Assembly: GCA_028716965.1 (NCBI GenBank)
Contig: JAQUOV010000001.1
Span: forward strand, 6,448-70,447
Reading direction: 5' to 3'
Length of the DNA stretch: 64,000 bases
Source: Candidatus Omnitrophota bacterium
Lineage (GTDB): Bacteria; Omnitrophota; Gorgyraeia; Gygaellales; Profunditerraquicolaceae
Below the pieces are notes generated by a model. That model was not told the origin of the DNA and searched no databases. It worked only from the letters and a program-made list of their open reading frames with translations. This document shows positions 1-64,000 of the stretch, piece by piece; within the stretch, counting starts at the first letter, position 1; each line of letters begins with the position of its first letter. Position numbers and translations under genes: made by a program.

Positions 1-1422
1 AAGATACGAAAAAACACCCACCGCGATTACTATAATGGAAAGAGCATAAAATATCTTTCTCTTGCTGATAAAATCAAACTTGGTTTCACCGATAAGTTTG
101 AGCATCGGTAAACTCTTAATCCATCCCAAATTAAGCAATATCTCAAAGATCACCCGGGTAACCACGATAGCGGTAAACATACTTGCCAATAAACCAATGG
201 TCAGTGTAACCGCAAAGCCGCGGATAGGGCCTGTTCCGAACTGGAACAGTAAAAATGCTGCGATTAAAGTAGTAAGATTGGAATCAAATATGGCGCTGAA
301 AGCGCGCGAATACCCGTTGCCAATAGCAGTGCGCAAGCTTCTGCCTAAAGCAATCTCCTCCCTGATACGTTCATTAATTAAAACATTCGCATCTACAGCC
401 ATACCCAGGGATAGCGCGATACCGGCAATGCCCGGCAAGGTCAAAGTTGCCGAAACCCCCGGGAAAAGCGCCGGCAATAAACCTAAACCCCCAAGGATTA
501 TTATAAGGTTTAAAAAAAGCGCAATATCGCTTATAAGACCGGCGAGAAGGTAGTAACCAAGCATAAAAACAAAAACCAATACGCAGCCAACCAGACAAGC
601 CTTAACTCCTTTATTTATAGAATCCTGGCCCAACAGAGGCCCGACTGTTCTCTCCTCCTCAATATGCATGGGAGCAGGCAAGGCCCCAACCCTTAAAATA
701 AGCGCCAAATCCTGCGCTTGCTGCGCGTCGAACCTGCCGGTAATTACTGCCTCGCCCGAAGGAATAGCCTCCCTAATCCGCGGCGCCGATTGCACCTTGC
801 CGTCAAGGACTATTGCCAGGCGCCTGCCTACGCTAGCTGCGGTAATTTCGGAAAATTTCTTGGCTCCGGCAGCATTAAACTTAAGCGAAACAATCGGCTC
901 ATTGAACTGGCTTTGGTCAAAGCGCACCTCTGCATTCGTCAACGCATCGCCTACTAATACCGCTTTCTTCTCAAGTAGAAGCGGTTCATTGTCATCCAAT
1001 GTACGTTTTAGTTCATATCCATCAGGGACCGTTCCTGCCAAGGCATCCTTCAACTTAACCGGATCATCGGAGACAAGCTTGAATTCAAGCATCGCTGTCT
1101 TGCCGATAATATCAATAGCGCGCTCGCGGTCGGTAACTCCGGGTAACTGCACAACAATCTCATCCTCGCCCTGTTTTTGAATGGAAGTTTCTCTGACCCC
1201 AAACTCATCTATACGGTTACGGATCACCTCTACGGCCCGGTCACAGGCGTCAAGTTTGGCCTGGCCCTGAAGATGAGTGGTATCAACCTTAAGCAAAAGG
1301 TGCATCCCGCCCTTTAAATCAAGCCCAAGGTTAATACGCTTATCCAGAGGGAAAGCATAATAAGAGAATAACCCCACAACCCCAAGGATAAGTAATATTT
1401 TATAAATCAGTTTTCTTTCCAT
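1..1422 (-). CDS. secDF: Protein translocase subunit SecD-SecF fusion (3' end beyond window)
   Basis: Reverse-frame translation from the ATG at 1422 gives MERKLIYKILLILGVVG...LDLKGGMHLLLKVD...IEEERTVGPLLGQDSINKGV (SecD hallmarks). The same frame continues without a stop into a SecF-like N-terminus (MLKLIGETKFDFISKRKIFYALSIIVIAVG) and has no stop before position 1. It is absent from the ORF track because it is open-ended. Confidence 0.85.
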   Translation of the reverse strand, partial: MERKLIYKILLILGVVGLFSYYAFPLDKRINLGLDLKGGMHLLLKVDTTHLQGQAKLDACDRAVEVIRNRIDEFGVRETSIQKQGEDEIVVQLPGVTDRERAIDIIGKTAMLEFKLVSDDPVKLKDALAGTVPDGYELKRTLDDNEPLLLEKKAVLVGDALTNAEVRFDQSQFNEPIVSLKFNAAGAKKFSEITAASVGRRLAIVLDGKVQSAPRIREAIPSGEAVITGRFDAQQAQDLALILRVGALPAPMHIEEERTVGPLLGQDSINKGVKACLVGCVLVFVFMLGYYLLAGLISDIALFLNLIIILGGLGLLPALFPGVSATLTLPGIAGIALSLGMAVDANVLINERIREEIALGRSLRTAIGNGYSRAFSAIFDSNLTTLIAAFLLFQFGTGPIRGFAVTLTIGLLASMFTAIVVTRVIFEILLNLGWIKSLPMLKLIGETKFDFISKRKIFYALSIIVIAVGVFSYL

Positions 1423-1553
1423 TTTAATGAGGCTGCAACTTAGCCAACGATAGCAAAACTAAACTGCTTAGCCGGATTAATCCCGACAGCGGCAGATTTT
1501 ATAATAATCTGCACATTAATCCAATATCGGGGACTTCTTGTTTATAATATGTT

Positions 1554-1832
1554 TTACGGTTTTTTAATATAAGCGATATTGTTTTTTTCAATCTCAATCT
1601 TCACATTCTCATCGATGCGTAAGATCAAAGTCCTATCTTTTACGTTAACTACCGTACCGTGTATCCCCCCTAAAGTAACCACCTCGTCATTTTTGCTGAT
1701 ACCGGCAAGCATCTTCTGATGCTCTTTTTCCTTTTGTTTTTGCGGCCGGATGAGCAGAAAATAAAAAATAATAAAAATCAGGGCTAACGGGAAAAGCTGA
1801 ATTAACGGACCTGCTGCGCTCTGTTGTGGCAT
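1554..1832 (-). CDS. yajC: Preprotein translocase subunit YajC
   Basis: 92 aa with a single TM and a YajC-like C-terminus (VVTLGGIHGTVVNVKD..LILRIDENVKIEI); sits next to secDF. Confidence 0.85.
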   Translation of the reverse strand: MPQQSAAGPLIQLFPLALIFIIFYFLLIRPQKQKEKEHQKMLAGISKNDEVVTLGGIHGTVVNVKDRTLILRIDENVKIEIEKNNIAYIKKP

Positions 1833-1844
1833 AATGGGCTCCTT

Positions 1845-2081
1845 TTATTTATCTTTTTTCAATAAATTCTTTACGGTAACTGATAACTGCGCGCCGTTCT
1901 TTACCCAGGCGGCGATACGGTCTTTTTTGAGCACTGCCTGCCCGAAGGTCGGCCTGTAGTAACCTACCTCTTCAATTACACGGCTATCCCGGCCTTTACG
2001 CTCATCAAAAACAGCAACGCGGAAATGCGGTTTGCCCTTGGGATTCTTCCCCGTCCTCTTTAAACGAATATGTACTGCCAT
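1845..2081 (-). CDS. rpsP: 30S ribosomal protein S16
   Basis: MAVHIRLKRTGKNPKGKPHFRVAVFDERKGRDSRVIEEVGYYRP is the canonical S16 N-terminus. Confidence 0.9.
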   Translation of the reverse strand: MAVHIRLKRTGKNPKGKPHFRVAVFDERKGRDSRVIEEVGYYRPTFGQAVLKKDRIAAWVKNGAQLSVTVKNLLKKDK

Positions 2082-2096
2082 TGACCTGCTCCTTTC

Positions 2097-3575
2097 TTAC
2101 CCTCTCAGTGCTTCCATCATAGCCTTGGCTTTGTTCACTGTTTCCTGGTATTCTTTTTCCGGCACGGAGTCAGCGACGATCCCCGCGCCCACCTGCACAT
2201 AAGCAAAACCATCCTTCAGTACTATTGTGCGGATGGCAATGCAAGTATCCATATTATGCGAGAAACTGAAGTAACCTATTGCGCCGGCATATAAGGCACG
2301 CCTTAAATTCTCCAGTTCATCAATAATCTCCATCGCCCGTATCTTGGGGCTGCCTGAAACCGTGCCTGCCGGAAAAGCAGCTTTCAACACATCATAGATA
2401 TCAAACCTTTTTTTGTCAAGTATTGCGCTTACGCCGCTTACAAGATGCATTACATGAGAATATTTCTCCACGCGCATAAAATCATCAACCTTTACCTTGC
2501 CCAGTTTGCTTATACGGCCTAAATCATTCCTTCCTAAATCTACCAGCATCAAGTGTTCTGCCTTTTCTTTTTCGTCAGCTAAAAGCTCTTTTTCTAAACG
2601 GCTATCCTCCTGGCTATTCCTGCCTCTCCTGCGCGTTCCGGCAATAGGCCGGTTCTGTACCAGACCGTTTTCGCAGCGCACGAGCATCTCGGGGCTTGAG
2701 CCTACAATAGAGAAATCTTTTAATTTCAAATAATACATGTAAGGAGAAGGATTAAGACTGCGCAAGGTGCGGTAAATTTCAAATGGTTCCTTTTGCGTCT
2801 TGACCTTAAACCTCTGCGACAATACCGCCTGGATGATATCTCCCTTCTTTATATACTCCTTTGCCTTCTTGACCATATTCATAAATCCCGGCCTCTTAAA
2901 ATTGCAGCTGACAGATAAACTTCCGGGCTTCCTGGCAGTCTTAGCCTGGATAACAAAACGGTCAAAATCATTATGGATTGACTCAATCTTATTGATTGCC
3001 TGCAGGTACAGCTGTTTTTTCTTTAAAACACCCGCCTCTTTCGGCAGGATAACATTATTTACGATCTTTAAGCTGTGGTTAAGCCGGTCAAAAATCAGGA
3101 GCGTATCCGTTAAAATAAAAAGTGTATCGGGGATCTTCAATGTATCCTTATTTTTATCGGGGATCTTTTCAAAGAACCTGACAGTATCGTACCCGATATA
3201 ACCCACAAGCCCGCCGTAAAAACGCGGCAGGCCGGATAATTCTACGCTGCGGAAATCCTGCATTATCTTTTTAATTTCATCCAGGGGGGTACCTTTAGCA
3301 ATAAAACTTCTGGTCTTATTTTTAGCGGTATCGGTAATCTCAATCTTCCTGCCCCTGCTCTTAAAAATCATGCTGGGGTTAGTCCCCAAGAATGAATACC
3401 GCGCGATTTTCTCCTGGCCCTCCACTGATTCCAAAAGAAAAGAATAATCACCCTGTTTGATCTTTAAAAAAGCAGAGACCGGAGTATCCAGATCAGCGTT
3501 AAGCTGCGCATAAACAGGGACTACATTACCTTTTTTCGACAGCCTTATGAATTCTTTAAAATCTGGCTTAATCAT
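2097..3575 (-). CDS. trpE: Anthranilate synthase component I family (TrpE/PabB-like chorismate-utilising enzyme)
   Basis: 492 aa with a chorismate-binding domain (LVDLGRNDLGRI, GAGIVADSVPEKEYQET). No trpG or trpD is adjacent, so PabB is equally possible. Confidence 0.75.
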   Translation of the reverse strand: MIKPDFKEFIRLSKKGNVVPVYAQLNADLDTPVSAFLKIKQGDYSFLLESVEGQEKIARYSFLGTNPSMIFKSRGRKIEITDTAKNKTRSFIAKGTPLDEIKKIMQDFRSVELSGLPRFYGGLVGYIGYDTVRFFEKIPDKNKDTLKIPDTLFILTDTLLIFDRLNHSLKIVNNVILPKEAGVLKKKQLYLQAINKIESIHNDFDRFVIQAKTARKPGSLSVSCNFKRPGFMNMVKKAKEYIKKGDIIQAVLSQRFKVKTQKEPFEIYRTLRSLNPSPYMYYLKLKDFSIVGSSPEMLVRCENGLVQNRPIAGTRRRGRNSQEDSRLEKELLADEKEKAEHLMLVDLGRNDLGRISKLGKVKVDDFMRVEKYSHVMHLVSGVSAILDKKRFDIYDVLKAAFPAGTVSGSPKIRAMEIIDELENLRRALYAGAIGYFSFSHNMDTCIAIRTIVLKDGFAYVQVGAGIVADSVPEKEYQETVNKAKAMMEALRG

Positions 3576-3675
3576 TTGTATATAATCACTTCTAGCAAAA
3601 TCCTTGCTCGCACTTGCTCGCGAGGATAAGTTCGGCCAAATAACTTATGTAGTTTACACTCCATAAGTTATGGCC

Positions 3676-4008
3676 TCACTTAATCTTTCTATAAAAACAT
3701 GACCTGTTACCCGTATGGCAGGCCTTACCCAGCTGCCGCACCTTGATTAAAAGAGCATCCATATCGCAATCATAGGAAATGGATTTGACAAATTGAAAAT
3801 GCCCGCTGGTTAAACCTTTAACCCAATACTCTTTCCTTGAACGCGACCAAAAACAGGTCTTGCCTGACTTTAAAGTCCTGCGCAACGACTCCTGATTCAT
3901 ATAAGCCACCATTAATACCCGGTTATTCTTATAATCCTGGATTATTGCCGGGATCAGCCCGTTTTTATCAAATTTCAAGCTTCCTAATTTAAACTTTACA
4001 ACTTTCAT
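3676..4008 (-). CDS. hisI: Phosphoribosyl-AMP cyclohydrolase
   Basis: 110 aa HisI-like sequence ([16 protein letters not shown]...[20 protein letters not shown]); no HisE domain is fused. Confidence 0.85.
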
Positions 4009-4080
4009 CCGCGCCTTCCTTTTTGCTTAATTCATTAAATCTCGCGCCTTTGATCGTTGAACATTGAGAAGGTGCGGGAT

Positions 4081-4836
4081 TCATAACCTTACCTTTATCC
4101 CTCTCTGATTTAAATACTCCTTTACCTGTTTTACGGAAAGCCTGCCGTAATGGAAAAGCGAGGCGGCCAAAGCGGCATCCGCACCTGCCTGCGTAAAAAC
4201 ATTATAAAAATCTTCAAGCTTGCCTGCGCCTCCGGAAGCAACCACCGGGATATTCACCTTAGCCGTAATCGCCTTGGTCAACTCCAGGTCATAGCCGTCT
4301 TTTGTGCCGTCATAATCCATGCTCGTCAGGAGTATCTCGCCTGCCCCAAGCCGCCAGACCTTCTCCGCCCAAATCAAGGCATCAATGCCCGTAGGGGTCC
4401 TTCCACCGTTAATAAAAACCTCCCAGAAATCATCCTGTTTCTTTGCGTCAATAGCTACCACAATACACTGGCTGCCGAATCTTTTTGCAGCGCTACTGAT
4501 TAACTCCGGGAATTTTACGGCCTGGGTATTCAGAGAGACCTTCTCCGCTCCGGCATTCAAAATATTGCGGATATCTTCAATCTCGCCTATGCCTCCGCCA
4601 ACCGTAAACGGCATAAAAATATTCCTGGCGATCTCTTCAACCAAAGCCACCAGGGTCTTTCTATTTTCAAAACTGGCGGTAATATCCAAAAAAACCAGTT
4701 CATCGGCGCCTTGGGCATCATATGCCTTGGCTACGCTCACCGGGTCTCCGGCATCACGTAAGCCCAGGAATTTTACGCCTTTTACAACGCGGCCGTCTTT
4801 AATATCCAAACAAGGGATAATGCGCTTGCTCAACAT
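4081..4836 (-). CDS. hisF: Imidazole glycerol phosphate synthase cyclase subunit
   Basis: [23 protein letters not shown]...VVASGGAG matches the HisF TIM-barrel. Confidence 0.9.
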
Positions 4837-4852
4837 ATAAAACAGTATTATC

Positions 4853-5287
4853 TTACTTAACTTTCTTCTTAAGGTATTCTCTTAAAGCGGCCCAGGTCTT
4901 TTTCCCAACTTTTCCATCAACGGAAAGGTTATTGGCTTTCTGAAAATCCCTTATCGCCTGACGGCTCTGTTTACCCAGTTTGCCATCAATAACCCCCTGA
5001 TAATAGCCGGCATTCTTTAAAGCTGCCTGTATCTGCCTTGCGCTCGGCCGCTCCTTAGCCTCTCCGCTCTTATCTAAACTCTCCATCGGCATTTCGCTGC
5101 TTTTTACTGCAACCTGTTCCGGGATACTTGTTTCTTCGGTTTTAGCGGGCATTTGTGATTCAAGCGCGGAAACCTGATTTCTCAACCCCTGGATTTCCAG
5201 ATCTTTTTTCTTGCCAGCCGTAGAACACCCGCTTAAAGAAATAACAAAAATACCTGCCAACCCCAATAATAACACTCTTTTCCTCAT
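4853..5287 (-). CDS. Lipoprotein with peptidoglycan-binding (PG_binding_1-like) domain
   Basis: Signal peptide plus lipobox (LSGCS) and a C-terminal [51 protein letters not shown] motif. It is inserted between hisA and hisF. Confidence 0.6.
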
Positions 5288-5298
5288 CTGCCCCCTCC

Positions 5299-6018
5299 TT
5301 AGGTTAACTTCAAAGCCTCAGCCAAAGTAAATTTACCTTCGTACAAAGCCTTACCGACAATCACAGCCGACAAGCCTTTCTTCTGCAGGCTCTTGAGCTT
5401 AATCAAATCTTTTAAAGTCGCCACCCCTCCTGAAGCAATAATATCTAAACCGGTTTTACCAATCAACTCCTTAATCCCGGGAATATTCGGACCAGCCAAA
5501 GCGCCATCCTTAGAGATGTCCGTATAGATAAGCTGTTTAAAACCTACCCCCTTTAATTCTTTAGCAAAATCCAGCACTGTCTTAGAAGATGAGCCCTTCC
5601 ATCCTTGCGTCAAAACCTTCGCTCCCTTGGAATCAATACTGACAATAATCTTTTCTCCAAATTTTTTCCAGGCTTTTCTAAGAAATTGCGCGTCATTGGC
5701 TGCCCGCGTTCCCAAAACTACCCTCTGTACCCCAATATCAAGCAAGCCGGATATTGTATCTATACTCCTTACCCCTCCGCCAAATTCAAGCGGTATGCCT
5801 ACCTGGCTCAAAATATCTTTTAACGCCCTTAAATTCTTAGGCCTTCCGCTTGAGGCCCCATCCAAATCCACAATATGCAGGAATTTCGCTCCCTGCCTTG
5901 CCCAATGTTTAGCCACGTTAGCCGGGTCACTTGAATAAATCTTCTCTTGGTCAAACTTGCCCTGGAAAAGCCTGACCACCTTGCCACCCTTTAAGTCTAT
6001 AGCCGGTATAATCAGCAT
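5299..6018 (-). CDS. hisA: ProFAR isomerase
   Basis: MLIIPAIDLKGGKVVRL...IIASGGV is typical HisA. Confidence 0.9.
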   Translation of the reverse strand: MLIIPAIDLKGGKVVRLFQGKFDQEKIYSSDPANVAKHWARQGAKFLHIVDLDGASSGRPKNLRALKDILSQVGIPLEFGGGVRSIDTISGLLDIGVQRVVLGTRAANDAQFLRKAWKKFGEKIIVSIDSKGAKVLTQGWKGSSSKTVLDFAKELKGVGFKQLIYTDISKDGALAGPNIPGIKELIGKTGLDIIASGGVATLKDLIKLKSLQKKGLSAVIVGKALYEGKFTLAEALKLT

Positions 6019-6626
6019 AGTTCTATAAAATTCTTGATTATCTTAAGCCCAACCGCCTGGCTTTTTTCCGGGTGGAACTGCACCCCGTAAATATTATCCT
6101 TTGCCAGGGCACAAGCAAACTTTACACCATACCCGCATGTTGCAGCGATAGCTGTCTTATCAATAGGCTCAGGATAATAAGAGTGGCAAAAATATACCTG
6201 GTCGTTAGCTTTTATTCCTTTTAATAAAAGGCAGCCGGACAAAAGATCCTCAAGGTTATTCCAACCCATATGAGGTATTTTCTGACCAAGCTTAGAACTG
6301 AATTTAACCACTCGGCCTTTAAGAATACCCAGCCCTTCCTTGCTCTTTGCCTCCTGGCTATCCTCAAACAAAAGCTGCATACCCAGGCAAATTCCCAAGA
6401 ATGGCTTTCCGTTTTTAATCTCTTCTTTAATGACAGAAGATAAACCCAATTTCTCAAGTTCCGCGACTGCGTCATCAAAAGCCCCCACCCCCGGCAAAAC
6501 TATCTTTCCGCAGGAGTTCAATTGGCTCTTCTTGTTTGTGACTATAGGTTTTCCTCCGCAAAGTTCAATAGCTTTGGATACGCTGTGAATATTGCCCATT
6601 CCATAGTCAATGATCGCAATCTTCAT
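6012..6626 (-). CDS. hisH: Imidazole glycerol phosphate synthase glutamine amidotransferase subunit
   Basis: MKIAIIDYGMGNIHSV...GICLGMQLL...VQFHPEKS is a class I GATase. Confidence 0.9.
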   Translation of the reverse strand: MKIAIIDYGMGNIHSVSKAIELCGGKPIVTNKKSQLNSCGKIVLPGVGAFDDAVAELEKLGLSSVIKEEIKNGKPFLGICLGMQLLFEDSQEAKSKEGLGILKGRVVKFSSKLGQKIPHMGWNNLEDLLSGCLLLKGIKANDQVYFCHSYYPEPIDKTAIAATCGYGVKFACALAKDNIYGVQFHPEKSQAVGLKIIKNFIELC

Positions 6627-6673
6627 AAAAATTCAGTAGTTAGTAGATAGCAGGCAGTATCCAGGATAAACAC

Positions 6674-7285
6674 TCAGTCGATAACTCCTTTTGTCGAAGG
6701 GACTCCCTTACGCCGGGGATCTATCTGCGTTGCTTGATCCAGAGCAAGGCCTAAAGCCTTAAATACAGGTTCCAGGCTTGCGTGTAAATCAGGGCTTGGA
6801 TTTTCTATTTTAATATTAATATTTGCCCCCAAGTGCTGAGTCAACGCTTCAAAGAAATGTTCAGCATATCCCATTTCGTATTTTTCTTCGGCTTGCGCCA
6901 GAGGAAGCACAACTGCCTTACCTGATAAATCTAATTTAAAGGAAGGCCTACCACAAATATCAACTGCAACACTAGCTGTTACTCCTTCCATAGGCGCAGA
7001 AGCAAAACCAATCCTCTTAATCCCTATCTTATCACCTAAAGCTTCTTTAAAAGCTTGGCCCAAAACTATCCCCGAATCTTCATTAGCATGATGAATATCA
7101 ACCTTAAAATCTGCTTCCTTAGTAGTAACTTCTAAATCAAAATGCCCCCAGAATGCGAAGAGCTCCAGCATATGGTCCAAAAAACCTATCCCGGAATCAA
7201 TCTTTGATTCTCCTGATCCATCAATATTCAGCCTAACCGTTATATCAGTCTCTTTACTTTTTCGCGTCTTGCTCGCTTCTCTCAT
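6674..7285 (-). CDS. hisB: Imidazoleglycerol-phosphate dehydratase
   Basis: RETKETDI..., DxHH motifs (DHMLE, HHANED). Confidence 0.9.
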   Translation of the reverse strand: MREASKTRKSKETDITVRLNIDGSGESKIDSGIGFLDHMLELFAFWGHFDLEVTTKEADFKVDIHHANEDSGIVLGQAFKEALGDKIGIKRIGFASAPMEGVTASVAVDICGRPSFKLDLSGKAVVLPLAQAEEKYEMGYAEHFFEALTQHLGANINIKIENPSPDLHASLEPVFKALGLALDQATQIDPRRKGVPSTKGVID

Positions 7286-7301
7286 TTTTCTCCTCGCCTA
7301 A

Positions 7302-7326
7302 ATTCTACCTACTACATACTATCTAC
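7302..7326. promoter_or_regulatory. Conserved intergenic motif F copy (hisD-hisB junction)
   Basis: ATTCTACCTACTACATACTATCTAC, 17-41 nt upstream of the hisB start. Confidence 0.35.
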
Positions 7327-7343
7327 TTTCTTTCTACCCTCTA

Positions 7344-8570
7344 TTAAAGGAACCTTGCCTTCACCGAATCCACATGTTTCTGCAACCCCTCAATGCCGGC
7401 AATCTTCTCCAGCGGCTCGCGCATCTTTTCCAGGGCCTTTTTGGAATAGCTGATAATATGGCTGCTTTTCACAAAATCAAACACGCTTAAACCGGAAAAG
7501 AACCTGGCCGTGCCGCATGTCGGCAGTACATGGCTTGGGCCGGCAACATAATCACCTACGGCAGTAGGGCTGTAAGGCCCCAAGAATATTGCCCCGGCAT
7601 TTTTTATATTTTTTACCAGGCAGTTAGGGTTCTGCACCAAAATCTCCAAATGCTCCGGAGCGATCCTGTTGGCAATCTCACAGGCCTGTTTTAAGTTTTT
7701 AGTCAGAATAATATACCCGTTATCAGCATCAAGCTGGGACTTTACTTCTTTAGCCAGGGACTTGGAGTTAGTAATTAATATTGCCAATCCTTTTGCGTGT
7801 TCGACCTGGGCGCGCAGGTCGGCAATGATAAACTTCGGGTCGCTGAAACGATTAGCAATAACTACCAGTTCCGTTGGCCCGGCAATCATATCTATATCAA
7901 TCATGCCAAAAACCTGCCGTTTTGCCTCGCTTACATAAATATTCCCCGGTCCAACGATCTTATCCACCTTGGGGATGGTCTTAGTCCCGTAAGCCAAAGC
8001 CGCCACTGCCTGCGCCCCGCCAACGCGGTAAATTTCATCGACCTTTAAAAGGTCCGCAACTACCAAAATGTGAGGGTTAATATAACCGTTCTTATCCGGG
8101 GGGCTGACGAGGGCGATTTTCTTTACCCCTGCCAGCTTTGCCGGTAAAACCGTCATATACACAGTTGAGACCAGCGGCGCTGTCCCTGCCGGTATATAAA
8201 CACCCACTCTTTCCAGGGGGGTATAATTTTCGCCCAGCACCGTTCCATCTGCTCCTTTGATCCTCCAGGATTTACGCAGCTGTTTACGGTAAAAACGGTT
8301 TACATTTTCTATAACTACTTTAAGTGAACTCACAAAATTCGGGCTGATATTGGCGTATGCCCCGCTGATTTCAATCTCCGATACCTTGAGCTGCCTTGGA
8401 ATCAGTTTTACGCCATCAAACTTCCGGGTATACTTAATTAAAGCCTCATCGCCAAAAAGACGCACATCATCAATGATTTTTCTGACCTTTTCTTCAATAC
8501 GGGTCTTTGGCGTAAGCCCGCGGCTATAAACCTTCTCTAATTGTTTACTGGTCGCCTTAATTATTTTCAT
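7344..8570 (-). CDS. hisD: Histidinol dehydrogenase
   Basis: 408 aa with HisD motifs (GPGNIYV, ...HLEI...). Confidence 0.9.
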   Translation of the reverse strand: MKIIKATSKQLEKVYSRGLTPKTRIEEKVRKIIDDVRLFGDEALIKYTRKFDGVKLIPRQLKVSEIEISGAYANISPNFVSSLKVVIENVNRFYRKQLRKSWRIKGADGTVLGENYTPLERVGVYIPAGTAPLVSTVYMTVLPAKLAGVKKIALVSPPDKNGYINPHILVVADLLKVDEIYRVGGAQAVAALAYGTKTIPKVDKIVGPGNIYVSEAKRQVFGMIDIDMIAGPTELVVIANRFSDPKFIIADLRAQVEHAKGLAILITNSKSLAKEVKSQLDADNGYIILTKNLKQACEIANRIAPEHLEILVQNPNCLVKNIKNAGAIFLGPYSPTAVGDYVAGPSHVLPTCGTARFFSGLSVFDFVKSSHIISYSKKALEKMREPLEKIAGIEGLQKHVDSVKARFL

Positions 8571-8628
8571 CCTATTCTTTTCCCCCGCGCCCCTGCCGGC
8601 AGGTTACCTGATAGATTCTACATATACG

Positions 8629-11235
8629 CTATAATGAATCTTTAATTATAGCTCTTAATTTGTCAATTGCCAATGTAAAACTTTCCGGTTTCGTCCCACC
8701 CGCCTGGGCAAAGTCCTGCCTGCCTCCGCCTGAGCCTCCGATAAGCGGAGCAACCTGATGAATTAATGCTCCCGCATCCAAGCCCCTGGATAATAAATTG
8801 CGGGTAATTGCGATAACCAGATATGCCCTCTTCTGCTGGATATCCTGCGAGCCTAAAACAACCACCCCGTTATTTAAATTCTCTTTTAGTTTATCCGCCA
8901 GGGTCCTTAAGGCATTCATATCCAAACCCGTCTCAAGCGAACAAATAAATTTTATCCCTTTGATCTCTGCCGCGTTCCCTATAATCCTTGGCAGCGCATC
9001 CTGTAAACTGTTATTTATTTCTGCGCTGCGCTTCTTCTCTTGCTCCTTTAGCTCTTTTAGCTTGTTTCTCCTTTCAGACTCTTCAACGGCTTTCTGCCGC
9101 TCATCCTTGATAAACTGCTCTGCAAAACCTGCGGTAACCCCTTCAATCCTTCTTATACCGCTGGCTACTGAACTTTCACTGATTATTTTTATCAGCCCGA
9201 TTTTACCGAGGTTATCCAGGTGTGTGCCCCCGCATAGCTCTTTAGAAATATCTCCGATAGCAACCACGCGCACACTTTCACCGTATTTCTCTTCAAAAAA
9301 TGCCAGCGCCCCTGCCTTCTTAGCTTCTTTAAAAGCCATCTCTTTGCAGTCTACCGCCTGGTTTTTGGCAACCCAGCTATTCGCTACCTCCTCAACCCTG
9401 GAGATTTCTTCATTAGACAACCTCTTAAAATGCGTGAAATCAAAACGGAATCTTTCTTCCTCCACCAAAGACCCCTGCTGTTGGACATGGCTTCCCAAAA
9501 CCTCACGCAAAGCTGCCTGTAATATATGCGTCGCTGTGTGATTTTTGGCAATATTGGCCCTGCGCGCGACATTAATTTGAGCAGTAACCTTATCGCCCTT
9601 TTTAAAAGAACCGCAATTCACTTCTCCGATATGCAAGAAAACATTGCCGATCTTCTGCGTATCCAAAACCTTAAAAACATTTTCTCCGTTTACTAATTCT
9701 CCGGTATCACCGACCTGGCCGCCGCTTTCAGCGTAAAAAGGCGTTTCATCCAGGATGATTGCGGCTTTCATACCTACGCTTATCTGAGCTAATGCTTTAT
9801 TCTTTTTACTGGAATCAATTATCTCTATTATCCCGGCTTTTATAGAATCATTATTATAACCTGAGAATTTTGTATCTTTTAAGTTTAGCCCTAAACCTCT
9901 GGCATCAAAAACATCGCCCTTCATCGAACTCTGCAGCCTGGAACGGGTCATCTGTTCAAGCAGCTCTTGATCAAAGACTCCCTGCGAGAATTGTATACCT
10001 CTTTCATTCAACCAAACCTTGGTTAAGTCTAAAGGTATTCCGTAAGTATCATAAAGCTGGAAAGCAATCCTGCCTGCCTTTTCCGCATCCTGTTCCCGGC
10101 TAAGTGCACTGAATTTATCTTTAAATAAATCACTGCTTGAATCCAGGGCGCGAATAAAATTCTTCTCTTCATTCAAGATAACCTGGGCAATATCCTCCTG
10201 CCTCTCTTTTAGGTCCGGATAAGGAAGATGCATGATTTGAGCAAGCTGGCCGACTAACGTATTTAAAAAAGGCTTGCTTATCCCTAAGCTCCTTAAATGC
10301 AGCAGGCTCTTACGGATGATCTTCCTGACTATATACCCGCGGCCCTCATTAGATGGGATAATCCCGTCATATATTGAGAAAACCACCGCCCTTAAATGGT
10401 CGGAAACGGCGTAAAGTAGTTTTCTGGCCTCTCCCGGTCCTACCTCTATTTCTATACAACGCTGGATCTCTTTTATTATCGGCTGGAATAATTCCGTCTC
10501 AAAATTATTCTGCTTTCCCTGCATAACCGCAGCCAGCCTTTCTAAACCCATACCCGTATCAATATTTTTATTCGGCAAGGGCTCTAAGCTTGAGTCGGCT
10601 TTGCGGTTAAACTGCGTGAACACCAGGTTCCATATTTCAACAAACCTTCCGCAGCTGCATGATGGATCACAGACCTTCTCCCCGCAGCCCGCATTAGGTC
10701 CAAAATCATAAAATATTTCCGAACAAGGGCCGCATGGCCCGTTCGGCCCTTTTGCCTTGGCTTCTGCCGGCCAAAAATTATCTTTATCACCCAATTTTAC
10801 AATCTTTTTTTCAGGTACGCCTACTTTATCCTTCCAGATATCATAAGCCTCTTCATCATCTTGATAAACTGAAACCCAAAGTTTGCCCTGATCTATATGT
10901 AATTCTCTGGTCAAAAACTCCCAAGCCCAGGCAATCGCCTCTTCTTTAAAATAATCACCAAAGGAGAAATTCCCCAGCATTTCAAAAAAGGTATGGTGGC
11001 TGCTTGTTTTTCCTACCTTCTCCAGGTCATCCGTACGCAGGCAGCGTTGAGCCGTAGCTGCGCGCTTGAACCCTGCGTCAAAACCCATAAACTCTTTTTT
11101 GAATTGGTTCATCCCGGCAGGGGTAAATAACACCGTAGGGTCATCCTTAGGGACAAGAGAATCGCTTTCTACAATCTTGTGTTTCTTGGCCTTAAAGAAA
11201 ACCAGGAATTTCTCTCTCAAAATATCCGCGGTCAT
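8629..11235 (-). CDS. alaS: Alanine--tRNA ligase
   Basis: 868 aa; class II core (FTNAGM-like PAGMNQFK), editing domain HTATH...CGGTH, C-terminal DHHA1. Confidence 0.95.
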   Translation of the reverse strand: MTADILREKFLVFFKAKKHKIVESDSLVPKDDPTVLFTPAGMNQFKKEFMGFDAGFKRAATAQRCLRTDDLEKVGKTSSHHTFFEMLGNFSFGDYFKEEAIAWAWEFLTRELHIDQGKLWVSVYQDDEEAYDIWKDKVGVPEKKIVKLGDKDNFWPAEAKAKGPNGPCGPCSEIFYDFGPNAGCGEKVCDPSCSCGRFVEIWNLVFTQFNRKADSSLEPLPNKNIDTGMGLERLAAVMQGKQNNFETELFQPIIKEIQRCIEIEVGPGEARKLLYAVSDHLRAVVFSIYDGIIPSNEGRGYIVRKIIRKSLLHLRSLGISKPFLNTLVGQLAQIMHLPYPDLKERQEDIAQVILNEEKNFIRALDSSSDLFKDKFSALSREQDAEKAGRIAFQLYDTYGIPLDLTKVWLNERGIQFSQGVFDQELLEQMTRSRLQSSMKGDVFDARGLGLNLKDTKFSGYNNDSIKAGIIEIIDSSKKNKALAQISVGMKAAIILDETPFYAESGGQVGDTGELVNGENVFKVLDTQKIGNVFLHIGEVNCGSFKKGDKVTAQINVARRANIAKNHTATHILQAALREVLGSHVQQQGSLVEEERFRFDFTHFKRLSNEEISRVEEVANSWVAKNQAVDCKEMAFKEAKKAGALAFFEEKYGESVRVVAIGDISKELCGGTHLDNLGKIGLIKIISESSVASGIRRIEGVTAGFAEQFIKDERQKAVEESERRNKLKELKEQEKKRSAEINNSLQDALPRIIGNAAEIKGIKFICSLETGLDMNALRTLADKLKENLNNGVVVLGSQDIQQKRAYLVIAITRNLLSRGLDAGALIHQVAPLIGGSGGGRQDFAQAGGTKPESFTLAIDKLRAIIKDSL

Positions 11236-11256
11236 AATATAAGTATATAAGTATAC

Positions 11257-11309
11257 AAGACGCTTTATGTATCTCTTTATATTTCTAAAGGTTACAAAAC
11301 AATTATTTT
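11257..11309. promoter_or_regulatory. Conserved upstream element E (alaS 5' region)
   Basis: AAGACGCTTTATGTATCTCTTTATATTTCTAAAGGTTACAAAACAATTATTT. In gene sense it reads TTGTTTTGTAACC-N-AGAGATACATAAAGCGTCTT. It overlaps the recX stop codon. Confidence 0.5.
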
Positions 11310-11869
11310 CTCAATACATTGCTAATTAAATCCGGAGAAAAACCCCTGCGCATCAAATAAGCATATACCCGTGCCTTTGCCTTAAGCGGCTCTATATTTT
11401 TTAGTTTAGCCAACCTTTGTTCGGCTAATTGTTTGACTATACCGGTTTCGTCGTAATCCTCTTTTGCCTGAACAAAGGCTTCTTCAATAACCTGTTTATC
11501 CAACCCCTTCTGCATCAATTCCTGCTTTATCCTTCTTAAACCAAATGGCCGCTTAAGCCGGCTGGAAACCCAACCCCTGGCAAAAACGCGGTCATCAATA
11601 AAATGTTTATCCTTTAAGAAGTTTACCGTCTCCTGGGATAGCTCTTCGGAGAAACCTTTCTGCCTTAACCTCTGCGCCAGCTCCTTTTCGCTGCGCAGGC
11701 GAAACTTAAGCAGCAGAAAAGCATATTCTTTGGCTTTTTCCGGGTTATGGCTTCGGCTATCGGATGCCGAACCATGGCCTTCTGGCTTATGGCTTCGGCT
11801 ATCGGATGCCGAACCATGGCCTTCTGGCTTATTTGGCGAGGTCAAACTTTTTACGCGCTTCTTTTTCAA
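11303..11869 (-). CDS. recX: Regulatory protein RecX, N-terminus carrying two in-frame repeat units
   Basis: RecX-like three-helix repeats ([20 protein letters not shown]...). It overlaps the recA 3' end by 41 nt. The N-terminus contains a tandem [13 protein letters not shown] x2 encoded by an exact 2x42-nt DNA repeat. Confidence 0.75.
11745..11828. repeat. Repeat family C: exact tandem 2x42-nt unit (TTATGGCTTCGGCTATCGGATGCCGAACCATGGCCTTCTGGC) inside recX
   Basis: Two identical 42-nt units seen directly. Each has an internal inverted repeat TTCGGC..GCCGAA, and each encodes [14 protein letters not shown] in the recX frame. Confidence 0.85.
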
Positions 11870-12854
11870 TATCTTCCTGTAATTTCGGGTTTTCTTTTAG
11901 GAATTTAATTGCCGCTTCCCGCCCCTGGCCCAATTTTTTGTCTTCAAAAGAAAGCCATGTCCCGGCCTTAGCAATTATTCCTAAGCTTACCGAAGCATCA
12001 ATCACTGCGCCAATCTTAGCAATCCCTTCGTTATGCATAATATCAAACTCTGCCTCACGAAAAGGCGGAGCGACTTTATTCTTGACTACCCTTACCCTCA
12101 CATGGTTACCGATAACCTTATCCCCTTCTTTCAAATAAGCAATCCTGCGCACATCCAACCTTACTGATGAATAAAACTTAAGTGCCCTGCCGCCGGGAGT
12201 TGTCTCAGGAGAACCAAACATTACCCCGATCTTTTCCCTTAACTGGTTAATGAAAATTACCGTGGTGCGCGATTTGCTGATTGAGCCGGTTAACTTACGT
12301 AAGGCCTGTGACATTAAGCGCGCCTGAAGCCCCATATGCGAATCCCCCATCTCGCCTTCTATCTCCGCCCGCGGGGTCAAGGCCGCCACCGAATCAATCA
12401 CCACTAAATCTACGGCATTGGAACGCACTAAAGTTTCCGCTATCTCCAAAGCCTGCTCTCCGGTGTCCGGCTGAGAGATTAGAAGGTCATCTAAATTTAA
12501 ACCGATTATCTTGGCATAAGTAGGGTCAAAGGCATGTTCTGCGTCAATAAACGCCGCCACCCCGCCTTTTTTCTGGATCTCTCTTATCGCCGTCAAAGTT
12601 AAGGTAGTTTTCCCGGAAGCCTCCGGACCAAATATTTCAATTACCCTTCCGCGGGGCAGGCCGCCAACACCCAAAGCAAGGTCTAATGTAAGTGCGCCTG
12701 TTGATATAGTCTCAACATTGGCCTTGGTATGCGCACCCAGCTTCATAATCGAGCCCTTGCCAAATTGCTTCTCTATCTGTGCCAGCGCTAATTCCAGCGC
12801 CTTTTGCCGGTCCGCAATATCTCTTGTTTCTTCCTTCCTTTTTTCAACTGCCAT
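11829..12854 (-). CDS. recA: Recombinase A
   Basis: [12 protein letters not shown] Walker A, ...IDAEHAFD..., full RecA core. Confidence 0.95.
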
Positions 12855-12912
12855 ATGACCCTCCGCTTTTTAAATTTAGGTAAATATTATAACCCTCTCC
12901 CCCTACTACTGT

Positions 12913-12961
12913 CAAACAATAAAAATTCCTCCTTTCTTCTCCAATAGACGTAGAAAGGAGG
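12913..12961 (-). terminator. Rho-independent terminator downstream of the 13034..14152 gene
   Basis: Perfect 10-bp inverted repeat CCTCCTTTCT...AGAAAGGAGG (12928-12961). On the minus strand it is followed by a U-rich tract, AAUUUUUAUUGUUUG. Confidence 0.6.
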
Positions 12962-13033
12962 AAAAATCTAACTAAAATGATTCTAACCCTGTTTCTATAC
13001 TGACCCCGTTTCCCAGGCCTCAAGGCCGGGCCG

Positions 13034-14152
13034 TCAATGCATTGTTACCCAAACAATAACCTTACCATCTCCTTCGGATAATGGCTCCAATGCCTTACCT
13101 AATATCATGCCGGGACTTAATTTTCCAGGGTCGGCTTTCATGGCATGCCCGGGTTTACTGGAAGTAACCAGTAAATCACCAATTTCAATCGGCCCATTTT
13201 CCGTTGTAACTTTGCAAATAACTCGCCCCACCAAGGCAATGGGTTTTTTATCCTTCACTTTATTAATCTTTTCAGGAGGCGTATCTCCGCCGATTATCAT
13301 GGAAGCAGTGTTTGGGTCTGAAACAATGCCCGCCACAAGGCTATCATAGGCCTTTTGGCTGCGTTTCATCCTAATCCTTGAGTCTTTATCTATACAAACC
13401 ACATCCCCGGGCTCTAAATTGTCTTCCTCCTTAACAGGAGTGACTTCCGCTAAGTCAAAACGTACTGCGCCATTGGCATAAAAAGGACCGACGGCAAAAG
13501 GAGTATAGATAACACTAGATCCCTCAAAGAGTCTCAACCATGGATCAGCTCCAACCGTAGGCACTCTGTTTAAGCGCCATGGATTAGTGCCGTCCATAGC
13601 AGACCCCATTATGTTCCCCACAACATGTAATTGCGCTGACGGAGTAGATGTCCCGACCCCAAGGCTGCCTGCAAAATATCCATTTCCCATTCCAGAGACC
13701 CAGAAAGTCTGTGTGGCGCCGCTATTTGTCCTGAAATCCAATAATTTAAAAGCGTTATTTCCGGCTCTGGTTGTCTGGGCATATAATAAAACATTGGCAA
13801 ATGCAGGGGCAGTATTTTTAATAATAAAAGTTGAATTTCCCGCTCCGCTGCCGGTAGCTTGTATTGTAGCATCAACTGAGGCTATATCTAACTGCGCAAC
13901 AGGCGCATTCATCCCGATGCCTACTTTTCCTTTAATCCAAACCTGCCCGGGGGTACTAGGCACATCAGCAAAAGTAAGGGAGCCACTATTATCATTGTCT
14001 CCCACGCCAAATTTATCTGTCTGCAAAGCATTATAACTTCCGTAAGGAGAAGGATAATAAGTGGTGATTGTAATATCTTCCGCAAAAACAACCGATGAAG
14101 AAAGGATCAAAACAGGGAAAAATAACAAAATATTCTTTAACAATTTAAGCAT
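13034..14152 (-). CDS. Secreted hypothetical protein with tail-fibre-like repeats and a conserved C-terminal domain
   Basis: Signal peptide. The repeats GKVGIGMNAPVAQLDI and GSLGVGTSTPSAQLHVVG resemble tail-fibre-domain repeats. The C-terminal segment (VAGIVSDP...PIALVGRVICKVTTENGPIEIGDLLVTSSKPGHAMKA) resembles tail-fibre C-terminal domains. Confidence 0.4.
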   Translation of the reverse strand: MLKLLKNILLFFPVLILSSSVVFAEDITITTYYPSPYGSYNALQTDKFGVGDNDNSGSLTFADVPSTPGQVWIKGKVGIGMNAPVAQLDIASVDATIQATGSGAGNSTFIIKNTAPAFANVLLYAQTTRAGNNAFKLLDFRTNSGATQTFWVSGMGNGYFAGSLGVGTSTPSAQLHVVGNIMGSAMDGTNPWRLNRVPTVGADPWLRLFEGSSVIYTPFAVGPFYANGAVRFDLAEVTPVKEEDNLEPGDVVCIDKDSRIRMKRSQKAYDSLVAGIVSDPNTASMIIGGDTPPEKINKVKDKKPIALVGRVICKVTTENGPIEIGDLLVTSSKPGHAMKADPGKLSPGMILGKALEPLSEGDGKVIVWVTMH

Positions 14153-14259
14153 CTCTGCCTCCTATTTTTATGGATTAATTATATAGGAATGGTGGAAAAT
14201 GTCAACTAATTAACGCTCTTTCTTGACTTTACTTAAAAATGTGCTAAACTTAAAACATT

Positions 14260-15426
14260 ATGGAAGAGATGAATAAGTTAAAAATCGAACTTGAGCGTAC
14301 GAAAATTGAACTCGGGATTCTTTATGAGATCTCCAATGCCATGCGCACCACCTTAAAGCTGGATGAGATCCTCTATATCATCCTTACCGGGGTAACTGCG
14401 CACACCGGGCTTGGATTCAACCGGGCCATGCTTTTTCTGGTCAATGAGAAAGAAAGAATTATTGAGGGCAAGATGGGGATCGGCCCGGAAAGCGGCGAAG
14501 AAGCTAACGCCGCCTGGACCAAAATTGAAGAAGAAAAAATGGACCTGGATGATTTGATCAACGCCTTCAAGAACTCAAGCTCGGTATTAGAATCCGGGTT
14601 TAACCGCCAGGTCAGGAGCTTAAAAGTATCTATGTACGATAAAAATGAGAACCCCCTGTCTTTGGCTGTCCTGGAAGGCATGCCTTTACATTTAACCAGC
14701 CAGGCCATTCAAAAATACAGCAATTCTCCCGTGATAAAAATGCTGGAAAGCAGCGAACTCTTGCTTATCCCGTTAAAGGCAAAGGACCGGGTAAACGGAA
14801 TAATTGTAGCGGATAATTTTATCACTAATGACCCAATTACCAAAGACGATATCCGCATGCTCACCATGCTGGCTAACCAGGCAGGATTGGCGATTGAAAA
14901 CTCCCAGCTTTTTGAATTAACCGTTGAGCGCGCCCACTCGGATTACCTGACTAATCTCTGGAACCATGGATATTTTCAGTACCTTCTGCAAACAGAGATG
15001 GAAAAAGCCAAGGCGACCAAAAACAAGCTTAGTTTAGTTACAATAGATATAGATAATTTTAAGGTTTATAACGACACTCTTGGACATCAGATAGGAGACA
15101 AGATACTAAAAGATTTAGCGCAACTCTTGCGTAATCAATCACGCAAAATGGACCATGTCTGCCGTTACGGAGGGGAAGAATTCACCATCATCCTGCCTCA
15201 AACCGACCAAAAAGAAGCTTACATGATCGCTGAACGCCTTAGAGTGGATATCCAAAAATACCCCTTCTTAAACGAAGGGATCTTTCCTAATAAGATGCTG
15301 ACGGTCAGCCTTGGGATAGCCACCTTTCCCGAGAATGGACAGCTGCCTGCGGACTTAATTACCTCTTCGGATAAATCACTCTATAAAGCCAAAAGCCAGG
15401 GCAGAAACACCACCTGCTGCAGTTAA
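14260..15426 (+). CDS. GAF-domain diguanylate cyclase (GGDEF)
   Basis: RYGGEEFTIILP (GGEEF active site) and an N-terminal GAF-like region. It is the only plus-strand gene in the window. Confidence 0.8.
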   Translation: MEEMNKLKIELERTKIELGILYEISNAMRTTLKLDEILYIILTGVTAHTGLGFNRAMLFLVNEKERIIEGKMGIGPESGEEANAAWTKIEEEKMDLDDLINAFKNSSSVLESGFNRQVRSLKVSMYDKNENPLSLAVLEGMPLHLTSQAIQKYSNSPVIKMLESSELLLIPLKAKDRVNGIIVADNFITNDPITKDDIRMLTMLANQAGLAIENSQLFELTVERAHSDYLTNLWNHGYFQYLLQTEMEKAKATKNKLSLVTIDIDNFKVYNDTLGHQIGDKILKDLAQLLRNQSRKMDHVCRYGGEEFTIILPQTDQKEAYMIAERLRVDIQKYPFLNEGIFPNKMLTVSLGIATFPENGQLPADLITSSDKSLYKAKSQGRNTTCCS

Positions 15427-15428
15427 AT

Positions 15429-18400
15429 TTACGCCGCTACCGGCTGTTCCTGCTTCTCTTTATCCTGCGACAATTTTACCGAAACTATTTTTGAGACTCC
15501 CGATTGCTGCATGGTAATACCATACATGATATTGGCGTTAACAATAGTCTTCTTGTTATGAGTAATGACAATAAACTGCGAAGTCTTGGAAAACTCCTGC
15601 AAAACCCTGGAGAACCTGTCTACGTTGGCTTCATCAAGGGCTGCGTCAATCTCATCCAGGATGCAGAACGGCGAAGGCTTAACCTTGAAAATAGCAAAGA
15701 TCAGCGCGATCGCCGACATACTTTTTTCTCCGCCGCTTAATAAGAGAACATTCTGTAGTTTCTTTCCCGGAGGCCGGCAGATAATCTCAATCCCCGATTC
15801 AAGCGGGTCATGCTCGTCAACTAAAAACAACTGCGCGTCCCCGCCGTTAAAAAGCAGCCGGAAATAATTCTTAAACTCCACCTTCACTTTCTCAAAGGTC
15901 TCCATAAACATCTGTTTTGTCGTACGGTTGATCTTCAAGATCGCCTGATGCAATGACTCCTTGGCAGCTAAAAGGTCATTCTGCTGTTGGATAAGGAAAT
16001 CATAACGCTGTTTTAACTCATCATACTCTTCAATCGCCACCAGGTTGACCGTGCCGTAGGAATCCAGTTTTCTCTTTAATTCCCCTATTGCAGCCGATAA
16101 GGACTGCTGGTCTGATTCTTTGTTTGTATCCTCCAGAATATCCAAATCAATTTTATAGGCAGAGCTCATCCTCTCTTTTATAGCCGCATATCGGTAATCC
16201 AAGTCCTTATCCTGCATCTCCAAATCATGCAATTGGCTTTTTATCTGTTCCAGGTGCTTGCGGTCGGCTTCAATTCTCTTTACTACCCCCACCGTGCTGC
16301 TGGAGACTTCATTATATTTAAACTCAACCTCAAGAAGGCTGCTTTTCTTTTCTTTAATCTGGACCTCTGATTCATTAATTTTATTCTGGCAATCAATGAC
16401 CTCAAGCCTTAAACCCTGCTGGCGCTCTTTAGATTCACTGATTTGCTTCTCAATATTCTCAAGGCTGGCCCTATCCTGCGCGTAAGTTTCATCAAGGATC
16501 TTTAAGGTTGCCGCGTCAGAACTAAAACGCTTATTTAAAGCCTCAATCTCCGTCCTGGTCTGGGTAATTAAAACCAACACCTCTTCCCGTGCCTTGCTGT
16601 TTAAAGCGATACTATCCTCTTCCTGCACGATTGAATCCTGCTTAAGCCTCTCTTCATTGTTTAAGTTGGAAAGTTTAGCCTGGGCAGCGGATAAGTTTTG
16701 TTCAATCGCGGAGATCTCCCGGGCCACCTCTGTCAACTCCATAACAACCACATCCTCTTCTTCCTTTATTTTATTAAACTGCTCTAAGGTCGTAGCATAT
16801 CCGGCTTCTTTATTGGCTAAAGTAATTTCGTGATTACGCAGCTCCTGCTCCAAATCCGCCGACATTTTACTTAATTCCGCAATACAAGTTTGGCGCAATA
16901 CCCTCCTGTTCTTTAGCTCTCCGAGGCCCTCTTCAATCTTGGCAATCTTATCACTTATCTTTTGCGTATCCAATTCAATAGGCTTGGCCTCTCCGCTTAT
17001 CCTAAAAGCAGCTGAATCCACAGCCGCGGTTTGCCCTCCCATAGGCAAAGCCGCTTCCGCCAGGCGCGACCGGTCTTCATCATTTACCGATGACTGGCCC
17101 TGGATCTTCACCACCAGCCCGGTGACACTCTCCTTGGGCAGTTTGTCCAGGTAGATCACCGCGTTAAGCGATTCCCCTATATCATCATACTTATTCTTCA
17201 GCTTCTCCAGAAACTCTTTATGTGAAACCAAGGTGAGCTTTTCATTTTCAAGCCTGGTAATCTCCTGGTTAATCCCGTTTAAATTTAACCCCTCTTGCTC
17301 AAGGCTTGCCTTTACATTAGCGATCTTCTGCCTGAACTCATCCACTAATTCCCGCGTATTGGAGAGCTCCCGGGTAACCCTGTTTAAGGCCTCCTCGGAA
17401 ATCACCTTTTCTTCATAGACCTTTGCCTTTTCAATCTCCAGCCTCTTTTTGCGCGCCAGGAATACCTGGTGCCTGGAATTGAATTCACTGACTTCATTAT
17501 GAGTATTTGAGATCCTGGTTTCTAGGTCCAGGATCATCTTTTTGCTTTCGGAAATGATCTCCAACGAACTTTTAATAGAAGAGTTGATCTTATTAATTTC
17601 CTCTTCCTTCTGCTTTAAGACGGATTCCTTATCTTCTATATTATGCTTGAGACTGGAATACTCAAGACGGATTTTTTCCAGCTTCTCCTCATCCTGAAGA
17701 AGTTTGCTCTTCGCCTGCTCAATCTGGGCCTCTAAAACCTGCATATTTTCGGAAAGCTCGGCGATACGCTGTTGGTTAAAAGCGATATGCTCATTATTGC
17801 GCACCAGGCTATTCTCCAAATTAAGTATCTGGCTGCGGCTGGACATCAAACCTTCTTCCAGCGTTTTTAATTCCGACTGCCGGTTGGCGATCTTAGCCTC
17901 CATCTCCGTAACCGCTTCAGCTAACGTTAACTCCTCCTTCCTTGATTCTGACAGCTGTCCGGAAATTTCATCCCTCTGCCTAAGGAGATTATTCTTATCT
18001 ATGACTGCCAAGTCAATTTCTTTTAATTTTAATTCCTCAAAAACCTCCTTGTATCTGCGCGCTTTATTTGCCTGGCGCTCAAGGGAGCCGATCTGCCGTT
18101 TGACCTCGGATACAATATCGTTTACACGCAAGAGATTTTGTTCTGTCTCCTCAAGCCTGCGCGTAGTTTCCCTTTTCTGGGCTTTATATTTGCTTATGCC
18201 GCTTGCCTCATCAAACACCATGCGCCGGTCTTCCGGACGGGAGCTTAATACCAAATCTATTTTTCCCTGCGCGATAATGGAATAACTCTCTGCGCCTATA
18301 CCCGTACCTAACAATAAATCCAATATATCTTTAAGCCGCACCGTGGCCTTATTCAGCAGATATTCGCTCTCTCCGCTTCTAAAAAGCCTGCGCGTAATCA

Positions 18401-18695
18401 GCACCTCCGGATGGTCAACATTAAAAAAGCGGCTGGTATTGTCAAAAGCAAGGCTGACCTCGGCCATACTCAATGGCTCTTTATTGTCGGCGCCGTTAAA
18501 GATAACATCCAGCATCTCTGAGCCGCGCAGCGACTTTGCGGACTGTTCACCGAGTACCCAGCGTATGGAATCAAAGATATTTGATTTCCCGCAGCCGTTA
18601 GGCCCGACTACCGCCGTAATCCCCGGCTCAAAGTTCAGCACCGTCTTATCGCAAAACGATTTAAAACCTAAAAGCTCAAGTCTTTTAAAATACAT
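15429..18695 (-). CDS. smc: Chromosome partition protein Smc
   Basis: MYFKRLELLGFKSF...GPNGCGKSN N-terminus, long coiled coils, C-terminal LSGGEKS...ILDEIDAALD. The ORF-track start at 18737 adds 14 aa (MEWPVYPFWIRRKN) encoded by a repeat element, so the true start is taken as the ATG at 18695. Confidence 0.9.
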   Translation of the reverse strand: MYFKRLELLGFKSFCDKTVLNFEPGITAVVGPNGCGKSNIFDSIRWVLGEQSAKSLRGSEMLDVIFNGADNKEPLSMAEVSLAFDNTSRFFNVDHPEVLITRRLFRSGESEYLLNKATVRLKDILDLLLGTGIGAESYSIIAQGKIDLVLSSRPEDRRMVFDEASGISKYKAQKRETTRRLEETEQNLLRVNDIVSEVKRQIGSLERQANKARRYKEVFEELKLKEIDLAVIDKNNLLRQRDEISGQLSESRKEELTLAEAVTEMEAKIANRQSELKTLEEGLMSSRSQILNLENSLVRNNEHIAFNQQRIAELSENMQVLEAQIEQAKSKLLQDEEKLEKIRLEYSSLKHNIEDKESVLKQKEEEINKINSSIKSSLEIISESKKMILDLETRISNTHNEVSEFNSRHQVFLARKKRLEIEKAKVYEEKVISEEALNRVTRELSNTRELVDEFRQKIANVKASLEQEGLNLNGINQEITRLENEKLTLVSHKEFLEKLKNKYDDIGESLNAVIYLDKLPKESVTGLVVKIQGQSSVNDEDRSRLAEAALPMGGQTAAVDSAAFRISGEAKPIELDTQKISDKIAKIEEGLGELKNRRVLRQTCIAELSKMSADLEQELRNHEITLANKEAGYATTLEQFNKIKEEEDVVVMELTEVAREISAIEQNLSAAQAKLSNLNNEERLKQDSIVQEEDSIALNSKAREEVLVLITQTRTEIEALNKRFSSDAATLKILDETYAQDRASLENIEKQISESKERQQGLRLEVIDCQNKINESEVQIKEKKSSLLEVEFKYNEVSSSTVGVVKRIEADRKHLEQIKSQLHDLEMQDKDLDYRYAAIKERMSSAYKIDLDILEDTNKESDQQSLSAAIGELKRKLDSYGTVNLVAIEEYDELKQRYDFLIQQQNDLLAAKESLHQAILKINRTTKQMFMETFEKVKVEFKNYFRLLFNGGDAQLFLVDEHDPLESGIEIICRPPGKKLQNVLLLSGGEKSMSAIALIFAIFKVKPSPFCILDEIDAALDEANVDRFSRVLQEFSKTSQFIVITHNKKTIVNANIMYGITMQQSGVSKIVSVKLSQDKEKQEQPVAA

Positions 18696-18710
18696 ATTTT
18701 TTCTCCTTAT

Positions 18711-18843
18711 CCAGAAAGGATACACCGGCCATTCCATTTAGGCCGGGTGTTAGCCCAGAAAGGGTACACCCGCGCAATTTGCGCTAGCCTTGCGCACACC
18801 AACGCAATTCCTTATTAGCGTTGGGTGCCATAAGCGCGGGGTG
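18711..18843. repeat. Repeat family B copy 1 (tandem hairpin units, CCAGAAAGGATACACCGGCC...GGCCGGGTGT and GTACACCCGCGC...GCGCGGGGTG)
   Basis: About 90% identical to 47401-47513 and related to 29672-29758. It fills the smc/HTH intergenic space exactly. Confidence 0.7.
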
Positions 18844-19020
18844 TTAATGTTGCGTCTGGCCATCCAACCAGTCATCAATCTTATCTTTTTTAAAACGCCA
18901 TTGCCCGACAAGTTTCAGCGCGGGTATCTTATTATGCTTCAACCAGTCATAAATAGTCCTGCGGGTTACCTTTAAATAATCCGCCAGGTCTTCGATAGTC
19001 ATTAAATTATTACTTACCAT
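18844..19020 (-). CDS. Helix-turn-helix DNA-binding protein, excisionase/MerR-like family (58 aa; below the ORF-track cutoff)
   Basis: Manual translation gives MVSNNLMTIEDLADYLKVTRRTIYDWLKHNKIPALKLVGQWRFKKDKIDDWLDGQTQH, which fits the HTH_17 pattern (LADYL.V..RTIY.W......PA.K.G..WRF....I..WL). Confidence 0.5.
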   Translation of the reverse strand: MVSNNLMTIEDLADYLKVTRRTIYDWLKHNKIPALKLVGQWRFKKDKIDDWLDGQTQH

Positions 19021-19037
19021 AAATCTATCTCCTGCTC

Positions 19038-19072
19038 GTCATTGCGAGGGCGTGTACTGCCCGAGGCAATCT
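19038..19072. repeat. Repeat family A (short form) GTCATTGCGAGGGC-N-GCCCGAGGCAATCT palindromic element
   Basis: Same element occurs at 41163-41198, 42585-42619 and 46303-46413, with a long form at 35883-35970. Confidence 0.7.
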
Positions 19073-19173
19073 GGGAAACATTATAAATAAGTAAGCTTAT
19101 CTTGTCAAGGAAAATATTAACATTCTTTAACATATAGCTGAAATAGTATTCTAACCAATGCAAATAACTGCAG

Positions 19174-19191
19174 TGTAGACAGTATATATAA
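19174..19191. promoter_or_regulatory. Half-conserved copy of the TAGACAGT(C)TA operator-like motif
   Basis: GTGTAGACAGTATATATA. Compare the perfect palindromes at 32997, 39946 and 62397. Confidence 0.3.
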
Positions 19192-19253
19192 CTCTATGTT
19201 AATCAATTAGTTCTGTAAGAAATGTTTTTGAGAATATACCTTAGATAAGCTTA

Positions 19254-20540
19254 TTATTTTCGGAGAGTTGTTTTGAAGGCTTGGGTTAAGGCCGGGACAA
19301 CCTGAAACAGGTCACCTACAATTCCATAAGTGGCTAACTTGAAAATCGGCGCTTCGGGGTCTTTGTTTATGGCAATAATAATCTTTGAAGATTGCATGCC
19401 GACAAGATGCTGTATCTGTCCGGATATCCCGCAGGCAATATAGATCTTTGGAGCTACTGTCCTTCCGGTTTGCCCGACCTGATGTGAATAAGGCATCCAG
19501 CCGTTGTCTACTGCCGCGCGGCTTGAGCCGACTGCGGCTCCCAGGACATGCGCTAATTCTTCCAGTAATTTAAAATTCTCCGCTCCTCCCATACCGCGTC
19601 CGCCGGAAACAATAATATCAGCCTCGGACAAGTTCACCGTAGATTCAATCTCTTCAATTATATCCAAAAGCTTTGTGCGCGAAACATAAAGAGATCTGTC
19701 AAAACTTTCCTTTATAATCCTGCCTTTACGTTTCTTGTCCGCCGGCATAGGCGCAAACACCTTATGCCGGACTGTCGCCATCTGCGGGCGGTAATTCGGG
19801 GAAATAATTGTCGCCATGATATTGCCGCCGAAAGCCGGCCGCGTCTGTAAGAGTATCTTTTTGTCAGGTTCAATATCTAATCCCGTGCAATCTGCAGTTA
19901 AGCCGGCTTTAATATTTATCGCAACGCGTGAAATTAAAGACCTTCCGATATTTGTCGCCCCGCATAAAAGGATTTCGGGTTTATATTTTTTTACCAGCTC
20001 AACCAAAATATTAGTATATGGTTCATCCTGGAAATTCGCTAGCGTCGGGTCCTCTACCAGGTATATATTATCCGCTCCGCAAAAGATCAACTCATCCAGC
20101 TGGTCCTCTAATTTATTACCGATCAAAACCCCGCTCACCTGGCAATTTAATTTCCTGGCCAGCTCCTGGGCCTTGCCTAATAATTCATACGAAACCGACT
20201 GCACTCTCCCGTTCTTCTGCTCAATAAATACCCAAATCCCCTTATAATCTTTTATATCCGGCAGGTCGCATTTAGCTGGAGTCTTTTCTATCAAGATTGC
20301 CTTAAATTTACAGGCTTCTTTACAGGCCCCACAAAGCGTACACTTATTTAAATCAATTACCGCTTTCTTATGGCTTCGGCTATGGCTTTGGCTAAAGGAA
20401 GCCGAACCATCGCCCTCTGGCTTATCGGAGGCCGAGCCACTGCTGTCTAGCTTGTCCATTATACGGATAGCATCAAACGGGCATGCCTTTACGCAAAGCG
20501 TACAACCCGTGCACTTTTCAATAATGATCGATATAGGCAT
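19254..20540 (-). CDS. etfA: Electron transfer flavoprotein alpha subunit with N-terminal 2x[4Fe-4S] ferredoxin domain (CarE/FixB-like)
   Basis: CTGCTLCVKACPF and CTLCGACKEACKF cysteine clusters, then an Etf alpha FAD domain (…GISGQIQHLVGM…). An in-frame repeat insertion (SGSASDKPEGDGSASFSQSHSRSH) lies between the two Cys clusters. Confidence 0.85.
   Translation of the reverse strand: MPISIIIEKCTGCTLCVKACPFDAIRIMDKLDSSGSASDKPEGDGSASFSQSHSRSHKKAVIDLNKCTLCGACKEACKFKAILIEKTPAKCDLPDIKDYKGIWVFIEQKNGRVQSVSYELLGKAQELARKLNCQVSGVLIGNKLEDQLDELIFCGADNIYLVEDPTLANFQDEPYTNILVELVKKYKPEILLCGATNIGRSLISRVAINIKAGLTADCTGLDIEPDKKILLQTRPAFGGNIMATIISPNYRPQMATVRHKVFAPMPADKKRKGRIIKESFDRSLYVSRTKLLDIIEEIESTVNLSEADIIVSGGRGMGGAENFKLLEELAHVLGAAVGSSRAAVDNGWMPYSHQVGQTGRTVAPKIYIACGISGQIQHLVGMQSSKIIIAINKDPEAPIFKLATYGIVGDLFQVVPALTQAFKTTLRK
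20368..20445. repeat. Repeat family C copy inside etfA (in frame)
   Basis: CTTATGGCTTCGGCTATGGCTTTGGCTAAAGGAAGCCGAACCATCGCCCTCTGGCTTATCGGAGGCCGAGCC. Homologous to the recX and pgk copies and translated in the same frame (PEGxGSASxSxSH). Confidence 0.75.
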
Positions 20541-20542
20541 AC

Positions 20543-21325
20543 TTATTTTACCTCATCCTTAATTAAATCCACCAGTTGTTTGGCAATATCAGCAACCTCG
20601 CCGGTAAGTATCTGGCCTCCAACTCTGGGAGTAGGAGTAAAAATTTTCACAACCTGGGTAGGCGAACCGCACAAACCGATCTGCTGCGGATCCAATTGTA
20701 ACTCTTTCTGGGTAAACGTAGTAATCTTGGCCGACTTTGCCTTCATCAGGCCTCTTAACGAAGGAATCCTCGGCTCATTGATCTCTTTGACTACGGTTAA
20801 AAGCGCCGGAAGCGGGGTCTCAATGATTTCAAATCCCTCTTCAAGCATCCTCTCAACCTTCATCAATTTATCGGTTGCCTCTTCTATGTTCTTAACATAA
20901 GTTACCTGGGGAATATTTAAATGCGTGGATATCCCCGGCCCGACCTGCGCCGTATCCCCGTCTGAAGCCTGCTTGCCGCAAATAATCAAATCAAACGCAC
21001 CCAGCTTTTTAATCGCTCCGGCCAAAGTATAGCTGGTTGCCCATGTATCGCTTCCGGCAAAAGCGCGGTCGCAGACCAAAAACCCTTCATCAGCTCCCAT
21101 AGAAATTGCTTCGCGTAAGGCGCTATCCGCTTGAGGAGGCCCCATAGTCAAAACAGAGACCTTGCCACTGAACCTTTCCTTAAGCCGCACCGCCTCTTCA
21201 ATCGCGTACATATCAAAAGGATTAATAATCGACTTTACCCCTTCACGCATAAGCGTATTTGTCTCGGGGTTAATTCTTACCTCAGTTGTTTCAGGGACCT
21301 GTTTTATGCAAACCACTATATTCAT
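20543..21325 (-). CDS. etfB: Electron transfer flavoprotein beta subunit
   Basis: MNIVVCIKQVPETTEVRI... is typical EtfB/FixA. Confidence 0.85.
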   Translation of the reverse strand: MNIVVCIKQVPETTEVRINPETNTLMREGVKSIINPFDMYAIEEAVRLKERFSGKVSVLTMGPPQADSALREAISMGADEGFLVCDRAFAGSDTWATSYTLAGAIKKLGAFDLIICGKQASDGDTAQVGPGISTHLNIPQVTYVKNIEEATDKLMKVERMLEEGFEIIETPLPALLTVVKEINEPRIPSLRGLMKAKSAKITTFTQKELQLDPQQIGLCGSPTQVVKIFTPTPRVGGQILTGEVADIAKQLVDLIKDEVK

Positions 21326-21421
21326 CTCTTAATCCTGTCTGATTATTTCACTTACTCAAACTTACTTACTATTACTTATTCTTATTTACTATTACCTATT
21401 CTTGCCTCTGATTCTCCCTAC

Positions 21422-21440
21422 ATTCTACATACTACATACT
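21422..21440. promoter_or_regulatory. Conserved intergenic motif F (ATTCTACATACTACATACT)
   Basis: Related copies at 7302-7326 and 23232-23257. Each lies just upstream of an internal gene start and its Shine-Dalgarno sequence. In the gene sense it reads GTAGTAGGTAGAAT-like (TAGAAT, a -10-like hexamer). Confidence 0.35.
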
Positions 21441-21443
21441 GCC

Positions 21444-22595
21444 TTACTTCGCCATCTCTTTAATCAACTGCAAAGCGATTATATTACGCTGCACCTGGTT
21501 TGTCCCTTCGTAAATCTGAGTAATCTTGGCATCGCGCACATATTTCTCAATCGGATAATCTTTCATATAGCCATACCCGCCGAATAACTGCAAGGCATCC
21601 ACCGTGACCTTCATCGCGACATCCGAAGCATACATCTTAGCCATTGCTGATTCCTTTGCCACATCTTTAATCCCCGCATCAACCATCCTGGCCGTAGAAT
21701 ATACTAACCCGCGCGCTGCCTCCACCTCCGTAGCCATATCTGCGAGCATCCACTGGACTCCCTGGAAACTTGAGATAGACTTGCCGAACTGCACCCTCTC
21801 GCGCACATATTTTACCGCCAACTCCAGCGCTCCCTGGGCAATACCCAAAGCCTGGGCTGCTACTCCCGGGCGCGACATATCAAAAGTTTTCATCGTTACG
21901 ATAAAACCCATCCCTTCTTTGGAAAGAAGGTTTTTGGCGGGGATCTTGCAGTCCGTAAAAACCAACTCGCGTGTGCTGGACGCCCGGATCCCAAACTTAT
22001 CCTCTTTTTTGCCGAAAGTAAAACCGGGGATACCTTTTTCAACAATAAAAGCGGAAGCCCCGCGGGCTCCTTTTGACTTATTAGTCATAGCAATCACGAC
22101 ATAAGTCTCCGCATCTCCGCCGTTGGTAATAAAATGCTTCAGGCCGTTTAAAATATAATAATCGCCTTCTTTTTTAGCGGTAGTCTTAATACCTGAAGCA
22201 TCTGATCCTGCCTCCGGCTCGGTAATCGCAAATGCCGCTACTTTCTTCCCCTTTGCCAGGTCCGGCAGGTATTTTTTCTTCTGTTCATCATCCCCGAATA
22301 ACACAATCGGGAATGTCCCCAGGGCGCTTGCCGCGTAGCAAACGGCAATTCCTCCGCAGGCGCGGGAAAACTCCTCAGTGGCAAGGCATAAATTAAAAAC
22401 GCTGGTGGCAAAGCCGCCGTACTCCTCAGGGATAAACAATCCGAACATATCGGATTCTGCCATAACCTTTAAAACATCCCAGGGGTATTCTTCGCTAATA
22501 TCATATTTAGCCGCAACAGGCCGGATCTTGTCTTCGGCAATCTTATGCGCCAAATCCTTAATCATCTTCTGTTCATCAGTCAACAAATAATCCAT
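21444..22595 (-). CDS. bcd: Acyl-CoA dehydrogenase (butyryl-CoA dehydrogenase-like)
   Basis: 383 aa ACAD fold (…YEGTNQVQRNIIA…). Adjacent to etfBA. Confidence 0.85.
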   Translation of the reverse strand: MDYLLTDEQKMIKDLAHKIAEDKIRPVAAKYDISEEYPWDVLKVMAESDMFGLFIPEEYGGFATSVFNLCLATEEFSRACGGIAVCYAASALGTFPIVLFGDDEQKKKYLPDLAKGKKVAAFAITEPEAGSDASGIKTTAKKEGDYYILNGLKHFITNGGDAETYVVIAMTNKSKGARGASAFIVEKGIPGFTFGKKEDKFGIRASSTRELVFTDCKIPAKNLLSKEGMGFIVTMKTFDMSRPGVAAQALGIAQGALELAVKYVRERVQFGKSISSFQGVQWMLADMATEVEAARGLVYSTARMVDAGIKDVAKESAMAKMYASDVAMKVTVDALQLFGGYGYMKDYPIEKYVRDAKITQIYEGTNQVQRNIIALQLIKEMAK

Positions 22596-22619
22596 CTCTC
22601 CTCCTCTTTATTTTACCCT

Positions 22620-22717
22620 AGGGACGTTTCTGATCCCAAAGCAAGACCTGTCCCCGACCCAAAGCTAGAAGTGTCCCCATTATAGCATTCTCCCAATCAA
22701 GACACTCCTTAGCCTTA
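22620..22717. repeat. Repeat family D (degenerate copy): AGGGACGTTTCT...CAAAGC-AGA-CTGTCCCC
   Basis: Shares AGGGACGTTTCT, CAAAGC(G/A)AGA(A/C)CTGTCCCC with the nested palindrome at 37423-37499. Confidence 0.55.
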
Positions 22718-22768
22718 ACCGGGGACGCAAACTGCCAAGTTTAAAAATTGTACCATATAATTTAGATT

Positions 22769-23218
22769 TTACAAGATTTTTAACAGGGCAACCTCTTGGC
22801 AATCGGGGAATTTACAGCAGTTAATGCACTCCGCCCATATCTTATGCGGCAAAGCTGCGTGCTTAATCTTTCTAAAACCTAACTTTCTAAAAAATTCCGG
22901 TTTATAGGTAAGTACAAAAATCTTCTTTGCCCCCATAACCTTTGCTTCCGCCAGGCAAGCCGTAACCAGGTCTTTTCCAAGGCCTTTGCCTTGTTTATTT
23001 TTAGCAACTGCCAAAGATTTAATCTCGGCTAAATCATCCCAGGAAATATGCAAGGCCGCGCAGCCTGCCAGCTTACCCCTATCCTCATACACCCAGAAAT
23101 CCCTTATATTCTCATAAAGCTCGTTGAGCGACCTGGGCAGCATCACATCCTGTTTCGCAAAACAGCCAATCAACTCCTGAATCTTTTTTATATCTTCTAT
23201 TTTTGCTTTCCTGATCAT
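22769..23218 (-). CDS. GNAT family N-acetyltransferase (N-acetylglutamate synthase-like short form)
   Basis: 149 aa; acetyl-CoA motif QGKGLGKDLV. A C-terminal Cys cluster (CINCCKFPDC) is unusual. Confidence 0.65.
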   Translation of the reverse strand: MIRKAKIEDIKKIQELIGCFAKQDVMLPRSLNELYENIRDFWVYEDRGKLAGCAALHISWDDLAEIKSLAVAKNKQGKGLGKDLVTACLAEAKVMGAKKIFVLTYKPEFFRKLGFRKIKHAALPHKIWAECINCCKFPDCQEVALLKIL

Positions 23219-23231
23219 TGCCTTTCCCTGT

Positions 23232-23257
23232 ATTCTACCTACTACATTCTACATACT
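23232..23257. promoter_or_regulatory. Conserved intergenic motif F copy
   Basis: ATTCTACCTACTACATTCTACATACT, 14-40 nt upstream of the GNAT start. Confidence 0.35.
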
Positions 23258-23270
23258 CGCTATAAAGAAA

Positions 23271-24494
23271 CTACTTGATTTCTGTACCCTTTGCCACCAC
23301 CACGATTCCCGACTCACTGACAAAGAATCTTTTTTTATCCTCTACCGGGTTAAAACCAATAATCATCCCCTGTGGAATATTAATATCTTTATCAATAATC
23401 GCCCGTTTAATTTTGGCATACCTGCCTACATTAACACCCTCCATCAGGATAGAATCATAGACTTCGGAAAAACTATTTATCCTTACATTAGGAGATAATA
23501 TTGACCGCTGTACCCTGCCTCCGGAAACCACGCAGCCTTCAGAGACTACGGAATCAAGCACCAAGCCAACCCTGCCTTCTTCCCGGTCGCCTGAATGTAC
23601 GGTTTTGACCGGTGGATACTGCTCCTGGAAGGTCCTTAACGGCCACTCCTGATCATAAAGATTAAATGTAGGGTTTACCTGGATTAACTCCATATTCGCC
23701 TCATAATAAGCATCAATAGTGCCGATATCCCTCCAATATTCCTCTTTCCTCTCTTTATCGCGGAAATTAAAAGCCACGACCTTCATACCCTTCTTTAACA
23801 TCTGCGGAATAATGTCCTTGCCAAAATCATGGGAAGACTTATGGTTTTTTGCATCTTCAAACAGCTCCTGCATCAGGACAGATTGATTAAATACATATAT
23901 CCCCATTGATCCGTAAATCTTATCCGGCTTTCCGGGAATGGTCTTGGGGCTTGCCGGCTTCTCGTAAAAACCGGTAACCCGGCCAAACCCATCCACCTCT
24001 ACAACTCCAAGGTGTTTAGACTTGCTCTTATCTATCTCCACCACGCCTACCGTAAGGTCGGCGTTCTGCTCACGGTGCACATCAATCATAGAATAGTAAT
24101 TCATTTTATAAATATGGTCCCCGGCTAAAATCAGGACTTCATCCGGCCGGTCCATTTCTAAAGTATAAAGGTTCTGATAAATCGCATCGGCTGTGCCCAT
24201 ATACCAGGAATCCCCTACACGCTGCTGCGCGGGAAGCAATTCTATGAATTGGCCCAGCTCCGAAGGCAGGAAATTCCAACCCAGGCGGATATGCCTCTGC
24301 AAAGACGCTGACTTGTATTGAGTAAGGATATAAATTTTACGCAATCCCGAATTAATGCAATTGCTCAAAGTAAAGTCAATAATCCGGTATATGCCGCCAA
24401 AAGGCACCGCCGGCTTAGTGCGGTCTTTGGTCAAAGGCAAAAGACGCTCGCCCTTTCCGCCAGCCATAATGAAAGTTAAGACTTTACGCATCAT
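23271..24494 (-). CDS. glgC: Glucose-1-phosphate adenylyltransferase
   Basis: [43 protein letters not shown] is canonical GlgC. Confidence 0.85.
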
Positions 24495-25096
24495 TTCAAA
24501 AACGCTCCGATTATACCGTGCCTGATCATCATCACCGCGATTGCCGCCAGTAATATATACATTATTTTGGAAAATGCCCTTGTGCCGCTGGGGCCGATCA
24601 CCTTCATGATTGTATCAGTCTTGGCCAAAGTAATCCAGACAAAAAGCATATTCAATATTAATGAGACCAATGTCACCACGGCGCCAAAGCTGTTCATCAT
24701 CATCAAAGTAGTAGTCAAAACAGCAGGCCCCGTGATTAAAGGCGTTCCCAACGGAAACACCCCCATATCTTTATCATGAGAACTGGTCAATACATTCTTT
24801 TGCGCCCCGGGTAATAAAAGCCTTACCGCGATGACAAATAATAATGCGCCCCCCGCTATCTGAAAATCAGGTATAGTTATGCCTAAAAGGGAGAAAACCC
24901 AGGTACCTAAGAACATAAAGAGGACCGCCACTCCTATGGCAGTGACAACCGCATCCAGAATTATCTTATGTCTGTTGATCTTTGAGGAACCCTCAACCAG
25001 GGACAGGAAGATGGGGATATTGCCGATGGCATCCACCGCCACAAACATCGGGATAAAGCTAAGTATATAAGGCTTAAGCGTTTCCATCATAATCAT
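24491..25096 (-). CDS. MarC family (UPF0056) integral membrane protein
   Basis: 201 aa, about 6 TM, MarC-like. Confidence 0.55.
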
Positions 25097-25133
25097 ATTA
25101 TATAAAATTGCCCATCAATTGCAATAGATATAA

Positions 25134-25898
25134 TTATAGCGCCCGCTCGGGGCGATCAGCGCGGCTTGACAACTTTTCCATCCACAAACAAAATATGGTG
25201 GACAAATACCCCGCCCCTATTTCTTTTATCCCCCACTTGGAAACACCTTTTTTCCTCCCATACCAATTGACCGGCACAACGCACCATTTATGCCCCCTGA
25301 TAATAGCCTTTAAAGGCATTTCTACCGTAAGATTGAAGCTGCCGGATATAAGCGGAGAGATACACTCTATGGTTCTCCTGGAATAACATTTAAAGGCATT
25401 GGTGGTATCATTGTAAGGCAAGCAAAAAATTACCTGGATAAAAAGATTACCCAGCCTGTTTAATATAAGTTTATGCCATGGATAATGCACAATCCTGGAT
25501 TGTTTAGAAAAGCGTGTCCCAAACACGCAATCATACCCTTCAGCAATCTTATCATAATATTTAATCAGGTCTTCCGGTTCGTCCGATGAATCCGCCATAA
25601 GTATGGCCGCTAAATTGCCCTTAAAAACCTCAAGCCCGCGCCTTACAGCGCACCCATACCCCGGAGCATATATGTTTTTTACCAGGTTGACCCTTCTGTC
25701 GTGTTCGGCTATGCGGCTTAATACTTCAACCGTATTATCATTACTATAATCATCAACTACAATAATTTCAAAAGGTACGGCTGCTTTATCCAAAACCTGA
25801 ATCGCCCTATTCAAGGTATTGGCCAAATTGCCAGCTTCATTTCTGGAAGGTATCACTATAGAAAATAATAATTTTGATTTATCCCTATAATTTTGCAT
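25134..25898 (-). CDS. Glycosyltransferase family 2 (soluble, DPM1-like)
   Basis: FSIVIPSRNEAGNL...IIVVDDYSNDNT DxD region; no TM. Confidence 0.7.
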   Translation of the reverse strand: MQNYRDKSKLLFSIVIPSRNEAGNLANTLNRAIQVLDKAAVPFEIIVVDDYSNDNTVEVLSRIAEHDRRVNLVKNIYAPGYGCAVRRGLEVFKGNLAAILMADSSDEPEDLIKYYDKIAEGYDCVFGTRFSKQSRIVHYPWHKLILNRLGNLFIQVIFCLPYNDTTNAFKCYSRRTIECISPLISGSFNLTVEMPLKAIIRGHKWCVVPVNWYGRKKGVSKWGIKEIGAGYLSTIFCLWMEKLSSRADRPERAL

Positions 25899-25936
25899 GG
25901 ATTAAATTACTAAAGCTGGCTCAAATAATCAATATT

Positions 25937-27082
25937 TTACTCTATCTTATGAATCAAAGGTAAACAAAGAAAACTGGTCAAGGCGGATAAAACAATCAGC
26001 CATTTCAAACCGATAAGCGGAAGCAGGAACGCTCCTGACAAATTACCGGCTGTGCCGGAAAGGTTATTTATGCTGCACAACAAAGCAAAAGAGGTAGCCT
26101 CAAGCCCTTTTATTGAATGGCGGGCCATAAAATCCATCACCATCAGGAATATAAACATCCCCAGGAAACTGTATACCACATCATAAGCGACAGCAGTTAC
26201 AGGTGTATAATACAGGTAACTTAAAGTAGTCAGCGCACCCAGGAATACTGAAAAATACAGCCACTTCTTAATATCTATTCTCTGGCTGAATTTATAATAC
26301 AATAGCGAACCTGCGACACCGAATAAGGTACTGATGGTCCCTAAAGTCCCGATCCACATCTTACCCCACTTAAAAGTGTCCCGTTGTATAAAAAATAACG
26401 GCGTGCCAAAAGAGGGGGAATATTTATATAAGAAAATAAACAAACCGATAATCAATATCTTTTTATCGCTAAAAAGCCTCTTCAGGTCCGACAACAAAGA
26501 CGCGTACTTTTTCTCAAGCCCCTCCTCTTGATAAAAATAAGCCGGCAGCCCTACTAACAAATAAACCGGGACAAGGCATAGAAAACCAACCTTGTAATCC
26601 CATTTCTCGGCGATAAAAGCCCCTCCTATACCGGTAAACAACCCCGCCACTAAAATCGAAACCCACTGGATACTCTGGATCTTGCCGGTAGCCCGGTATT
26701 TCTTGCCTTCCACGCACATTATACCGTCAACCGCTACATCACGGAAAGCCGCGTTAGAAGAAGTAATCACAAGCAAGACTACCAGGAAAACAAGCGGCAT
26801 CTGCATCAAGCCCAAGAATAAAACAAAAACTATATCTAAAAACAAAGAAATGAATACCCAAACCCTTTTCGTAAAGAGATGGTCTATCACATAACCGATT
26901 AAGGGTTTGACCATCCAGGCAAAAGTAGTGATACTGCCGAGGATCATTATCTTTTCCGGGGAAAAATGTAAAGTTTCCTTAAGATAATAGAATAACCCTT
27001 GAGCGGGTAACCCTTCTATGCCTTGAGTAAAATAGACCGCGCTGCTTAAGGCAAATACCCAAAAAAGCTTTTTATTCTTCAT
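25937..27082 (-). CDS. Multi-pass membrane transporter (MFS/BT1 folate-biopterin transporter-like)
   Basis: About 12 TM. The ORF-track start at 27115 (MERYIKRLLIN) is encoded by the conserved upstream element E, so the ATG at 27082 (MKNKKLFWVF) is preferred. Confidence 0.5.
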   Translation of the reverse strand: MKNKKLFWVFALSSAVYFTQGIEGLPAQGLFYYLKETLHFSPEKIMILGSITTFAWMVKPLIGYVIDHLFTKRVWVFISLFLDIVFVLFLGLMQMPLVFLVVLLVITSSNAAFRDVAVDGIMCVEGKKYRATGKIQSIQWVSILVAGLFTGIGGAFIAEKWDYKVGFLCLVPVYLLVGLPAYFYQEEGLEKKYASLLSDLKRLFSDKKILIIGLFIFLYKYSPSFGTPLFFIQRDTFKWGKMWIGTLGTISTLFGVAGSLLYYKFSQRIDIKKWLYFSVFLGALTTLSYLYYTPVTAVAYDVVYSFLGMFIFLMVMDFMARHSIKGLEATSFALLCSINNLSGTAGNLSGAFLLPLIGLKWLIVLSALTSFLCLPLIHKIE

Positions 27083-27091
27083 GTTGATTAA

Positions 27092-27143
27092 AAGACGTTT
27101 TATGTATCTCTCCATATATCTGGAGGTTACAAAACAATTATTT
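27092..27143. promoter_or_regulatory. Conserved upstream element E: AAGACGTTTTATGTATCTCT-N-GGTTACAAAACAATTATTT
   Basis: About 50 nt, nearly identical to 11257-11309 upstream of alaS. Rearranged partial copies occur at 33028-33050 and 39981-40050. Confidence 0.5.
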
Positions 27144-27212
27144 CTTGCTAAATCAAATAGTAAAGGCTACCAGTAGACTGGTAGCCTTTAAAAGTATAAA
27201 TAGACATATCTA

Positions 27213-27665
27213 TTACTCAGCTTTTCCCGCCTCCGGATTAGCTTTTTCTGCAGGAGATGCTATTTTAGATGCTTCTACTTTCGGCGCCTCTGCTTTTGCA
27301 GCTTCCATTTTTAAAACCCCTGGTTTAGCTGTTTCTGCCTTAACCGGCTCTGTTTTCGCATCCCCTGGTTTAGCTGTCCCTGCTTTTGCCGCTTCTGTTT
27401 TTACCGGAACAGGGGGCTTGGCATTACGCATCAACGACTTACTTTGCTTAACGGATAATACCGCCAAACTCAAACAAGTCAGGAAAAATACTACAGACAT
27501 GATTGTTGTCGTTCGCGTGAGAAAAACGCTGGTCTTTGTTCCGAACATCGACTCAACACCGGCAAAGCTTTCCACAAGACCTGCCCCCCTCCCACGCTGG
27601 ATTAAAACCAAGGTGATTAAAACCAAACAGGCAGTCACATGGATTACGATTATTAACGTCATCAT
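27213..27665 (-). CDS. secG: Preprotein translocase subunit SecG with a low-complexity Ala/Lys/Pro/Glu-rich C-terminal tail
   Basis: N-terminus LIQRGRGAGLVESFAGVESMFGTKTSVFLTRTT matches the SecG signature. It lies immediately downstream of tpiA, the conserved tpiA-secG arrangement. Confidence 0.7.
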   Translation of the reverse strand: MMTLIIVIHVTACLVLITLVLIQRGRGAGLVESFAGVESMFGTKTSVFLTRTTTIMSVVFFLTCLSLAVLSVKQSKSLMRNAKPPVPVKTEAAKAGTAKPGDAKTEPVKAETAKPGVLKMEAAKAEAPKVEASKIASPAEKANPEAGKAE

Positions 27666-28435
27666 TTTACAACCTCGCTTGCTTTAGTTACTATCGCGCT
27701 AAAAGAATCTACCTTCAGGCTTGCTCCCCCAACCAGGGCCCCGTCCACATCCGGCCTCTCCATTAACTGCATGATATTCTCGGGTTTTACGCTTCCGCCA
27801 TACTGGATCCTAATGTTATCCGATACATCCTGGCCGTAATTTTTCTTCAATAGGTCACGGATAAATTTATGCACCTCTTGCGCCTGATCCGGGGTAGCGG
27901 TTTTACCCGTACCGATTGCCCAGACCGGCTCATAAGCAATTATTAAATTCGCTATATCGGAAACATCAACGCCTGCCAACCCATTATTGATATGGTCTTC
28001 AACAACCTTAAATGTTTTATTGGCTTCTCTTTCCTGCAGGTTCTCCCCTACGCAAACAATAGGGATAATCCCGGACTTAAGCGCGGCCTTGATTTTCTTA
28101 TTTACGGTCTCATTGCTTTCGCCAAAAAACTGCCTGCGTTCGGAATGCCCGATAATTGCGTATTGGCAGCCGGCATCCTTTATCATAAGAGGAGAAACCT
28201 CTCCGGTAAAAGCACCTTCCTCCTGCCAATAGATATCCTGCGCGCCTAAACCGATCTCTGTTTCCGTTAAAACTTCCGCTACTTCGCTTAAAGCGGTAAA
28301 TGCCGGGCACAATACCACATCCACTGCCGCAAAATCCAGCTTAAAGAATTCACGCTTTAACCCATTGGCAAGTTCAATTGCCTCCGTGATCGTCTTATAC
28401 ATCTTCCAGTTTCCGGCAATAATTGTTTTTCTCAT
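27662..28435 (-). CDS. tpiA: Triosephosphate isomerase
   Basis: AGNWKMYK..., IIGHSERR, AYEPVWAIGTG. Confidence 0.9.
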   Translation of the reverse strand: MRKTIIAGNWKMYKTITEAIELANGLKREFFKLDFAAVDVVLCPAFTALSEVAEVLTETEIGLGAQDIYWQEEGAFTGEVSPLMIKDAGCQYAIIGHSERRQFFGESNETVNKKIKAALKSGIIPIVCVGENLQEREANKTFKVVEDHINNGLAGVDVSDIANLIIAYEPVWAIGTGKTATPDQAQEVHKFIRDLLKKNYGQDVSDNIRIQYGGSVKPENIMQLMERPDVDGALVGGASLKVDSFSAIVTKASEVVK

Positions 28436-29655
28436 CTGTGGTTTTGGCTAGCGGAGGCCAAACCACGGCCCTCTGGCCTGTCCGTAAGCGCGGCAATACC
28501 GGGTAAGGTCTTACCCTCCAAAAACTCCAGGCTTGCCCCGCCCCCAGTTGAAATATGTGACATTTTATCTTCCAGTTTGAATTTTGCAATAGCCGCCGCA
28601 GTATCCCCACCGCCAATAATTGAAATGCAAGCTAACCTACCGATAAATTCAGCTAACTCTTGCGTGCCCTTGCTGAAAGCATCCATTTCAAATATCCCCA
28701 TCGGGCCGTTCCAAACAATGGTTTTGGCAGATTTTAATTTCTCTTCAAACAATTTAACCGTCTTTGGCCCGATATCCACGGCAATCTTGCCGTCAGGTAT
28801 ATTCTCGCCTGCTATTTCAACCGCAGCATTTGCATCTATATTATCAACCACTATGTTATCAATGGGCAAAAGGATCTCTTTATTCAACTGTTTGGCTTTA
28901 TCTAAAGTTGATTTTGCTAAATCCAGTTTCTCTTTTTCCAGCTTGGAGTTACCGATCTGTTTACCTTCAGCCTTAAGGAATGTATATGCCATTCCGCCGC
29001 CAACAATAATTGCGTCACACTTAGGCAGCAGGTTCTCAATAACCCCGATCTTATCCGAAACTTTGGCCCCGCCTAAAATAACTACAAAGGGCTTCTGCGG
29101 ATCCTTAACTGCGTCGCCTAAATACTTGATCTCCTTCTCTAAAAGCAGCCCTGCGGCTGATTTTAAAAAATGTGCCACCCCTTCTGTTGAGGCATGAGCG
29201 CGGTGCGCCGTGCCAAAAGCATCATTGATGAATACATCCCCTAAAGATGCAAGCTGTTTGGAAAAGTTAGCATCGTTGGCTTCTTCTTCAGGATGATATC
29301 TTAAATTCTCCAGTAAAACCACCCTTGCTTTTGAATTATCAATATCCCGTTTAATATTTACTCCTGTACAATCATCCAGGAACAGCACATCCTGCCCCAA
29401 GAGCTCTTTTAAACGTCCGGCTACCGGTTTAAGGCTGTATTTAGCAACCGGCTTTCCGTCCGGCCGGCCCAAGTGGCTCATCAACACTAATTTCTTAGCG
29501 CCATGCTCTAAGATATATTTCAAAGTAGGCAAGGTTGCCCGTATGCGCGTATCATCGGTAATATTCAGGCTGGCATCCTGCGGAACATTAAAATCCGCAC
29601 GCACCAATACCGTTTTATCTTTTAAATCAACATCTTTTAAAGTCAGCTTCGCCAT
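28432..29655 (-). CDS. pgk: Phosphoglycerate kinase with repeat-derived C-terminal extension
   Basis: MAKLTLKDVDLKDKTVLVRADFNVP... The ATG at 29655 is preferred because GGAGG lies 8 nt upstream; the track start at 29670 is a GTG. The C-terminus ...LPGIAALTDRPEGRGLASASQNHR is extended by a family C repeat unit up to the tpiA start. Confidence 0.95.
   Translation of the reverse strand: MAKLTLKDVDLKDKTVLVRADFNVPQDASLNITDDTRIRATLPTLKYILEHGAKKLVLMSHLGRPDGKPVAKYSLKPVAGRLKELLGQDVLFLDDCTGVNIKRDIDNSKARVVLLENLRYHPEEEANDANFSKQLASLGDVFINDAFGTAHRAHASTEGVAHFLKSAAGLLLEKEIKYLGDAVKDPQKPFVVILGGAKVSDKIGVIENLLPKCDAIIVGGGMAYTFLKAEGKQIGNSKLEKEKLDLAKSTLDKAKQLNKEILLPIDNIVVDNIDANAAVEIAGENIPDGKIAVDIGPKTVKLFEEKLKSAKTIVWNGPMGIFEMDAFSKGTQELAEFIGRLACISIIGGGDTAAAIAKFKLEDKMSHISTGGGASLEFLEGKTLPGIAALTDRPEGRGLASASQNHR
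28436..28478. repeat. Repeat family C copy at the pgk 3' end (in frame)
   Basis: TGGCTAGCGGAGGCCAAACCACGGCCCTCTGGCC encodes PEGRGLASASQNHR in the same frame as the recX and etfA copies. Confidence 0.7.
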
Positions 29656-29671
29656 TAATAACTCCTCCACA

Positions 29672-29758
29672 AGGGGGACACCTGTGCAACATTAGACACA
29701 AGGCAACACTAGCCAATTCCATTCGGGCCAGGTGCCAATCAGCGCGGGGTGCCCCTTC
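29672..29758. repeat. Repeat family B (degenerate copy) between gap and pgk
   Basis: CCACAAGGGGGACACC...CCAATTCC...CAGCGCGGGGTG shares blocks with 18711-18843 and 47401-47513. Confidence 0.45.
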
Positions 29759-30811
29759 CTATAATCCTTTTTTAACAATATACTCGCACAAATCAACTAC
29801 GCGGTTTGAATACCCCCACTCATTATCATACCAGGAAAGTACTTTAATAAAATCGTCCTGGATAACCTTGGTGCATTTACCATCAACTATCGAACTTAAT
29901 ACACAATGGTTAAAATCAACGGAGACTATCGGGTCTTCCGTATATCCGAGTATCCCTTTCATCGCCCCTTCTGCAGCTGCCTTAAAAGCGGCGTTAAGCT
30001 CTTCCACGGTGACTTTCTTGGCTAAAGTTGCGGAAAGATCAACTACCGAAACATTTGGCGTAGGAACGCGGATGGCGAAACCATCCAATTTTCCTTTTAA
30101 CTCAGGAATAACCAATGATAAAGCCTTGGCCGCTCCGGTTGAAGTAGGGATCATAGAAACCGCCGCAGCCCTGGAACGGCGCAAATCTGAGTGCGCCATA
30201 TCCTGTAATTTCTGGTCATTGGTATAGGAATGGATTGTCGTCATCAACCCCTTAACAATCCCCCAGTTATCATTCATCACTTTGGCGATTGGAGCAAGGC
30301 AGTTAGTAGTGCAGGAGGCGTTGGAGATTACATGATGATTTTTCGGCTCATATTTTGACTCATTGACACCAAGCACTATAGTTATATCCTCACCCTCGGC
30401 AGGAGCCGAAATTATAACTTTTTTAGCCCCCCCCTTGGTTATGTGATTCTCCGCGCCCTTAACTGCTTTACCTTTCTTATTCACCCCGTCTTTCTTAATA
30501 GTGAATAAGCCTGTAGATTCAATTACAATCTCTATCCCTAAATCTTTCCAGGGCAATTCTGCGGGGTCAGTCTTCTTTAAGACCTTGACCTCTTTCCCGT
30601 TTACAGAGATCACGTCTTCAGCGGTAGCTTTTACATCCCCGTTAAAACGGCCGTGCACCGAATCATATTTAAAAAGATACGCGTTGCTTTTGGCGTCGGT
30701 CAAATCATTGATCGCCACAAGCTCAATATCTTTACTGTTCTTTTCTAAAATTGCCCGCGCCACCAAACGTCCGATCCTGCCGAATCCGTTAATCCCAACT
30801 TTAACAGCCAT
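29759..30811 (-). CDS. gap: Glyceraldehyde-3-phosphate dehydrogenase
   Basis: [15 protein letters not shown]..., [10 protein letters not shown] active site. Confidence 0.95.
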
Positions 30812-30927
30812 CTTGAGCTCCTTCTGCTTTTATTTAGCGAAATCCCGTGAGTACATCAAAATCTTTATAATTTCCGAAGGGGAATAAGAAAATTTTGATG
30901 TGGTTACGAACGGGATAAATCCTCCCC

Positions 30928-31929
30928 TTACTTATCTTTTTCTTTTAGATACTGCGCGGCTAATTCGGGCGAGGTTGGATCAAGGTAAAAACCGGTCCCC
31001 CACTCAAAACCTGCTACTTGCGTCAGCTTAGGCATAATCTCAATATGCCAGTGGTAATACTCAACATCAGCTTCGCCGTTAATAGGCGCTGAATGAATTA
31101 TATAATTATATGACAAATTTTCAAATACTTTTTTTAGTTTCGCTAACGTGTCCTTTAAAATCTGCGCTAACGCAACAACCTCTTCTCCGGATATGTGGCA
31201 GAAATACCCGCTGTGCTGTTTAGGCATGATCATGATCTCAAACGGGAAACGCGAAACAAACGGGCAGAACGAAATAAAATACTTATTCTCCAGGATCACC
31301 CTTGCCTTATCGGAAATCTCCTGGCGGATTATATCGCAAAATATGCAGCGCTCGCGGTAATTATAATAATCGCGCGCGCCGTGGATCTCCTCCAGCGCGT
31401 TTTTCGGCACCATCGGAAGCGCTACCAGCTGCGTATGCGGATGCTCCAGGGAGGCCCCGGCTGCTGAGCCATAATTACGGAATATCATTATATATTTAAA
31501 ACGGCTGTCTTTTTTTAAGTCCGCCGCGCGCACACAACACATCTTCAGGTAACTTTCAATCTCTGCCTGCAAAAGTTCGGGGATATCTTTATTATGATAC
31601 GGGCTTTCAATTAAAACCTCATGGGCGCCAACCCCGTTTGACATATCGTAAATACCCAAACCCCTGCGGTCAAGCTCGCCTTCAATCTGCAAAGCGGGAA
31701 ATTTATTGGCTACCACGCGTACCTGCCAGCCCGGGCTGTTTGCTCCGGTAGAAGGGTCGCGAAAACAGCTTATTTCGGGAGGGGTCATAAACTCATTGCC
31801 ATAACAAAACGGGCACAAACCCCCCATAGGGATATACTGTTCATATTGAAAATCCCCGGGCTTGTTCGGGTGGTCCGTATCCACGATCACCCAACGCCCG
31901 ACAACCGGGTCCCTTCTTAATTCCGCCAT
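30928..31929 (-). CDS. Galactose-1-phosphate uridylyltransferase-like HIT family enzyme (copy 1, catalytic His-Pro-His intact)
   Basis: CPFCYGNE zinc motif, ...LEHPHTQLVALP (HPH nucleophile motif), YHWHIEIMP. Confidence 0.7.
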   Translation of the reverse strand: MAELRRDPVVGRWVIVDTDHPNKPGDFQYEQYIPMGGLCPFCYGNEFMTPPEISCFRDPSTGANSPGWQVRVVANKFPALQIEGELDRRGLGIYDMSNGVGAHEVLIESPYHNKDIPELLQAEIESYLKMCCVRAADLKKDSRFKYIMIFRNYGSAAGASLEHPHTQLVALPMVPKNALEEIHGARDYYNYRERCIFCDIIRQEISDKARVILENKYFISFCPFVSRFPFEIMIMPKQHSGYFCHISGEEVVALAQILKDTLAKLKKVFENLSYNYIIHSAPINGEADVEYYHWHIEIMPKLTQVAGFEWGTGFYLDPTSPELAAQYLKEKDK

Positions 31930-31930
31930 T

Positions 31931-32953
31931 TTAAATCTTTACCTCCCTTAAGAATTTAGTTGTTTCTTCGGGAGGGAGCGGGCAAATATAAAAACCTGTC
32001 CCCCATTCAAAACCCGCTACCTTCGTCAAACGCGGCATAATCTCAATATGCCAATGATAATCCTGGTCAATGGTTTTCCAATAGCCTACTTTCTGCCTGC
32101 GGAACGGCGCGGTATGGATCACATAATTATAATCAGGGTCATTTAGCCCTATCTTTAATTTCAAAAGTACGGTTTTAAGCACGCGCGCCAGGTTTCTCCT
32201 GGATTCCGCATCCATACAGGTATAATCGCAACAGTGTTTTTTAGGCAAGATCCAGGCCTCAAAAGGAAAGCGCGCGGCAAAAGGAGCAACCGCTACAAAA
32301 CCATCAAACTCGGCGATCACACGTTCCTTCTGTTTCAGTTCTTGCTTGATTAAATCACAGAACACGCAGCGCTCATGGTAATCGTAATATTGGCGCGATC
32401 CGGCCAGTTCCTCTTTTACGCGTTTAGGGTTAACCGGCGTAGCGATCAACTGCGAGCGCGAATGCCTTATACCACCGCCTCCGGATCCTCTACCGTAGTT
32501 TTTAAACACCAGCACATATTTAAGCCGATGGTCTTTCTCTAAATCCATTATCCTATCGGAATAACAATTGAGCACTTTGGTGATTTGCTCTTCACTCAAA
32601 TCTGCCATATTAGCAATGTGCTGATTTGTTTCAATTACGACTTCATGCGCTCCCAAACCATTCATTACATCATACATGCCATTCCCGCGCCGGTCCAGAT
32701 CACCCTCGATCCTTAAAAAAGGCGCGATACTGGGGACAACACGTAAATCCCAACCGGGGCCGTTTCGCTCAGAGTTACGCACCCGTATGGCGTAAATCTC
32801 AGGAGGGGTTTTTGATTCCCTGCCTTCGCAGAATGGGCAGGCGCTGTGGTCCTCCGGTTCTCTATGACTTTCAAACTGGTCAGGCCGGCGGGCACGCTCG
32901 GTGGCAATAATTACCCATCTACCTATAATCGGATCTTTTCTTAATTCTGGCAT
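31931..32953 (-). CDS. GalT-like HIT family paralogue (copy 2, nucleophile His replaced)
   Basis: Same architecture (CPFCEGRE, YHWHIEIMPRL), but the HPH motif reads IRHSRSQLIATP, so the His166-equivalent is Arg. Confidence 0.65.
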   Translation of the reverse strand: MPELRKDPIIGRWVIIATERARRPDQFESHREPEDHSACPFCEGRESKTPPEIYAIRVRNSERNGPGWDLRVVPSIAPFLRIEGDLDRRGNGMYDVMNGLGAHEVVIETNQHIANMADLSEEQITKVLNCYSDRIMDLEKDHRLKYVLVFKNYGRGSGGGGIRHSRSQLIATPVNPKRVKEELAGSRQYYDYHERCVFCDLIKQELKQKERVIAEFDGFVAVAPFAARFPFEAWILPKKHCCDYTCMDAESRRNLARVLKTVLLKLKIGLNDPDYNYVIHTAPFRRQKVGYWKTIDQDYHWHIEIMPRLTKVAGFEWGTGFYICPLPPEETTKFLREVKI

Positions 32954-32996
32954 AGAAATAAATTATAACAGAACTTCTGTAACTTGCAACATAAAT

Positions 32997-33011
32997 CATA
33001 GACAGTGTATG
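32997..33011. promoter_or_regulatory. Palindromic operator-like motif CATAGACAGTGTATG
   Basis: 44 nt upstream of GalT-like copy 2. Near-identical to 62397-62411 (CATAGACAGTCTATGTAATT) and related to 39946-39958. Confidence 0.45.
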
Positions 33012-33068
33012 TAATTTTATTAAAATCAGATAGTTACAAAACAAATAATTCAACCTTCCTATAATAAA

Positions 33069-34013
33069 CTATTTGTTTTTTCCTAATATTTCCCCTGCCA
33101 CCAGCTTGTGTCCTATAATAAAATTCTGGCCGGACATACGCTTCCCGGCTTCCAACTGTAATTCTTTGAGATTTAAGAACCCTCTTCCGCAAGCTACGAC
33201 AATACCCTGCTTATCCGCCCTGATCACCTCTCCGGGTACGACCCGGTGATTAGGGAATACCGGTAATACATCCGCTTGGAATATTTTAAGTATTTTACCG
33301 CCATAGCCCGTAAATGCGCCCGGCCAGGGCAAAACCCCTCTTATCTGATTATGGATATCTACCGCGGGAGTATGCCAATCAATTAAGCCGTCTTCTTTCT
33401 TCAGCTTTGGCGCCAGGATTACCTTATCCTCATCCTGCTCTAACAAACGATAACTCCTGCTGTCAATTAACTTAAGCGCATCCATTAACAACTCCGCTCC
33501 CAAATAACGCAATTTCTCCTCAAGGCTTAGCGCAGTATCATTCTCTTCAATCTTTATCTCCTTTTGCAGGATAACCGGCCCTGAATCCATTTTAAGGCTC
33601 ACATACATAATAGTTACCCCTGTCTTCTTCTCCGCGTTAATTACCGCCCAATTAATCGGCGCGGCCCCGCGGTAAGCAGGAAGAAGCGAGGCATGAATAT
33701 TGAGCGGCATGATCTTCGGGATATCCAAAACCTCCTGTGAGAATATCTGGCCATAGGCAACAATAATAAAAAGGTCGGCATCCAGGTCTTTCAGGAAATT
33801 TACGCTTTCCCTGCTCTTAATCTTTTCCGGCTGGAATGTTTTCAGCCCTGCCGCAGCAGCTGTGCCCTTAACATCCGTGCCTGCCAGATGCAAATGCCTG
33901 CCCTTTTTCTTATCCGGTTGCGTAACCACGCAGACGATCTCATGCTTGCTTTTTACCAAAGCCTCAAGCGCCGGAACTGCAAAATGCGCGCTGCCAAAGA
34001 ATACAATCTTCAT
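33069..34013 (-). CDS. fmt: Methionyl-tRNA formyltransferase
   Basis: MKIVFFGSAHFAVPALEAL..., NIHASLLPAYRGAAPINWAVI. Confidence 0.85.
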   Translation of the reverse strand: MKIVFFGSAHFAVPALEALVKSKHEIVCVVTQPDKKKGRHLHLAGTDVKGTAAAAGLKTFQPEKIKSRESVNFLKDLDADLFIIVAYGQIFSQEVLDIPKIMPLNIHASLLPAYRGAAPINWAVINAEKKTGVTIMYVSLKMDSGPVILQKEIKIEENDTALSLEEKLRYLGAELLMDALKLIDSRSYRLLEQDEDKVILAPKLKKEDGLIDWHTPAVDIHNQIRGVLPWPGAFTGYGGKILKIFQADVLPVFPNHRVVPGEVIRADKQGIVVACGRGFLNLKELQLEAGKRMSGQNFIIGHKLVAGEILGKNK

Positions 34014-34032
34014 AATATGTAGTAAATAGTAT

Positions 34033-34401
34033 TTAGTATGTAGGACTATTCTCTAAAGAGGCTATCACGGCACGTAACATCCTACCTATTTCATTAATTA
34101 AAGAATCAATTTTGTTTAAGTTTAAACGAAAACCTAAATCTTTAGCTAAAATCACATAATAATGTAGTTCACTTAAGGAGCCTTGAGAAATGTTATAAAA
34201 ATAAATCTTGTCTTTCTTTCCTCTTCTCTTAAATCCCTCGGCAATATTTGCAGGAAAGGAAACCGCCGATCTTCTCATCTGAGAAATCAATCCAAATTTT
34301 TCTTCCTCGGGGAAATATTGCGTAGCCTTATATGCTTCCAGAACCAACTCATGACTTTCTTGCCATACAGTTAAATCTCTAAAACTTTCTATCTTCTTCA
34401 T
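34033..34401 (-). CDS. Four-helix-bundle protein (23S rRNA intervening-sequence protein family)
   Basis: FRDLTVWQESHELVLEAYKATQYFPEEEKFGLISQMRRSAVSFPANIAEGF is the family signature. Confidence 0.7.
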   Translation of the reverse strand: MKKIESFRDLTVWQESHELVLEAYKATQYFPEEEKFGLISQMRRSAVSFPANIAEGFKRRGKKDKIYFYNISQGSLSELHYYVILAKDLGFRLNLNKIDSLINEIGRMLRAVIASLENSPTY

Positions 34402-34422
34402 CCTTATCCCTATATACTTTCT

Positions 34423-36408
34423 TTATACCGGGTCAACATCCACAGTCACTATTATACCTGAATAATGCCCTTCTTTTAAGTGTAATCTTAGGAAACGGCT
34501 TGCCTTTTCCGCGCTTGATGCGCTGATTAATATTTGATAATAAAAATTCCCGCGTAATTTAGGCGGCTGTCCGGTACTAAGCGATAACATTTTTACGCCG
34601 GGGGCATTAACTTGGCTTAACCTCTCAAATAAATCCCGGGCAGCTTTTTTAACTGCCTCCGAGTTTATCCCCCTGAGCTTTATCAATACCATATGCCTAT
34701 AAGGCGCCAGATTCAACTGTTTGCGCTGCCTTAGCTCTTCTTTTAAGAAAATCTGCTGGTCGTTCTTGATTAACGCCTGAAAACAATGGTGACTGACATT
34801 TACGCTTTGAATGATCATTTTCTTAGAAGTCAAGCTGGCCAACCCCATAAGCAAAGCGAATGTCTTCTCCGCGGCCCTAAAGTCCACCCGGTTAAGCGAG
34901 TTATCTATCGCCATTACCCCTATTAAATCAAAACTTAAATCCTGATGCTTTATGACCGAGCTGGTTGCCACAAAAACATCCGCATCCGGATTTAGGCCCG
35001 GCTTATTTTCTCCGCCGAATATTTTTACGCGCGCCTGCGGGAAAACCTTGGCTAACTCGCTCTCCACCTTTTCTGTGCCTATCCCTGAATATTTGATGTA
35101 TCCGGTATTGCAGCTTGGGCAGATCTTAGGCACCTCCATCTTAAAGTTGCAATGGTGGCATTTTAACCTGTCCTCATCAAAATGAAATACCAGGTTAATA
35201 TTACAGCGCGGGCATTTTAAAGCCACTCCGCAATTATGGCAGGCGGCGCTGGTGGCAAAACCTTTGCGCTCAATAAACAACAGGAGCTTTCCTTTTTCAG
35301 TCAAGGTTGTATAAATTGCATCCGACAAAAACTTTGAAAATATGGGCTTATTTTTTCTATCCCTGTATGGAAGCCGGCGGGCGTCAATAACTTTGACCTG
35401 GGGGTATGCGGTTTTAGCGGGGACGACTTCAAATTTCAGTTTATCTTTCTGCCCAAGATAAAAACTCTCCAGGGAAGGAACACAGCCGCCCAAAACGGCC
35501 TTTGCGCCGCAGATCTTAGCGCGCATTAACGCAACTTGCCTGGCGTGATAATGCGGCACCTGTTCCTGCTTATAAACCTGGTTCTGCTCCTGGTCAACTA
35601 TAATCAGACCCAGATTATTTACGGGGGAAAAAATACTTGAACGCGTCCCAACAACAATAGAGCATTGCTGTTGCCTGATCCCTTCCCAAACTTTAAGCTC
35701 CTTCGGCTGCTTGCGGAAGGCCAAAGAAACCTCCGTACCTAACTCTTTTTCAATTAATTCCTTGGCCTTTTCTGCCTCCGGGATATCGCTGAATAAAATA
35801 ATCGCTGAACGCTTAAGCGCCCAAGCCTCTTTAATCTCTCTCAAATAAACCTGCATCCGGTCAAGGCCCTGGACAAAATGTACGTCATTGCCAGGCGTAA
35901 CAGGCAGAAGAAGCGACCGAGGGCGAAATGCCCGGGGGAGTGCCGGGTCCGTCCGGACGAGGCCAATCTCGTCTTCCTTGTCATCGCCAACCCAACCTCT
36001 CGCTACCTCCCTGCCTTTCCTTAATTCATCCGGAAGCGCAGTTTCAATCGCCTCCCCCCAGGAACAACAGTAATATTCCGCAAGTCCCCTGGTTAACAGC
36101 AACATTTTTTTGTCTAACACAGGCGCTGTATCAATAAGCGTTGAAATCTCTTTTATTTTCTTGATCCTTGTCTTACTACTTAAGCCGACGACATAAGCGA
36201 CCTCTTTTTTGTTGCGGAAATTCACCCAGACCCTGGCTCCCACGGATATTTTATTTGCCATATCCGGCTGGACTAAGTAATCAAAGGGGCCGTCAATGGG
36301 CAGGCCCAATACAACCTTAGCGTATAACACTGGATATCTCCCGGCAGGCAGACGGCTTGGCCGCCTGTATAACATTTTCCTTAAAACTTTCCAGCTTCTG
36401 CGGATCAT
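34423..36408 (-). CDS. priA: Primosomal protein N' (PriA) homologue with degenerate ATPase/helicase motifs and an in-frame repeat insertion
   Basis: PriA N-terminal 3'BD/WH region and the Cys4-Cys4 zinc region (CHNCGVALKCPRCN...CHHCNFKMEVPKICPSCN) are intact. Motif I reads FVQGLDRM instead of GxxGSGKT. Motif II reads DQEQ instead of DEEH. Motif III reads GCV instead of SAT. The motif VI arginines are absent. Residues 147-176 are encoded by a 90-nt family A repeat. The start is uncertain: 36408 overlaps the upstream GT28 gene, and an alternative ATG lies at 36375. Confidence 0.75.
   Translation of the reverse strand: MIRRSWKVLRKMLYRRPSRLPAGRYPVLYAKVVLGLPIDGPFDYLVQPDMANKISVGARVWVNFRNKKEVAYVVGLSSKTRIKKIKEISTLIDTAPVLDKKMLLLTRGLAEYYCCSWGEAIETALPDELRKGREVARGWVGDDKEDEIGLVRTDPALPRAFRPRSLLLPVTPGNDVHFVQGLDRMQVYLREIKEAWALKRSAIILFSDIPEAEKAKELIEKELGTEVSLAFRKQPKELKVWEGIRQQQCSIVVGTRSSIFSPVNNLGLIIVDQEQNQVYKQEQVPHYHARQVALMRAKICGAKAVLGGCVPSLESFYLGQKDKLKFEVVPAKTAYPQVKVIDARRLPYRDRKNKPIFSKFLSDAIYTTLTEKGKLLLFIERKGFATSAACHNCGVALKCPRCNINLVFHFDEDRLKCHHCNFKMEVPKICPSCNTGYIKYSGIGTEKVESELAKVFPQARVKIFGGENKPGLNPDADVFVATSSVIKHQDLSFDLIGVMAIDNSLNRVDFRAAEKTFALLMGLASLTSKKMIIQSVNVSHHCFQALIKNDQQIFLKEELRQRKQLNLAPYRHMVLIKLRGINSEAVKKAARDLFERLSQVNAPGVKMLSLSTGQPPKLRGNFYYQILISASSAEKASRFLRLHLKEGHYSGIIVTVDVDPV
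35883..35970. repeat. Repeat family A (long form) inserted in frame in priA
   Basis: CGTCATTGCCAGG...GAAGCGACCGAGGGCGAAATGCCCGGGGGAGTGCCGGGTCCGTCCGGACGAGGCCAATCTC. Collinear with the intergenic copy at 46326-46413 and encodes EIGLVRTDPALPRAFRPRSLLLPVTPGNDV. Confidence 0.75.
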
Positions 36409-37414
36409 TCTTTAATTCAACAACCAGCGCCTTTATCTGCTTGATGCCTTCCGGCGCGCACCCTACCCCATAACCGGCTAATATATTGATATTCTCCTGC
36501 TCCTGCCCGGGGATAGCCGAAATAAATATAGGGATTAATCCCATGTTCAGCAGTTCAGCTATGCTTAAACCTCCGGGCTTAGTGACGATGATATCGGAAA
36601 CCCCCATAAGCTCTTCGGCGTTATTGACAAACCCGAATGTTTTTACATTCTCCAGGTCCTTCTTTTGCAGGCGGCTAAAAAGTTTCTTATTTTTTGCGCA
36701 GACTACCAATACCTGCACCTGCGCGCAGGCACAAAGGCTTTCGGCAATCTCCTCAAGCGGGCCTGACCCAAACGAGCCGGTCATCAGCAAAACCGTAAAC
36801 TTATTGCCAGCTATGCCTAACTTTTCCGCCAGTTGAGCCCTGTTTTTATCTCTGGTAAAACTGGAACTTATCGGGATACCGGAATCCTGGATCTGCTCTT
36901 CAGGTACCCCCATATTCAATAATTTATCCCTGGTCGCCCTTGACGCGGCAATATAAATATCCGTGCCCTTAGAGACCCAAAACGGATGCACCCCGAAATC
37001 CGTAATTACCGTAACCAGCTTTGCCCGGATTTTATTCCTTAGCTTCAGGTTAGCAACCAGCTCTGAATTGAGAAAATGCGTGGAAATAATAAAATCAAAA
37101 TCTTCTTTAATTAAATATCTAACGAATTTGCGGCAGCCAAGATAATTTACGATGAAAGATGATTTACGGCTTAGCCAGCGGGTAGGTTTAAACTCGGTCA
37201 TCCAGAAAAAGGACCCCCAGAGCCAAATAGCATAATGCACTAAAAACGGATAACCCGAATTATAACAGAAACGAAAGAAACGGCTGGCAAAAGGCAGGAT
37301 ATCAACCAGCTCAAGCGCAAGCTCCTTGCGGTTATTTTTCAAATAATCATATATTGCCTCAGCCGCTCTGCGGTGCCCTGCCCCTGCTGAAGCATAAGTT
37401 ATTAATACTCTCAT
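36317..37414 (-). CDS. Glycosyltransferase family 28 (MGDG synthase / UgtP-like diacylglycerol glycosyltransferase)
   Basis: MRVLITYASAGAGHRRAAEAI..., C-terminal GT-B domain (…VTKPGGLSIAELL…). Confidence 0.65.
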   Translation of the reverse strand: MRVLITYASAGAGHRRAAEAIYDYLKNNRKELALELVDILPFASRFFRFCYNSGYPFLVHYAIWLWGSFFWMTEFKPTRWLSRKSSFIVNYLGCRKFVRYLIKEDFDFIISTHFLNSELVANLKLRNKIRAKLVTVITDFGVHPFWVSKGTDIYIAASRATRDKLLNMGVPEEQIQDSGIPISSSFTRDKNRAQLAEKLGIAGNKFTVLLMTGSFGSGPLEEIAESLCACAQVQVLVVCAKNKKLFSRLQKKDLENVKTFGFVNNAEELMGVSDIIVTKPGGLSIAELLNMGLIPIFISAIPGQEQENINILAGYGVGCAPEGIKQIKALVVELKNDPQKLESFKENVIQAAKPSACREISSVIR

Positions 37415-37422
37415 TCTTTTTT

Positions 37423-37499
37423 AGGGACGTTTCTCAAGCCAAAGCGAGAACTGTCCCCTATATGGGGACAGTTCTCCGATTGGGCCAAGAAACGTCCCT
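37423..37499. repeat. Repeat family D: nested perfect palindrome AGGGACGTTTCT..GAGAACTGTCCCC TATA TGGGGACAGTTCTC..AGAAACGTCCCT
   Basis: Outer 12-bp and inner 13-bp perfect inverted repeats seen directly. A degenerate relative lies at 22620-22717. It sits between gmhB-like and GT28. Confidence 0.7.
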
Positions 37500-37504
37500 G
37501 TTTT

Positions 37505-38053
37505 TTAACGCGTTAGAAATTTAGCTGCTGCGAAAAGGTCTTGAAATATAAAATCCGGCCTTGCTTCCCAATTCTTTTGATTAGACAATTTCTCTTTTCC
37601 GCAAAGAACGAGAATAGATTTAGCGCCTACTGCATGAGCGGTCAGCACATCCCGGATAGTATCACCCACAAAGAATGCTTCCTTTAGGTTAAGCTTGAAT
37701 TCCCTGGCGGCCTTCCTAAGCAACCCCGGCTTGGGCTTGCGGCAACTGCAACCTGCCTCTTTGCGGTGCGTGCAATAATAAACCTTCGCGATCTCCCCGC
37801 CTGCCTGCTTAATACCCTCGATTATCCTGGAAGTTATCGTATCCAAAGTCTTCTGTGCGTAAACCTTCTTGCCTACCCCCGCCTGATTAGAAGCTACAAA
37901 TATCTTAAACCCTTTACTGCTCAATAAGGCAATTGCTTTCTTTGCGCCAGGCAGGAACCTGAACTTCTTAAGCGAAGTTACATACAGCCTGTCACCGGGA
38001 TATTGATTTATAACACCATCCCTATCTAAGAAAACTACTTTCATATTTATCAA
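37505..38053 (-). CDS. gmhB: HAD-family D,D-heptose 1,7-bisphosphate phosphatase-like (GmhB-like)
   Basis: VFLDRDGVIN motif I; Cys-rich insert CTHRKEAGCSCRKP typical of GmhB. Confidence 0.65.
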   Translation of the reverse strand: MINMKVVFLDRDGVINQYPGDRLYVTSLKKFRFLPGAKKAIALLSSKGFKIFVASNQAGVGKKVYAQKTLDTITSRIIEGIKQAGGEIAKVYYCTHRKEAGCSCRKPKPGLLRKAAREFKLNLKEAFFVGDTIRDVLTAHAVGAKSILVLCGKEKLSNQKNWEARPDFIFQDLFAAAKFLTR

Positions 38054-38057
38054 TTAG

Positions 38058-38819
38058 CTAACCGGCAGCCTTGTCTTTCTTATTCTTCATCTCCAAAAAC
38101 TTCACGTAACTTAAAATCTGATACAGTGAATCAAAAAAAGCGATTACAAACCCATACATACCGTCCTTATGCCCCTTCTTGCCGATATATCTTCTAAAAA
38201 ACCTATCCGCCGCCCGCCAACTGGCCCAAAGCAGTGTCATCTTACGCCCTGTCTTAACCCATTTCACCGCCTCAAGAGTTGACTGGCGGTTCACGCTGCT
38301 TAAAAAATGCTCAATATCCGGATATCCTCTATGGATGATATCTGCCTTCAAATGCCCGCATGCGCCGTCAGCAAATGCCCGCGGGTGCACCTCTGTCTCC
38401 TCATACCTGAATTTATCTTTCTGAAAAAGCCGCACCTTTGACGCCGGATACCAGCCGCCGTATTTTACCCAATGATTGCTGATAAAATTACGCAAGGGGA
38501 TATCATAAGCCGCAAATTCCCTTGACTGCATCGCCTGTTCAATTTCAAGTTTTAGCTCCGGGGTGACCGTTTCATCCGCGTCAAGGCTCAACACCCACTG
38601 ATTTCTCGCCTGCGCGTAAGCCCAATTCCTGTGCTTACCTTCAACATCCATCTTCCTAAAGAAAATCTTACAATTATATTTCTTAACAATTTCAACCGTC
38701 TTATCCGTACTCTCATCATCAACGACAATAATTTCATCAGCCCATCTCACTGATTCAAGGCACTCTGCAATACATAACTGCTCGTTCTTAGTTAAGATTA
38801 CAACCGACAACTTATCCAT
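38058..38819 (-). CDS. Glycosyltransferase family 2
   Basis: LSVVILTKNEQLCIAECLESV...IIVVDDESTDKT. Confidence 0.7.
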   Translation of the reverse strand: MDKLSVVILTKNEQLCIAECLESVRWADEIIVVDDESTDKTVEIVKKYNCKIFFRKMDVEGKHRNWAYAQARNQWVLSLDADETVTPELKLEIEQAMQSREFAAYDIPLRNFISNHWVKYGGWYPASKVRLFQKDKFRYEETEVHPRAFADGACGHLKADIIHRGYPDIEHFLSSVNRQSTLEAVKWVKTGRKMTLLWASWRAADRFFRRYIGKKGHKDGMYGFVIAFFDSLYQILSYVKFLEMKNKKDKAAG

Positions 38820-39937
38820 TAATAACTCCTCATCCTGATCCGTACGTGATTAACAATATATTCTTTCTCTTCCTGCGTTATTTCTGGGTATATAGGCAAA
38901 GAAAACACCTGCTTTGCCGCCTTTTCGGCCTCCGGAAAATCACCCGTTTTATACCCTAAATATTTAAAACATTTCTGCAGATGAAGCGGTACAGGATAGA
39001 ATATCCGCGAATCAATGCCCTGTTCCTGCAGATACTCAACAAACCCCTTATTGGAAACCGGCGCGCGCAGGGTGTACTGATGATAAATATGCGTAGTATA
39101 CCCGGGCACAAACGGCGTCTTTATCCCCAATCCCGAGAAATTCCTATTATAATACCGGGCGGCCTCCTGCCTTTTCTTGTTCCACTTATCAAGATATTGT
39201 AACTTAATATCAAGCACCGCTGCCTGGATAGCGTCCAAACGATTATTCCGCCCTAAAACCAGGTGATAATATTTATTATCATTGCCCTGGTTACGCAAAA
39301 TTCTTAACCTTTCAGCGGTATCTTTATTATTCGTCAAGATTAACCCGGCATCGCCAAAAGCCCCCAGGTTCTTCCCCGGGTAAAAACTCACCGCGCCACA
39401 ATCGCCGAGCGTGCCGGCTTTCCTGCCTTTATATCCAGCGCCAAAGGCCTGCGCAGCATCCTCAATTACTTTTAATTTATATTTACGCGCAAGCTTCAAT
39501 ACCTTATCCATATCCGCGCACTGGCCGTAAAGATGCACAGGGATAATTGCCTTGATCTTAAACTTATTTTTAGCTAAAACCTTCTCGGCACTTTCTAAAG
39601 AAATATTGTATGTGTCACCGTCTATATCCGCAAAAACCGGTCGCGCCCCTATACTTGCCACTGCCCCTGCCGTAGCATAATATGTAAACGCCGGACAAAT
39701 TACTCCGTCTCCGGGCTCAATTCCCAACGCAAGCAACGACAATATTATGGCATCAGTCCCGTTTGAAACACCGACCGCGTATTTTGCTCCGGAGTATTTT
39801 GCCGCATCCTGCTCAAACCTTTCCACCTCATGCCCCAATATAAAACCGGTATTATCAATTACTTCTTTTATTGCCGCATCTAATTCGCGGCGGATAGGCG
39901 CAATTTGTTTCTTTAAATCTAATGCTGGTATTCTCAT
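38819..39937 (-). CDS. DegT/DnrJ/EryC1/StrS family PLP-dependent sugar aminotransferase
   Basis: …VSNGTDAI…, SFYPGKNLGAFGDAGLI (Lys-PLP region). Confidence 0.8.
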   Translation of the reverse strand: MRIPALDLKKQIAPIRRELDAAIKEVIDNTGFILGHEVERFEQDAAKYSGAKYAVGVSNGTDAIILSLLALGIEPGDGVICPAFTYYATAGAVASIGARPVFADIDGDTYNISLESAEKVLAKNKFKIKAIIPVHLYGQCADMDKVLKLARKYKLKVIEDAAQAFGAGYKGRKAGTLGDCGAVSFYPGKNLGAFGDAGLILTNNKDTAERLRILRNQGNDNKYYHLVLGRNNRLDAIQAAVLDIKLQYLDKWNKKRQEAARYYNRNFSGLGIKTPFVPGYTTHIYHQYTLRAPVSNKGFVEYLQEQGIDSRIFYPVPLHLQKCFKYLGYKTGDFPEAEKAAKQVFSLPIYPEITQEEKEYIVNHVRIRMRSY

Positions 39938-39945
39938 TTAATCCA

Positions 39946-39958
39946 GTAGACAGTCTAC
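39946..39958. promoter_or_regulatory. Palindromic operator-like motif GTAGACAGTCTAC
   Basis: Perfect 6-1-6 palindrome, 9 nt upstream of the degT-like start codon. Confidence 0.45.
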
Positions 39959-40056
39959 ATAACTATCTCTGCCCCTTTAAGATACAAAACAATTCTTTAA
40001 GTCCTTAAGACGTTTTATATAACTACATAATTTCCATCGGGATATAAAATAATTGT

Positions 40057-41130
40057 TTAACTTAATAATCCCGCCGCCGCATCAAACACCGCTTCAACAC
40101 TTACCTGCCTCAAACACTCCCTATCTCTTTCGCAAACCGCAAGCCTGAAATTATTATAACACGGCCGGCAATCCATATCCTGCTTTAAAACTACATGCTC
40201 GCTACCGGCAGGAAACGGCCCGTATACTTTTTCGCTCACCGGGCCGAATACTGAAATCGTCTTTACCCCCAATGCCACCGCCATATGCATCGGCCCGCCG
40301 TCATTAGTAATAACTAAATCACATTGCTTAATTATCCCCGGCAGGATTTCCAATCCTGTTTTCCCGGTGAAATTTACAGGTTTATTGCGCATAGCATGCA
40401 CGATAACCTCCGCGATCCCCTGTTCCGATTCATCGCCTAAGATCAGCACCTTTGCCTTAAGCTCATCCACCAGCCTATCCCCCGCTTGGGCAAATTTTAG
40501 TGCCGGCCAATGCTTGCAAAGAGCGTCTTTTCCCCAGCTGCCTCCTGCTCCGGGAGCAACACCAATCACCAAATCATTCTCTTCAATTCCGGATGCCGCA
40601 AGCATATTTCTTGCCTTTACTTCTCTATTTGAAGGTACAGCTAAAAATAAATCTCTTTCACAAGCTGGGATATCTAAAAATTTAAGCAACTCTAAATAAT
40701 ACTCTACCACGTGCTTATCATGATAGCCGTCTATATCCATGCGGTTGGTAAGAAACCTGCCCCTGCCCTTATAATTAAACCCGATGCGCCTGCCTATCCC
40801 AATTATTTTGGCAAATAGACTATAACGGTGGTCAAGAGAAAAATCAAGGCAAATATCAAAATGCTCTTTTTTTATCTCCCGGGCCAATTTAATCGCGCTC
40901 CATACACCCTTAAAGAACGACTCCTGGTAGATTTTCTTGAGGTCCCCGCGCGAAAGAGCAAAAACCATGTTTATTTGGGGGTTGCTTTCCAGTATCGGTT
41001 TAACCCGCAAATTCGACCAGTAGCCGATAAAGCTATCCGCATAACGCCCTTTAATCGCCTTTATCACCGGCGTAGTAAACAAGACATCCCCAATACCGAA
41101 CGGATTAATAATCAAGAATTTTTTAGTCAT
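40057..41130 (-). CDS. Glycosyltransferase family 9 (LPS heptosyltransferase-like)
   Basis: MTKKFLIINPFGIGDVLFTTPVIKAIK... The ATG at 41130 is preferred; the track start at 41154 lies inside repeat family A sequence. Confidence 0.7.
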   Translation of the reverse strand: MTKKFLIINPFGIGDVLFTTPVIKAIKGRYADSFIGYWSNLRVKPILESNPQINMVFALSRGDLKKIYQESFFKGVWSAIKLAREIKKEHFDICLDFSLDHRYSLFAKIIGIGRRIGFNYKGRGRFLTNRMDIDGYHDKHVVEYYLELLKFLDIPACERDLFLAVPSNREVKARNMLAASGIEENDLVIGVAPGAGGSWGKDALCKHWPALKFAQAGDRLVDELKAKVLILGDESEQGIAEVIVHAMRNKPVNFTGKTGLEILPGIIKQCDLVITNDGGPMHMAVALGVKTISVFGPVSEKVYGPFPAGSEHVVLKQDMDCRPCYNNFRLAVCERDRECLRQVSVEAVFDAAAGLLS

Positions 41131-41151
41131 TATAACCCGTCTTCGCAAAGA

Positions 41152-41198
41152 CATCGGCCTTCGTCATTGCGAGGGCACGAAGTGCCCGAAGCAATTTC
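41152..41198. repeat. Repeat family A (short form with 5' CATCGGCCTTC extension)
   Basis: CATCGGCCTTCGTCATTGCGAGGGCACGAAGTGCCCGAAGCAATTTC. It abuts the manC stop codon. Confidence 0.7.
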
Positions 41199-42580
41199 TA
41201 CCTTTTAAAATCATCCTCAAATCTTTCAATATCATCCTCCTCCAGGTACCCCCCTGTCTGCACCTCAACGATCTTCAAAGGTACACCTAAAGGATTTTCC
41301 AGCCGATGTTTCCTGCCCTTAGATATATACACACTCTCGTTACTTTGCACAAATGAAACCTTGCCGGCGCAGGATACTTTTGCCGTACCGGAAACAACCA
41401 CCCAATGTTCAGCCCGGCTCTTATGCCTTTGCAAGCTAAGGCGTTTTCTCGGCGCAAGCTCAATAAGCTTTATCTTAAAACCCAACCCCTGTTGCAAAAC
41501 AGTAAACGAACCCCAGGGCCTGCGTTCAGTCAAATGCGCTTGATGCTCTTTACGCTTAAGAACCTTTAACCTCTTAACCAATTGCTTAACATCCTGGGTC
41601 CTGCTCCTGTCACAAACCAGCAAGGCATCCGGAGTATCCGCGATAACCATATTATTAACGCCGATAGTTGAAACTAATCTGTTCCCTCTGGCAAATACAC
41701 ATACGCCATGGCTATCCATATTCAAAGTATCACTATTAGCGATATTGCCTTTCGCATCTTTTGGGAAGATCTCTGCAAGCGCATCCCAACTACCCAAATC
41801 TGTCCAGTAAAAATCAGCAGGGATTAGCGCAATCCTTCGGGATTGCTCCATAATCCCATAATCAACGGAAATCGCCTCAATCCCCGGCCAAATTTTAGGA
41901 ATATCACTTATCGAATTAACCAACTGGAGCTTGGCGTACAGCTTAGGCAGGTATTTCCTGGTTTCTTCTAAAAACACCGAGGCTTTCCAGACAAACATCC
42001 CGCTGTTCCAGAAGAACTTCTTATCTTTATAATATTCCTTTGCCTTATTTAAACTTGGTTTCTCCAGGAATTTATCAACTACAATATGCCCGTTATTCTT
42101 GCCGTTCACCTTTATATATCCATATCCCGTAGACGGCGCATTCGGCTTAACCCCTATCGTAACTAAAAAATCATGCCTGGCGCAGGCAATTGCTTTCTTA
42201 AGCGCACTCTTGAAATTATTTATATTCTTAATATAATGGTCCGCAGGTAAGACTAAAAGTACTGCCTCTTTATCAATGCGGCTGATTAACCTTGCACAAA
42301 GCCCAACTGCAGGAGCGGTGTTCTTGCCCTGCGGCTCCAGGATTATATTTGTATCGGGGATACCAAACTTAGCAACCTGCGCCTTGACTTCATAAAAATA
42401 GATATTATTCGTAATAATATAAACGCGTTCTGTCTCCACCACGCCCCTCAGGCGCTGGATAGTCGCCTGCAAAAGGCTTGTTTGGCCAATAATCTTCATG
42501 AACTGTTTTGGCTCAAGCTCACGCGAAAACGGCCAAAACCTGCTTCCTACTCCACCTGCTAAAATAACCGCATAATTCAT
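41198..42580 (-). CDS. manC: Mannose-1-phosphate guanylyltransferase / mannose-6-phosphate isomerase (bifunctional, cupin C-terminus)
   Basis: MNYAVILAGGVGSRFWP... N-terminal NTP-transferase; C-terminal cupin (…RRPWGSFTVL…HRLENPLGVPLKIVEVQTG). Confidence 0.8.
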   Translation of the reverse strand: MNYAVILAGGVGSRFWPFSRELEPKQFMKIIGQTSLLQATIQRLRGVVETERVYIITNNIYFYEVKAQVAKFGIPDTNIILEPQGKNTAPAVGLCARLISRIDKEAVLLVLPADHYIKNINNFKSALKKAIACARHDFLVTIGVKPNAPSTGYGYIKVNGKNNGHIVVDKFLEKPSLNKAKEYYKDKKFFWNSGMFVWKASVFLEETRKYLPKLYAKLQLVNSISDIPKIWPGIEAISVDYGIMEQSRRIALIPADFYWTDLGSWDALAEIFPKDAKGNIANSDTLNMDSHGVCVFARGNRLVSTIGVNNMVIADTPDALLVCDRSRTQDVKQLVKRLKVLKRKEHQAHLTERRPWGSFTVLQQGLGFKIKLIELAPRKRLSLQRHKSRAEHWVVVSGTAKVSCAGKVSFVQSNESVYISKGRKHRLENPLGVPLKIVEVQTGGYLEEDDIERFEDDFKR

Positions 42581-42584
42581 ATTT

Positions 42585-42619
42585 TCATTGCGAGGGCACG
42601 CAGTGCCCGAAGCAATCTC
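42585..42619. repeat. Repeat family A (short form)
   Basis: TCATTGCGAGGGCACGCAGTGCCCGAAGCAATCTC. It overlaps the stop codon of the GT9 gene 42618..43523. Confidence 0.7.
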
Positions 42620-43523
42620 ACCTTATCTTTAATTTAACCGCCTCCATAACCTCATCCACGCTTACATCCTCTAAACTACCCTTTTCTATAACTATATGCC
42701 CCTCTCCCCACGGTCCCCACCGCCGCGCAGTCTTACCGGGTAAATCATTCCTGAATAAAGCAACTACCGGCGTACCCACAGCAGCCGCTAAATGTACCGG
42801 CCCGCTATCACCCGACACAAGCAAAGAGCAGCGTTTTAGTAACACGGCTAACTCCGCCAAACTTGTTTTATTAATCAAATCTATAATTTCCGAACTGGCT
42901 GCCCCTAAAGGAAACTGCCCCCAACCTTCAACCCTCCCTACCAACACAACCTTCGCCTTAGTCTCTTGCGTAATCTTGCGCGCCAGATCCATAAACCTTT
43001 CAACAGGCCATTGCTTTAGTGGATCACTGGTAAATGGATGTATTGCCACAATCTTTTGGCCGATAAATTCCCTGAACAGATTATCATCAACTTTAATCTT
43101 AAGCGTTTTATCAAGCGTCTTCGCGTCAACCAATCCCACCAACTCCAGATTATACTCTACCTCATGCCGCTTGGCTTGATCTTTAGTATCTTTTAATTTA
43201 TGTGTAAGCAAAAATCCCCATTTTCTGTCATATCCCACGCGCACGGGGATCCCTGCCCGGAAAACAGCCCAGTGCGTTTCTTTGACAGGATTTAAAACAA
43301 CGCAAAGATCAAACTTATGTTTCCTTAAATTATTTTTAACCTGGTCCCAGACCAGCACCTCATCCACGCAATCAACAGTAGCGGCCAATTCGCAAACAAC
43401 AGGATTAACCGCCAGGCTAAGCTTAGCCTGCGGGTATGCCTCTTTCAGCGCGCGGATTGCCGGTATATTCAACAAAAATTCTCCAAACCGGTCACTACGT
43501 ATAACGAGGATCTTCTTAACCAT
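42618..43523 (-). CDS. Glycosyltransferase family 9 (heptosyltransferase-like)
   Basis: MVKKILVIRSDRFGEFLLNIPAIRALK..., …VSGDSGPVHLAAAVGTPVVALF. Confidence 0.7.
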   Translation of the reverse strand: MVKKILVIRSDRFGEFLLNIPAIRALKEAYPQAKLSLAVNPVVCELAATVDCVDEVLVWDQVKNNLRKHKFDLCVVLNPVKETHWAVFRAGIPVRVGYDRKWGFLLTHKLKDTKDQAKRHEVEYNLELVGLVDAKTLDKTLKIKVDDNLFREFIGQKIVAIHPFTSDPLKQWPVERFMDLARKITQETKAKVVLVGRVEGWGQFPLGAASSEIIDLINKTSLAELAVLLKRCSLLVSGDSGPVHLAAAVGTPVVALFRNDLPGKTARRWGPWGEGHIVIEKGSLEDVSVDEVMEAVKLKIR

Positions 43524-43583
43524 ATTAGTTCTCTTTAACCTGATAATAATTTATCTTAATTTGACACATCGGAATTTAACCGG

Positions 43584-44360
43584 CTAATACGGTTTTTTCT
43601 TTCTTCTTAGTAAATCATAATAACCTGAAAGCTTTGCCCAGAAAGAAAAAGGCACGACTGCATCGGAATTACTTATTTTAACTCTTTTAAGCTCATAAAC
43701 ATCATTATTAAATCTGGCAAAACCGCGGTTTGTAGTACATGCCCCTTTATAGCCTGCCTCTTCAACAATTTCTTTTACTCTTGCGTTGAACCCTCCGGTA
43801 GGATAACAAAAATAATCCGCAGGCGCTCCAATTTCTTTCTCAATTGCCTCCTTTGGGCCGGCTATCTGTTCCCAGGCAACTTTATCATCCTTCACAGTCC
43901 CAAGATAATAATGGCCTTTAGTGTGCCCGCCAAAAGATATATTATTTTTTGACATAAACCTTACCTGGTCCCAATTTAAAAATCTTTTATCATTTCCGAT
44001 ATAATCAGTTACCAGGAATACCGTTGCTGGAAAACCAAATTTCTTCAGGATAGGATATGCATATTCAAAATTATCCTTATAACCGTCATCAAAAGTAATA
44101 ACCACTTTGTTCCTCTTAAGCCGCTTCTTATTTTTTATACTTTCCACTAATTCATCTAAAGTTATTACCTCATAGCCTTTCTTCTTGATATATTCCAGCT
44201 GCTTAGTGAAATTCTCAGGGCTGACAAAAGGGGCCTTTTCTTTATAGTTAATACTATGGTAGGCCAAAATAGGCACAGTATACTTAGGAATAAACCAAAA
44301 GAAATAAAAAGCTCCTAATAAAATAATTAATGCTAATAATATTACAGCTATCTTTTTCAT
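43584..44360 (-). CDS. Polysaccharide deacetylase (NodB-homology), membrane-anchored
   Basis: N-terminal TM; VVITFDDGYKDNF...GGHTKGH. Confidence 0.7.
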   Translation of the reverse strand: MKKIAVILLALIILLGAFYFFWFIPKYTVPILAYHSINYKEKAPFVSPENFTKQLEYIKKKGYEVITLDELVESIKNKKRLKRNKVVITFDDGYKDNFEYAYPILKKFGFPATVFLVTDYIGNDKRFLNWDQVRFMSKNNISFGGHTKGHYYLGTVKDDKVAWEQIAGPKEAIEKEIGAPADYFCYPTGGFNARVKEIVEEAGYKGACTTNRGFARFNNDVYELKRVKISNSDAVVPFSFWAKLSGYYDLLRRKKKPY

Positions 44361-44372
44361 ATTTTAATATGT

Positions 44373-45620
44373 TTACGGATTTTCTTGAGAATTTACGCCA
44401 AGACGGCTTAAGGACAAGGAAACACCTATTAAGAACCAGAATATCATCGCTACCCTTGAATTATAAAGGCTGGTTTCAGTTAAACCATTGACTAAAAAAG
44501 CAAATATGCAGGCAAGCAAGGATAACGAAGCCGCCTTCAGGTAATCGTCTTTTAATTTAAAATAAGCAATAGCCACATTCCTGAATATTAGAAACAAAAA
44601 CCAAATAAAGGCCGCCAGGCCCAATAAACCAACCTCTCCGGCCATCTGCAAATATATATTATGAGAATAGATGGTATCGGGGGTATGGGCATATTTTTCG
44701 GCGCTCTCTGTTTTATACTTTCCATAGTTCCTGGAAAAAGTATTCACTCCCACGCCAATTACCGGATGATGCTTGATCATATTGATAGTGTTACTGTAAA
44801 TGCTGATCCTGTCCTGGTTAAGCATGAACACTACCGGATTATAATTTACCTCCTTTGCCCATTTTTTTATGTCTTTGGGCATGATAAAAGGAAAGATTAA
44901 GAAAGCTGCGATCAGAACCGAAGTCAATAATCTTTTTTTACCAGCGATAGATAAAAACAAAACAGCCAGATATACAGCCAAACCTGCGCCCCGAGAAAAA
45001 GTCAAAAATATGCCCGCTAAGGCCATAATAGTCAAAAAGGACATCAATAACCTGTTTTTGCCTTTAAAATAAAGGATGGTTAAACCCGCCATCAAGGGGA
45101 TAAATGCGGCCATATATATTCCTAAAAGATTTGGATTGGGGAATGCAGCCGATGCGCGGGGTATGCCTATATTATGGTGTAAAGCGACCCTGTGTATAAA
45201 ATCATACCCAAAAATAAACTGCCAGAGCGCATCAACCGCAAGCAGGGATACCCCGCAGAAAACTGAAAAAACAATCTTCTCTATATGTTTTTTATCTTTT
45301 ATCTCTTCGCTGCATATTACAAAGATTAATAGATATTTCAACAACTTGACTATCCCCTGGATGCTTGCGCTATAGCTGACTGAATTTATAAAAGAAAACA
45401 ACGAAACAATAATAAGGCAAATGAAGCTTAAGAGGATTGTTTTATTTATGCTTATCTTTTCTTTCTTTAACAGCTTAGATATTAAAAAGGCCCCGGAGAA
45501 TAACCCAATGAAAATATTAGCTATGGCAGGAGCAATAGCCACCGAAAACGGCATAATAATTATGGACCAATAAATAATAAAATCTAAAACCCCGGTTATT
45601 TTCATGCCCCTTACCTCCAA
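44373..45620 (-). CDS. O-antigen ligase / O-antigen polymerase-like membrane protein
   Basis: About 10-12 TM, with a Wzy_C-like central loop region. Confidence 0.55.
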   Translation of the reverse strand: MEVRGMKITGVLDFIIYWSIIIMPFSVAIAPAIANIFIGLFSGAFLISKLLKKEKISINKTILLSFICLIIVSLFSFINSVSYSASIQGIVKLLKYLLIFVICSEEIKDKKHIEKIVFSVFCGVSLLAVDALWQFIFGYDFIHRVALHHNIGIPRASAAFPNPNLLGIYMAAFIPLMAGLTILYFKGKNRLLMSFLTIMALAGIFLTFSRGAGLAVYLAVLFLSIAGKKRLLTSVLIAAFLIFPFIMPKDIKKWAKEVNYNPVVFMLNQDRISIYSNTINMIKHHPVIGVGVNTFSRNYGKYKTESAEKYAHTPDTIYSHNIYLQMAGEVGLLGLAAFIWFLFLIFRNVAIAYFKLKDDYLKAASLSLLACIFAFLVNGLTETSLYNSRVAMIFWFLIGVSLSLSRLGVNSQENP

Positions 45621-46288
45621 AATCTATACTTAAACATAGTTAAAATTGCCCAAAAGGCGTCATTTACCCTGATTTTCTTACCTTCTTTATAAGAACGCGG
45701 GTGGTAATAAACCTGCAGCTCTTTAATCTTAAGTTTTTTTCGCAAAGCTTTGCAGATAATCTCAAAATCAATATCAAAACCTGTTTTCTCTAACCTAAAT
45801 GATTCATATACCTGCCTGCGCGCCAGCTTATAACAAGTAGCGCAATCATTTAATTTTGCGCCATAAATGGAATTCAGCACAAAAGTCAGGAACTTGTTGC
45901 CCGCCACATGCATTAATAACCCTTGGTGCCCTTCAAAAAAACGCGCCCCGGAAACCATATCATATTTGCCATCTCTTATTTCTTCAAACAAGCGCAGGTA
46001 ATCATTCGGGTCATATTCAAGGTCGGCGTCCTGTACGACAATGTATTCTCCGCAGGCATTATCTAAGCCGGTCAGGAAAGACGCCCCTTTGCCCCGGTTG
46101 CTGCTATGATAGATAATCTTTAAATTACCATACTGTAACTTGCTTAATATTTCCCGCGTGCCGTCAGTTGAGCAATTATCAATTACAATAATCTCCTTGT
46201 CAATATTGACGGCATGGATCTTTTCAATTATCTGCCTGATAGTCTTAGCTTCGTTATAAACTGGAACTATTACTGATAAAAGTGGCAT
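45611..46288 (-). CDS. Glycosyltransferase family 2 (DPM1-like, soluble)
   Basis: LLSVIVPVYNEAKTI...IIVIDNCSTDGT. Confidence 0.7.
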   Translation of the reverse strand: MPLLSVIVPVYNEAKTIRQIIEKIHAVNIDKEIIVIDNCSTDGTREILSKLQYGNLKIIYHSSNRGKGASFLTGLDNACGEYIVVQDADLEYDPNDYLRLFEEIRDGKYDMVSGARFFEGHQGLLMHVAGNKFLTFVLNSIYGAKLNDCATCYKLARRQVYESFRLEKTGFDIDFEIICKALRKKLKIKELQVYYHPRSYKEGKKIRVNDAFWAILTMFKYRFWR

Positions 46289-46302
46289 AAACTCTCCTGT
46301 CC

Positions 46303-46413
46303 GTCATTGCGAGGGCATCGGCCTTCGTCATTGCGAGGCGCCGCAGGCCGCCGAAGCGACCGAGGGCGAAATGCCCGAGGAAGTGCCGAGCCCATCCGGG
46401 CGAGGCCAATCTC
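46303..46413. repeat. Repeat family A composite (two GTCATTGCGAGG heads plus long-form body ending CGAGGCCAATCTC)
   Basis: Shares about 70 nt with the priA intragenic copy. The spurious ORF 46270..46485 translates it as LPRAFRPRSL. Confidence 0.7.
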
Positions 46414-46415
46414 TA

Positions 46416-47387
46416 TTAAAGATGCTCTTTGTACCATTTGTATGTAATTTCTAAACCTTTTTGCAGCGGATATCCAGCCTTCCATCCTAAAATTTTCTTG
46501 GCTTTAGCGCTACAAAGATACTGCTTATCAATCTCGCCCTTTATTTTACCTTTCCCCAATATCTCAGGGGCTAACGACTTATTGCCTGAAATCCCGATGA
46601 TCTTCTTTACAAGTTTGATTACGCTAATCGGCCTATCCACGCCAAAATTAAAAGCCTCTCCAAAACCAATCTTTTTATGCAGTAAGCTTTTAGCCAAAGC
46701 AAAATACGCATTTACGATATCTTCAACAAAAACATAATCTCTTAGCGGCGTACCGTCGCTCCTTATAACCGGATGTTTGCCTCTGATAATTGCCCGGCAG
46801 GTATCCGGTACGATCCTTGAAAAATTAGAATCTCCCGGGCCATATATATTAGCGCATCTGGTAACTGCTATCGGCAGGCCATAAGTATGGGCATAAGTCC
46901 TGCTAAGGATGTCCGTGCAAGACTTAGAAGCATCATAAGGATGCAAGGCAATTAAGGGGGCATCTTCCTTATAAGGAAGCTTCTTATGCTCTCCATAAGC
47001 TTTGTCGCTGGAAGCCACAACCATCGCCTTAACTCCAAAAGCCCTGACCGCCTCAAGCATATTCCAGGTTCCTTGAATATTTGTCTTTAAAGTGCCTGCC
47101 GGAGAATTATTGGCTATTCCTACAATAGTTTGCGCAGCCATATGGAAACAAACGTCAATTTTATTGTTCTTAAATATAGTATTTATAAGCTTGCTGTTGG
47201 ATAAATCACCCTTATAAACCTTGCATTTATTGTTTAAAGCCTCAATCTTAAACAATGAAAAGCGGATCTCCTCTTTTATCAAGACAATAACTTTGGCCTT
47301 ATATGATAGCGCCCTTTTTACTAAATGGCTCCCCAAGAAGCCATTTGCCCCGGTTAAAAAAATAACTTTGTTTTTCCAAACACTCAT
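46416..47387 (-). CDS. NAD-dependent epimerase/dehydratase (SDR; CDP/UDP-sugar 4,6-dehydratase or epimerase)
   Basis: IFLTGANGFLGSHLV Rossmann motif, YDASK catalytic motif. Adjacent to rfbF. Confidence 0.75.
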   Translation of the reverse strand: MSVWKNKVIFLTGANGFLGSHLVKRALSYKAKVIVLIKEEIRFSLFKIEALNNKCKVYKGDLSNSKLINTIFKNNKIDVCFHMAAQTIVGIANNSPAGTLKTNIQGTWNMLEAVRAFGVKAMVVASSDKAYGEHKKLPYKEDAPLIALHPYDASKSCTDILSRTYAHTYGLPIAVTRCANIYGPGDSNFSRIVPDTCRAIIRGKHPVIRSDGTPLRDYVFVEDIVNAYFALAKSLLHKKIGFGEAFNFGVDRPISVIKLVKKIIGISGNKSLAPEILGKGKIKGEIDKQYLCSAKAKKILGWKAGYPLQKGLEITYKWYKEHL

Positions 47388-47400
47388 TATCCCTCCTTAC

Positions 47401-47513
47401 CCACAAGGGTACACCGGCCGCTCCTTTAAGGCCGGGTGTTAGCCCACAAGTGTACACCCGCGCAATTTTCGCCACCCGGCGAACACCCGCGCAATTCCAA
47501 TAAGCGCGGGGTG
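47401..47513. repeat. Repeat family B copy 3
   Basis: CCACAAGGGTACACCGGCC..GGCCGGGTGTTAGCCCACAAGTGTACACCCGCGCAATT...AAGCGCGGGGTG. It provides the last roughly 28 codons of the rfbF ORF. Confidence 0.7.
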
Positions 47514-48229
47514 CCTTTTAGCGCAAGGTGCCATATTCTCCAAGCGGCCTTATTATTTTTCCAAAGCTCATTTAATTCAAGGTTATCTTTATAGGTATCC
47601 ATGCACCTCCAGAATCCCGTATGTTTGAAAGCGTTCAATTGCTTATCCTCTAATACCCGTTTAAAACTATCCCTTTCCAGTATATCCCCATTTTGGATAT
47701 ACTTAAAGATCTCCCTGCTGAAGGTAAAGAAACCTCCGTTTATCCAGTGGTCTAAAATAGGCTTTTCTTCAAAATGCGTAACTGTCTGGGTATGCGGGTT
47801 GACCCCCACAATGCCAAATTGGGAAAGAGGCCTGGTCACGGTAATTGTAGCTATTTTCTTATGTTTTTGATGAAAAGAAGCCAAATCCGGTAAATTAATA
47901 TCCGCGACACCATCTCCATAAGTAGCAAAGAAATAATCTTCCTTTATATACTTTTTAATTTTCCTGACCCTCTCTCCGGTATTGGCGTTCTCTCCCGTAT
48001 CAGCAAATGTTATATTCCATTTCTTTACGCCCGAAAAATATTCTTTTATCTTCTCGCCCTTGTAACCGAGGCATAAAATAAAATCATTAAACCCAAAATA
48101 CGAATAAATGCTCATTACGTGCCAAAGTATGGGCTTTCCCCCTATCGGCAATAAAACCTTGGGCAACTCATCCTTACCCATGCGCGTGCCCTTGCCGCCG
48201 CACAATATTACTGTCTTAATCTTCTGCAT
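47426..48229 (-). CDS. rfbF: Glucose-1-phosphate cytidylyltransferase with repeat-derived C-terminal tail
   Basis: MQKIKTVILCGGKGTRMGKDELPKVLLPIGGKPILWHVM matches RfbF. The C-terminal ...KGTPRLLELRGCSPGGENCAGVHLWANTRP is encoded by repeat family B. Confidence 0.8.
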   Translation of the reverse strand: MQKIKTVILCGGKGTRMGKDELPKVLLPIGGKPILWHVMSIYSYFGFNDFILCLGYKGEKIKEYFSGVKKWNITFADTGENANTGERVRKIKKYIKEDYFFATYGDGVADINLPDLASFHQKHKKIATITVTRPLSQFGIVGVNPHTQTVTHFEEKPILDHWINGGFFTFSREIFKYIQNGDILERDSFKRVLEDKQLNAFKHTGFWRCMDTYKDNLELNELWKNNKAAWRIWHLALKGTPRLLELRGCSPGGENCAGVHLWANTRP

Positions 48230-49259
48230 TTTTATAACAAATGATCTTCCAGCTTTTTGGCCTGGTTAATAACCTCGGCAGTATTGTAAACCATAATAGG
48301 AAACTCTCAAATCTACGGTGTTTTCTAAGAAAATAGGCTAACCTTACTTTAAACGTATATTTGCCGCCTCTATTCTTATATTTCATTATATAATCATCGG
48401 CCAAAGATGAGAATATAATTTTAACTCTCCTGAATCCACCAGCTTGCGCCCCTTTTTTCCATTCTAATAAATTATAGGCAGTATCGCCAAACCCTTTTTC
48501 TTCCATTTGCTTATAAACAGGATGTATTCTTTCCCATACCCCCCTGCCTGCCTCATTAATTAAAACAAGCTTGCCGCCGGGCCTTAAAACTCTCATGATC
48601 TCAGCAAATGCAGCTTTGAGGTCCTTGCTATGGTGCAGGACCGCTGAGCCAAATACAATATCAAAGCTATTATCCAAAAAAGGCATATTGTGCATATCTG
48701 AAAACAGCCTTTCAAAATACGCCTTTTCCACATAAAGGGATGAAACCTTTAAATAATTACTGATGTCCAAAGCTACGACACTGCACCCCTTTTGCGCGAA
48801 TTTAAAAGAGGCGTAAGAAAAACAAGCGCCTATCTCCAGTATTTTCTCCCTGCCCGTAAGGCGCAACTGCTCCATGGCAGAATAGAACCTGCCCGATGCC
48901 TCGGCAGTACTTTGGAAACTCCCGCCTTTTTTAAATAAAGATGAGCCATCCCCTTCCGGCAAAACAAGAAATTTATCCTTAAACCTTTTTATTGTTTCAT
49001 CTGTTATCTTAAACTTATCTCCTCGATCATCGGTAATATAATCATCCTCATCCATTGCCTTTCTTTCACGCAGGACGCCCGCATTAGCATTATACAGAAA
49101 ATCAATTATCCCGTCTTCAATCAAATATTCAGCAGCACAATTAGGGCATAAGAGCTTGCCGCTTCTTACCTCTAATTGATTATCAGGCCGTTTGTTCAGC
49201 TTTAAAGGGCTGTTTCCGCAGGCCGGGCACTTTAGAACCCCCAGTACTTCTTCCCTCAT
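48216..49259 (-). CDS. Class I SAM-dependent methyltransferase with N-terminal Trm112-like zinc ribbon
   Basis: CPACGNS...CPNCAAEYLIEDGIIDF, then LEIGACFS...VLHH (MTase type 11). Confidence 0.65.
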   Translation of the reverse strand: MREEVLGVLKCPACGNSPLKLNKRPDNQLEVRSGKLLCPNCAAEYLIEDGIIDFLYNANAGVLRERKAMDEDDYITDDRGDKFKITDETIKRFKDKFLVLPEGDGSSLFKKGGSFQSTAEASGRFYSAMEQLRLTGREKILEIGACFSYASFKFAQKGCSVVALDISNYLKVSSLYVEKAYFERLFSDMHNMPFLDNSFDIVFGSAVLHHSKDLKAAFAEIMRVLRPGGKLVLINEAGRGVWERIHPVYKQMEEKGFGDTAYNLLEWKKGAQAGGFRRVKIIFSSLADDYIMKYKNRGGKYTFKVRLAYFLRKHRRFESFLLWFTILPRLLTRPKSWKIICYKNAED

Positions 49260-49297
49260 TTGGCCTTCCTTAAATTAAACGTGATCGCTTATCTATT

Positions 49298-50695
49298 TTA
49301 ATATCTATTACGCAGCATATTGATAAACCTGGCTATCTTCTTGAAGTTTTTGCGCAAGCCCATCCTCAGCGCTCCGGTCTTTTCTTTTCTTTCAACCGCA
49401 GCATAATCCCAGAAATATTTATAATTAAAGGGCAGCCTTATACCGCTGTTATTAATTGCCTTGCGCCACCTGTTCAGGGTTGATATATTATGCTCCTTAG
49501 TATAATAATAAACCGAATCCGTGCTTACCCAGATCTTTTCATCAAACTCTTTATTGTTGGTCATCTGGCGGTAAATTTTAGTTCCCGGCAGGATATAAAG
49601 CATGGAAGCTCCCGGGCCATGGGTTGATTTAATATTTTTATTTAGATAGTCAACTGACTCCTTTATTGTCTCTTCAGTCTCTCCCGGGACCCCGACACAA
49701 AAAAATGCTCCGGTAGACATCCTGTCTGAATATTTCGCGCAGATATCAAAAGCATTCTTTACATCTTCCCGGGTTATCTTCTTTTCAATTGCTTGAAGCA
49801 TCTTTTCCGACAAGCTCTCTACTCCCCAGGTTATATGCTTACACCCGGATTCAGCCAATTTAGCGATCATCTCTTCGTTCACCGGCCTGACGCGGCAGGA
49901 GATTGCATACTCTATATCCTTTGCTTTCAATATTTCAGACAGCTTGATTGTCCTTTCAATCCCCAGGTTGAAAGTATCATCATAAAAGAAAAACCTTTTT
50001 GCCCCCAGGCTTTTAACATAATCCACTTCCTCTCCTACCCTTTGCGGAGAGTTCATCCTGATATTTTGCCCCCAAAAAGAAGAGGTTGAACAAAACGAAC
50101 AATTAACCGGGCATCCACGGGAGGTAATAAGATAGGCGAATCCGCTCTCTTTTATCCTCCCGGAGGCGTAAGAATAATCCGGCATCGCCAGCTCATCAAG
50201 GTCAACCACCTTTTCCGTAACGGGATTGGCCTTAAACCCATCATTGCCGTCCTTATAAACCAGGCCGCTGATATTCTTATATTCCTGTCCTGATTCCAGG
50301 GCGTTGCATAATTTATAAAACGGCTCCTCCCCGTCTGACTGGATAATAAAATCAATATAGTCGGAGAAATATTCAAACATCTGGCCGTACATAGTGGAAG
50401 GATGCACCCCTCCCAGGACGATAATAATATCCTTGCTGATCTTTTTTATGCCTTTAATAATCTTATAAGCTCCCCAGCGGTTAAAGGAATTAAAGGATAC
50501 TCCTACCACATCCGGCTTGGTTTGTTTAATAGAGCTGAAGAACGAGCTTAAGCTATCCCTAAGCTTGCAGCCGTTATAATCATAGATAAATACGCGGTGT
50601 TTTCTTTTTAAAGAAGCGGATAAATAGGCCAGCCCCAGAGGGTACCCCTTAAGATTCAACTCCTGGGATGGCGGATAAACAAGTGTTACCTTCAC
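49298..50695 (-). CDS. B12-binding radical SAM protein (class B)
   Basis: N-terminal B12-binding Rossmann region (…VVGVSFNS…IVLGGVHPS…), then CPVNCSFC (CxxxCxxC). Confidence 0.75.
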   Translation of the reverse strand: MKVTLVYPPSQELNLKGYPLGLAYLSASLKRKHRVFIYDYNGCKLRDSLSSFFSSIKQTKPDVVGVSFNSFNRWGAYKIIKGIKKISKDIIIVLGGVHPSTMYGQMFEYFSDYIDFIIQSDGEEPFYKLCNALESGQEYKNISGLVYKDGNDGFKANPVTEKVVDLDELAMPDYSYASGRIKESGFAYLITSRGCPVNCSFCSTSSFWGQNIRMNSPQRVGEEVDYVKSLGAKRFFFYDDTFNLGIERTIKLSEILKAKDIEYAISCRVRPVNEEMIAKLAESGCKHITWGVESLSEKMLQAIEKKITREDVKNAFDICAKYSDRMSTGAFFCVGVPGETEETIKESVDYLNKNIKSTHGPGASMLYILPGTKIYRQMTNNKEFDEKIWVSTDSVYYYTKEHNISTLNRWRKAINNSGIRLPFNYKYFWDYAAVERKEKTGALRMGLRKNFKKIARFINMLRNRY

Positions 50696-50712
50696 TTAAA
50701 TAAACATCCTTT

Positions 50713-51429
50713 CTATTTACTGCAAACAGCAATGAAGTCCAAACAACTGTCCAGATCTCTTTTTGTCCAAGAAAAATAGCTGCAATTTGCTTTAACGAAA
50801 AATCTTTTAACCGGATCCAGCTTATCCGGCAGGAAATTAAATAGCCCTATTTTCTTTAATCTCCTGTTGAATTTCAGGGCAATGCCCCTCCTTAAGCCAA
50901 GGATCTCAATTTTCTTAAAATGGCCTTCCAGCAGTTCTTTAAATTCACCGGCCAAATACTCTTTAACATGAAATTTATTAAAAGGTGTAACGCTGCCCGG
51001 GGATGCATCTTTTATATTGCAGGTAGAACAAATAAATACCCCGCCTGCCTTCAATAACTTACTTACGTCAGCCAAAAGCTTATGCGTATTACGTATATGC
51101 TCTATATTCTGGAAAGAACAAATAACCTGAAATTTCAGCTTTAATGAATCCAGGTTCCCTACATCCATGACCGCAAATTTCAGGTTTTCTTTATGGTATT
51201 TATTCACGGCATAATCAATAACCGCCTTATCGTAATCAATACCTAACACTTCTTTAGCGGAATCCGCCAGGAAAGCTGCCCCATACCCTTCTCCGCATCC
51301 GATATCTAAAACTTCCTTGCCGGATACAAAGTCTTTGGCAAACTTATAGGCGCAAAAATGCCGGGCAATCATCAAAGGCGTTTCTTTTTCTAAAAGTATC
51401 CTTTCACCGGTATTATTGATCTCTTTCAT
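50713..51429 (-). CDS. Class I SAM-dependent methyltransferase
   Basis: VLDIGCGEGYGAAFLA (motif I). Confidence 0.65.
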   Translation of the reverse strand: MKEINNTGERILLEKETPLMIARHFCAYKFAKDFVSGKEVLDIGCGEGYGAAFLADSAKEVLGIDYDKAVIDYAVNKYHKENLKFAVMDVGNLDSLKLKFQVICSFQNIEHIRNTHKLLADVSKLLKAGGVFICSTCNIKDASPGSVTPFNKFHVKEYLAGEFKELLEGHFKKIEILGLRRGIALKFNRRLKKIGLFNFLPDKLDPVKRFFVKANCSYFSWTKRDLDSCLDFIAVCSK

Positions 51430-53504
51430 TTTATTGAAACCTTATATATATGCGCCATTGAATTGCTGAATACGAGCTTAAACTCCTGCGGGTTAGCCGC
51501 AGCCCATTCATCTTCAATCGGGAATTTAGCCGGGTCTTCGGACTCTCTGTTGTTAAAAAACGGCTGGGCAACAAAAAGATACTCGGTCTTTTCTTTCTGC
51601 AGGTTCTCTCTCCATGCAGGATAGCTTTTCTCCCTTCTGTACAAGCCATCCGGATGGTTATAGGGAGTAATCTGCTTTTTGTTGATTGAGACATATTTAA
51701 CCCGGTTTTTCAGGCCCCTGCCGTAAAAAGGATAAAACTCCTGCCGTCCGGTATAAGCGACATAAGAGCCGCTTCCGGTTAATTCATCAAGAGCTTTCCA
51801 TGCCAATCCTATAGGGACCTGCCATCTTTCTTTCTTACTGAAGCTGGCAGGATAACGGTTAAACTCTTCTCTGTCGTATTCGGCGTTAAGGAATACGAGC
51901 GCGAAAGAAAGGCCAAGGAAACAACAGATGATAAACCATTTAAACTTCCTGCCCTCATAAAATCCCGCAACCTGTTTCTTATAAAAAGCTAATAATACGA
52001 AACAAGCCAAAGAAAGCAAAATGGATACAACCAGTTCATAACCATTCGCCAGCTCAAAAGAGGCATAAACAATTGAAATAAACCCTGCTACAGTTAAATA
52101 TCTGCTTCCCCATTTCATGCGGGCCAGAAAAATGACCGCTGTCAATAACCCCATGCTTAAATACGGAAAAACATACCTGACCGTATAAATATTGATGGAA
52201 AGAGCATATAAAACAAGCATAGTAAGCGGGGTAGCAAAAAGCAATATATAGCCGCCAAAATCTTTTATATCCTTTTTTATAATCCGGCAAAATACCAGGG
52301 GGATAAATGTTCCGGGAAGTATTAAGCCCAAAAACTGCATCCCCAGCCCCTCTTTGAAGATAATTTTTGCAAGGTCAAACCCCCATGGGGCAACCTGCAT
52401 TTTATAGTCAGCGCTGCCAAGTATCCCGGCAAAAACAGTCCTGCCGAAAATCTTCAGGTTTACCGGAAATAAAGGGTTCCCTAATAACATATAATTCTTT
52501 ATAAAGACGTAACCCCCAAGCAAGATTACCGGAAAAATGATCGCGCCTAAAAAACAAAGGGCCCTGCCAAAAGAAAGCCTGCTATTCCTGATGCCTTTAT
52601 ATATAACAAAACATACCAGCGGCATGAAAGCCGCCAGCCAGACAAGGTTGATAATCTTCGTGCCTACGAGTAGGCCTGTTGCAATCCCAAAGAGCACGGC
52701 ATACCTGAAAGTAAATTTCGACCTAAGCAATAAAAGCGTTTCAAAAACCAAAAGGAACAATACCGCGCAAATGACATCAATCTCCGAGCCTATCTTAAGC
52801 TGCTTAAAAAGATTCGGGATCAACGCCCAAAGAAAACCCGTTAATAAAGCCATCTTCCTGTTTACATCATATTTTCTTAATATTGAATAGACGGCGATAA
52901 TTCCGATAATATAAAATGGGGCTTGCCCTGCGTCTGCCAAAAATGCGTTCCTTAATGGCAGCATCAACCAGGTATAAAACAACTGGGCGTTGATAGGGTA
53001 ATAAGAAAACGAACTGGTCTCAAAGCCTGCGGGGTTCAAGATCGGGATTGAGCCAAATATCTGGAACGGATTCTCCAAATTGCCGTTTATGATCCAGGTG
53101 GCAGGAAAAGCAAGGTGCCCCTGCATGCTGCCCGGGGATTGTGTCGGAGTAATTAAATTAACATAAGTCTTTACCAGGAAGAAAGAGAAGAATACCGAAA
53201 AAGCAAGGATCAACAAGTTGCTATCCAAAACGAAACCGATTGCCGGTTTCGCAAAGCCGGCGTCCTTTTTATAAGCGCAGGAAAAATACGCGAATATAAA
53301 TATAACTGAATGCAGCAGGAAAACATTCCCAAAATACAGCCTTCCGCTAATGCCTAAAAAAAGCTCGACTAAAACAATCTGCGCGAAAAATAAGAGGAAA
53401 CAGGTTAAAACCGAGCTTCCGCACGGTTTATCCCCAAAATACCTCTTTGTAAGAAACCATGAGCTTAAAACTACTATTATTGCTTCAAGGATCAGGCAAA
53501 TCAT
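51426..53504 (-). CDS. GT-C-type integral membrane glycosyltransferase (ArnT / PMT family-like), putative
   Basis: 692 aa, more than 12 TM, with a periplasmic C-terminal domain. Overall GT39/ArnT-like organisation. Confidence 0.45.
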   Translation of the reverse strand: MICLILEAIIVVLSSWFLTKRYFGDKPCGSSVLTCFLLFFAQIVLVELFLGISGRLYFGNVFLLHSVIFIFAYFSCAYKKDAGFAKPAIGFVLDSNLLILAFSVFFSFFLVKTYVNLITPTQSPGSMQGHLAFPATWIINGNLENPFQIFGSIPILNPAGFETSSFSYYPINAQLFYTWLMLPLRNAFLADAGQAPFYIIGIIAVYSILRKYDVNRKMALLTGFLWALIPNLFKQLKIGSEIDVICAVLFLLVFETLLLLRSKFTFRYAVLFGIATGLLVGTKIINLVWLAAFMPLVCFVIYKGIRNSRLSFGRALCFLGAIIFPVILLGGYVFIKNYMLLGNPLFPVNLKIFGRTVFAGILGSADYKMQVAPWGFDLAKIIFKEGLGMQFLGLILPGTFIPLVFCRIIKKDIKDFGGYILLFATPLTMLVLYALSINIYTVRYVFPYLSMGLLTAVIFLARMKWGSRYLTVAGFISIVYASFELANGYELVVSILLSLACFVLLAFYKKQVAGFYEGRKFKWFIICCFLGLSFALVFLNAEYDREEFNRYPASFSKKERWQVPIGLAWKALDELTGSGSYVAYTGRQEFYPFYGRGLKNRVKYVSINKKQITPYNHPDGLYRREKSYPAWRENLQKEKTEYLFVAQPFFNNRESEDPAKFPIEDEWAAANPQEFKLVFSNSMAHIYKVSIK

Positions 53505-53530
53505 TTGCGTTTACCTTTCTTTGACAAGCG

Positions 53531-54970
53531 CTATTCCTTCTTATCTTTCTTCATAAGGCGCTGGTAATTTCTCAGGGCAAAATAAAAAGTACGGAAGAAA
53601 CCCCTCTTTTCTGACTTTACGCAAACTACAAAATAGACCAGGCCAAACCATAAGGTAAAGAATATATTCCGGGGCAGCCTGATTAACAGCTTGATAATAC
53701 CGAATGTCCATGGCCAGAGTACCGCGGTCTGGAAAAAACTCTGTAAATTTTGTATCTGATTTATATTCGGATGGCTGCTTAAACTTGACTTCGCGTAAAA
53801 AGAACGCGCAAGGCTGTCCATATTATAATCGCTGTTTAAATAACCCGCGTTTTTTGCGTATTCCGTAAGCTTTGTCCCGGGAAAAGGCAAAAATATGGAG
53901 CACCATGGGTAATCCGTTTTGATATCAATGTTAATCTTTACTGTGCTGATGGCTTCCTCCAGCGTTTCTCCCGGCAATCCCAGGATATTGAAAGTCCTGA
54001 ATTTCAGCCCGGCCGCATGCAGCCTTTGTGCCGCCTTATAAATTTCATCGTTAGTTAAATTCTTGTTCAATATTTTGCCGCGTATATGCTCATCTCCTGA
54101 TTCAATGCCGAAACAGGCTAATACGCATCCGCAATCCGCTAAATAAGAAGCGTATTTATCGTTCCGGCAAATTTCATCCGCCCTGACCAGACAGATAAAC
54201 GGCAGGCCTACTTTTTCTTTAAATTTCGGTAAAAATTCATACAACCATTTGCTGTTTAAACCGAATACATCATCAACAAAATACAAGATCCTTGCCTTGG
54301 CGGTATCCCTTAAATATATCGATTCTTCTATGACCTTATCTATCTGGCGGATACGCACATATTTACCTTTATCATTATAAAGCTCCCTCATTGAGTCATT
54401 AAAACAGAAGGTGCAATGCCAGGGGCAGCCGCGCGAAGCAATGATATTGCGGACACTTAAATCAATCTTGCCGTTAAGGTCTAAATAAAGCTCCCGGTCG
54501 GCAAATGGATACAGGTCTAAATCGTCATCCAAACACCTGAGTTCATTCTTGAATACCCGGTTATTTCTTGAAACCCACAGGTTCTTTAACTCTAAGTAAT
54601 CTTCATTTTTATCAAAACGGTCCATCAACTCCAAACATGCCCTCTCGCCTTCCCCTCTTACAATAATGTCTACGCCTTCCTCCTGGATAAAATCCGGGAA
54701 ATAGGTTGGGTGGGGGCCTCCGAATATATTGGCAATACCATACTCCCTCTTGACTTCTCTTGCCATATTCAGCGCCCAATGGTGGCTACCGCTCATTATA
54801 GAAAACGCCACAAAATCAGGCTTAAAAGAGCCCAGCGTGCTTCTGAAATCTTTCAGGCCGCTGCCTACGCGCATAAGGACCTTATGCCCGTGTTTCTTTA
54901 ACATGGAAGAAACATACATCGGCCCGAGGAATTCGTATTCAAGGTCCTGTAGAAATAAAAGTTTCGCCAT
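53531..54970 (-). CDS. B12-binding radical SAM protein (class B)
   Basis: B12-binding N-terminal region plus CPWHCTFC. Confidence 0.75.
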   Translation of the reverse strand: MAKLLFLQDLEYEFLGPMYVSSMLKKHGHKVLMRVGSGLKDFRSTLGSFKPDFVAFSIMSGSHHWALNMAREVKREYGIANIFGGPHPTYFPDFIQEEGVDIIVRGEGERACLELMDRFDKNEDYLELKNLWVSRNNRVFKNELRCLDDDLDLYPFADRELYLDLNGKIDLSVRNIIASRGCPWHCTFCFNDSMRELYNDKGKYVRIRQIDKVIEESIYLRDTAKARILYFVDDVFGLNSKWLYEFLPKFKEKVGLPFICLVRADEICRNDKYASYLADCGCVLACFGIESGDEHIRGKILNKNLTNDEIYKAAQRLHAAGLKFRTFNILGLPGETLEEAISTVKINIDIKTDYPWCSIFLPFPGTKLTEYAKNAGYLNSDYNMDSLARSFYAKSSLSSHPNINQIQNLQSFFQTAVLWPWTFGIIKLLIRLPRNIFFTLWFGLVYFVVCVKSEKRGFFRTFYFALRNYQRLMKKDKKE

Positions 54971-55533
54971 TAACCTATCCCTCTTGCCGTTTCGCTTTTT
55001 CTTCCAAGTAATAAGAGCTTAAGAAAAGTGGCCGCCCCTGCTATAAACAGGACCACGGGCTTACCAATAAAATATCTTCCCTCTTTACATATTAACTGCC
55101 CATTGCTAATTAGCCTGTTTATCCTCTTATCAAGAATCTCCCTGGCATTATATTTAGATAAGATTTCATCTAAGCTAAGGCCGTCTTTAGAGCGGAATAT
55201 TTCAATTAGCATCCTTATCCTTCTGGCTGTCTCACCCAACCCCACAAAATGAAAATAACAATACCCGAGAAGAACGTAGATAACCATGTTTGTAATACCG
55301 CTTGATATCCCATACCGAAACAACCTCCCGGGCAATCCTGAATACAAGATTTCAAAAATAAATAAGCTGCAAAAACCCGCGAAGAAACCCAAAAATATGG
55401 ATTTTAGCAGCCCTCTTTTTGGCGCCATACGAAAACTTAAGATCTGCGTAACCACGTTAACTAACAGGCTGAACAGGGGCAGGATGACATACACAAAAAC
55501 AACTATTTTCTCAACCCCTGCCTCCTCAACCAC
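54970..55533 (-). CDS. Small membrane protein (3-4 TM) with C-terminal soluble segment; paralogue of 55526..56044
   Basis: Hydrophobic N-terminal half; C-terminal ...LSLDEILSKYNAREILDKRINRLISNGQLICKEGRYFI. Confidence 0.3.
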   Translation of the reverse strand: MVEEAGVEKIVVFVYVILPLFSLLVNVVTQILSFRMAPKRGLLKSIFLGFFAGFCSLFIFEILYSGLPGRLFRYGISSGITNMVIYVLLGYCYFHFVGLGETARRIRMLIEIFRSKDGLSLDEILSKYNAREILDKRINRLISNGQLICKEGRYFIGKPVVLFIAGAATFLKLLLLGRKSETARGIG

Positions 55534-56044
55534 CTTTTTCTCCCTTTATTATATTTCTGTAAAATAAGAAGAGCCTGGCCATTATCAGCCCTTTAGGCAA
55601 AAGTTTATATTTCCCATCCTTGATATAAACCATTTTGTCAAAAACCATATCTCTTATTCGAGGCAGGATCAACAACTCATTATCCGCTATCCGCTCCAGT
55701 TTGGATTTATCTAATCCGGCCGCGCCTGAATCAAAAACAGCCTTGATGATTATCAATGTCGGGCTGTCTACTTCTACAGCAGGATAAGATAATATATAAG
55801 CTACAGATAACGCTGTGTATAAGAAAAACAACTGGAAGGTCTCAAAGATATTTATAGAAGAATAAATTCCCCATTTTATTAACTCCGGGTATTTAAAAAC
55901 CAGGGATGCTCCTAAAACAAAGGCCAAAGAGAAAATCATCAATAACGCGTTGACCTGCTTCTTTGGCAGGCGCAGCCTCCAAATAACCAGATGGATTAAC
56001 AGGGCGGATATAAATAATAACATCCCATATACTAATACGCTCAT
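55526..56044 (-). CDS. Small membrane protein (3 TM) with C-terminal soluble segment
   Basis: Same architecture as the adjacent gene: ...LDKSKLERIADNELLILPRIRDMVFDKMVYIKDGKYKLL. Confidence 0.3.
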   Translation of the reverse strand: MSVLVYGMLLFISALLIHLVIWRLRLPKKQVNALLMIFSLAFVLGASLVFKYPELIKWGIYSSINIFETFQLFFLYTALSVAYILSYPAVEVDSPTLIIIKAVFDSGAAGLDKSKLERIADNELLILPRIRDMVFDKMVYIKDGKYKLLPKGLIMARLFLFYRNIIKGEKGG

Positions 56045-56817
56045 GGTTTATATTTTTGTTTTCTTGCCGCGGTCTTTGTGTCGGCGCCAAAAATATTATT
56101 TTCCCTCATCCCTCTCCTGAAATAAAAATCCTTAACCAGGTACAGATAACCCCACATTACCTTAACCAGTGACGGGAATGATACGGCCTTAGAAATACCC
56201 TCTTTCCTTATCCCAAGCCGGTAAGGTACCTCCGCAAAAAGATATCCTTTTTTCACAGCCCTTACCAGGATATCGGTTTGAAAAAAGAACCCCTTGCTTC
56301 TGAATTCCAACTCCTTGAGTATTGATTTCCTGTATAGGATTGTACCGTTGGTATAATTAAAATTCACCAGGAAAGTAGTATTGATTATGAAGCGGTAAAC
56401 AAAAGAAAGCGCATTTCTAAAGAGGGACCGGACTTGTTTATTAAAAACAAACGGGATCACAATATCTACGTGTTCTAATAACTTAAAGTACCTTAATATC
56501 TCCCAGGGGTCTACTTCGTTATCCCCCGGGAAAAAAACCACTACCCCGCCACGGGCATTATCCACGCCGCCCCAGAAAGAAGCACCCACTCCTTGAGGCT
56601 TATCATGGCTAATAAGCCTGATCCTTTTGTCTTCACGCATAAGGGAGATTACCCGCTCTCCTGTTTTATCCCTGCTGCCGTCATTTATTACAATTACTTC
56701 GCCATTAATTCCGGATTCTTCAAATGCGCCTAAGGCGTTTTTTACCGCGAGGGCAATGTTATCTTCCTCGTTTAATGCCGGTATTATCGCCGTGATCTCG
56801 AGAATCTCTTTCTCCAT
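56041..56817 (-). CDS. Glycosyltransferase family 2 (DPM1-like polyprenyl-phosphate glycosyltransferase, soluble)
   Basis: ITAIIPALNEEDNI...VIVINDGSRDKT. Confidence 0.7.
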   Translation of the reverse strand: MEKEILEITAIIPALNEEDNIALAVKNALGAFEESGINGEVIVINDGSRDKTGERVISLMREDKRIRLISHDKPQGVGASFWGGVDNARGGVVVFFPGDNEVDPWEILRYFKLLEHVDIVIPFVFNKQVRSLFRNALSFVYRFIINTTFLVNFNYTNGTILYRKSILKELEFRSKGFFFQTDILVRAVKKGYLFAEVPYRLGIRKEGISKAVSFPSLVKVMWGYLYLVKDFYFRRGMRENNIFGADTKTAARKQKYKP

Positions 56818-56833
56818 AAGGCCTGCCTGTTAG

Positions 56834-57325
56834 TTATACCCGGATATATCCGGGCAAGCTATCGGTTATCCATTCTTTAAACAGCTTCCTAAAATTAACA
56901 TTACTGCCATAAGGGTCATAAGTCTTCATATTGACTAACTTCATCAAGACAAGATCGTCTCCGCCACAGCAATGAGAAGGCCCCAGGAATTTAAAGTAGT
57001 CTCTTGCCCCCGTAGAGATAAGCTTCACGTTTTGTTTTTGCAAGACGATGTCATTCCTTATCTGTTCAAGCGAGCGGTAAACCAGGAAATTTACAATGGA
57101 ATACACAATCGGGATTAAACCGCTCATGCTCATACCGGCCGCTATGCCCACTGCCCCCTGCTCCATGATCCCGCAATTAATAACTCTTTCGGGAAACTCG
57201 CTTTTCAATTTATCAATTGCGCCAAAACCCATATCGCAGACAAGCAGGTAATAACGGCTGTCTTTGCGGAAATATGGCAGCAATAAATCAATAATTTCTT
57301 TGCGATAATTACAAACGGCAGGCAT
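56834..57325 (-). CDS. Transketolase C-terminal-section subunit, minimal (Pyr domain only; TK_C domain absent)
   Basis: 163 aa: CDMGFG..., NCGIMEQGAVGIAAGMSMSGLIPI (Pyr-domain signature). It ends about 150 aa before a canonical subunit would. Confidence 0.7.
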   Translation of the reverse strand: MPAVCNYRKEIIDLLLPYFRKDSRYYLLVCDMGFGAIDKLKSEFPERVINCGIMEQGAVGIAAGMSMSGLIPIVYSIVNFLVYRSLEQIRNDIVLQKQNVKLISTGARDYFKFLGPSHCCGGDDLVLMKLVNMKTYDPYGSNVNFRKLFKEWITDSLPGYIRV

Positions 57326-58139
57326 AAGTCCTTCCTAATCTTAGTTCTTCAGCCATAGGTATACGAAAATGGAATTTCGGTATGCCTTCCATGCATTTTA
57401 AGCCATAGCCTTTTACTGTTTGGGCGATGATTACGCTGGGCATTTTAAAACAATTGTTGTTGGCGCATTTTAATACCCTGGACAGCTTAACTACATCATG
57501 GCCGTTACAAATAACCGGCGACAACCCAAAACCTTTTAACCTTTTAATCTTATCCCTGGTTGTGCGGTCAAGGACGTTTATGATAAAATCCATTGCCTGC
57601 AAACGGTTATCATCGATTACGATAGTAAGATTATCCACCTCATGCTTTACCGCGTACTGAAGCGCTTCCCAGGTTGTCCCTTCCTGCATCTCTCCATCAC
57701 CAATAACGCAAAAAATACGGTATTTCTTGTTTTGCAGCTTTGCCCCAAATGCCAACCCTACTGCCATGGGCAGGCCATGCCCCAGAGAACCGCATCCGGC
57801 TTCCAGCCCATAATCCAGGCGGCGTTCCATACACCCCAAAAGAGTGTTACCCGGAGAATAAAAACCCTTCCATTCTTTTTTAGGCAATACCCCCTTATCA
57901 GCAAGTATCGCATAAAGCGCGTAACAACCATGCGCCTTAGAGAAAATAAGCCTATCCCGTTTATCCCAACAAGGGTCAGACGCCTTGTAATTCATAACAC
58001 TATAATAAAGGGCCACGAGGATATCCACGCAGGATAAAGACGGAGCGATATGGCCTGCCCCATTTCTGACAGACACATCTATCACATTATGGCGGATTTG
58101 ATCGGACTTTTTTCGCAGTATTTTTCCCGTAAGATGCAT
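57309..58139 (-). CDS. Transketolase N-terminal-section subunit (TPP-binding)
   Basis: …SKAHGCYALYA…, GDGEMQEG ThDP motif. Confidence 0.75.
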   Translation of the reverse strand: MHLTGKILRKKSDQIRHNVIDVSVRNGAGHIAPSLSCVDILVALYYSVMNYKASDPCWDKRDRLIFSKAHGCYALYAILADKGVLPKKEWKGFYSPGNTLLGCMERRLDYGLEAGCGSLGHGLPMAVGLAFGAKLQNKKYRIFCVIGDGEMQEGTTWEALQYAVKHEVDNLTIVIDDNRLQAMDFIINVLDRTTRDKIKRLKGFGLSPVICNGHDVVKLSRVLKCANNNCFKMPSVIIAQTVKGYGLKCMEGIPKFHFRIPMAEELRLGRTYACRL

Positions 58140-59207
58140 TTAAATAAAATTGATGTGCTCCGAAGGGTGTGTAAGGTCCCAAAGATACCTGTTTATTTCA
58201 TCCATTCTGCAATTTACCCTGCATTCCCTCGTATTCAATTTAGATGCCGCCCAATGGTTAAGCCTGCCGTGCTTTTTACTCTCCCAAATATCCCTAAAGC
58301 TATTTTTATAGATATTCCCAAGCAAGAATTTGCTGCTCTTTAAATACATACTGCATGCCCAAACATCCCCGCCGGCATCAATATAGGCCCAGAAAGGCAG
58401 CGCTAAACAATGCTTATAATTACGCTCGGCATCATCCCATTTCTTCATTGAATACAAGCGGAATACAGCATTAAACCGCTTATCATTGAACCTCTTCAGC
58501 TTTTCAGATAAATTCAGGTATTGATCATATTTTATATCTTTAAATACCCTTGTTTTACTCAAGGGGTGTTGAGAGTATGGTTTTACCACCAAATAATCCA
58601 TGCCCATTGCCTTGGTCCTCTCCGCCAGTAAAACCACCTCTTTGTAATTATCCGGCAGGAGGATGATCTGCATACCGAGGGTGCATGGATACCCCTTATT
58701 GTTACGTACTTTAACGGCATAAGCCATGTTCTTTATCACTTTATCAAAATCTCCCGGCATTGTTCTATGGATCTTGGCGTAAGTACTGGCTTTACCGGCA
58801 TTGATACTGACTTTAATCCAGGATAAATAAGGCAAGGTCCTATCAGCTATCTTCTCATTAAATAAAACCGCGTTGGAGGTTACTGCTACATCAACGCCCG
58901 ATCTCTTGGTAAAAGCAATAATTTCCGTAATATCCTTATGCAAAAAAGGCTCCCCCTCTCCCGCATACATAATACTCTTAACTCCCAACCTGCCCATCTC
59001 TGCCAGCCTTTTTTTAAGTATGGGGGTATCTAAAAACCTCGGCTGATACTGCATAAAATCCAAACCACAATAAATACAGCGGTGGTTGCATGAACCCGAG
59101 GGGGAAATCTCCATATAGATAGGATAGACCTGCTTGCCCCTCAACCAGTCACTTACACGTTCAGGATGATACATTAATTTATGGCTGTCTATTCTATATT
59201 TATCCAT
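58140..59207 (-). CDS. Radical SAM protein with SPASM/twitch-like C-terminal domain
   Basis: SGSCNHRCIYCG (CxxxCxxC); C-terminus ...DVWACSMYLKSSKFLLGNIYKNSFRDIWES plus further Cys residues. Confidence 0.65.
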   Translation of the reverse strand: MDKYRIDSHKLMYHPERVSDWLRGKQVYPIYMEISPSGSCNHRCIYCGLDFMQYQPRFLDTPILKKRLAEMGRLGVKSIMYAGEGEPFLHKDITEIIAFTKRSGVDVAVTSNAVLFNEKIADRTLPYLSWIKVSINAGKASTYAKIHRTMPGDFDKVIKNMAYAVKVRNNKGYPCTLGMQIILLPDNYKEVVLLAERTKAMGMDYLVVKPYSQHPLSKTRVFKDIKYDQYLNLSEKLKRFNDKRFNAVFRLYSMKKWDDAERNYKHCLALPFWAYIDAGGDVWACSMYLKSSKFLLGNIYKNSFRDIWESKKHGRLNHWAASKLNTRECRVNCRMDEINRYLWDLTHPSEHINFI

Positions 59208-59269
59208 TTCTTACAAAAATCTTCATCGCCAGATAAATTGGCGGATTCATGGTTTTCTTTCGTAAAGTT

Positions 59270-59854
59270 TCAGCGGTTAGGAAAGTTATGCCTTCTTATA
59301 CCACAAAGAATATCAACGATTGAGTGGCAAAGCGCCAGGTGGGCGATCTCTACGTCCCCATAAGATAAAGAAGGGGCATAGAAATTTATATTTCCCGATC
59401 TCCTTAGCGGGTTATTGGCAGAAAAACCGGAAAGGCTAATTACAAAACAACCTGCTTTCTTGCCTTCAGACACCGCGTTCAAAATATTCCTGGATTTGCC
59501 CGAGCTGCTTATTGCGAAAAGTATGTCCCCTTTCTTAGCCAAAACACCGATCGGCGCGGAAAAAACCTTTTCGTAGCCTAAGTCGTTACTTAAACAGGTA
59601 AGCAGGCTGGAATCACTGAATGACAATGCCGGGATACTTAGGTTCTTAACAAAATCAGTAGCAATATGGCTGGCTATTGAGGCGCTTCCGCCATTACCCA
59701 CAATCATTACCTTATTGCCTTTTTTATTTTGGCGTAAGGTAACTTCGCAAGCCTGGCCGATTGCCTTCTCCAGGTTAATTTGCCTGTGTTTAAGATCAGT
59801 AGCCTGAATTTTCAGGAATAAATTACCTAACTCCAACAACGGGTTATTCTTCAT
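59270..59854 (-). CDS. gmhA: Phosphoheptose isomerase (SIS domain)
   Basis: VMIVGNGGSASIASHIATDF..., FAISSSGKSRNIL. Confidence 0.75.
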   Translation of the reverse strand: MKNNPLLELGNLFLKIQATDLKHRQINLEKAIGQACEVTLRQNKKGNKVMIVGNGGSASIASHIATDFVKNLSIPALSFSDSSLLTCLSNDLGYEKVFSAPIGVLAKKGDILFAISSSGKSRNILNAVSEGKKAGCFVISLSGFSANNPLRRSGNINFYAPSLSYGDVEIAHLALCHSIVDILCGIRRHNFPNR

Positions 59855-61386
59855 TTTAATAAAGTAGTGATGTATTTAAATAATGCCAGCGGCTCTACCG
59901 CCGAGCGGTTACCCACAATCAAAACCTTCATTGCGCCTACTGCGTTCCCGATAAAACCCGCCATTTTCATAGGATTATTTCTATAAACGCATGGCGCGGC
60001 TATTGAAAAAAACGCGTCTCCTGCTCCGATCCTGTCAACCACATCCCTGGAGAAAACCGGGATTTCGCTGAAACCCTCCTTTAATGAATAAGTAAGCGAC
60101 CCCTTATGCCCCCTGGTAACAATTATTTTCTCACAGTTTACCTTCTTGCTGACATCCGTGATCAGGTGTTCAAGGTTAGAGATTTTATCATGGCAGGCTA
60201 ATCTCATCTCGGGCTCATCAATACAGATAAAATCAGCCCGATGGATCTTGGTTACCAGGTTAAAACCAAGGTTGGCGCTATTCGTCTGCACATTAACCGC
60301 CAGAAACTTTGCTTTATCCGAAAGAAGCTTAATGATCTTTGGCGTAATCAAGCCATGGCCAAAATCAGTTAGCAGCACAAGATCAAAATCTTTAAGCGTA
60401 TTTTGTAAATATTCAACTATCGCCCCTTCTATATCTTTAGGCATAGGGGAAATATCATCCAGGTAACAAACTTCAAAAAGCTTGGTCAGGAATGCCGGGT
60501 CAACAAACCTGCGCTTAACCACGGTGGGCACATCTTTGCGGCAATAAAAATTCGGCGTGATATTGGCTTTAAGGTGGGTGGTAATAAAATCATCGTAGTG
60601 ATTTAGCTCTCCTATGCAAGTAAGCAATGTCACATCTTTGCAAAAACCGGCGATATGGTTTGCTGCCGCCAATACTCCCCCCGCAAAAACTTCATCCTTA
60701 ATAAACTTTGTGGCAATAATATTGTCCTTTTGCGACTTGCCCATCCCCGAGCAATAGTGATACTCGTCAATAATAACATCCCCTATTACCAAAACCTTAA
60801 GGTCTTCAATAGATTTAATGCGGCTTATTATGTCATTGGCTGAATATTTCTTCTTAAACTCATGGAAGAATTCCTTCGCCTCCTGGGGGTAGGGAGATAA
60901 AAATGTATTGATCAGGGAACTGGAACTGAAGGAAATTTCATCCGTAAAGTGAAGCATCCCGCCCACAGATTTTACCGCCTCTTCTTCTTCATAAATCTTA
61001 CCCGTAAGGTCATTGTTTCTATCGGCATAATCACTGCCCTTAACATAAAAATGCGGCTTAAGCAGCTTGATTATTTCAATCGCGGTCGGCCATTCATTAA
61101 TCGCCACATAATCCACGCACTCTAAAGCAGCGATACTCTCCGCGCGCAGATGATGGTTAAAAACAGGCCTGCCCGGGCCCTTGTTAACATACTCATCCTT
61201 TGTCAAAGTAACTACCAAAATATCGCCTTTCTGCCTGGCTGCCTGAAAATGCTTCAGGTGCCCGGGATGCAAGAGGTCAAAACAGCCATGGCAATGCGCT
61301 ATTTTCTTGCCTTCTTTTCTGGATTTTTCCAGTATGGAAGCAAGTTCGTCTATTGTTTTAATCTTGGCTTGGGGGTCTCTTTTCAT
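59851..61386 (-). CDS. hldE: Bifunctional heptose 1-phosphate nucleotidyltransferase / heptose 7-phosphate kinase (HldE-like, domain order inverted)
   Basis: N-terminal cytidylyltransferase-like domain (CHGCFDLLHPGHLKHF, HxGH) and C-terminal PfkB kinase domain (…DRIGAGDAF…). Confidence 0.7.
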   Translation of the reverse strand: MKRDPQAKIKTIDELASILEKSRKEGKKIAHCHGCFDLLHPGHLKHFQAARQKGDILVVTLTKDEYVNKGPGRPVFNHHLRAESIAALECVDYVAINEWPTAIEIIKLLKPHFYVKGSDYADRNNDLTGKIYEEEEAVKSVGGMLHFTDEISFSSSSLINTFLSPYPQEAKEFFHEFKKKYSANDIISRIKSIEDLKVLVIGDVIIDEYHYCSGMGKSQKDNIIATKFIKDEVFAGGVLAAANHIAGFCKDVTLLTCIGELNHYDDFITTHLKANITPNFYCRKDVPTVVKRRFVDPAFLTKLFEVCYLDDISPMPKDIEGAIVEYLQNTLKDFDLVLLTDFGHGLITPKIIKLLSDKAKFLAVNVQTNSANLGFNLVTKIHRADFICIDEPEMRLACHDKISNLEHLITDVSKKVNCEKIIVTRGHKGSLTYSLKEGFSEIPVFSRDVVDRIGAGDAFFSIAAPCVYRNNPMKMAGFIGNAVGAMKVLIVGNRSAVEPLALFKYITTLLK

Positions 61387-62372
61387 TTTGACAAATATTT
61401 AAACCAGTCTTTAGTGGCATCCTTTATTGTTTCGGGAGTCCAAACTGGCGCATCCCTCCAATATTCTATATTTTTTAGTATTTCTTCTACACCCTCTTCA
61501 AATGAAACCCCGGCCTTCCAGCCCAGAAGTTTCTTGATCTTCGCGGTATCGGCAAAGGTACAATCCGGTTCTCCGGGCCTCTTGGGGATATACTTAACTT
61601 CTCCCCCTAAGAGCTCAACCAAACGGTTAACGCTATAAGTATTGCCTGATCCAACGTTCATCACCTCTTGCTGACAATTAGAATTTGCAGCCATAAAAAA
61701 AGCATTGGCAACATCGGTGACAAATACAAAATCACGTGTTTGCCTACCATCGCCCACTACTGTGAATGGTTTATTATTCAGCTTCTGGGCTAAAAACACG
61801 CCAAAAACCGCCCCATAGGTACCGGATGTCCTTGAACGGGGTCCGTAAACATTAAAAAGCCTAAGCGATATAACCGGCAATTTATAAACATCGCCCCAAT
61901 GCAAAACCAGTTGTTCGCCCAAATATTTAGTTAACGCGTACGGGTATTGCGGCCTTATTTCCGCTGCCTCTTTTGTCGGGTAAGCATCCGGCGCCCCATA
62001 GCATGATGAAGACGCCGCGTAAACAAGCTTCTTTATTCCGTTTAAACGCGCCGCCTCAACCACATTAAACGTACCGTCAACATTAGACCTGTAATAACCT
62101 GAAGGGTTAACAATTGAAGGGACAATATCCGCCAAAGCAGCCAGATGGAAAACCTGGTCAACCCCCTTAAAATACGGCGATATTCTAACAAAATCAGTAA
62201 TATCCGCTCTTTCAATCTTGAGGTTTTTATTTTCTTTATGATGCTTCAGGTTATCCGGCCGGCCCGTAGAGAAATTATCCAAGACCAGGACAAAATACCC
62301 CTCTTCTAATAATTTATCTACCAGGTGGCTGGCAATAAACCCGGCGCCCCCGGTGACTATCGCTTTTTTCAT
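61383..62372 (-). CDS. NAD-dependent epimerase/dehydratase (UDP-glucuronate decarboxylase / 4-epimerase-like SDR)
   Basis: MKKAIVTGGAGFIASHLV..., YALTK. The ATG at 62372 is preferred over the TTG at 62378 used by the ORF track. Confidence 0.75.
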   Translation of the reverse strand: MKKAIVTGGAGFIASHLVDKLLEEGYFVLVLDNFSTGRPDNLKHHKENKNLKIERADITDFVRISPYFKGVDQVFHLAALADIVPSIVNPSGYYRSNVDGTFNVVEAARLNGIKKLVYAASSSCYGAPDAYPTKEAAEIRPQYPYALTKYLGEQLVLHWGDVYKLPVISLRLFNVYGPRSRTSGTYGAVFGVFLAQKLNNKPFTVVGDGRQTRDFVFVTDVANAFFMAANSNCQQEVMNVGSGNTYSVNRLVELLGGEVKYIPKRPGEPDCTFADTAKIKKLLGWKAGVSFEEGVEEILKNIEYWRDAPVWTPETIKDATKDWFKYLSK

Positions 62373-62396
62373 ATTCAATTATTATATCAGAAAATC

Positions 62397-62411
62397 CATA
62401 GACAGTCTATG
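62397..62411. promoter_or_regulatory. Palindromic operator-like motif CATAGACAGTCTATG
   Basis: Perfect 7-1-7 palindrome 25 nt upstream of the epimerase start, extended by GTAATT as at 32997. Confidence 0.45.
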
Positions 62412-62455
62412 TAATTGCATTAAAGCTCAATAAAAAAAACAACACCTTCAGCTGC

Positions 62456-63958
62456 TTATTTACAGATCTTTTTTAATATCATGCTAATGCACATTTTATA
62501 ATACTTTAAGAATATATTTAATCCCAATAACGACAAAGCAGGCAGTTTTTTAACCAGCTTTATAGCCGTCTCTCCGGCGTTAAACCAGCCCACATTCTTC
62601 TCAGGGCTGGCAAATATGCTCTTTATTTTATTAAAATCAAGGTAAAAAGCAAGATAGCTAAAAAGCAGGTCATTCCTTATTTCCGTTTCAGAACTTCCGG
62701 CTGGAACATATGAAAATGGGATCTCTTTAAAAGGGTATTCAATAAAAGTGGATACCGAATAGAAATTATCATATAACCCTGTGACTTTTAACCCCCCGTC
62801 GCGTTTAGCCATTTCATACAACTCCGTGCCCGGATACGGTGTAGCATTATTATACCTGACCATATCCAGCTTTAATTCCTTGCTTAATTTCAAACAATTC
62901 ATTCTGTCTTTATGCGTTTCCGTGGGAAAACCGTATATAAAAGTAGCGCTTACGTGAAAGCCGATTTGCTTTGCCATTTTTACCGCCTCAATGCAGCGCG
63001 CTACCGTCTCATCTTTCTTGATAAGCTTCATAATATCCTCCGAAGCAGTCTCAAGCCCGAAAAAAACGCTCTTAAACCCCGCCTCAAACAAATCCTTCAA
63101 TAATTTAAAGTTGGCATTATCGCCCCTGGCCTGAAAACTAAAGGTAAGCTTCTTATCAAGCCCGGCTCTTTTTATTTCATCTAAAAGCTCATATACCCGG
63201 GCCTGATTTACCAATAAATTATCATCTAAAAACTGGATGTTCCGCTTCCCTTGCTTATTTATCAAATATTGATTATATACCCAATCCACATCGCGCATGA
63301 TTTTCTTCGCGGAAGTATACCTGTATTTCTTGCCGGTAGTTACCCGGTTACTGCAAAATATACAGCGATGGGGGCAGCCGCGCGAACTGACCACAAAACC
63401 TAAATCATAGCGCTCGGATTTAAAAAGATGGTACGGAAAATCAGGAAGGCTGTCTAAATCAATGGGGTCAAGGGAAATCTTATTATGTATTATAACCCCG
63501 TCTTTCCTGTAAGATAAGCCTTCCACCTGCCTGACATCCCCGCCCCCCTTAACGCGCCTATAAAATTCAACCAGTTCCCTTTCCCCTTCTCCTCTTATAA
63601 CATAATCTATATGTTTATAGGATAAGGCTTCTTCAGGCAAAGCCGTAGGATGAATCCCGCCAAATAAAATTATAGAATCAGGGAATAACTTTTTTAACTC
63701 CCGTGAAACATGGATAGCGCTTTTAAAAGAAGCAGTTAGAACGCTAAAGGCAAATATATACGGCCGCTTAAGGCCTTTTACATATTCATTTATCTTAGCT
63801 ATAACATTATCCTCTATCTGCTCATCAATGAATTTTACTTTAATATTTTGCTGTTCAGCAAAAGCAAGCAGATAACCTGGGCCGATAGGGACAAATATCG
63901 GCAAGAAGGGCTGGAATATTTTTAAGGCGTCTTTCGGAGAGGAATTGATTAAGATCAT
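62456..63958 (-). CDS. B12-binding radical SAM protein (class B)
   Basis: B12-binding N-terminal region; CPHRCIFC. Confidence 0.75.
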   Translation of the reverse strand: MILINSSPKDALKIFQPFLPIFVPIGPGYLLAFAEQQNIKVKFIDEQIEDNVIAKINEYVKGLKRPYIFAFSVLTASFKSAIHVSRELKKLFPDSIILFGGIHPTALPEEALSYKHIDYVIRGEGERELVEFYRRVKGGGDVRQVEGLSYRKDGVIIHNKISLDPIDLDSLPDFPYHLFKSERYDLGFVVSSRGCPHRCIFCSNRVTTGKKYRYTSAKKIMRDVDWVYNQYLINKQGKRNIQFLDDNLLVNQARVYELLDEIKRAGLDKKLTFSFQARGDNANFKLLKDLFEAGFKSVFFGLETASEDIMKLIKKDETVARCIEAVKMAKQIGFHVSATFIYGFPTETHKDRMNCLKLSKELKLDMVRYNNATPYPGTELYEMAKRDGGLKVTGLYDNFYSVSTFIEYPFKEIPFSYVPAGSSETEIRNDLLFSYLAFYLDFNKIKSIFASPEKNVGWFNAGETAIKLVKKLPALSLLGLNIFLKYYKMCISMILKKICK

Positions 63959-64000
63959 GGTTTTTCTAACACGTAAAGGCTGTTTAACCCCAGTTGGAAT

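Follow-up and report, generated by a model that had tools for sequence, protein, structure and literature searches.

How does one short palindromic sequence come to lie in frame inside several unrelated housekeeping genes? The question is raised by a 64,000-nucleotide stretch of a Candidatus Omnitrophota genome (GCA_028716965.1, JAQUOV010000001.1:6448-70447; hereafter the window), for which a preliminary description had proposed a family of palindromic repeats inserted in frame into recX, etfA and pgk. We find that each repeat measures exactly 42 nt (14 codons) and has the consensus CcACAAGCCAGAAGGCnGTGGTTTGGCTTCCGATAGCCAAAGCCATAA. It is laid out as R-GCC-AGAA-GGC-N-R-TGGTTYGGC-nTCCGATA-GCCRAAGCC-AYA and forms a mini-hairpin of 3-4 bp followed by a 10-bp bulged hairpin with an 8-nt loop. 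We consider it likely that such units are very small non-autonomous DNA elements, mobile or recently mobile, and specific to the Omnitrophota. We found no published description of a 42-nt Omnitrophota unit in the literature.

The recX gene (11303-11869, minus strand) was identified from the ORF list, the Pfam RecX domains of its homologues and the gene call MDD5560520.1, and its 5' end overlaps the 3' end of recA. Two identical units lie head to tail within it at 11745-11828 (minus strand; covariance model score 70.5 bits). The 42-mer TTATGGCTTCGGCTATCGGATGCCGAACCATGGCCTTCTGGC matches exactly at 11745-11786 and 11787-11828, with no such match expected from 100 shuffles, bearing out the exact tandem duplicate previously noted here. 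The units occupy the N-terminal tail directly behind the stop codon of recA (11829-11831), itself a part of the ATA(A) motif flanking them, and they are included in the 188-aa RecX protein called by NCBI. The tail preceding the LLLKFRLRS motif is 24, 38 or 52 residues long among orthologues, and the site is therefore within the coding sequence and empty in many relatives; the short tail is found in 33 of 120 orthologues. The closest relative, L119, whose gene order is syntenic, carries here a full unit together with a truncated one, and the units of the window differ from those of L119 by a paired change of C-G to T-A.

The etfA gene (19254-20540, minus strand) encodes ETF alpha with a 2x[4Fe-4S] ferredoxin domain fused to its N terminus (Pfam Fer4, ETF and ETF_alpha). 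What had been taken for a 1.5-unit copy in this gene is actually two complete units, one nested in the loop of the other. The inner, younger unit (20381-20422, minus strand; 64.5 bits with the covariance model) is read as KPEGDGSASFSQSH, is 85% identical to the recX 42-mer over 20380-20421, and sits within the outer unit's hairpin loop, following ..CCGATA. The outer unit is accordingly found as a 5' part (20423-20451, minus strand), read as LDSSGSASD, and a 3' part (20368-20380, minus strand), read as SRSHK, which when joined restore a complete unit, GCTAGACAGCAGTGGCTCGGCCTCCGATAGCCGAAGCCATAAG. In L119 the outer unit is uninterrupted and the inner unit is absent, appearing as an exact gap of 42 nt and 14 aa in the alignment; L118 lacks the outer unit. 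Among 120 orthologues EtfA is most often 400 aa long (88 proteins), with 15 of 414 aa, 8 of 428 aa and one of 442 aa, and the site is empty in 88 of the 120 (...AIRIMDK/KAVID..., the slash marking the insertion point).

In pgk (28432-29670, minus strand; supported by the ORF list, homologues and the NCBI gene call, with the annotated start probably at 29655) there is one unit at the 3' end (28436-28478, minus strand; 66.9 bits with the covariance model), 73% identical to the recX 42-mer over 28436-28477. It appends PEGRGLASASQNHR to the protein, and the ORF thereby runs into the tpiA start with an ATGA overlap. A single diverged unit extending the ORF in this way had been described, and this picture stands; the 407-aa Pgk of the NCBI gene call (MDD5560536.1) takes in the unit. 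Orthologous Pgk proteins are 393, 407 or 421 aa long. In 78 of 120 the protein has 393 aa and ends in AALTDR or AALTDK immediately before the stop codon, matching the predicted empty site GAC A/GA TGA; about 20 of the 120 have a single unit, and in one there are two. The site is empty in both L118 and L119, with an exact 42-nt gap in L119 relative to the window.

The units reported in recX, etfA and pgk are thus all present, but the list of copies was incomplete, with a fourth, diverged copy lying in opposite orientation in smc (15429-18695, minus strand; identified from the ORF list and comparison with relatives). This unit (17002-17060, plus strand; covariance model 32.4 bits, E=1.3e-6; nhmmer E=0.025) is antisense to its host gene, which reads it as ..AEAALPMGGQTAAV.. 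near residue 542, in the presumed hinge region. It has a variant stem (TTTGCC/GGCAAA and GCGG/CCGC). Relative to the SMC protein of L119 it is a 14-aa insertion, with a fuzzy alignment at the DNA level, and the SMC of L118 also lacks it.

Beyond the window, an exact-pattern scan located at least 117 stretches of the unit in 68 species-level genomes, nearly all of them Omnitrophota, at a density of a few tens per Mb; no unit was found in the viral contigs scanned. The hosts are unrelated housekeeping genes, more than 60 in all, including those for SecA, IF-2, FtsK, LeuRS, enolase, pyruvate kinase and Asd. Long ORFs (100 aa or more) contain 111 of 171 copies (about 65%), and 30 are intergenic-looking. 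The units are discrete insertions of 42 nt, and close orthologues (84-92% identical) differ by the presence or absence of exact 14-residue steps. The segments are not ancestral and the family is not confined to three copies, because most close orthologues are empty at these sites and the stretches elsewhere are so numerous. These empty sites and the wide dispersal support the proposal that a palindromic family has entered unrelated housekeeping genes in frame. No transposition event was observed directly. Patchy presence at any one site could also reflect a hot spot entered more than once, or precise loss, and a neighbour-joining tree of very similar proteins bears only weakly on the matter. 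The suggestion that every copy sits at a terminus or surface loop describes most copies but is not a rule, since in about 9 of 28 scanned hosts the unit falls within a domain envelope as read from Pfam coordinates.

We considered whether the encoded peptide, rather than the DNA, is the object of selection. The recX, etfA and pgk units, all read on the coding minus strand, translate as PEG(H/D/R)G(S/L)AS..S(R/Q)(S/N)H. The claim that the frame is always the same holds for these three, but it fails for the window, owing to smc, and for the family, where the PEGSGLASDSQSH frame is used by 76 of 111 in-ORF copies (68%). Frame use is a strong bias rather than a rule: if it followed the number of AYA/TRT triplets available in each codon phase, 26 copies would be expected in the main frame against the 76 observed, and 8.7 in the stop-containing frame against none (p=1e-25). 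Surviving in-gene copies are enriched for the frame that gives the Gly/Ser/Asp/His-rich peptide KPEGSGLASDSQSH, and 2 of 111 in-gene copies, versus 12 of 30 intergenic-like copies, have a length not divisible by three (p=7e-8). The AF2 model of EtfA, a weak one, shows the insert as coil with pLDDT <50, between strands 25-29 and 58-62. A Ser/Gly-rich linker or short linear motif selected for a role in proteins would account for the dominant frame and for a hydrophilic peptide modeled as low-confidence coil. The remaining in-ORF copies, however, use four other frames or orientations in real genes: RpoN, LarC, Wzy and UvrD have the unit in other frames or in opposite orientation, and the same DNA can be read as QKAVVWLPIAKA, YGFGYRKPNHGL, MALAIGSQTTALW or LWLWLKEAKPLPSG. 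Moreover, 30 of the 171 copies look intergenic, and paired nucleotide columns covary across codons (for example S/L with R/Q). We therefore give a peptide-level module almost no credence.

Compensatory changes maintain both hairpins: 95.2% of cells are paired, a figure inflated wherever the search pattern held stem bases fixed, as the pattern that yielded most copies did for most of them, so that only the free columns carry weight; both sides have changed in 9 of 13 pairs. Double-change cells in the hairpin pairs number 116, compared with 19.5+-12 in shuffles (none of 500 reaches 116) and 11-35 when the pairing register is slid. Alternatively, the hairpin could be a signal selected by the host, either an RNA stem-loop that affects how mRNA is stabilized, processed or translated, or a DNA site bound by a protein of the nucleoid, of recombination or of uptake, the copies in genes being merely tolerated. 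Several observations favor this interpretation. The consensus is conserved over the 68 species, and a purely selfish element would not usually stay so nearly identical throughout a phylum. Compensation extends even to orthologous sites, as in the paired recX difference and the S..R versus L..Q pairing among EtfA inserts. Position 13 is an almost invariant T; only three units in the metagenome scan have another base at position 13, all uncompensated, a count that comes without a T13 denominator. On the sense strand G.U pairs exceed A.C pairs (45 versus 15), and intergenic copies between co-directional genes run in the direction of the genes in 13 cases and against it in 4, a bias that, like the G.U excess, would also fit an RNA role for the hairpin.

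Several other features are nonetheless difficult to reconcile with a host-selected signal. The insertions are discrete and patchy among close relatives, which implies that no site depends on them. Units nest in one another and form arrays, about a quarter of in-ORF copies are antisense to the host gene (26, versus 85 sense), with both orientations occurring within one ORF in L117 and L039, and Rfam contains no family matching the 42-nt unit. Known DNA uptake signals arise in place by point mutation, are about equally frequent in both orientations and occur at about one copy per kb, whereas here we see 42-nt insertions with skewed orientation at far lower density, and we reject an assignment to the uptake signals. 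Overall, we regard a host-selected hairpin as unlikely.

The junctions of the units are consistent with an insertion rule. At the flanks the consensus reads A(-3) Y(-2) A(-1) R(0), which matches the end of the unit itself, and all five junctions in the window agree with it. Units adjoin an AYA triplet and have this triplet again at their own end (or start); the junctions are compatible with a target AYA on either side. The GATAG loop of a unit already in place is a further site of insertion, and in at least four host genes nested insertions follow the loop sequence ..CCGAYA. Flank and unit are coupled, with position -2 and position 12 forming C-G in 49 cases, T-A in 41 and other combinations in 8. 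The mutual information between the two is 0.84 bit, and that with any other column is at most 0.28 bit; this coupling rests on one variable base pair, positions 13-15 being invariant. Positions 12 and 40 form A-T in 36 cases, G-C in 27 and G-T in 16.

These features also bear on a purely local origin, in which a minisatellite would spread by replication slippage and gene conversion between genes with no transposition machinery. The exact tandem pair in recX and the head-to-tail arrays of up to three units (L044) would suit such a process, as would the fact that tandem units in one genome are more alike than orthologous units. Slippage, however, could neither seed more than 60 unrelated genes nor put a complete unit into the loop of another, and it leaves unexplained the AYA junction and the coupling of positions -2 and 12 in isolated copies. 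We judge this origin very improbable. Likeness within genomes is a general property of the family, variable-column identity between copies being 0.627 in the same genome and 0.567 in different genomes (reached in none of 500 permutations), and the subfamilies of the unit are lineage-specific.

We therefore favor a mobile element, and we infer the mechanism of its mobilization, since no transposase or other mobilizing gene was found. The element would spread at the DNA level, and the host would tolerate units where an extra loop is harmless, as at termini, in linkers and in surface turns. It is probably handled as a single strand. For the RTGG at positions 12-15 there are two possible pairing partners, the CCAY of the left flank and the CCAY at the unit's own right end. 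This arrangement recalls the way in which guides and cleavage sites match in IS200/IS605-type HUH tyrosine transposases and in the REP-associated tyrosine transposases (RAYTs). On this view an HUH-type enzyme encoded elsewhere in the genome might act in trans to cut the element and paste it next to AYA. A search of the window and 119 loci (~1 Mb) with approximate IS200/IS608 TnpA queries gave no hit below E=0.1.

Among known systems, the suggested analogy to the Rickettsia palindromic elements (RPE-1 to RPE-10) is a good one. Both are palindromic repeats dispersed in frame in unrelated, apparently functional housekeeping genes, with one preferred frame and an extra encoded peptide segment, and the Omnitrophota, like Rickettsia, are thought to have a host-dependent lifestyle. 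As for the 42-nt unit, no linked transposase is known for the RPEs (PMC10969869; PMC3733652). RPEs are, however, about 100-150 bp long (PMC10969869) and confined to Rickettsia, whereas our unit has a two-hairpin layout and is found phylum-wide but almost only in the Omnitrophota. About half of the first RPE family lies in ORFs. RPE-4 and RPE-6 end in CGTC (PMC3733652), which is absent from the 42-nt unit, and the unit further differs in its AYA junction rule, its nesting in its own loop and its head-to-tail arrays. On unit size and host phylum we place it outside RPE-1 to RPE-10.

REP sequences, and the REPINs mobilized by RAYT transposases, are likewise short, imperfect palindromes of 20-40 nt present in many copies and thought, as here, to be recognized as single-strand hairpins. 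Some REPs are found within genes, where they code for 20-30 residues, notably in Opitutus terrae, a relative from the Planctomycetes-Verrucomicrobia-Chlamydiae (PVC) group (PMC3733652). They are defined by a GTAG or CGTC tetranucleotide at one end (PMC3733652), and neither tag is present on either strand of our consensus. REPs are mostly extragenic whereas our unit is mostly intragenic, and REPIN arrays are inverted dimers rather than head-to-tail repeats. In the ~1 Mb sampled, units were not seen to flank any RAYT gene, a weak test given the approximate queries. We reject REP/REPIN membership on the missing tag and the intragenic majority. The unit is not a MITE either, having no terminal inverted repeats and no parent IS in view; at its two ends 3-5 nt recur in direct orientation (AYA...AYA), and these may represent the target motif and not a duplication.

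In mechanism a parallel may be drawn with the 'peel and paste' IS200/IS605 elements, which transpose as single strands, and with their non-autonomous palindrome-associated derivatives. These have a subterminal hairpin and no terminal inverted repeats, insert beside a short specific sequence without clear duplication, and have flank and end sequences that can pair with a short stretch inside the element, at the hairpin's foot. The 42-nt unit shares the hairpin, the lack of inverted terminal repeats and the insertion beside a short specific sequence. It may also share the pairing of flank and end with an internal segment, seen at one variable base pair, and a strand bias, which is suggested by the orientation of the intergenic copies and by the sense strand of the element lying on the G-rich gene strand at three of the four sites in the window. 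A single unit would, however, have to serve as both left and right end, and we propose this likeness as a mechanistic analogy only. Elhai et al. reportedly described, in 2008, very small dispersed repeats of heterocyst-forming cyanobacteria that are under 50 nt, insertion-like and without a known transposase. These too occur inside genes and inside other repeats, but with other sequences and in another phylum. The 42-nt unit is comparable to the selfish DNA found inside Rickettsia genes, but is much smaller and follows an insertion rule of its own.

The 42-nt hairpin-forming unit, which spans 14 codons when in frame, is present in four genes of the window. In recX (11303-11869, minus strand) it forms an exact tandem pair of 42-mers at 11745-11828 (minus), with none expected in shuffled sequence. 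Diverged copies, also on the minus strand, lie at 20380-20421 in etfA (19254-20540, minus; two-cluster ferredoxin domain at the N-terminus) and at 28436-28477 in pgk (28432-29670, minus), and are 85% and 73% identical to the 42-mer, respectively. The repeat that the preliminary description reported in these three genes is thus real, and all of its copies translate to PEG.G.AS..S..H. The restriction to three genes and one frame does not hold, since a covariance model detects a fourth, diverged unit of opposite orientation in smc (17002-17060, plus strand; 32.4 bits, E=1.3e-6). The etfA copy, described earlier as 1.5 units, is actually one complete unit nested in the loop of a second complete unit (CTAGACAGCAGTGGCTCGGCCTCCGATA, then AGCC...GCCATA, then GCCGAAGCCATAAG). 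In an AF2 model of the window EtfA the resulting 28-residue insert is predicted to be coil (pLDDT <50) and to replace the turn between strands 25-29 and 58-62; the model is weak (mean pLDDT 59) and is used for this local statement only.

The recX units start directly after the recA stop codon and could in principle be intergenic, placed between that stop and a downstream recX start. This reading was rejected: no start codon in the reading frame separates the units from the conserved domain, and orthologues with an empty site keep the same upstream MKKKR..SPN tail. The recX copies therefore lie inside the coding sequence. In the NCBI annotation of the source genome, a Candidatus Omnitrophota MAG (source contig 276,780 bp), the RecX (188 aa) and Pgk (407 aa) proteins contain the units.

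Alignment with orthologues bears out the proposal that the recX, etfA and pgk segments are insertions, revealing both stepped lengths and empty sites. Among the 120 best EtfA orthologues from a homologue search (80-100% identical), lengths are quantised at 400 aa (n=88), 414 aa (n=15), 428 aa (n=8) and 442 aa (n=1), the 400-aa empty site reading ...CPFDAIRIMDK^KAVIDLHKC... (caret, junction). The N-terminal tail of RecX up to the LLLKFRLRS motif has 24, 38 or 52 residues in 33, 29 and 15 orthologues, respectively, and 78 of 120 Pgk orthologues end at ...AALTDR/K and a stop codon (393 aa), with about 20 carrying one unit and one carrying two. Filled and empty states are interspersed in a neighbour-joining tree of EtfA, a distribution consistent with repeated gain or loss that provides no count of independent insertions.

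Two syntenic relatives allow the same comparison at the DNA level. Locus L119 (JBAZUE010000001.1) encodes proteins 76-98% identical to those of the window, excluding one divergent hypothetical gene, and locus L118 (JAQURC010000003.1) proteins 68-94% identical. In gene-by-gene alignment with L119, the window has insertions of exactly 42 nt in both pgk and etfA; in the latter, L119 lacks the inner unit only. The smc difference is a 14-aa insertion in the window's protein, with a fuzzy alignment at the DNA level. Both sequences have the tandem pair in recX, the second unit of L119 having a 24-nt deletion. In L118 the etfA, pgk and smc sites are all empty, and the contig stops before recA and recX. 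As a separate observation, the low-complexity K/A/E/T/P C-terminal tail of the window SecG (secG, 27213-27665) differs from L119 and L118 by several short indels, and the SecG tail of another genome (L088) bears two 42-nt units.

A scan of one genome per species with the pattern TGGYTTYGGCTANNGGANGCCRAACCA indicates a family far larger than the three copies originally described had suggested, with at least 117 stretches from 68 assemblies among the matches listed. About 100 of these loci are labelled Omnitrophota or Omnitrophica, the remaining labels among the matches listed being 'uncultured Planctomycetales/Planctomycetia', unclassified MAGs and one short Kerfeldbacteria contig; the loci come from habitats such as groundwater, lakes, the Black Sea, marine sediment and deep mines. 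The unit pattern had no match in viral contigs, and the whole window had no Rfam match at gathering threshold. A search with the recX tandem peptide against 1.84 billion representative proteins gave 10 matches, of which the strongest and one weaker are unrelated repeat proteins, and this protein-level search is useless as a census of the family. Sites occur at a few tens per Mb (four in the 64 kb of the window, two in 21 kb of L119, none in 17 kb of L118). Identity in variable columns is 0.627 between different loci of the same genome versus 0.567 between genomes (0/500 permutations), which points to amplification or homogenisation after the species diverged. In isolate Yes70-23, for example, the loop reads TTCCTTTAGCC and the stem has a variant of its own, TTTCGTC/AACGAAA.

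A profile search recovered 173 units in the loci among the matches listed, and 171 could be placed relative to the longest spanning ORF: 111 are inside an ORF of at least 100 aa, 10 lie within 10 codons of a stop codon, 20 lie within 30 codons of an upstream stop and are ambiguous, and 30 are probably intergenic. Pfam scans of 50 host ORFs identify real and mostly essential genes, including those for Asd, SecG, SecA, CheW, pyruvate kinase, enolase, ribosomal protein L25, FtsK, LeuRS, ArgRS, a class II aminoacyl-tRNA synthetase, IF-2, Obg, ribonucleotide reductase, the beta subunit of acetyl-CoA synthase/CO dehydrogenase (ACS/CODH), hybrid-cluster protein, sulfite reductase, glycogen synthase, Lnt, RodZ, RpoN, LarC, UvrD and Wzy. 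The expectation that units sit at termini or surface loops is borne out in part: judged by eye from Pfam coordinates, about two-thirds are at termini or between domain envelopes, but about one-third fall inside an envelope.

Four loci of assembly CAKKQB01 (Hainich Omni-XXVI; L008, L035, L080, L109) form a separate subfamily, in which an additional flank is conserved, ACTTTTGCC(A/G)CAAGGC.ATGGTTCGGC..., and which lies mostly directly upstream of genes or between genes, and may represent a longer composite element. In eight genomes (L003, L006, L020, L021, L026, L037, L054, L062) a conserved small protein of unknown family (~160-180 aa; the L037 version has no Pfam match) carries an antisense unit at the same place, reading ..KYMKIIWLYTPKPEG-MALAKGSQTTDLC-PVELTWIQHFEMDEK..; the shared position may mean that the insertion is old or that the site is a hot spot.

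The unit folds into a 3-bp mini-hairpin (GCC-AGAA-GGC) followed by a 10-bp bulged hairpin (RTGGTTYGGC...GCCRAA-G-CCAY). Across 140 distinct aligned copies 95.2% of cells are paired, and 9 of the 13 pairs change on both sides. Double-change cells number 116, compared with 19.5±12 in shuffled alignments (0/500) and 11-35 with a slid partner column; because the search pattern fixed most large-stem bases, the weight of these counts rests on the free columns. Compensatory variants occur in both the large stem (TTCGGC/GCCGAA, TTTGGC/GCCAAA, TTTGCC/GGCAAA, TGCGGC/GCCGCA) and the mini-stem (GCC/GGC, GTT/AAC, GAC/GTC, GCT/AGC). EtfA inserts collected by protein homology alone show the same covariation, S going with R and L with Q in 16 of 17.

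The junctions follow a simple rule. The 5' flank has the consensus A(-3) Y(-2) A(-1) R(0), which repeats the unit's own 3' end, CCAYAAR. All five window junctions are accounted for by the addition of 42 nt beside an AYA triplet, of which the empty site retains one; examples are GAC A^GA TGA in pgk, AAT A^AC CCG in recX (where the motif contains the recA TAA stop), GAY A^AR AAA for the outer etfA unit and CCGATA^GCC, in the loop, for the inner one. Since the AYA motif recurs at the 3' end of the unit and in its loop (GATAG), the rule explains both head-to-tail arrays and nested copies, the latter being found in at least four different host genes (EtfA, CheW, a PD-(D/E)XK nuclease and an RRM protein). 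Further mini-insertions (KGLPAGRQ/KGLSANRQA, ACLPARQGL, STRPYRTGRYAPLRS and GSAEAHGLPS) are seen beside or within the 42-nt unit in EtfA orthologues P0075 and P0017, RecX orthologues P0242, P0287, P0294, P0254, P0251, P0259, P0247, P0326, P0324 and P0317, and loci L045 and L048 (5866-5928); these genomes seem to hold several tiny-element families that nest in one another.

Copies inside ORFs are not all read alike. The single shared frame of the preliminary description is indeed the main one, (K)PEGSGLASDSQSH(K), used by 76 of the 111 ORF-internal copies, but four others occur in bona fide genes: MALAIGSQTTALW (16, for example in RpoN, LarC and UvrD), QKAVVWLPIAKA (9), YGFGYRKPNHGL (7, for example in Wzy) and LWLWLKEAKPLPSG (3). 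The sixth frame holds a TAG and is used by none of the 111, and two spermidine-synthase-like ORFs contain units in both orientations. Relative to the frequency of AYA or TRT triplets by codon phase in the window's genes, the main frame shows a 2.9-fold excess, all others being depleted (p=1e-25). Lengths that are not a multiple of three are found in 12 of 30 intergenic-like copies versus 2 of 111 inside ORFs (p=7e-8). The bias in frame, the bias in length and the use of multiple frames together point to insertion that is blind to coding and is followed by purifying selection, which leaves copies that are in frame, stop-free and hydrophilic. The unit is a nucleotide element, not a peptide module. 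Variants of 43 nt, with an extra base in the loop or near the mini-hairpin, occupy almost only intergenic-like positions (L084, L101, L083, L092, L041, L116, L024, L040, L035).

In 98 isolated copies, flank position -2 is coupled to interior position 12 (C-G 49, T-A 41, other 8), with a mutual information of 0.84 bit compared with at most 0.28 for any other column. A further partner of position 12 is position 40 (A-T 36, G-C 27, G-T 16, A-C 2), and position 0 pairs with position 11 (G-C 37). Being complementary to both -2 and 40, position 12 gives the RTGG at 12-15 two alternative pairings: with the left-flank CCAY it forms a left hairpin, CCAY-A-RGCC-AGAA-GGCN-RTGG, and with the right-end CCAY the large hairpin. 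The coupling fits the target AYA as either the left or the right triplet; a nested copy of the type seen at locus L068 favours a model in which the left triplet travels with the element.

Transposases of the IS200/IS605 HUH family act on single-stranded DNA, where cleavage and target sites are recognised by internal base pairing. Because one AYA is necessarily target-derived and both are complementary to the same internal base, we infer that the unit may move by an IS200/IS605-type single-strand mechanism. Weak hints in the same direction are that intergenic copies between co-directional genes share their direction in 13 cases versus 4 opposite (p=0.049), and that the sense strand is the G-rich gene strand at three of the four window sites. 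Against the proposal, approximate IS200/IS608 probes found no TnpA-like ORF below E=0.1 among the ORFs ≥70 aa that the window and 119 loci (~1 Mb) contain. A metagenome scan for units with non-T at position 13, aimed at three-way complementarity of left flank, guide and right end, returned three stretches, all degenerate and with uncompensated changes, and shows only that such variants are rare. It is a tentative and rather doubtful suggestion that the unit is a minimal, still active 14-codon single-strand transposon, in which the guide R12-T13-G14-G15 would read both the right end and the insertion site CCAY-A, and which a phylum-conserved enzyme would drive, creating phylum-wide surface-loop variation in core proteins; few mobile elements whose targeting code can be read would be as small.

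The window contains other repeats. A second palindromic family, unrelated to the 42-nt unit and starting CGTCATTGCGAGG... (families D5, D7 and D8), occurs at 35883-35970, 46326-46413, 19039-19073, 41137-41198, 42585-42619 and 46301-46338 and resembles the CGTC-tagged REPs (PMC3733652). Its 88-nt copy at 35883-35970 is inside the priA ORF (34423-36408) and reads ..LAMTRKTRLASSGRTRHSPGHFALGRFFCLLRLAMTY..; its other copies lie between genes. Spacers adjoining minus-strand gene starts, such as that between alaS and recX, contain a 55-nt AT-rich direct repeat, TACAAGACG.TTTATGTATCTC...GGTTACAAAACAATTATTT (family D1; 11254-11308, 27089-27143, 32996-33050, 39944-39998, 40004-40058), which may be a shared promoter or leader. 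The intergenic repeat CTAAATTCTACCTACTACATACTATCTAC.. (families D3 and D13) is found upstream of several minus-strand genes (7275-7338, 21418-21458, 23205-23268, 34389-34429), and the tandem GalT/HIT-like paralogues (Pfam) at 30928-31929 and 31931-32953 have a 98-nt stretch in common at 77% identity (family D4).

Literature searches on palindromic or repetitive elements in Omnitrophota found no earlier description of such an element. Knowledge of in-frame selfish palindromes has long rested on Rickettsia and a few intragenic REPs. An uncultivated phylum now provides an independent case of the phenomenon, which extends over a larger phylogenetic range and involves a unit that is much smaller and sharply defined. 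Essential genes (SecA, IF-2, FtsK, aminoacyl-tRNA synthetases, glycolytic enzymes) offer a natural series of sites, from empty through single to tandem and nested, in which one can ask how targets are chosen (AYA rule, -2/12 coupling), how much insertion proteins tolerate, and whether small-population, host-dependent bacteria accumulate such elements; the coupling between flank and guide is a mechanistic clue worth a direct test. In practice, the unit lengthens proteins, creates spurious similarity among unrelated ones and can mislead gene callers and alignments of Omnitrophota MAGs.

The initial reading of an in-frame palindromic family akin to the Rickettsia palindromic elements is essentially right. 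Those are ~150-bp repeats found in frame in unrelated R. conorii genes (PMC10969869), and the Omnitrophota unit behaves similarly in placing in-frame copies within unrelated genes. A second likeness is to the REPs that lie within genes; in the catalogue of Di Nocera et al. (PMC3733652), these have their highest numbers in Opitutus terrae and R. conorii. The unit belongs to neither group: its length is 42 nt, the GTAG and CGTC tags are absent, most copies are intragenic, arrays run head to tail instead of forming inverted dimers, and insertion obeys a junction rule of its own.

Follow-up and report, generated by a model that had tools for sequence, protein, structure and literature searches.

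Results

Gene, reading frame and start

The window analysed here is the whole 64,000-nt stretch of Candidatus Omnitrophota DNA taken from assembly GCA_028716965.1 (contig JAQUOV010000001.1, positions 6,448 to 70,447). On its reverse strand it carries a homologue of PriA in the gene order HAD / GT2 / MGDG_synth / priA / fmt / GalT-GalT.

34423..36330, reverse strand: priA gene in its likeliest translated form (635 aa); the frame of the initial annotation runs on to 36408

The open reading frame 34423..36408 (661 aa) proposed in the initial annotation is present in the window and is PriA, although its first 26 codons are probably noncoding. The protein deposited at NCBI (P0001) has 635 residues, is 100% identical to the window protein and begins 26 residues downstream of the start of the 661-aa frame, which is why an exact-protein look-up with the latter returned no record. 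Relatives contain stop codons inside the stretch that matches the upstream extension, and residues 1-23 of the 661-aa model have low pLDDT. Taken together with the deposited version, these two points make 34423..36330 most likely the gene. A megablast search of the priA gene against a phage collection gave zero matches.

PriA architecture and degenerate motifs

Apart from the linker, which is treated below, the following parts of the protein could be delimited.

36031..36318, reverse strand: 3' DNA-binding domain, residues 31-126 (Pfam PF17764, E = 4e-26)
35842..35877, reverse strand: degenerate motif I / Walker A (FVQGLDRMQVYL), QGLDRM for TGSGKT, with R184 at the position of E. coli K230 and D183 at that of G229
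35530..35604, reverse strand: degenerate motif II (DQEQ for DEEH), followed by a conserved aromatic-rich loop (VYKQEQVPHYHAR), from the HMMER alignment to 4NL4
35470..35496, reverse strand: degenerate motif III (GGCVPS for GSATPS), GCV where SAT is canonical
35110..35241, reverse strand: cysteine-rich region with eight invariant Cys (C390, C393, C399, C402, C417, C420, C430, C433; Pfam PF18319)
34816..34854, reverse strand: motif VI remnant (LLMGLASLTSKKM) without the arginine finger, GLASLTS for GRAGRAG
34429..34704, reverse strand: PriA C-terminal domain (Pfam PF18074, E = 5e-12)

With the TIGR00595 priA profile the protein reaches 353 bits (cut-off 230), and Pfam assigns PriA_3primeBD (residues 31-126), Zn_ribbon_PriA (399-423) and PriA_C (569-660). 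In contrast to the live Omnitrophota PriAs described below, the DEAD, ResIII and Helicase_C domains were not found in the Pfam search of the window protein. Within the 3' DNA-binding domain, F42-D43-Y44 and K86 of the 3'-end pocket are unvarying in a 45-sequence alignment, and the F-D-Y triplet aligns with that of E. coli and Klebsiella; the pocket residues of E. coli PriA and the role of the aromatic-rich loop are given in PMC5778457. All eight zinc cysteines (Cys4+Cys4, inserted in lobe 2) are likewise unvarying among the relatives aligned. The aromatic-rich loop is retained (YKQ..P.YHAR here, with an invariant YKQ.Q.PHY loop in the alignment), and the motif IV region (RKGFA) is conserved.

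A Foldseek search with the AF2 model gave the PriA structures 8FAK, 6DCR and 4NL4 as top matches. The second of these, E. coli PriA with its winged helix deleted, resembles the window protein in this respect: in E. coli the winged-helix domain occupies residues 109-181, between the 3' DNA-binding domain and the helicase core, and here it is absent. If the repeat is left out of the count, LRKG and the Walker A position are only 24 residues apart, compared to 114-181 residues in PriAs that possess a winged helix. The live Omnitrophota PriAs likewise do without the domain and have 61-63 residues in this span. The retention of the N-terminal DNA-binding region, the Cys4/Cys4 insertion and the C-terminal domain, as claimed initially, is thus borne out by the Pfam and TIGR00595 matches and by the invariant cysteines. 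With its 3' DNA-binding domain and F-D-Y/Lys pocket, two RecA-like lobes, zinc region and C-terminal domain, the protein is, as judged from its sequence, PriA by descent and architecture and not by catalysis.

The motifs were read from a HMMER alignment to K. pneumoniae PriA (4NL4) and from side-by-side comparison with live PriAs. The alignment agrees with the earlier readings of Walker A (FVQGLDRM), Walker B (VDQEQN), motif III (GCV) and a motif VI that lacks its Arg residues (MGLASLTS). A wrong alignment register was considered as a source of these readings; neither GK[ST] nor DExH/D occurs anywhere in the window protein. Motif Ia is gone as well and the Q-motif helix LTxEQ is deleted, so that the SF2 ATPase motif set (Q, I GxGKT, II DEEH, III SAT, VI QxxGRxGR) is replaced or deleted throughout. 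The statement that every motif is degenerate holds for Q, I, Ia, II, III and VI, but goes too far with regard to the motif IV region and the aromatic-rich loop. A protein with these replacements would be unable to bind or hydrolyse ATP, and we describe it as a PriA pseudohelicase within an overall account that we hold to be probable. One feature lies outside this main account: Arg is invariant at the K230 position and is preceded by a conserved acidic residue, which hints that the former nucleotide pocket is still constrained to some extent.

Spread and age of the motif loss

The dead motifs are shared by all 120 closest proteins. In 119 of them the Walker A Lys position is occupied by R, and DQE or DEE stands in place of DEEH. 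They also occur at all 80 GTDB Omnitrophota species loci (34-80% identity) and in approximately 100 of 150 representatives clustered at 50% identity, while complete canonical motif sets appear only from 36% identity downward. Walker A follows the pattern xxQGxxRxxVYL in relatives and DLDGxxRWxxYL in deeper branches, and R184 does not vary in the 45-sequence alignment.

If the search for homologues was repeated with the nearest canonical protein, live PriAs were found in Omnitrophota itself. For two of them, P0281 and P0379 (the latter from the complete genome CP070780.1), the gene neighbourhood is that of the window gene. This shared MGDG-synthase/priA/fmt slot argues that the window gene is the chromosomal orthologue of priA rather than an additional copy. 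Because the same dead motifs are carried by the 120 closest proteins, the 80 species loci and about 100 clusters, and because a live PriA persists at the corresponding locus in a sister group of Omnitrophota, the loss is, on the evidence of the homologues compared, old, clade-wide and of an origin inside the phylum. Our trees were built by neighbour joining from BLOSUM distances, and therefore give only an approximate answer as to whether the dead clade is monophyletic and how many times repeats were gained independently.

Proposed function

In the account that we consider likely, an ancestor inside Omnitrophota would have lost motifs Q, I, Ia, II, III and VI, with the sister group keeping a live PriA, and the Walker A Lys would have become an invariant Arg, the natural counterpart of E. 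coli priA300 (K230R). The dead PriA would still recognise abandoned forks and D-loops via its 3'-end pocket for the nascent leading strand, and would recruit the replicative helicase as a passive platform, in the manner of D. radiodurans PriA; the lagging-strand arm would not be remodelled by PriA itself. The 88-nt repeat would have landed in an unconstrained linker which acts like intergenic DNA bound only to stay in frame. The account thus combines, as one probable whole, an orthologous PriA pseudohelicase, a scaffold for fork recognition and helicase recruitment, and a passenger repeat. From the sequence comparisons and by analogy we infer both the loss of ATPase activity and the scaffold role in fork and D-loop recognition and DnaB recruitment. 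The initial annotation had proposed a helicase-dead PriA kept for primosome loading, and this proposal gains support from the clade-wide fixation of the dead motifs, the low dN/dS reported below, the invariant DNA-recognition parts and the D. radiodurans precedent.

A different function is conceivable, though unlikely. The protein could have taken up a role other than reloading, such as that of a structure-specific DNA-binding scaffold in repair or recombination, or it could use nucleotide via a non-canonical site. The constraint on the pocket suggested by invariant R184 and a conserved D/E/N at position 183 would fit such a role, as would the second, weaker nucleotide site proposed for E. coli PriA (PMC5778457). 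Against it stand the retention of all fork-recognition parts and the precedent of Deinococcus PriA, which retains fork and DnaB binding; moreover, with Q, I, II, III and VI all gone, little is left from which a nucleotide site could be built.

The dispersed repeat and the linker

Between the 3' DNA-binding domain and the core lies a linker which contains one copy of a dispersed repeat, here termed family A. The linker and the repeats of the window are as follows.

35878..36012, reverse strand: hypervariable linker, residues 133-177, in place of the winged-helix domain and the Q-motif helix; predicted to be disordered
35883..35970, reverse strand: in-frame family A copy, encoding EIGLVRTDPALPRAFRPRSLLLPVTPGND, 85% identical to 46326-46413 over 88 nt
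37423..37499, strand unassigned: nested palindromic element (GGGACAGTTCTC type) just upstream of the MGDG-synthase/priA operon
41137..41195, strand unassigned: stand-alone right-hand ('...CTCGCAATGACG') module, another at 42585-42619
46326..46413, reverse strand: second family A copy, intergenic, filling the gap between an epimerase gene (46416-47387) and a GT2 gene (45611-46288)

Two full and two partial copies of family A occur in the 64-kb window. The reported collinearity of the in-frame copy before the dead P-loop with the intergenic copy was recovered over its 88 nt. Its reported span of residues 147-176 and 90 nt needs a small correction: the copy spans codons 147-175 and ends with the first base of codon 176, the insert measuring 88 nt. 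The second copy has the same orientation as the one in priA, and both of its flanking genes lie on one strand; its left 62-nt module matches positions 14000-14061 of locus L015 from another species at 100% identity. The element at 37423..37499 is of the same hairpin kind as fills the priA linker in other species.

The insert is not private to the window genome, as family A was found at the same site of priA in at least seven other species (including L001, L002/5, L003, L014, L018 and L081). The family also occurs in 40 further metagenome stretches. About 19 of these come from one Hainich H43 sample and are probably one genome, since most share a coverage of approximately 45x. Most metagenome copies lie in short stop-free spans. 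Copies in frame elsewhere were observed in a PyrK-like gene (L109), a FolC-like/Mur-ligase gene (L091) and an epimerase gene (L104), and another lies inside a fusion of two GT9 genes (L119).

As to its build, family A is a mosaic: a 60-nt core, which contains two small hairpins, is nested in a shorter '...CGTCATTGCGAG/GCAATCTC' module. The H43 subfamily carries 17-nt inverted ends (CGTCATTCCGGCGAAAG...CTTTCGCCGGAATGACG), and the ends of the subfamily in the window share only ATTG(G)C. No duplication of flanking bases (target-site duplication) was seen at the copies. In core hairpin 1, four of the nine pairs have changes on both sides; this covariation amounts to 16 cells compared to 6.2 in shuffles, with none of 500 shuffles reaching the observed value and slid controls giving 0-1. 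If the 88-nt repeat was folded as RNA, the energy on either strand was no better than that of shuffles (z +0.7 to -1.35). An Rfam search of the whole window gave nothing at the gathering threshold, with a chance match (E = 6) at the second repeat copy. By the organisation of its sequences, family A is a mosaic, REP/MITE-like dispersed element.

The linker itself appears to be unconstrained. Residues 141-172 have pLDDT below 50 in the AF2 model and lie outside the RecA-like fold. In related species different palindromic or tandem repeat families occupy this position. Their distribution over the PriA tree is patchy, and family, length and structure vary between sister species. Perfect or near-perfect inverted repeats of 14-29 bp were found in the linkers of 17 species. 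Counted without runs of N, hairpins occur at 2.03/kb in the linker, compared to 0.144/kb in the flanks and 0.027/kb in the remainder of priA; the linker density is 75 times that of this remainder. In five of the 80 species the gene is split exactly at the linker, and purifying selection still acts on the split pair L065/L071. Deeper branches possess plain linkers of 24-30 aa that contain no hairpin.

These observations raise the question of a function of the hairpins or repeats, as a translation-pausing RNA structure, an attenuator or a processing site that gives two polypeptides. We regard such a function as a little less probable still than a new role of the protein. Its appeal stems from the placement of the inverted repeats exactly at the linker in 17 species, from a hairpin density there at least as high as in intergenic DNA, from the separate coding of the two halves in five species and from the covariation of core hairpin 1. 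The linker sequences, however, belong to dispersed families that occur genome-wide and mostly between genes; their family, length and structure change from one sister species to the next, the deeper branches do without any hairpin, and family A as a whole is not a strong hairpin.

Selection, orthology and the repeat as a probable passenger

The dN/dS ratio is 0.09-0.19 both across the whole priA gene and across the dead lobe 1, and about 200 distinct sequences have an uninterrupted reading frame. The gene is not a pseudogene and is under purifying selection. A decaying pseudogene or a redundant paralogue, with an intact priA elsewhere doing the work, is accordingly very improbable. Live PriAs do exist within Omnitrophota, and the scope of our comparison is the 64-kb window and the 10-kb flanks of the relatives. 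Besides the selection values and the intact frame, this reading is opposed by the invariance of functional residues outside the ATP site and by the syntenic slot that live and dead versions share across genomes, as orthologues should. In addition, no second PriA match was seen in the 64-kb window (the region around the gene and the ten largest other ORFs, which are unrelated). Two MAGs contain two dead priA fragments each (L065+L075 and L031+L081), which may be due to binning contamination.

The initial annotation had further suggested that the repeat may have helped to inactivate the ATPase, and had proposed a comparison of the insert among sister species. This comparison was made and speaks against the suggestion: the repeat is patchy and swapped for other repeats, unrelated ones included, and Walker A is dead regardless, with hundreds of relatives that lack family A sharing the dead Walker A and its invariant G181, R184 and Y188. 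The idea that an insertion beside the P-loop broke the ATPase and that the other motifs decayed afterwards has in its favour that the insert stops two residues ahead of the β-strand leading into the old Walker A, but can practically be dismissed, as every relative has a dead Walker A, most of them without the window repeat, and the insert lies in a disordered linker off the fold. The repeat as cause of the ATPase loss is, for practical purposes, refuted. An old, clade-wide loss, an unconstrained and predictedly disordered linker, the rapid turnover of repeats within it and the gene splits at the same place instead argue that the 88-nt insert is a tolerated passenger which would have had no part in the inactivation.

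Discussion

The nearest parallel to the pseudohelicase proposed here is PriA of Deinococcus-Thermus (Lopper, Boone & Morrow 2015). The protein of D. radiodurans, with its K-to-R change, is devoid of ATPase and helicase activity and binds both forks and DnaB, and in a survey of 100 genera in 18 phyla only Deinococcus-Thermus was singled out as a PriA exception (PMC4504706). Both groups share the replacement of the Walker A Lys by Arg, a degenerate Walker B and fixation in the lineage. They also share a DNA-binding architecture that is kept, and presumably a role as scaffold for replisome reloading. The differences are that the loss described here occurred in another phylum, inside Omnitrophota, and that it goes further, as it extends to motifs Ia, III and VI and to a deletion of the Q helix, in a protein that has no winged helix. 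Live orthologues at the same locus within Omnitrophota argue for independence of the two losses. The Omnitrophota loss thus looks like a second, apparently independent and more extreme case when set beside the published description of the Deinococcus-Thermus proteins. A literature search for a report on Omnitrophota PriA found nothing relevant.

In E. coli, the K230R allele (priA300) removes ATPase and helicase activity and supports PriA-PriB restart, and PriA split at residues 154/157 is functional as two pieces (PMC5778457). R184 would be the natural equivalent of K230R, and the natural fission of the gene in five relatives is in agreement with the laboratory result on the split protein. Unlike the E. 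coli alleles, which are laboratory changes in an otherwise intact enzyme, the changes reported here are natural, combined and ancient.

With regard to the repeat, family A resembles the Rickettsia palindromic elements (RPEs), which are reviewed together with other intragenic MITE/REP-like repeats in PMC10969869. Like these it is a short, open-frame dispersed repeat that occurs between genes and in frame in unrelated housekeeping genes, in regions where the protein tolerates it. It differs from RPEs in having no sequence relation to them, in its mosaic organisation of 60-nt core and module, and in the 17-nt terminal inverted repeats of one subfamily. Neither a target-site duplication nor a transposase was identified for family A. 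The linker clearly illustrates, in nature, how an essential gene can put up with dispersed repeats that settle in it in frame time and again, and even with fission.

Dead PriAs of this kind are at present named "primosomal protein N'", without a flag for their inability to be helicases, which is of relevance for annotation. The helicase motifs of PriA are conserved in almost all bacteria, yet E. coli can do without the activity in the laboratory. As a second natural case of a PriA pseudohelicase, apparently independent of the first, much larger and with deeper degeneration, the Omnitrophota proteins bear on the reasons for which the helicase activity of PriA has been retained and on the way in which pseudohelicase PriAs work in its absence. 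Live and dead orthologues at one locus in one phylum provide a natural paired comparison on the dispensability of the PriA helicase, and because they share this locus within the phylum, comparative genomics could seek a compensating factor, be it another helicase, the type of loader, genome size or lifestyle. The authors lean, by a modest margin, towards the view that a species-rich branch of Omnitrophota restarts its replication with a PriA reduced to pure fork recognition, which would consist of two modules whose joint has repeatedly been colonised by repeats and which are sometimes encoded as two genes.

Gene identity and loss of the ATPase motifs

The priA gene of the window occupies an ORF of 661 aa at 34423..36408 on the minus strand. 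That an ORF for PriA lies here, as the initial annotation had it, was borne out, except that its first 26 codons are probably untranslated: the deposited protein with 100% identity, from a Candidatus Omnitrophica MAG (277-kb contig), has 635 aa, and relatives carry stop codons across the matching stretch. The AlphaFold model has no confidence over this N-terminal extension. The shorter start leads to a 14-nt overlap with the upstream MGDG-synthase gene, likewise in relatives.

Pfam matches in the 661-aa ORF
Residues 31-126, PriA 3' DNA-binding domain (3'BD)
Residues 399-423, PriA zinc ribbon
Residues 569-660, PriA C-terminal domain

Generic helicase domains were absent from the same Pfam search. 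The protein scores 353 bits against NCBIfam TIGR00595 (priA; cut-off 230) and aligns with Klebsiella and E. coli PriA at E = 1e-61 (phmmer, PDB sequences). An AlphaFold model built on a 45-sequence alignment (mean pLDDT 75, approximately 90 in lobe 1) has as its top structural matches the PriA entries 8FAK, 6DCR (E. coli PriA, winged helix deleted) and 4NL4.

ATPase motifs in the window protein (phmmer alignment to PDB PriA)
Motif I (Walker A), TGSGKT changed to QGLDRM
Motif II (Walker B), DEEH changed to DQEQ
Motif III, SAT changed to GCV
Motif VI, GRAGRAG changed to GLASLTS

These substitutions agree residue by residue with those first proposed. Neither GK[ST] nor DExH/D is present elsewhere in the protein, so these readings do not stem from a misplaced alignment register. 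The wider statement that every motif is degenerate holds for motifs I, II, III and VI, but the motif IV region and an aromatic-rich loop are kept in dead PriAs (those with lost ATPase motifs). A comparison of dead with live PriAs further shows motif Ia (PEIxLTPQ) to be lost and motif V to be altered.

Distance from LRKG (end of the 3'BD) to the Walker A Lys/Arg
PriAs with winged helix, 114-181 residues
Live Omnitrophota PriAs, 61-63 residues
Deep-branch dead PriAs, 34-37 residues
Window protein minus its 30-aa insert, 24 residues

According to the alignment the winged-helix domain is already missing in live Omnitrophota PriAs, which retain the LTxEQxxAL helix (Q motif) before motif I; throughout the dead clade this helix is deleted as well. 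The conserved remainder of dead PriA is made up of parts contacting DNA or partners, not ATP. In the 45-sequence alignment F42-D43-Y44 and K86, which align with Asp17, Tyr18 and Lys61 of the 3'-end pocket in E. coli PriA, are invariant, as are all eight zinc cysteines and a Y-K-Q...P-H-Y loop.

Spread of the dead form and selection

The 120 closest proteins are all Omnitrophota PriAs (61-82% identity, 593-645 aa) without a Pfam helicase domain. They share a fixed non-canonical "Walker A", [FL][VLI]QGx[DEN]R[MLI]PVYL, with G and Y invariant and R in 119 of 120. D-Q-E-x-D stands at Walker B and S-H/R-x at motif III, and no arginine is left around motif VI. With each GTDB species represented by one genome, a scan yielded 80 priA loci, nearly all labelled Omnitrophota, at 80% to 34% identity to the window protein. 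GxGKT occurs in none of these 80, and deeper branches carry D-L-D-G-x-x-R-W-x-x-Y-L at Walker A. In an exhaustive search clustered at 50% identity the dead pattern was present in approximately 100 of the best 150 representatives, and fully canonical motif sets start at 36% identity or less.

The inactivation of PriA is thus ancient and clade-wide. This decides against the suggestion that the repeat inside priA contributed to it, since most clade members lack the insert. Decay of a pseudogene was also considered and rejected: close species compared in pairs give dN/dS values of 0.09-0.19, whether all of priA or just the dead lobe 1 is considered, and pocket residues and zinc cysteines are invariant. 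The window gene is therefore not a pseudogene.

Representatives of 650-680 aa (homologues P0164, P0171, P0176, P0193, P0196, the last from Omnitrophota, and similar ones) form a grade of intermediate decay. Some retain the Lys with the P-loop glycines gone, some retain DEEH with motif VI gone, and some have a Q helix that is present yet degenerate. They may record the order of motif loss.

Orthologue or paralogue

Closest among the canonical proteins is P0163, a member of another large PriA family (654-699 aa) with DEAD, ResIII and Helicase_C matches and many members named Omnitrophota. We examined the gene context of two live Omnitrophota PriAs, one of them from CP070780.1, a complete genome of 1.43 Mb. 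Both loci share the gene order of the window: HAD phosphatase, GT2, MGDG synthase, priA, fmt and two GalT genes. Given this common neighbourhood, live and dead PriAs are positional orthologues carried by separate lineages of the same phylum. The window gene would accordingly be the priA of its genome, and helicase loss would have arisen within Omnitrophota, independently of Deinococcus-Thermus. A second priA copy in the genome is unlikely.

Two MAGs hold two different dead-type priA sequences each (loci L065 and L075 in JBAZOC01, L031 and L081 in JAZDEW01), on separate contigs of which the second is short. Binning contamination or mixed strains, rather than real duplication, probably account for this.

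The linker and the family A repeat

Family A copies in the window
35883-35970, inside priA
46326-46413, gap between two same-strand genes

The reported collinearity of these copies is real (85% identity across 88 nt). The insert sits between ELRKGK and the strand entering the old motif I, in a linker predicted to be disordered (pLDDT <50, residues 141-172) and hypervariable among relatives in sequence and length (approximately 10-50 aa). The protein sequence at this place in relatives resembles repeats that have been translated: palindromes (GDAPIF...KIGASP, GTVSIF...RKIETVP, GDGSLF...EKENRP, KWGQIYFS..GKINLTPF), tandem units of 24 nt (for instance IDPTPINVKIDPTPI) or an "...ARND" module. Inverted repeats of 12-29 matched base pairs lie inside the linker coding DNA of 17 species (at least 14 in 16 of them), against at most approximately 10 in deep-branch controls, and linker DNA matches non-priA copies in its own and other genomes. 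The families are patchy on the PriA tree and sister species differ: family A in L003, L001 and L014 stands against the ARND type in L004, a near-identical neighbour of L003, and hairpins in L022 and L063, respectively.

Hairpins per kb (perfect 12-bp arms)
priA linker, 2.03
Rest of priA, 0.027
Flanking 836 kb, 0.144

By this measure the linker resembles intergenic DNA. Five of the 80 species (L028, L034, L046, L065, L071) have priA split exactly at the linker into two ORFs, 3'BD and core, in different frames and with plausible restart codons (ATG, GTG or TTG); in L046 GGAGG precedes the GTG. The split is common to L065 and L071, a related pair with a dN/dS of 0.15.

Family A itself is a mosaic of a left module (approximately 62 nt) and a right module of approximately 34 nt ("...CTCGCAATGACG"), the latter also occurring alone at 41137-41195 and 42585-42619. 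The left module at 14000-14061 of related locus L015 is 100% identical to window 46353-46413, while the PriAs of these two species are only approximately 65% identical, which implies either very strong constraint or recent horizontal spread. The core 22-mer matches 40 metagenome stretches; approximately 19 come from one Hainich groundwater (H43) sample and, as most have approximately 45x coverage, probably belong to one genome. Aligned copies contain the invariant segment CACTTCCTCGGGCATTTCGCCCTCGGTCGC, and the hairpin preceding CACTTCCTCGGGCATTTCGCCCTCGGTCGC covaries in 4 of 9 pairs, a value reached in 0 of 500 shuffles. One subfamily has 17-nt terminal inverted repeats, and Rfam gave no match to family A. 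Most copies are intergenic; in-frame copies occur in PyrK-like, FolC-like and epimerase genes, and one copy fuses two heptosyltransferase genes. The same behaviour has been described for Rickettsia palindromic elements (PMC10969869).

Other features of the window

Further genes and repeats
34033-34401, minus strand, "23S rRNA-intervening sequence protein", 122 aa, PF05635 four-helix bundle with a weaker bAvd-like match
30928-31929 and 31931-32953, minus strand, adjacent paralogous galactose-1-phosphate uridylyltransferase (GalT)-like genes
30964-31061 and 31967-32064, 98-nt repeat within the GalT-like pair
11254-11308, 27089-27143, 32996-33050, 39944-39998 and 40004-40058, 55-nt direct repeat ending ...GGTTACAAAACAATTATTT, five copies with 62-87% identity to the reference copy
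11738-11821, 20373-20414 and 28429-28470, 42-nt repeat family (TTCCGGGTTATGGCTTCGGCTATCGGATGCCGAACCATGGCC), two tandem and two dispersed copies

The PF05635 gene sits between priA and fmt and looks like a local insertion, because fmt follows priA directly or nearly so in related loci L001, L002, L123 and L125. The two adjacent GalT-like paralogues account for direct-repeat family D3; this tandem pair lies downstream of fmt in relatives too, whether their priA is dead or live. At least one 55-nt copy is found just downstream of fmt, and this repeat could serve as a common promoter, terminator or regulatory motif. The 42-nt family, with its internal palindrome GGCTTCGGC/GCCGAACC, is another dispersed element of the genome. 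The minus strand holds 57 of the 61 picked ORFs, and a negative GC skew (approximately -0.1 to -0.3) runs through the whole window, which fits a single replichore with strongly co-oriented genes. Housekeeping genes make up the content: AlaRS, SMC, TrpE, ETF, a sugar-nucleotide/glycosyltransferase cluster and three B12-radical-SAM genes.

Relation to known PriA pseudohelicases

Lopper et al. (PMC4504706) reported PriA helicase motifs to be conserved across 18 phyla (100 genera); the notable exception was Deinococcus-Thermus, where the Walker A Lys is replaced by Arg. They found D. radiodurans PriA to be without ATPase and helicase activity yet to bind ssDNA, forks and DnaB. In E. coli the K230R variant supports restart via PriB but not via PriC, the tether holding the winged helix is loose, and PriA split at residues 154/157 keeps nearly full function (2017 review, PMC5778457). 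Full-text literature searches found no paper linking Omnitrophota with PriA motifs. The window protein fits the kind known from Deinococcus-Thermus, but it comes from another phylum and its loss is deeper.

The initial proposal of a helicase-dead PriA retained for primosome loading is, as far as sequence evidence and precedent can indicate, well supported; that activity is gone, that forks are still bound and which partner takes part in loading are points we infer. The window protein adds a new and more extreme form to the PriA pseudohelicases already known. Dead PriA is widespread in one branch of Omnitrophota, and a sister branch has the live orthologues. The repeat is best read as a passenger that the linker tolerates, and the linker is a landing pad for dispersed repeats and a natural fission point.

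Follow-up and report, generated by a model that had tools for sequence, protein, structure and literature searches.

A candidate mobile sugar-modification module anchored by a twitch/SPASM radical-SAM enzyme in an Omnitrophota glycan operon

The key to a glycan locus on an Omnitrophota chromosome is a 355-aa twitch/SPASM radical-SAM enzyme, rather than the three B12-binding radical-SAM genes that accompany it. This enzyme anchors a real, uncharacterised module, which is a variation on the lipid-carrier type of glycan-modification pathway and whose core gene order recurs, far beyond chance, in dozens of unrelated genomes. The module is described by no NCBIfam family model, nor in the literature searched, and its product is probably a sugar not yet described. 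As the best explanation, in which our confidence is about evenly divided, we infer a mobile sugar-modification module making a lipid-carried higher sugar, the chemistry of every step being our deduction.

The window, i.e., the whole stretch of 64,000 nucleotides that was analysed, carries 15 genes between 48216 and 63958, all on the minus strand and with tight or overlapping gaps (Table 1). Every gene named in a first-pass annotation of this DNA is found where it had been placed and on the minus strand, and the domain calls made there are essentially correct: the Pfam matches, all above gathering scores, include three B12-binding plus Radical_SAM proteins, Transketolase_N, Transket_pyr, SIS, and GT2. 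The block had been taken as a single unit; it is co-oriented, but the operon runs on via LPS-type genes to ~37505, and its other end is cut by the window end at 64000, 42 nt upstream of B12c. The 48216–63958 region may well form the upstream half of a single long envelope-glycan operon on the minus strand. It is followed directly by RfbF-like and CDP-glucose-dehydratase-like genes, GT9 genes are present at 40057 and 42618, and a GmhB-like gene at 37505 scores 171.3 against an NCBIfam cut-off of 178. In every locus examined, the surroundings are glycan genes (GT2, GT-C, GT9, SDRs, DegT, nucleotidyltransferases, and Wzy_C). The earlier description of the locus as one for a glycan, with sugar activation of the heptose type and unusual radical-SAM and thiamine chemistry, is supported.

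Table 1. Features of the operon in the window, in gene order, with the evidence for each assignment
Feature	Coordinates	Strand	Evidence
B12c, B12-binding radical-SAM protein, first visible operon gene	62456..63958	-	Pfam PF02310 67.8 bits, PF04055 85.7 bits
Extended SDR, epimerase-like, GalE/HldD type rather than 4,6-dehydratase	61383..62378	-	Pfam Epimerase 1.6e-60
Domain-swapped HldE-like bifunctional protein: N-terminal nucleotidyltransferase, C-terminal PfkB kinase	59851..61386	-	Pfam CTP_transf_like + PfkB
GmhA-like SIS phosphosugar isomerase	59270..59854	-	Pfam SIS; TIGR00441 97.7 bits vs cut-off 209
Twitch/SPASM radical-SAM enzyme, 355 aa, module anchor	58140..59207	-	Pfam PF04055 + PF13186
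Transketolase-like thiamine-diphosphate subunit, PP domain, non-canonical	57309..58139	-	Pfam Transketolase_N 3.1e-28
Minimal Pyr-domain subunit, 163 aa, without C-terminal domain	56834..57325	-	Pfam Transket_pyr only
GT2, polyprenyl-phosphate sugar synthase-like (ArnC/GtrB/DPMS type)	56041..56817	-	Pfam PF00535
mem2, small membrane protein, 3 hydrophobic segments + soluble tail	55526..56044	-	hydropathy
mem1, small membrane protein, size and layout like mem2 (by eye only)	54970..55533	-	hydropathy, synteny
B12b, B12-binding radical-SAM protein	53531..54970	-	Pfam B12-binding + Radical_SAM
GT-C-fold membrane glycosyltransferase, 692 aa	51426..53504	-	AF2 model + Foldseek
MT2, class I SAM methyltransferase	50713..51429	-	Pfam Methyltransf_31/23/25/11
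B12a, B12-binding radical-SAM protein	49298..50695	-	Pfam B12-binding + Radical_SAM
MT1z, class I SAM methyltransferase with N-terminal Trm112-like zinc ribbon	48216..49259	-	Pfam Methyltransf_11 1.5e-19
Downstream continuation, co-oriented glycan block: RfbF-like, CDP-glucose 4,6-dehydratase-like, GT2, Wzy_C/O-antigen-ligase-like, polysaccharide deacetylase, GT9, ManC, GT9, DegT aminotransferase, GT2, GmhB-like phosphatase	37505..48229	-	Pfam, NCBIfam

The heart of the operon would be a self-contained, horizontally mobile, uncharacterised module that runs from an epimerase-like SDR, a domain-swapped HldE-like kinase/nucleotidyltransferase, a GmhA-like isomerase, and the twitch/SPASM radical-SAM enzyme to a two-subunit thiamine-diphosphate enzyme, an ArnC/GtrB-like GT2, and two small membrane proteins. 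In the proposed pathway, a ketose phosphate of the sedoheptulose-7-phosphate type would be isomerised, phosphorylated, and nucleotide-activated as in the ADP-heptose route, which the GmhB-like phosphatase would serve. The radical-SAM enzyme would then make a carbonyl on the activated sugar via radical oxidation or diol dehydration, probably an aldehyde without adjacent hydroxyl or phosphate, and the thiamine enzyme would add to it a two-carbon unit, with pyruvate or a ketol as donor, giving a chain-extended or branched higher sugar. The GT2 would load this sugar onto polyprenyl phosphate and, after flipping, the GT-C enzyme would transfer it to an envelope glycan such as LPS. Three divergent B12 radical-SAM enzymes and two SAM methyltransferases may have joined the module in this lineage, where they would decorate the sugar further, possibly by methylation.

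Relatives of the anchor enzyme are encoded by at least 422 species-level genomes from numerous bacterial phyla and also from several lineages of archaea, as far as the taxon labels of MAGs, which may be imprecise, can be followed. The co-occurrence counts given here refer to the best 80 loci among these 422, in which the enzyme is 58–81% identical. It has a CNHRCIYC motif and invariant Cys267, 285, 329, and 333. The SPASM assignment stands in that both Radical_SAM and SPASM are matched in Pfam, but only four extra cysteines are invariant, which fits one auxiliary cluster, i.e., a twitch-like domain. No equivalog is reached in the NCBIfam search. The closest PDB sequence match is BlsE (1e-7), and the fold neighbours are DesII, SuiB, SkfB, viperin, anSME, and BlsE; these neighbours are weak evidence because the model is only moderate (pLDDT 67.6). 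Among the solved structures closest in sequence and fold are enzymes of nucleotide sugars or nucleotides (BlsE, DesII, and viperin) as well as anSME, which oxidises an alcohol to an aldehyde. DesII, BlsE, BtrN, AprD4, and anSME make carbonyls from alcohols or diols and share with the module enzyme a radical-SAM core followed by a C-terminal auxiliary-cluster domain; however, the identity is only 15–19%, no family model is reached, and the pairing with a thiamine enzyme seen in the module is not known from any of these systems. In one locus (L085), the radical-SAM slot is filled by an SDR and two DegT aminotransferases, enzymes that make or use keto-sugars.

A thiamine enzyme, either a transketolase-like pair or a pyruvate dehydrogenase (PDH) E1 alpha/beta pair, is encoded somewhere in 69 of the 80 loci. 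It lies directly downstream of the radical-SAM gene, as two subunits, in 56 loci, and 7 more end at a contig edge. The closest solved relative of both subunits is the two-chain split transketolase of Carboxydothermus hydrogenoformans: the first matches 6yak at 3e-45, and the second aligns with residues 69–190 of 6yaj chain C (2e-13) and stops just past the YIR arginine. Unlike in that enzyme, the second chain is half as long, without a Transketolase_C domain, and we know of no other transketolase-like enzyme described with a 163-aa subunit that consists of the Pyr domain alone. The first subunit retains His26, His66, Asp155, Asn185, and His261 while His100 is replaced by Cys, as also in the short-type proteins of the cassette; the second retains Glu411, His473, and Arg520 while His461 and Asp469 are replaced by Gly and Leu. 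All transketolase-like proteins of the cassette keep the cofactor residues and have Gly for His461 and Leu or Gln for Asp469. In canonical enzymes, His461 binds the substrate phosphate and Asp469 the acceptor alpha-hydroxyl, and E. coli transketolase engineered at these positions shifts towards non-phosphorylated, non-hydroxylated aldehydes.

These features bear on the scheme of the first-pass annotation, in which sedoheptulose 7-phosphate from the split transketolase enters a complete ADP-heptose pathway and the three B12 radical-SAM enzymes go on to C-methylate the heptose heavily. The transketolase, GmhA-like, HldE-like, GmhB-like, and GT9 genes are all there, the B12-binding radical-SAM domains are intact, and some cassette-bearing lineages, e.g., archaea, may be devoid of a pentose-phosphate transketolase. 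Nevertheless, the scheme is improbable. With His461 and Asp469 missing, the supply of sedoheptulose 7-phosphate is unsupported; in 15 of the 80 loci the transketolase-like pair is replaced by the E1 pair, which is incapable of making this compound; and the thiamine gene is positioned past the radical-SAM gene and ahead of the GT2, once (L087) with its beta subunit fused to the GT2, and not ahead of the isomerase. Besides, 43 of the 80 loci are without B12 radical-SAM genes, no methyltransferase subfamily is matched, and the closest solved relative of B12b is the dehydratase AprD4.

The reading of the pair as an enzyme of two-carbon branching or extension, also made in the first pass, holds up, and judged from the sequences, the pair more likely transfers two carbons to a sugar carbonyl than supplies sedoheptulose 7-phosphate. 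The E1 beta subunit passes the cut-off of the NCBIfam PDH-E1-beta subfamily (340.6 vs 321), which points to pyruvate as a C2 donor. Thiamine-dependent C2 branching of nucleotide sugars is known from YerE in yersiniose formation and from the E1-like pairs AviB1/AviB2 and AlmDI/DII: in these systems, a thiamine enzyme of the sugar cluster, in some cases PDH-E1-like alpha/beta, adds the C2 unit of pyruvate to a keto-sugar whose carbonyl comes from an NAD-dependent 4,6-dehydratase. In the module, by contrast, the upstream partner is the radical-SAM enzyme and the SDR looks epimerase-like. In Solidesulfovibrio carbinolicus pDCAR1, the sole cultured example, the gene after the radical-SAM gene is not one for a thiamine enzyme, and a split transketolase nearby is canonical at His461 and Asp469.

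The activation genes are of the same four enzyme types as GmhA, HldE, GmhB, and HldD of the ADP-L-glycero-D-manno-heptose pathway, with GmhB-like and GT9 genes nearby. The closest PDB match of the SIS protein is Burkholderia GmhA (4e-25), and in the alignment the SSSGKS phosphate loop is intact and His/Asp/Glu/His occupy the metal and catalytic positions. In the HldE-like protein both domains are recognisable but in reversed order, with rfaE_dom_II at residues 19–160 (108.8 bits vs 181.5) and rfaE_dom_I at 190–493 (101.9 bits vs 345), so that neither the domains nor the whole protein attain NCBIfam cut-offs; PF01467 precedes PF00294 in all 120 homologs among the matches listed, which are ~511 aa long. 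The SDR scores 181 for GalE (cut-off 262) and 119 for heptose_epim (cut-off 275), and it has SSSCYG at what we take to be the site where dehydratases carry an acidic residue; in many loci, an ortholog of it (63–86% identity) immediately precedes the HldE-like gene. The term "complete ADP-heptose pathway" is therefore overstated: the enzyme types are present, but the GmhA-like, HldE-like, and SDR proteins fall under equivalog cut-offs, the HldE-like protein is swapped, and L006, the closest relative of the whole locus (~80% identity), is without HldE-like and SIS genes. The operon also differs from that pathway in having genes for a radical-SAM and a thiamine enzyme inserted. GmhB is adjacent in only 4 of 83 tabulated loci.

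Two linked but independent functions are a possible, though rather unlikely, explanation. The HldE-like, GmhA-like, SDR, and GmhB proteins would simply provide, as a housekeeping function, the ADP-heptose that the GT9 heptosyltransferases use for the LPS core, while the radical-SAM and thiamine enzymes, GT2, and GT-C act on a different common sugar, such as a UDP-/CDP-hexose or a lipid-linked one. Indeed, L006 retains the radical-SAM, transketolase-like, GT2, B12, and GT-C genes, and Deltaproteobacteria-type loci have radical-SAM, E1, GT2, and B12 genes, both without HldE-like/SIS genes, so that the radical-SAM/thiamine pair may use a substrate not made by them; GT9 and GmhB genes within the same window and the RfbF-like and CDP-glucose-dehydratase-like neighbours also suit this division. 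Against it, the gene immediately upstream of the radical-SAM gene is SIS in 42 of the 80 loci, and HldE-like plus SIS genes occur in 45. In 67 loci, the radical-SAM gene is found with either these two or a GT9-like gene, and since a GT9-like gene is usual where the HldE-like gene is missing, a heptose link remains. Furthermore, the HldE-like protein belongs to a separate family with swapped domains, the full gene set travels together into archaea and Patescibacteria, both without an LPS core, and in L086 the module stands alone amid housekeeping genes with no GT9 nearby.

The export genes of the module resemble the Arn (ArnC/ArnT/ArnE-F) and Gtr (GtrB/GtrA/GtrC) systems, in which a GT2 loads polyprenyl phosphate, small membrane proteins flip the product, and a GT-C enzyme attaches the sugar outside the cytoplasmic membrane. 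The GT2, with homologs in 42 of the 80 loci, is nearest to ArnC (1.3e-10), GtrB (1.4e-10), and DPMS (3.4e-9) in the PDB, and the two small membrane proteins are encoded between it and the GT-C gene, the GT2-mem2-mem1 trio of homologs recurring in 8 loci. Unlike in Arn and Gtr, the sugar made upstream is different, hydropathy predicts no membrane segment in the GT2, and mem1 and mem2 match no Pfam or NCBIfam model and no known flippase family. The 692-aa protein also has no Pfam or NCBIfam match, but the GT-C fold assigned earlier is confirmed by its AF2 model (pLDDT 86.6, pTM 0.91): GT-C enzymes account for 19 of the top 20 Foldseek PDB matches, including all 12 with E≤0.001, among them STT3/PglB, ArnT, Pmt4, Emb, and PimE with probability ~1.0. 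Among the matches listed, PF13231 is annotated in 1 of 120 homologs, and every named homolog is from Omnitrophota.

The genes for the B12 radical-SAM enzymes and the methyltransferases vary from locus to locus and are accessory to the module. The core order recurs widely, but B12 radical-SAM genes are present in only 37 of the 80 loci, and three or more in only 3. B12a, B12b, and B12c each have a CX3CX2C motif (CPHRCIFC in B12c), are only 27–29% identical among themselves, and match no characterised subfamily in NCBIfam and PDB comparison. B12c scores highest for HpnJ (158 vs 577) and BchE (147 vs 481), which leaves it in no named subfamily, and its top PDB matches are 9ccb and TokK; B12a scores 150 vs 750 for ApyD, 145 vs 600 for PhpK, and 141 vs 360 for a ladderane-type lipid B12 radical-SAM model. 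B12b, whose closest PDB match is AprD4 (7.6e-15), is the B12 enzyme tied most closely to the core: in L006, L018, and L056, its orthologs (58–86% identity) adjoin the SPASM or the thiamine genes, and in Deltaproteobacteria-type loci relatives with 30% identity come after the GT2. In MT1z, Trm112p is matched at 25.1 bits against a cut-off of 22, and the NCBIfam search gave no equivalog for MT2.

These partial matches, which include HpnJ, HpnR, BchE, and the ladderane-type model, together with a borderline C-terminal hydrophobic segment of B12b (residues 435–453), could be taken for a role outside glycans: the substrate of the radical-SAM enzymes, especially of the B12 class, would be a cofactor or a membrane lipid resembling hopanoids, ladderanes, or ether lipids, or else the transketolase would salvage 5-deoxyribose, a radical-SAM by-product from which 7-deoxysedoheptulose is formed in a transketolase-dependent manner (PMC8102628). 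This is the least probable of the explanations and is largely refuted by the uniformly glycan gene context; the lipid and cofactor matches are far under family cut-offs, the phosphate-binding loop kept by the SIS protein is useless for a 7-deoxy sugar, and neither E1 displacement nor GT2 fusion suits salvage.

All substantial ORFs from 33 kb to the end of the window are on the minus strand, and the 15 genes located in 48216-63958 overlap each other or are spaced by 77 nt or less. The upstream side of this operon is truncated by the end of the window, 42 nt past the gene for B12c, one of three B12-binding radical-SAM proteins (B12a, B12b, and B12c). The first 33 kb of the window is occupied by housekeeping genes, such as those for TrpE, HisD, AlaRS, RecA, SMC, ETF, and acyl-CoA dehydrogenase. 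Domains assigned to the operon in the first-pass annotation are borne out by Pfam matches above the gathering thresholds.

Genes of the co-oriented block, with window coordinates and Pfam support
Feature	Position	Strand	Support
B12a	49298-50695	minus	Pfam B12-binding + radical-SAM, above gathering threshold
B12b	53531-54970	minus	Pfam B12-binding + radical-SAM, above gathering threshold
B12c	62456-63958	minus	Pfam B12-binding + radical-SAM, above gathering threshold
Radical-SAM anchor	58140-59207	minus	Pfam radical-SAM + SPASM, above gathering threshold
Two class I methyltransferases, one with Trm112-like ribbon	within 48216-63958	minus	Pfam, above gathering threshold
Transketolase_N protein	57309-58139	minus	Pfam, above gathering threshold
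163-aa protein, Transket_pyr only	56834-57325	minus	Pfam, above gathering threshold
GT2	56041-56817	minus	Pfam, above gathering threshold
SIS protein	59270-59854	minus	Pfam, above gathering threshold
HldE-like protein (cytidylyltransferase-like + PfkB fusion)	59851-61386	minus	Pfam, above gathering threshold
SDR	61383-62378	minus	Pfam, above gathering threshold
RfbF-like, CDP-glucose-dehydratase-like, GT2, Wzy_C, deacetylase, GT9, ManC, GT9, DegT, GT2, GmhB-like	downstream in the same co-oriented block		

The best 120 database matches of the 355-aa radical-SAM protein (hereafter the anchor) are at least 63% identical to it and nearly all exactly 355 aa in length, and its relatives are encoded in 422 genomes in a scan with one genome per species. 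The best 80 of these 422 relatives, with 58–81% identity, come under the bacterial labels Omnitrophota, Planctomycetota including anammox lineages, Nitrospirota, Delta-/Thermodesulfobacteriota, Elusimicrobia, Patescibacteria, Actinomycetota, and several candidate phyla, and under the archaeal labels Methanoperedens, Undinarchaeota, Nanoarchaeia, and Hydrothermarchaeota. ORFs from all loci were compared with the window proteins and a few added references, and counts were made on the 80 species loci. Directly 3′ of the radical-SAM gene, 56 loci encode a thiamine enzyme of two subunits (42 transketolase-like and 14 pyruvate dehydrogenase-E1-alpha-like), seven more loci are ended there by a contig edge, and a thiamine enzyme is found anywhere in the locus in 69/80. 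HldE-like and SIS genes are present in 45 loci, and the SIS gene lies immediately upstream of the radical-SAM gene in 42; an HldE-like or GT9-like gene is found in 67 and a GT2 gene in 42. A B12 radical-SAM gene of any kind accompanies 37 loci, and at least three copies are seen in only 3 of the 80. From these counts, the conserved unit is the radical-SAM/thiamine pair placed inside a module of heptose-type activation and GT2 genes, and the B12 radical-SAM and methyltransferase genes are lineage-specific additions.

Other genes are also seen around the pair in the compared loci (designated by L numbers). A second SPASM radical-SAM protein of ~367 aa, 73–77% conserved between phyla, is encoded in 30 of the 83 tabulated loci, for example, at L008 12347-13510 and L086 13985-15088; the window does not encode it and has B12 radical-SAM genes instead. 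Where HldE-like and SIS genes are absent, the pair is recurrently flanked by a small radical-SAM protein (285–295 aa) and a GT9-like protein (~309 aa), as in L075, L059, L079, L081, and L083, and in the anammox-type L025, L027, L028, and L030.

The anchor had been annotated as a SPASM/twitch protein. PF13186 matches it with 35.6 bits against 21.5; the seven-cysteine motif for two auxiliary clusters was not found in the anchor, and only four extra cysteines (267, 285, 329, and 333) are invariant. Four such cysteines fit a single, twitch-like auxiliary cluster. The structure prediction of the anchor, made from a shallow 12-sequence alignment, has a pLDDT of 67.6, and its fold neighbors are therefore weak evidence. 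No NCBIfam model reaches its cut-off for the anchor, the HldE-like protein, the SIS protein, or the B12 proteins.

The thiamine enzyme is distinct from a metabolic transketolase. The cassette transketolase-like proteins were aligned to the split transketolase of C. hydrogenoformans (6yak/6yaj), their closest solved relative, whose sequences served as the reference for residue mapping; an E. coli TktA sequence was only a secondary guide, and its misaligned Arg520 was ignored. The cofactor set, consisting of the GDG...N motif, Glu411, His26, His66, His261, and His473, is kept in the window protein and in all cassette homologs. In the window pair, His461 is replaced by Gly, Asp469 by Leu, and His100 by Cys (E. 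coli numbering), positions that in transketolase contact the substrate phosphate, the acceptor alpha-hydroxyl, and the donor C1 hydroxyl, respectively. In the pairs following the radical-SAM gene, position 461 is Gly and position 469 is Leu, Gln, or Ala; the sole departures, Ala at 461 and Asp at 469, come from the two pairs of L067, with Asp469 in one of the two. The change of His100 to Cys is found in the short-subunit type, to which the window pair belongs; the long-subunit type alone retains this histidine. The 163-aa subunit has no PF02780 third domain and ends just past the arginine aligned with Arg520, at the residue aligned with 6yaj position 190. In E. coli transketolase, laboratory mutations at 461 and 469 shift the preference to non-phosphorylated, non-hydroxylated aldehydes.

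The pairs that replace the transketolase-like enzyme in other loci are, by Pfam, near genuine pyruvate dehydrogenase E1 alpha/beta, and they score 340.6 for beta against an NCBIfam cut-off of 321 and 334.6 for alpha against 393.85. Since E1 is unable to make sedoheptulose-7-phosphate, the job common to both types must be thiamine-bound C2 delivery. In the first-pass annotation, the split transketolase was read as a possible supplier of sedoheptulose-7-phosphate to a complete ADP-heptose pathway; this is unlikely because the pocket residues are replaced and an E1-type pair can take its place. A role as the central-metabolism transketolase was likewise rejected on these residues and on the cassette-bound synteny; a further transketolase, HldE, or SIS gene was not found in the 64,000-nt window. 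A reading of the module outside glycan synthesis, as lipid, cofactor, or salvage metabolism, is also unlikely. For salvage, the analogy is 5-deoxyribose salvage through 7-deoxysedoheptulose (PMC8102628), and this was rejected because E1 can displace the pair, a fusion with GT2 exists, and the phosphate loop is intact in the SIS protein.

The heptose-type activation genes depart from the canonical enzymes. The HldE-like protein has both domains of HldE as annotated, in reversed order (domain II at 19-160 and domain I at 190-493), and this order and the length are common to all of its at least 120 homologs among the matches listed. It falls below the NCBIfam cut-offs for the whole protein (NF008454, 155 vs 521), domain II (108.8 vs 181.5), and domain I (101.9 vs 345). 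The SIS protein, annotated as GmhA, similarly misses the cut-off of TIGR00441 (97.7 vs 209.45) and keeps the phosphate-binding SSSGKS loop when aligned to Burkholderia GmhA, with His, Asp (for Glu), Glu, and His at four positions that are plausible metal or catalytic residues by this alignment. The SDR is unlikely to be a 4,6-dehydratase giving a keto-sugar: its motif, SSSCYG, has no acidic residue, which we would expect at this position in such an enzyme. In the main rival reading, the HldE-like and SIS proteins would provide a plain heptose and the radical-SAM/thiamine/GT2 arm would act on some other sugar. This arrangement, which we consider somewhat unlikely, is backed by Deltaproteobacteria-type loci and by L006, the closest relative of the whole locus, where the same full set is found at ~80% identity but no HldE-like or SIS gene separates the SDR gene from the radical-SAM gene. 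Our preferred scheme, in which the heptose itself is modified, stands at about even chances as a whole.

According to this scheme, each single step of which is graded lower, the radical-SAM enzyme would put a carbonyl on a heptose-type nucleotide sugar, the thiamine enzyme would extend or branch the carbonyl sugar by two carbons, GT2 would transfer the modified sugar to polyprenyl phosphate, and a GT-C enzyme would pass it to an envelope glycan, with the B12 radical-SAM enzymes and methyltransferases giving extra decoration. A bolder joint version, a mobile module of many bacterial phyla and archaea in which the twitch radical-SAM enzyme makes an aldehyde on the side chain of a nucleotide-heptose and C2 extension by a pared-down transketolase-like or E1-like thiamine enzyme gives an undescribed nine-carbon sugar or C2-branched heptose, exported to the cell surface via polyprenyl phosphate, is speculative and must be regarded as improbable. 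If borne out, it would give carbohydrate biosynthesis its first radical-SAM/thiamine tandem.

The export arm resembles known lipid-carrier systems. The top PDB matches of the 258-aa GT2 are ArnC (1.3e-10), GtrB (1.4e-10), and DPMS (3.4e-9). Although related to these enzymes by sequence, it lacks C-terminal membrane helices of its own, and no hydrophobic segment was predicted in it. Two adjacent small membrane proteins, mem1 and mem2, of similar size and layout and with no Pfam or NCBIfam family match, might supply its membrane anchor; homologs of the GT2-mem2-mem1 trio are found in 8 loci. A 692-aa membrane protein, previously called GT-C, has no Pfam or NCBIfam match, and among its 120 listed homologs, all named ones of which are Omnitrophota, PF13231 is found in one only. 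AlphaFold2, given an alignment of 30 sequences, predicts its structure with confidence (pLDDT 86.6, pTM 0.91), and 19 of the top 20 Foldseek matches in PDB are GT-C enzymes, including STT3/PglB, ArnT, Pmt4, Emb, and PimE (probability 0.98–1.0, TM 0.3–0.5), so that the GT-C call is upheld on the predicted fold and not on family models. GT2, the two small membrane proteins, and GT-C thus reproduce the same logic as the Arn and Gtr systems.

There are variant loci. In L087, from a Patescibacteria-labeled MAG (DATJPV010000045.1), an E1-beta-like subunit (Transket_pyr + Transketolase_C) and the GT2 domain are joined in one protein of 608 aa (12165-13991), and this gene fusion links the thiamine and GT2 steps. 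In the otherwise typical module of L085 (JGI Ga0265297_10000908), an SDR gene and two DegT aminotransferase genes stand in place of the radical-SAM gene, after SIS and before the transketolase-like pair (10116-13382), and the pair, GT2, second SPASM, and B12 radical-SAM genes are retained. L086 carries the module alone amid unrelated genes. These variants fit an order of carbonyl making, C2 transfer, and lipid loading. The stand-alone module of L086 is closed by a small ferredoxin gene (16826-17014), whose product might donate electrons to the radical-SAM enzymes.

A tblastn search against plasmids identified a radical-SAM homolog, C3Y92_RS20620, 54% identical, on pDCAR1 of Solidesulfovibrio carbinolicus DSM 3852, in the order HldE-like (42%), hypothetical, SIS, radical-SAM, B12 radical-SAM, and B12 radical-SAM, with a third B12 radical-SAM gene nearby. 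The combination of the module with multiple B12 genes therefore occurs outside the window as well, and the presence of the module on a plasmid of a cultured sulfate reducer makes the scheme partly testable at the bench. A split transketolase on the other strand of pDCAR1, adjoining FabG, has the canonical His461 and Asp469 and was rejected as a cassette-type enzyme for these reasons. The plasmid module (L084, NZ_CP026539.1 67846-96907) stands beside pseB, pseF, and NeuB-family genes, of the pseudaminic/neuraminic-acid type, and an ATP-grasp gene; a glycosylation island for nonulosonic acid or flagellin is one possibility for this region.

B12a, B12b, and B12c share only 27–29% pairwise identity, and each has PF02310 and PF04055 above the gathering scores and a CX3CX2C motif, in agreement with their original description as class B radical-SAM proteins. 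Placing them in a characterized subfamily failed, as NCBIfam scores are under the cut-offs. The class B methyltransferase subfamilies compared were TsrM, PhpK, KedN5, HpnR, Mmp10, and RiPP C-methyltransferases, and their cut-offs are far from reached (TsrM, 68.7 vs 500; PhpK, 145 vs 600; HpnR, 98 vs 650). Among partial matches, B12a scores highest with ApyD, PhpK, and ladderane-lipid models, B12b with HpnJ, and B12c with HpnJ and BchE. Among solved structures, B12b is related to AprD4, which is a dehydratase and not a methylase, and B12c to 9ccb and TokK. C-methylation by these proteins is plausible. B12b is the most integrated of the three, because its orthologs (58–86%) adjoin the core in L006, L018, and L056; relatives with ~30% identity come after GT2 in Deltaproteobacteria-type loci.

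A description of the module was not found in the full texts searched, and earlier work in subscription journals is possible; in a paper on the Kuenenia S-layer glycan, the term "radical SAM" occurs zero times. The finding is of the kind of a nucleotide-sugar tailoring route feeding a lipid-carrier glycan-modification system, and there is a real chance that its chemistry is new. The anchor is kept at ~60% identity from Omnitrophota to Methanoperedens and has no NCBIfam family model, and its near-obligate thiamine pairing points to carbon-carbon bond formation on an undescribed sugar. If true, radical-SAM chemistry would have a new use, that of making an acceptor carbonyl for a thiamine carboligase, and many uncultured lineages would have a new monosaccharide in their envelope chemistry. 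The transketolase-like pair would then be a natural "minimal" transketolase scaffold with pocket changes like those made by enzyme engineers.

Some minor features of the window were also recorded; the ORFs given here with coordinates are on the minus strand. A 372-aa ORF with no Pfam match (13034-14152) lies between recA and a GGDEF gene, and a gene for a 23S rRNA-intervening-sequence protein/bAvd-like four-helix bundle (34033-34401) between fmt and priA. The glucose-1-phosphate cytidylyltransferase-like ORF at 47426-48229 aligns to its family model as two separate segments, below the cut-off (242 vs 300), and has an odd 30-residue C-terminal tail overlapping the next gene, so that degradation or a shifted end is possible. 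The GC content falls to 0.37 in 44001-46000, across the Wzy_C/O-antigen-ligase-like gene, from ~0.43–0.46 elsewhere, a pattern typical of horizontally exchanged polymerase/ligase genes. Between the glycan block and priA (34423-36408), an MGDG-synthase-like glycosyltransferase ORF (36317-37414) overlaps priA by 92 nt, and the start call of either one may be too long.
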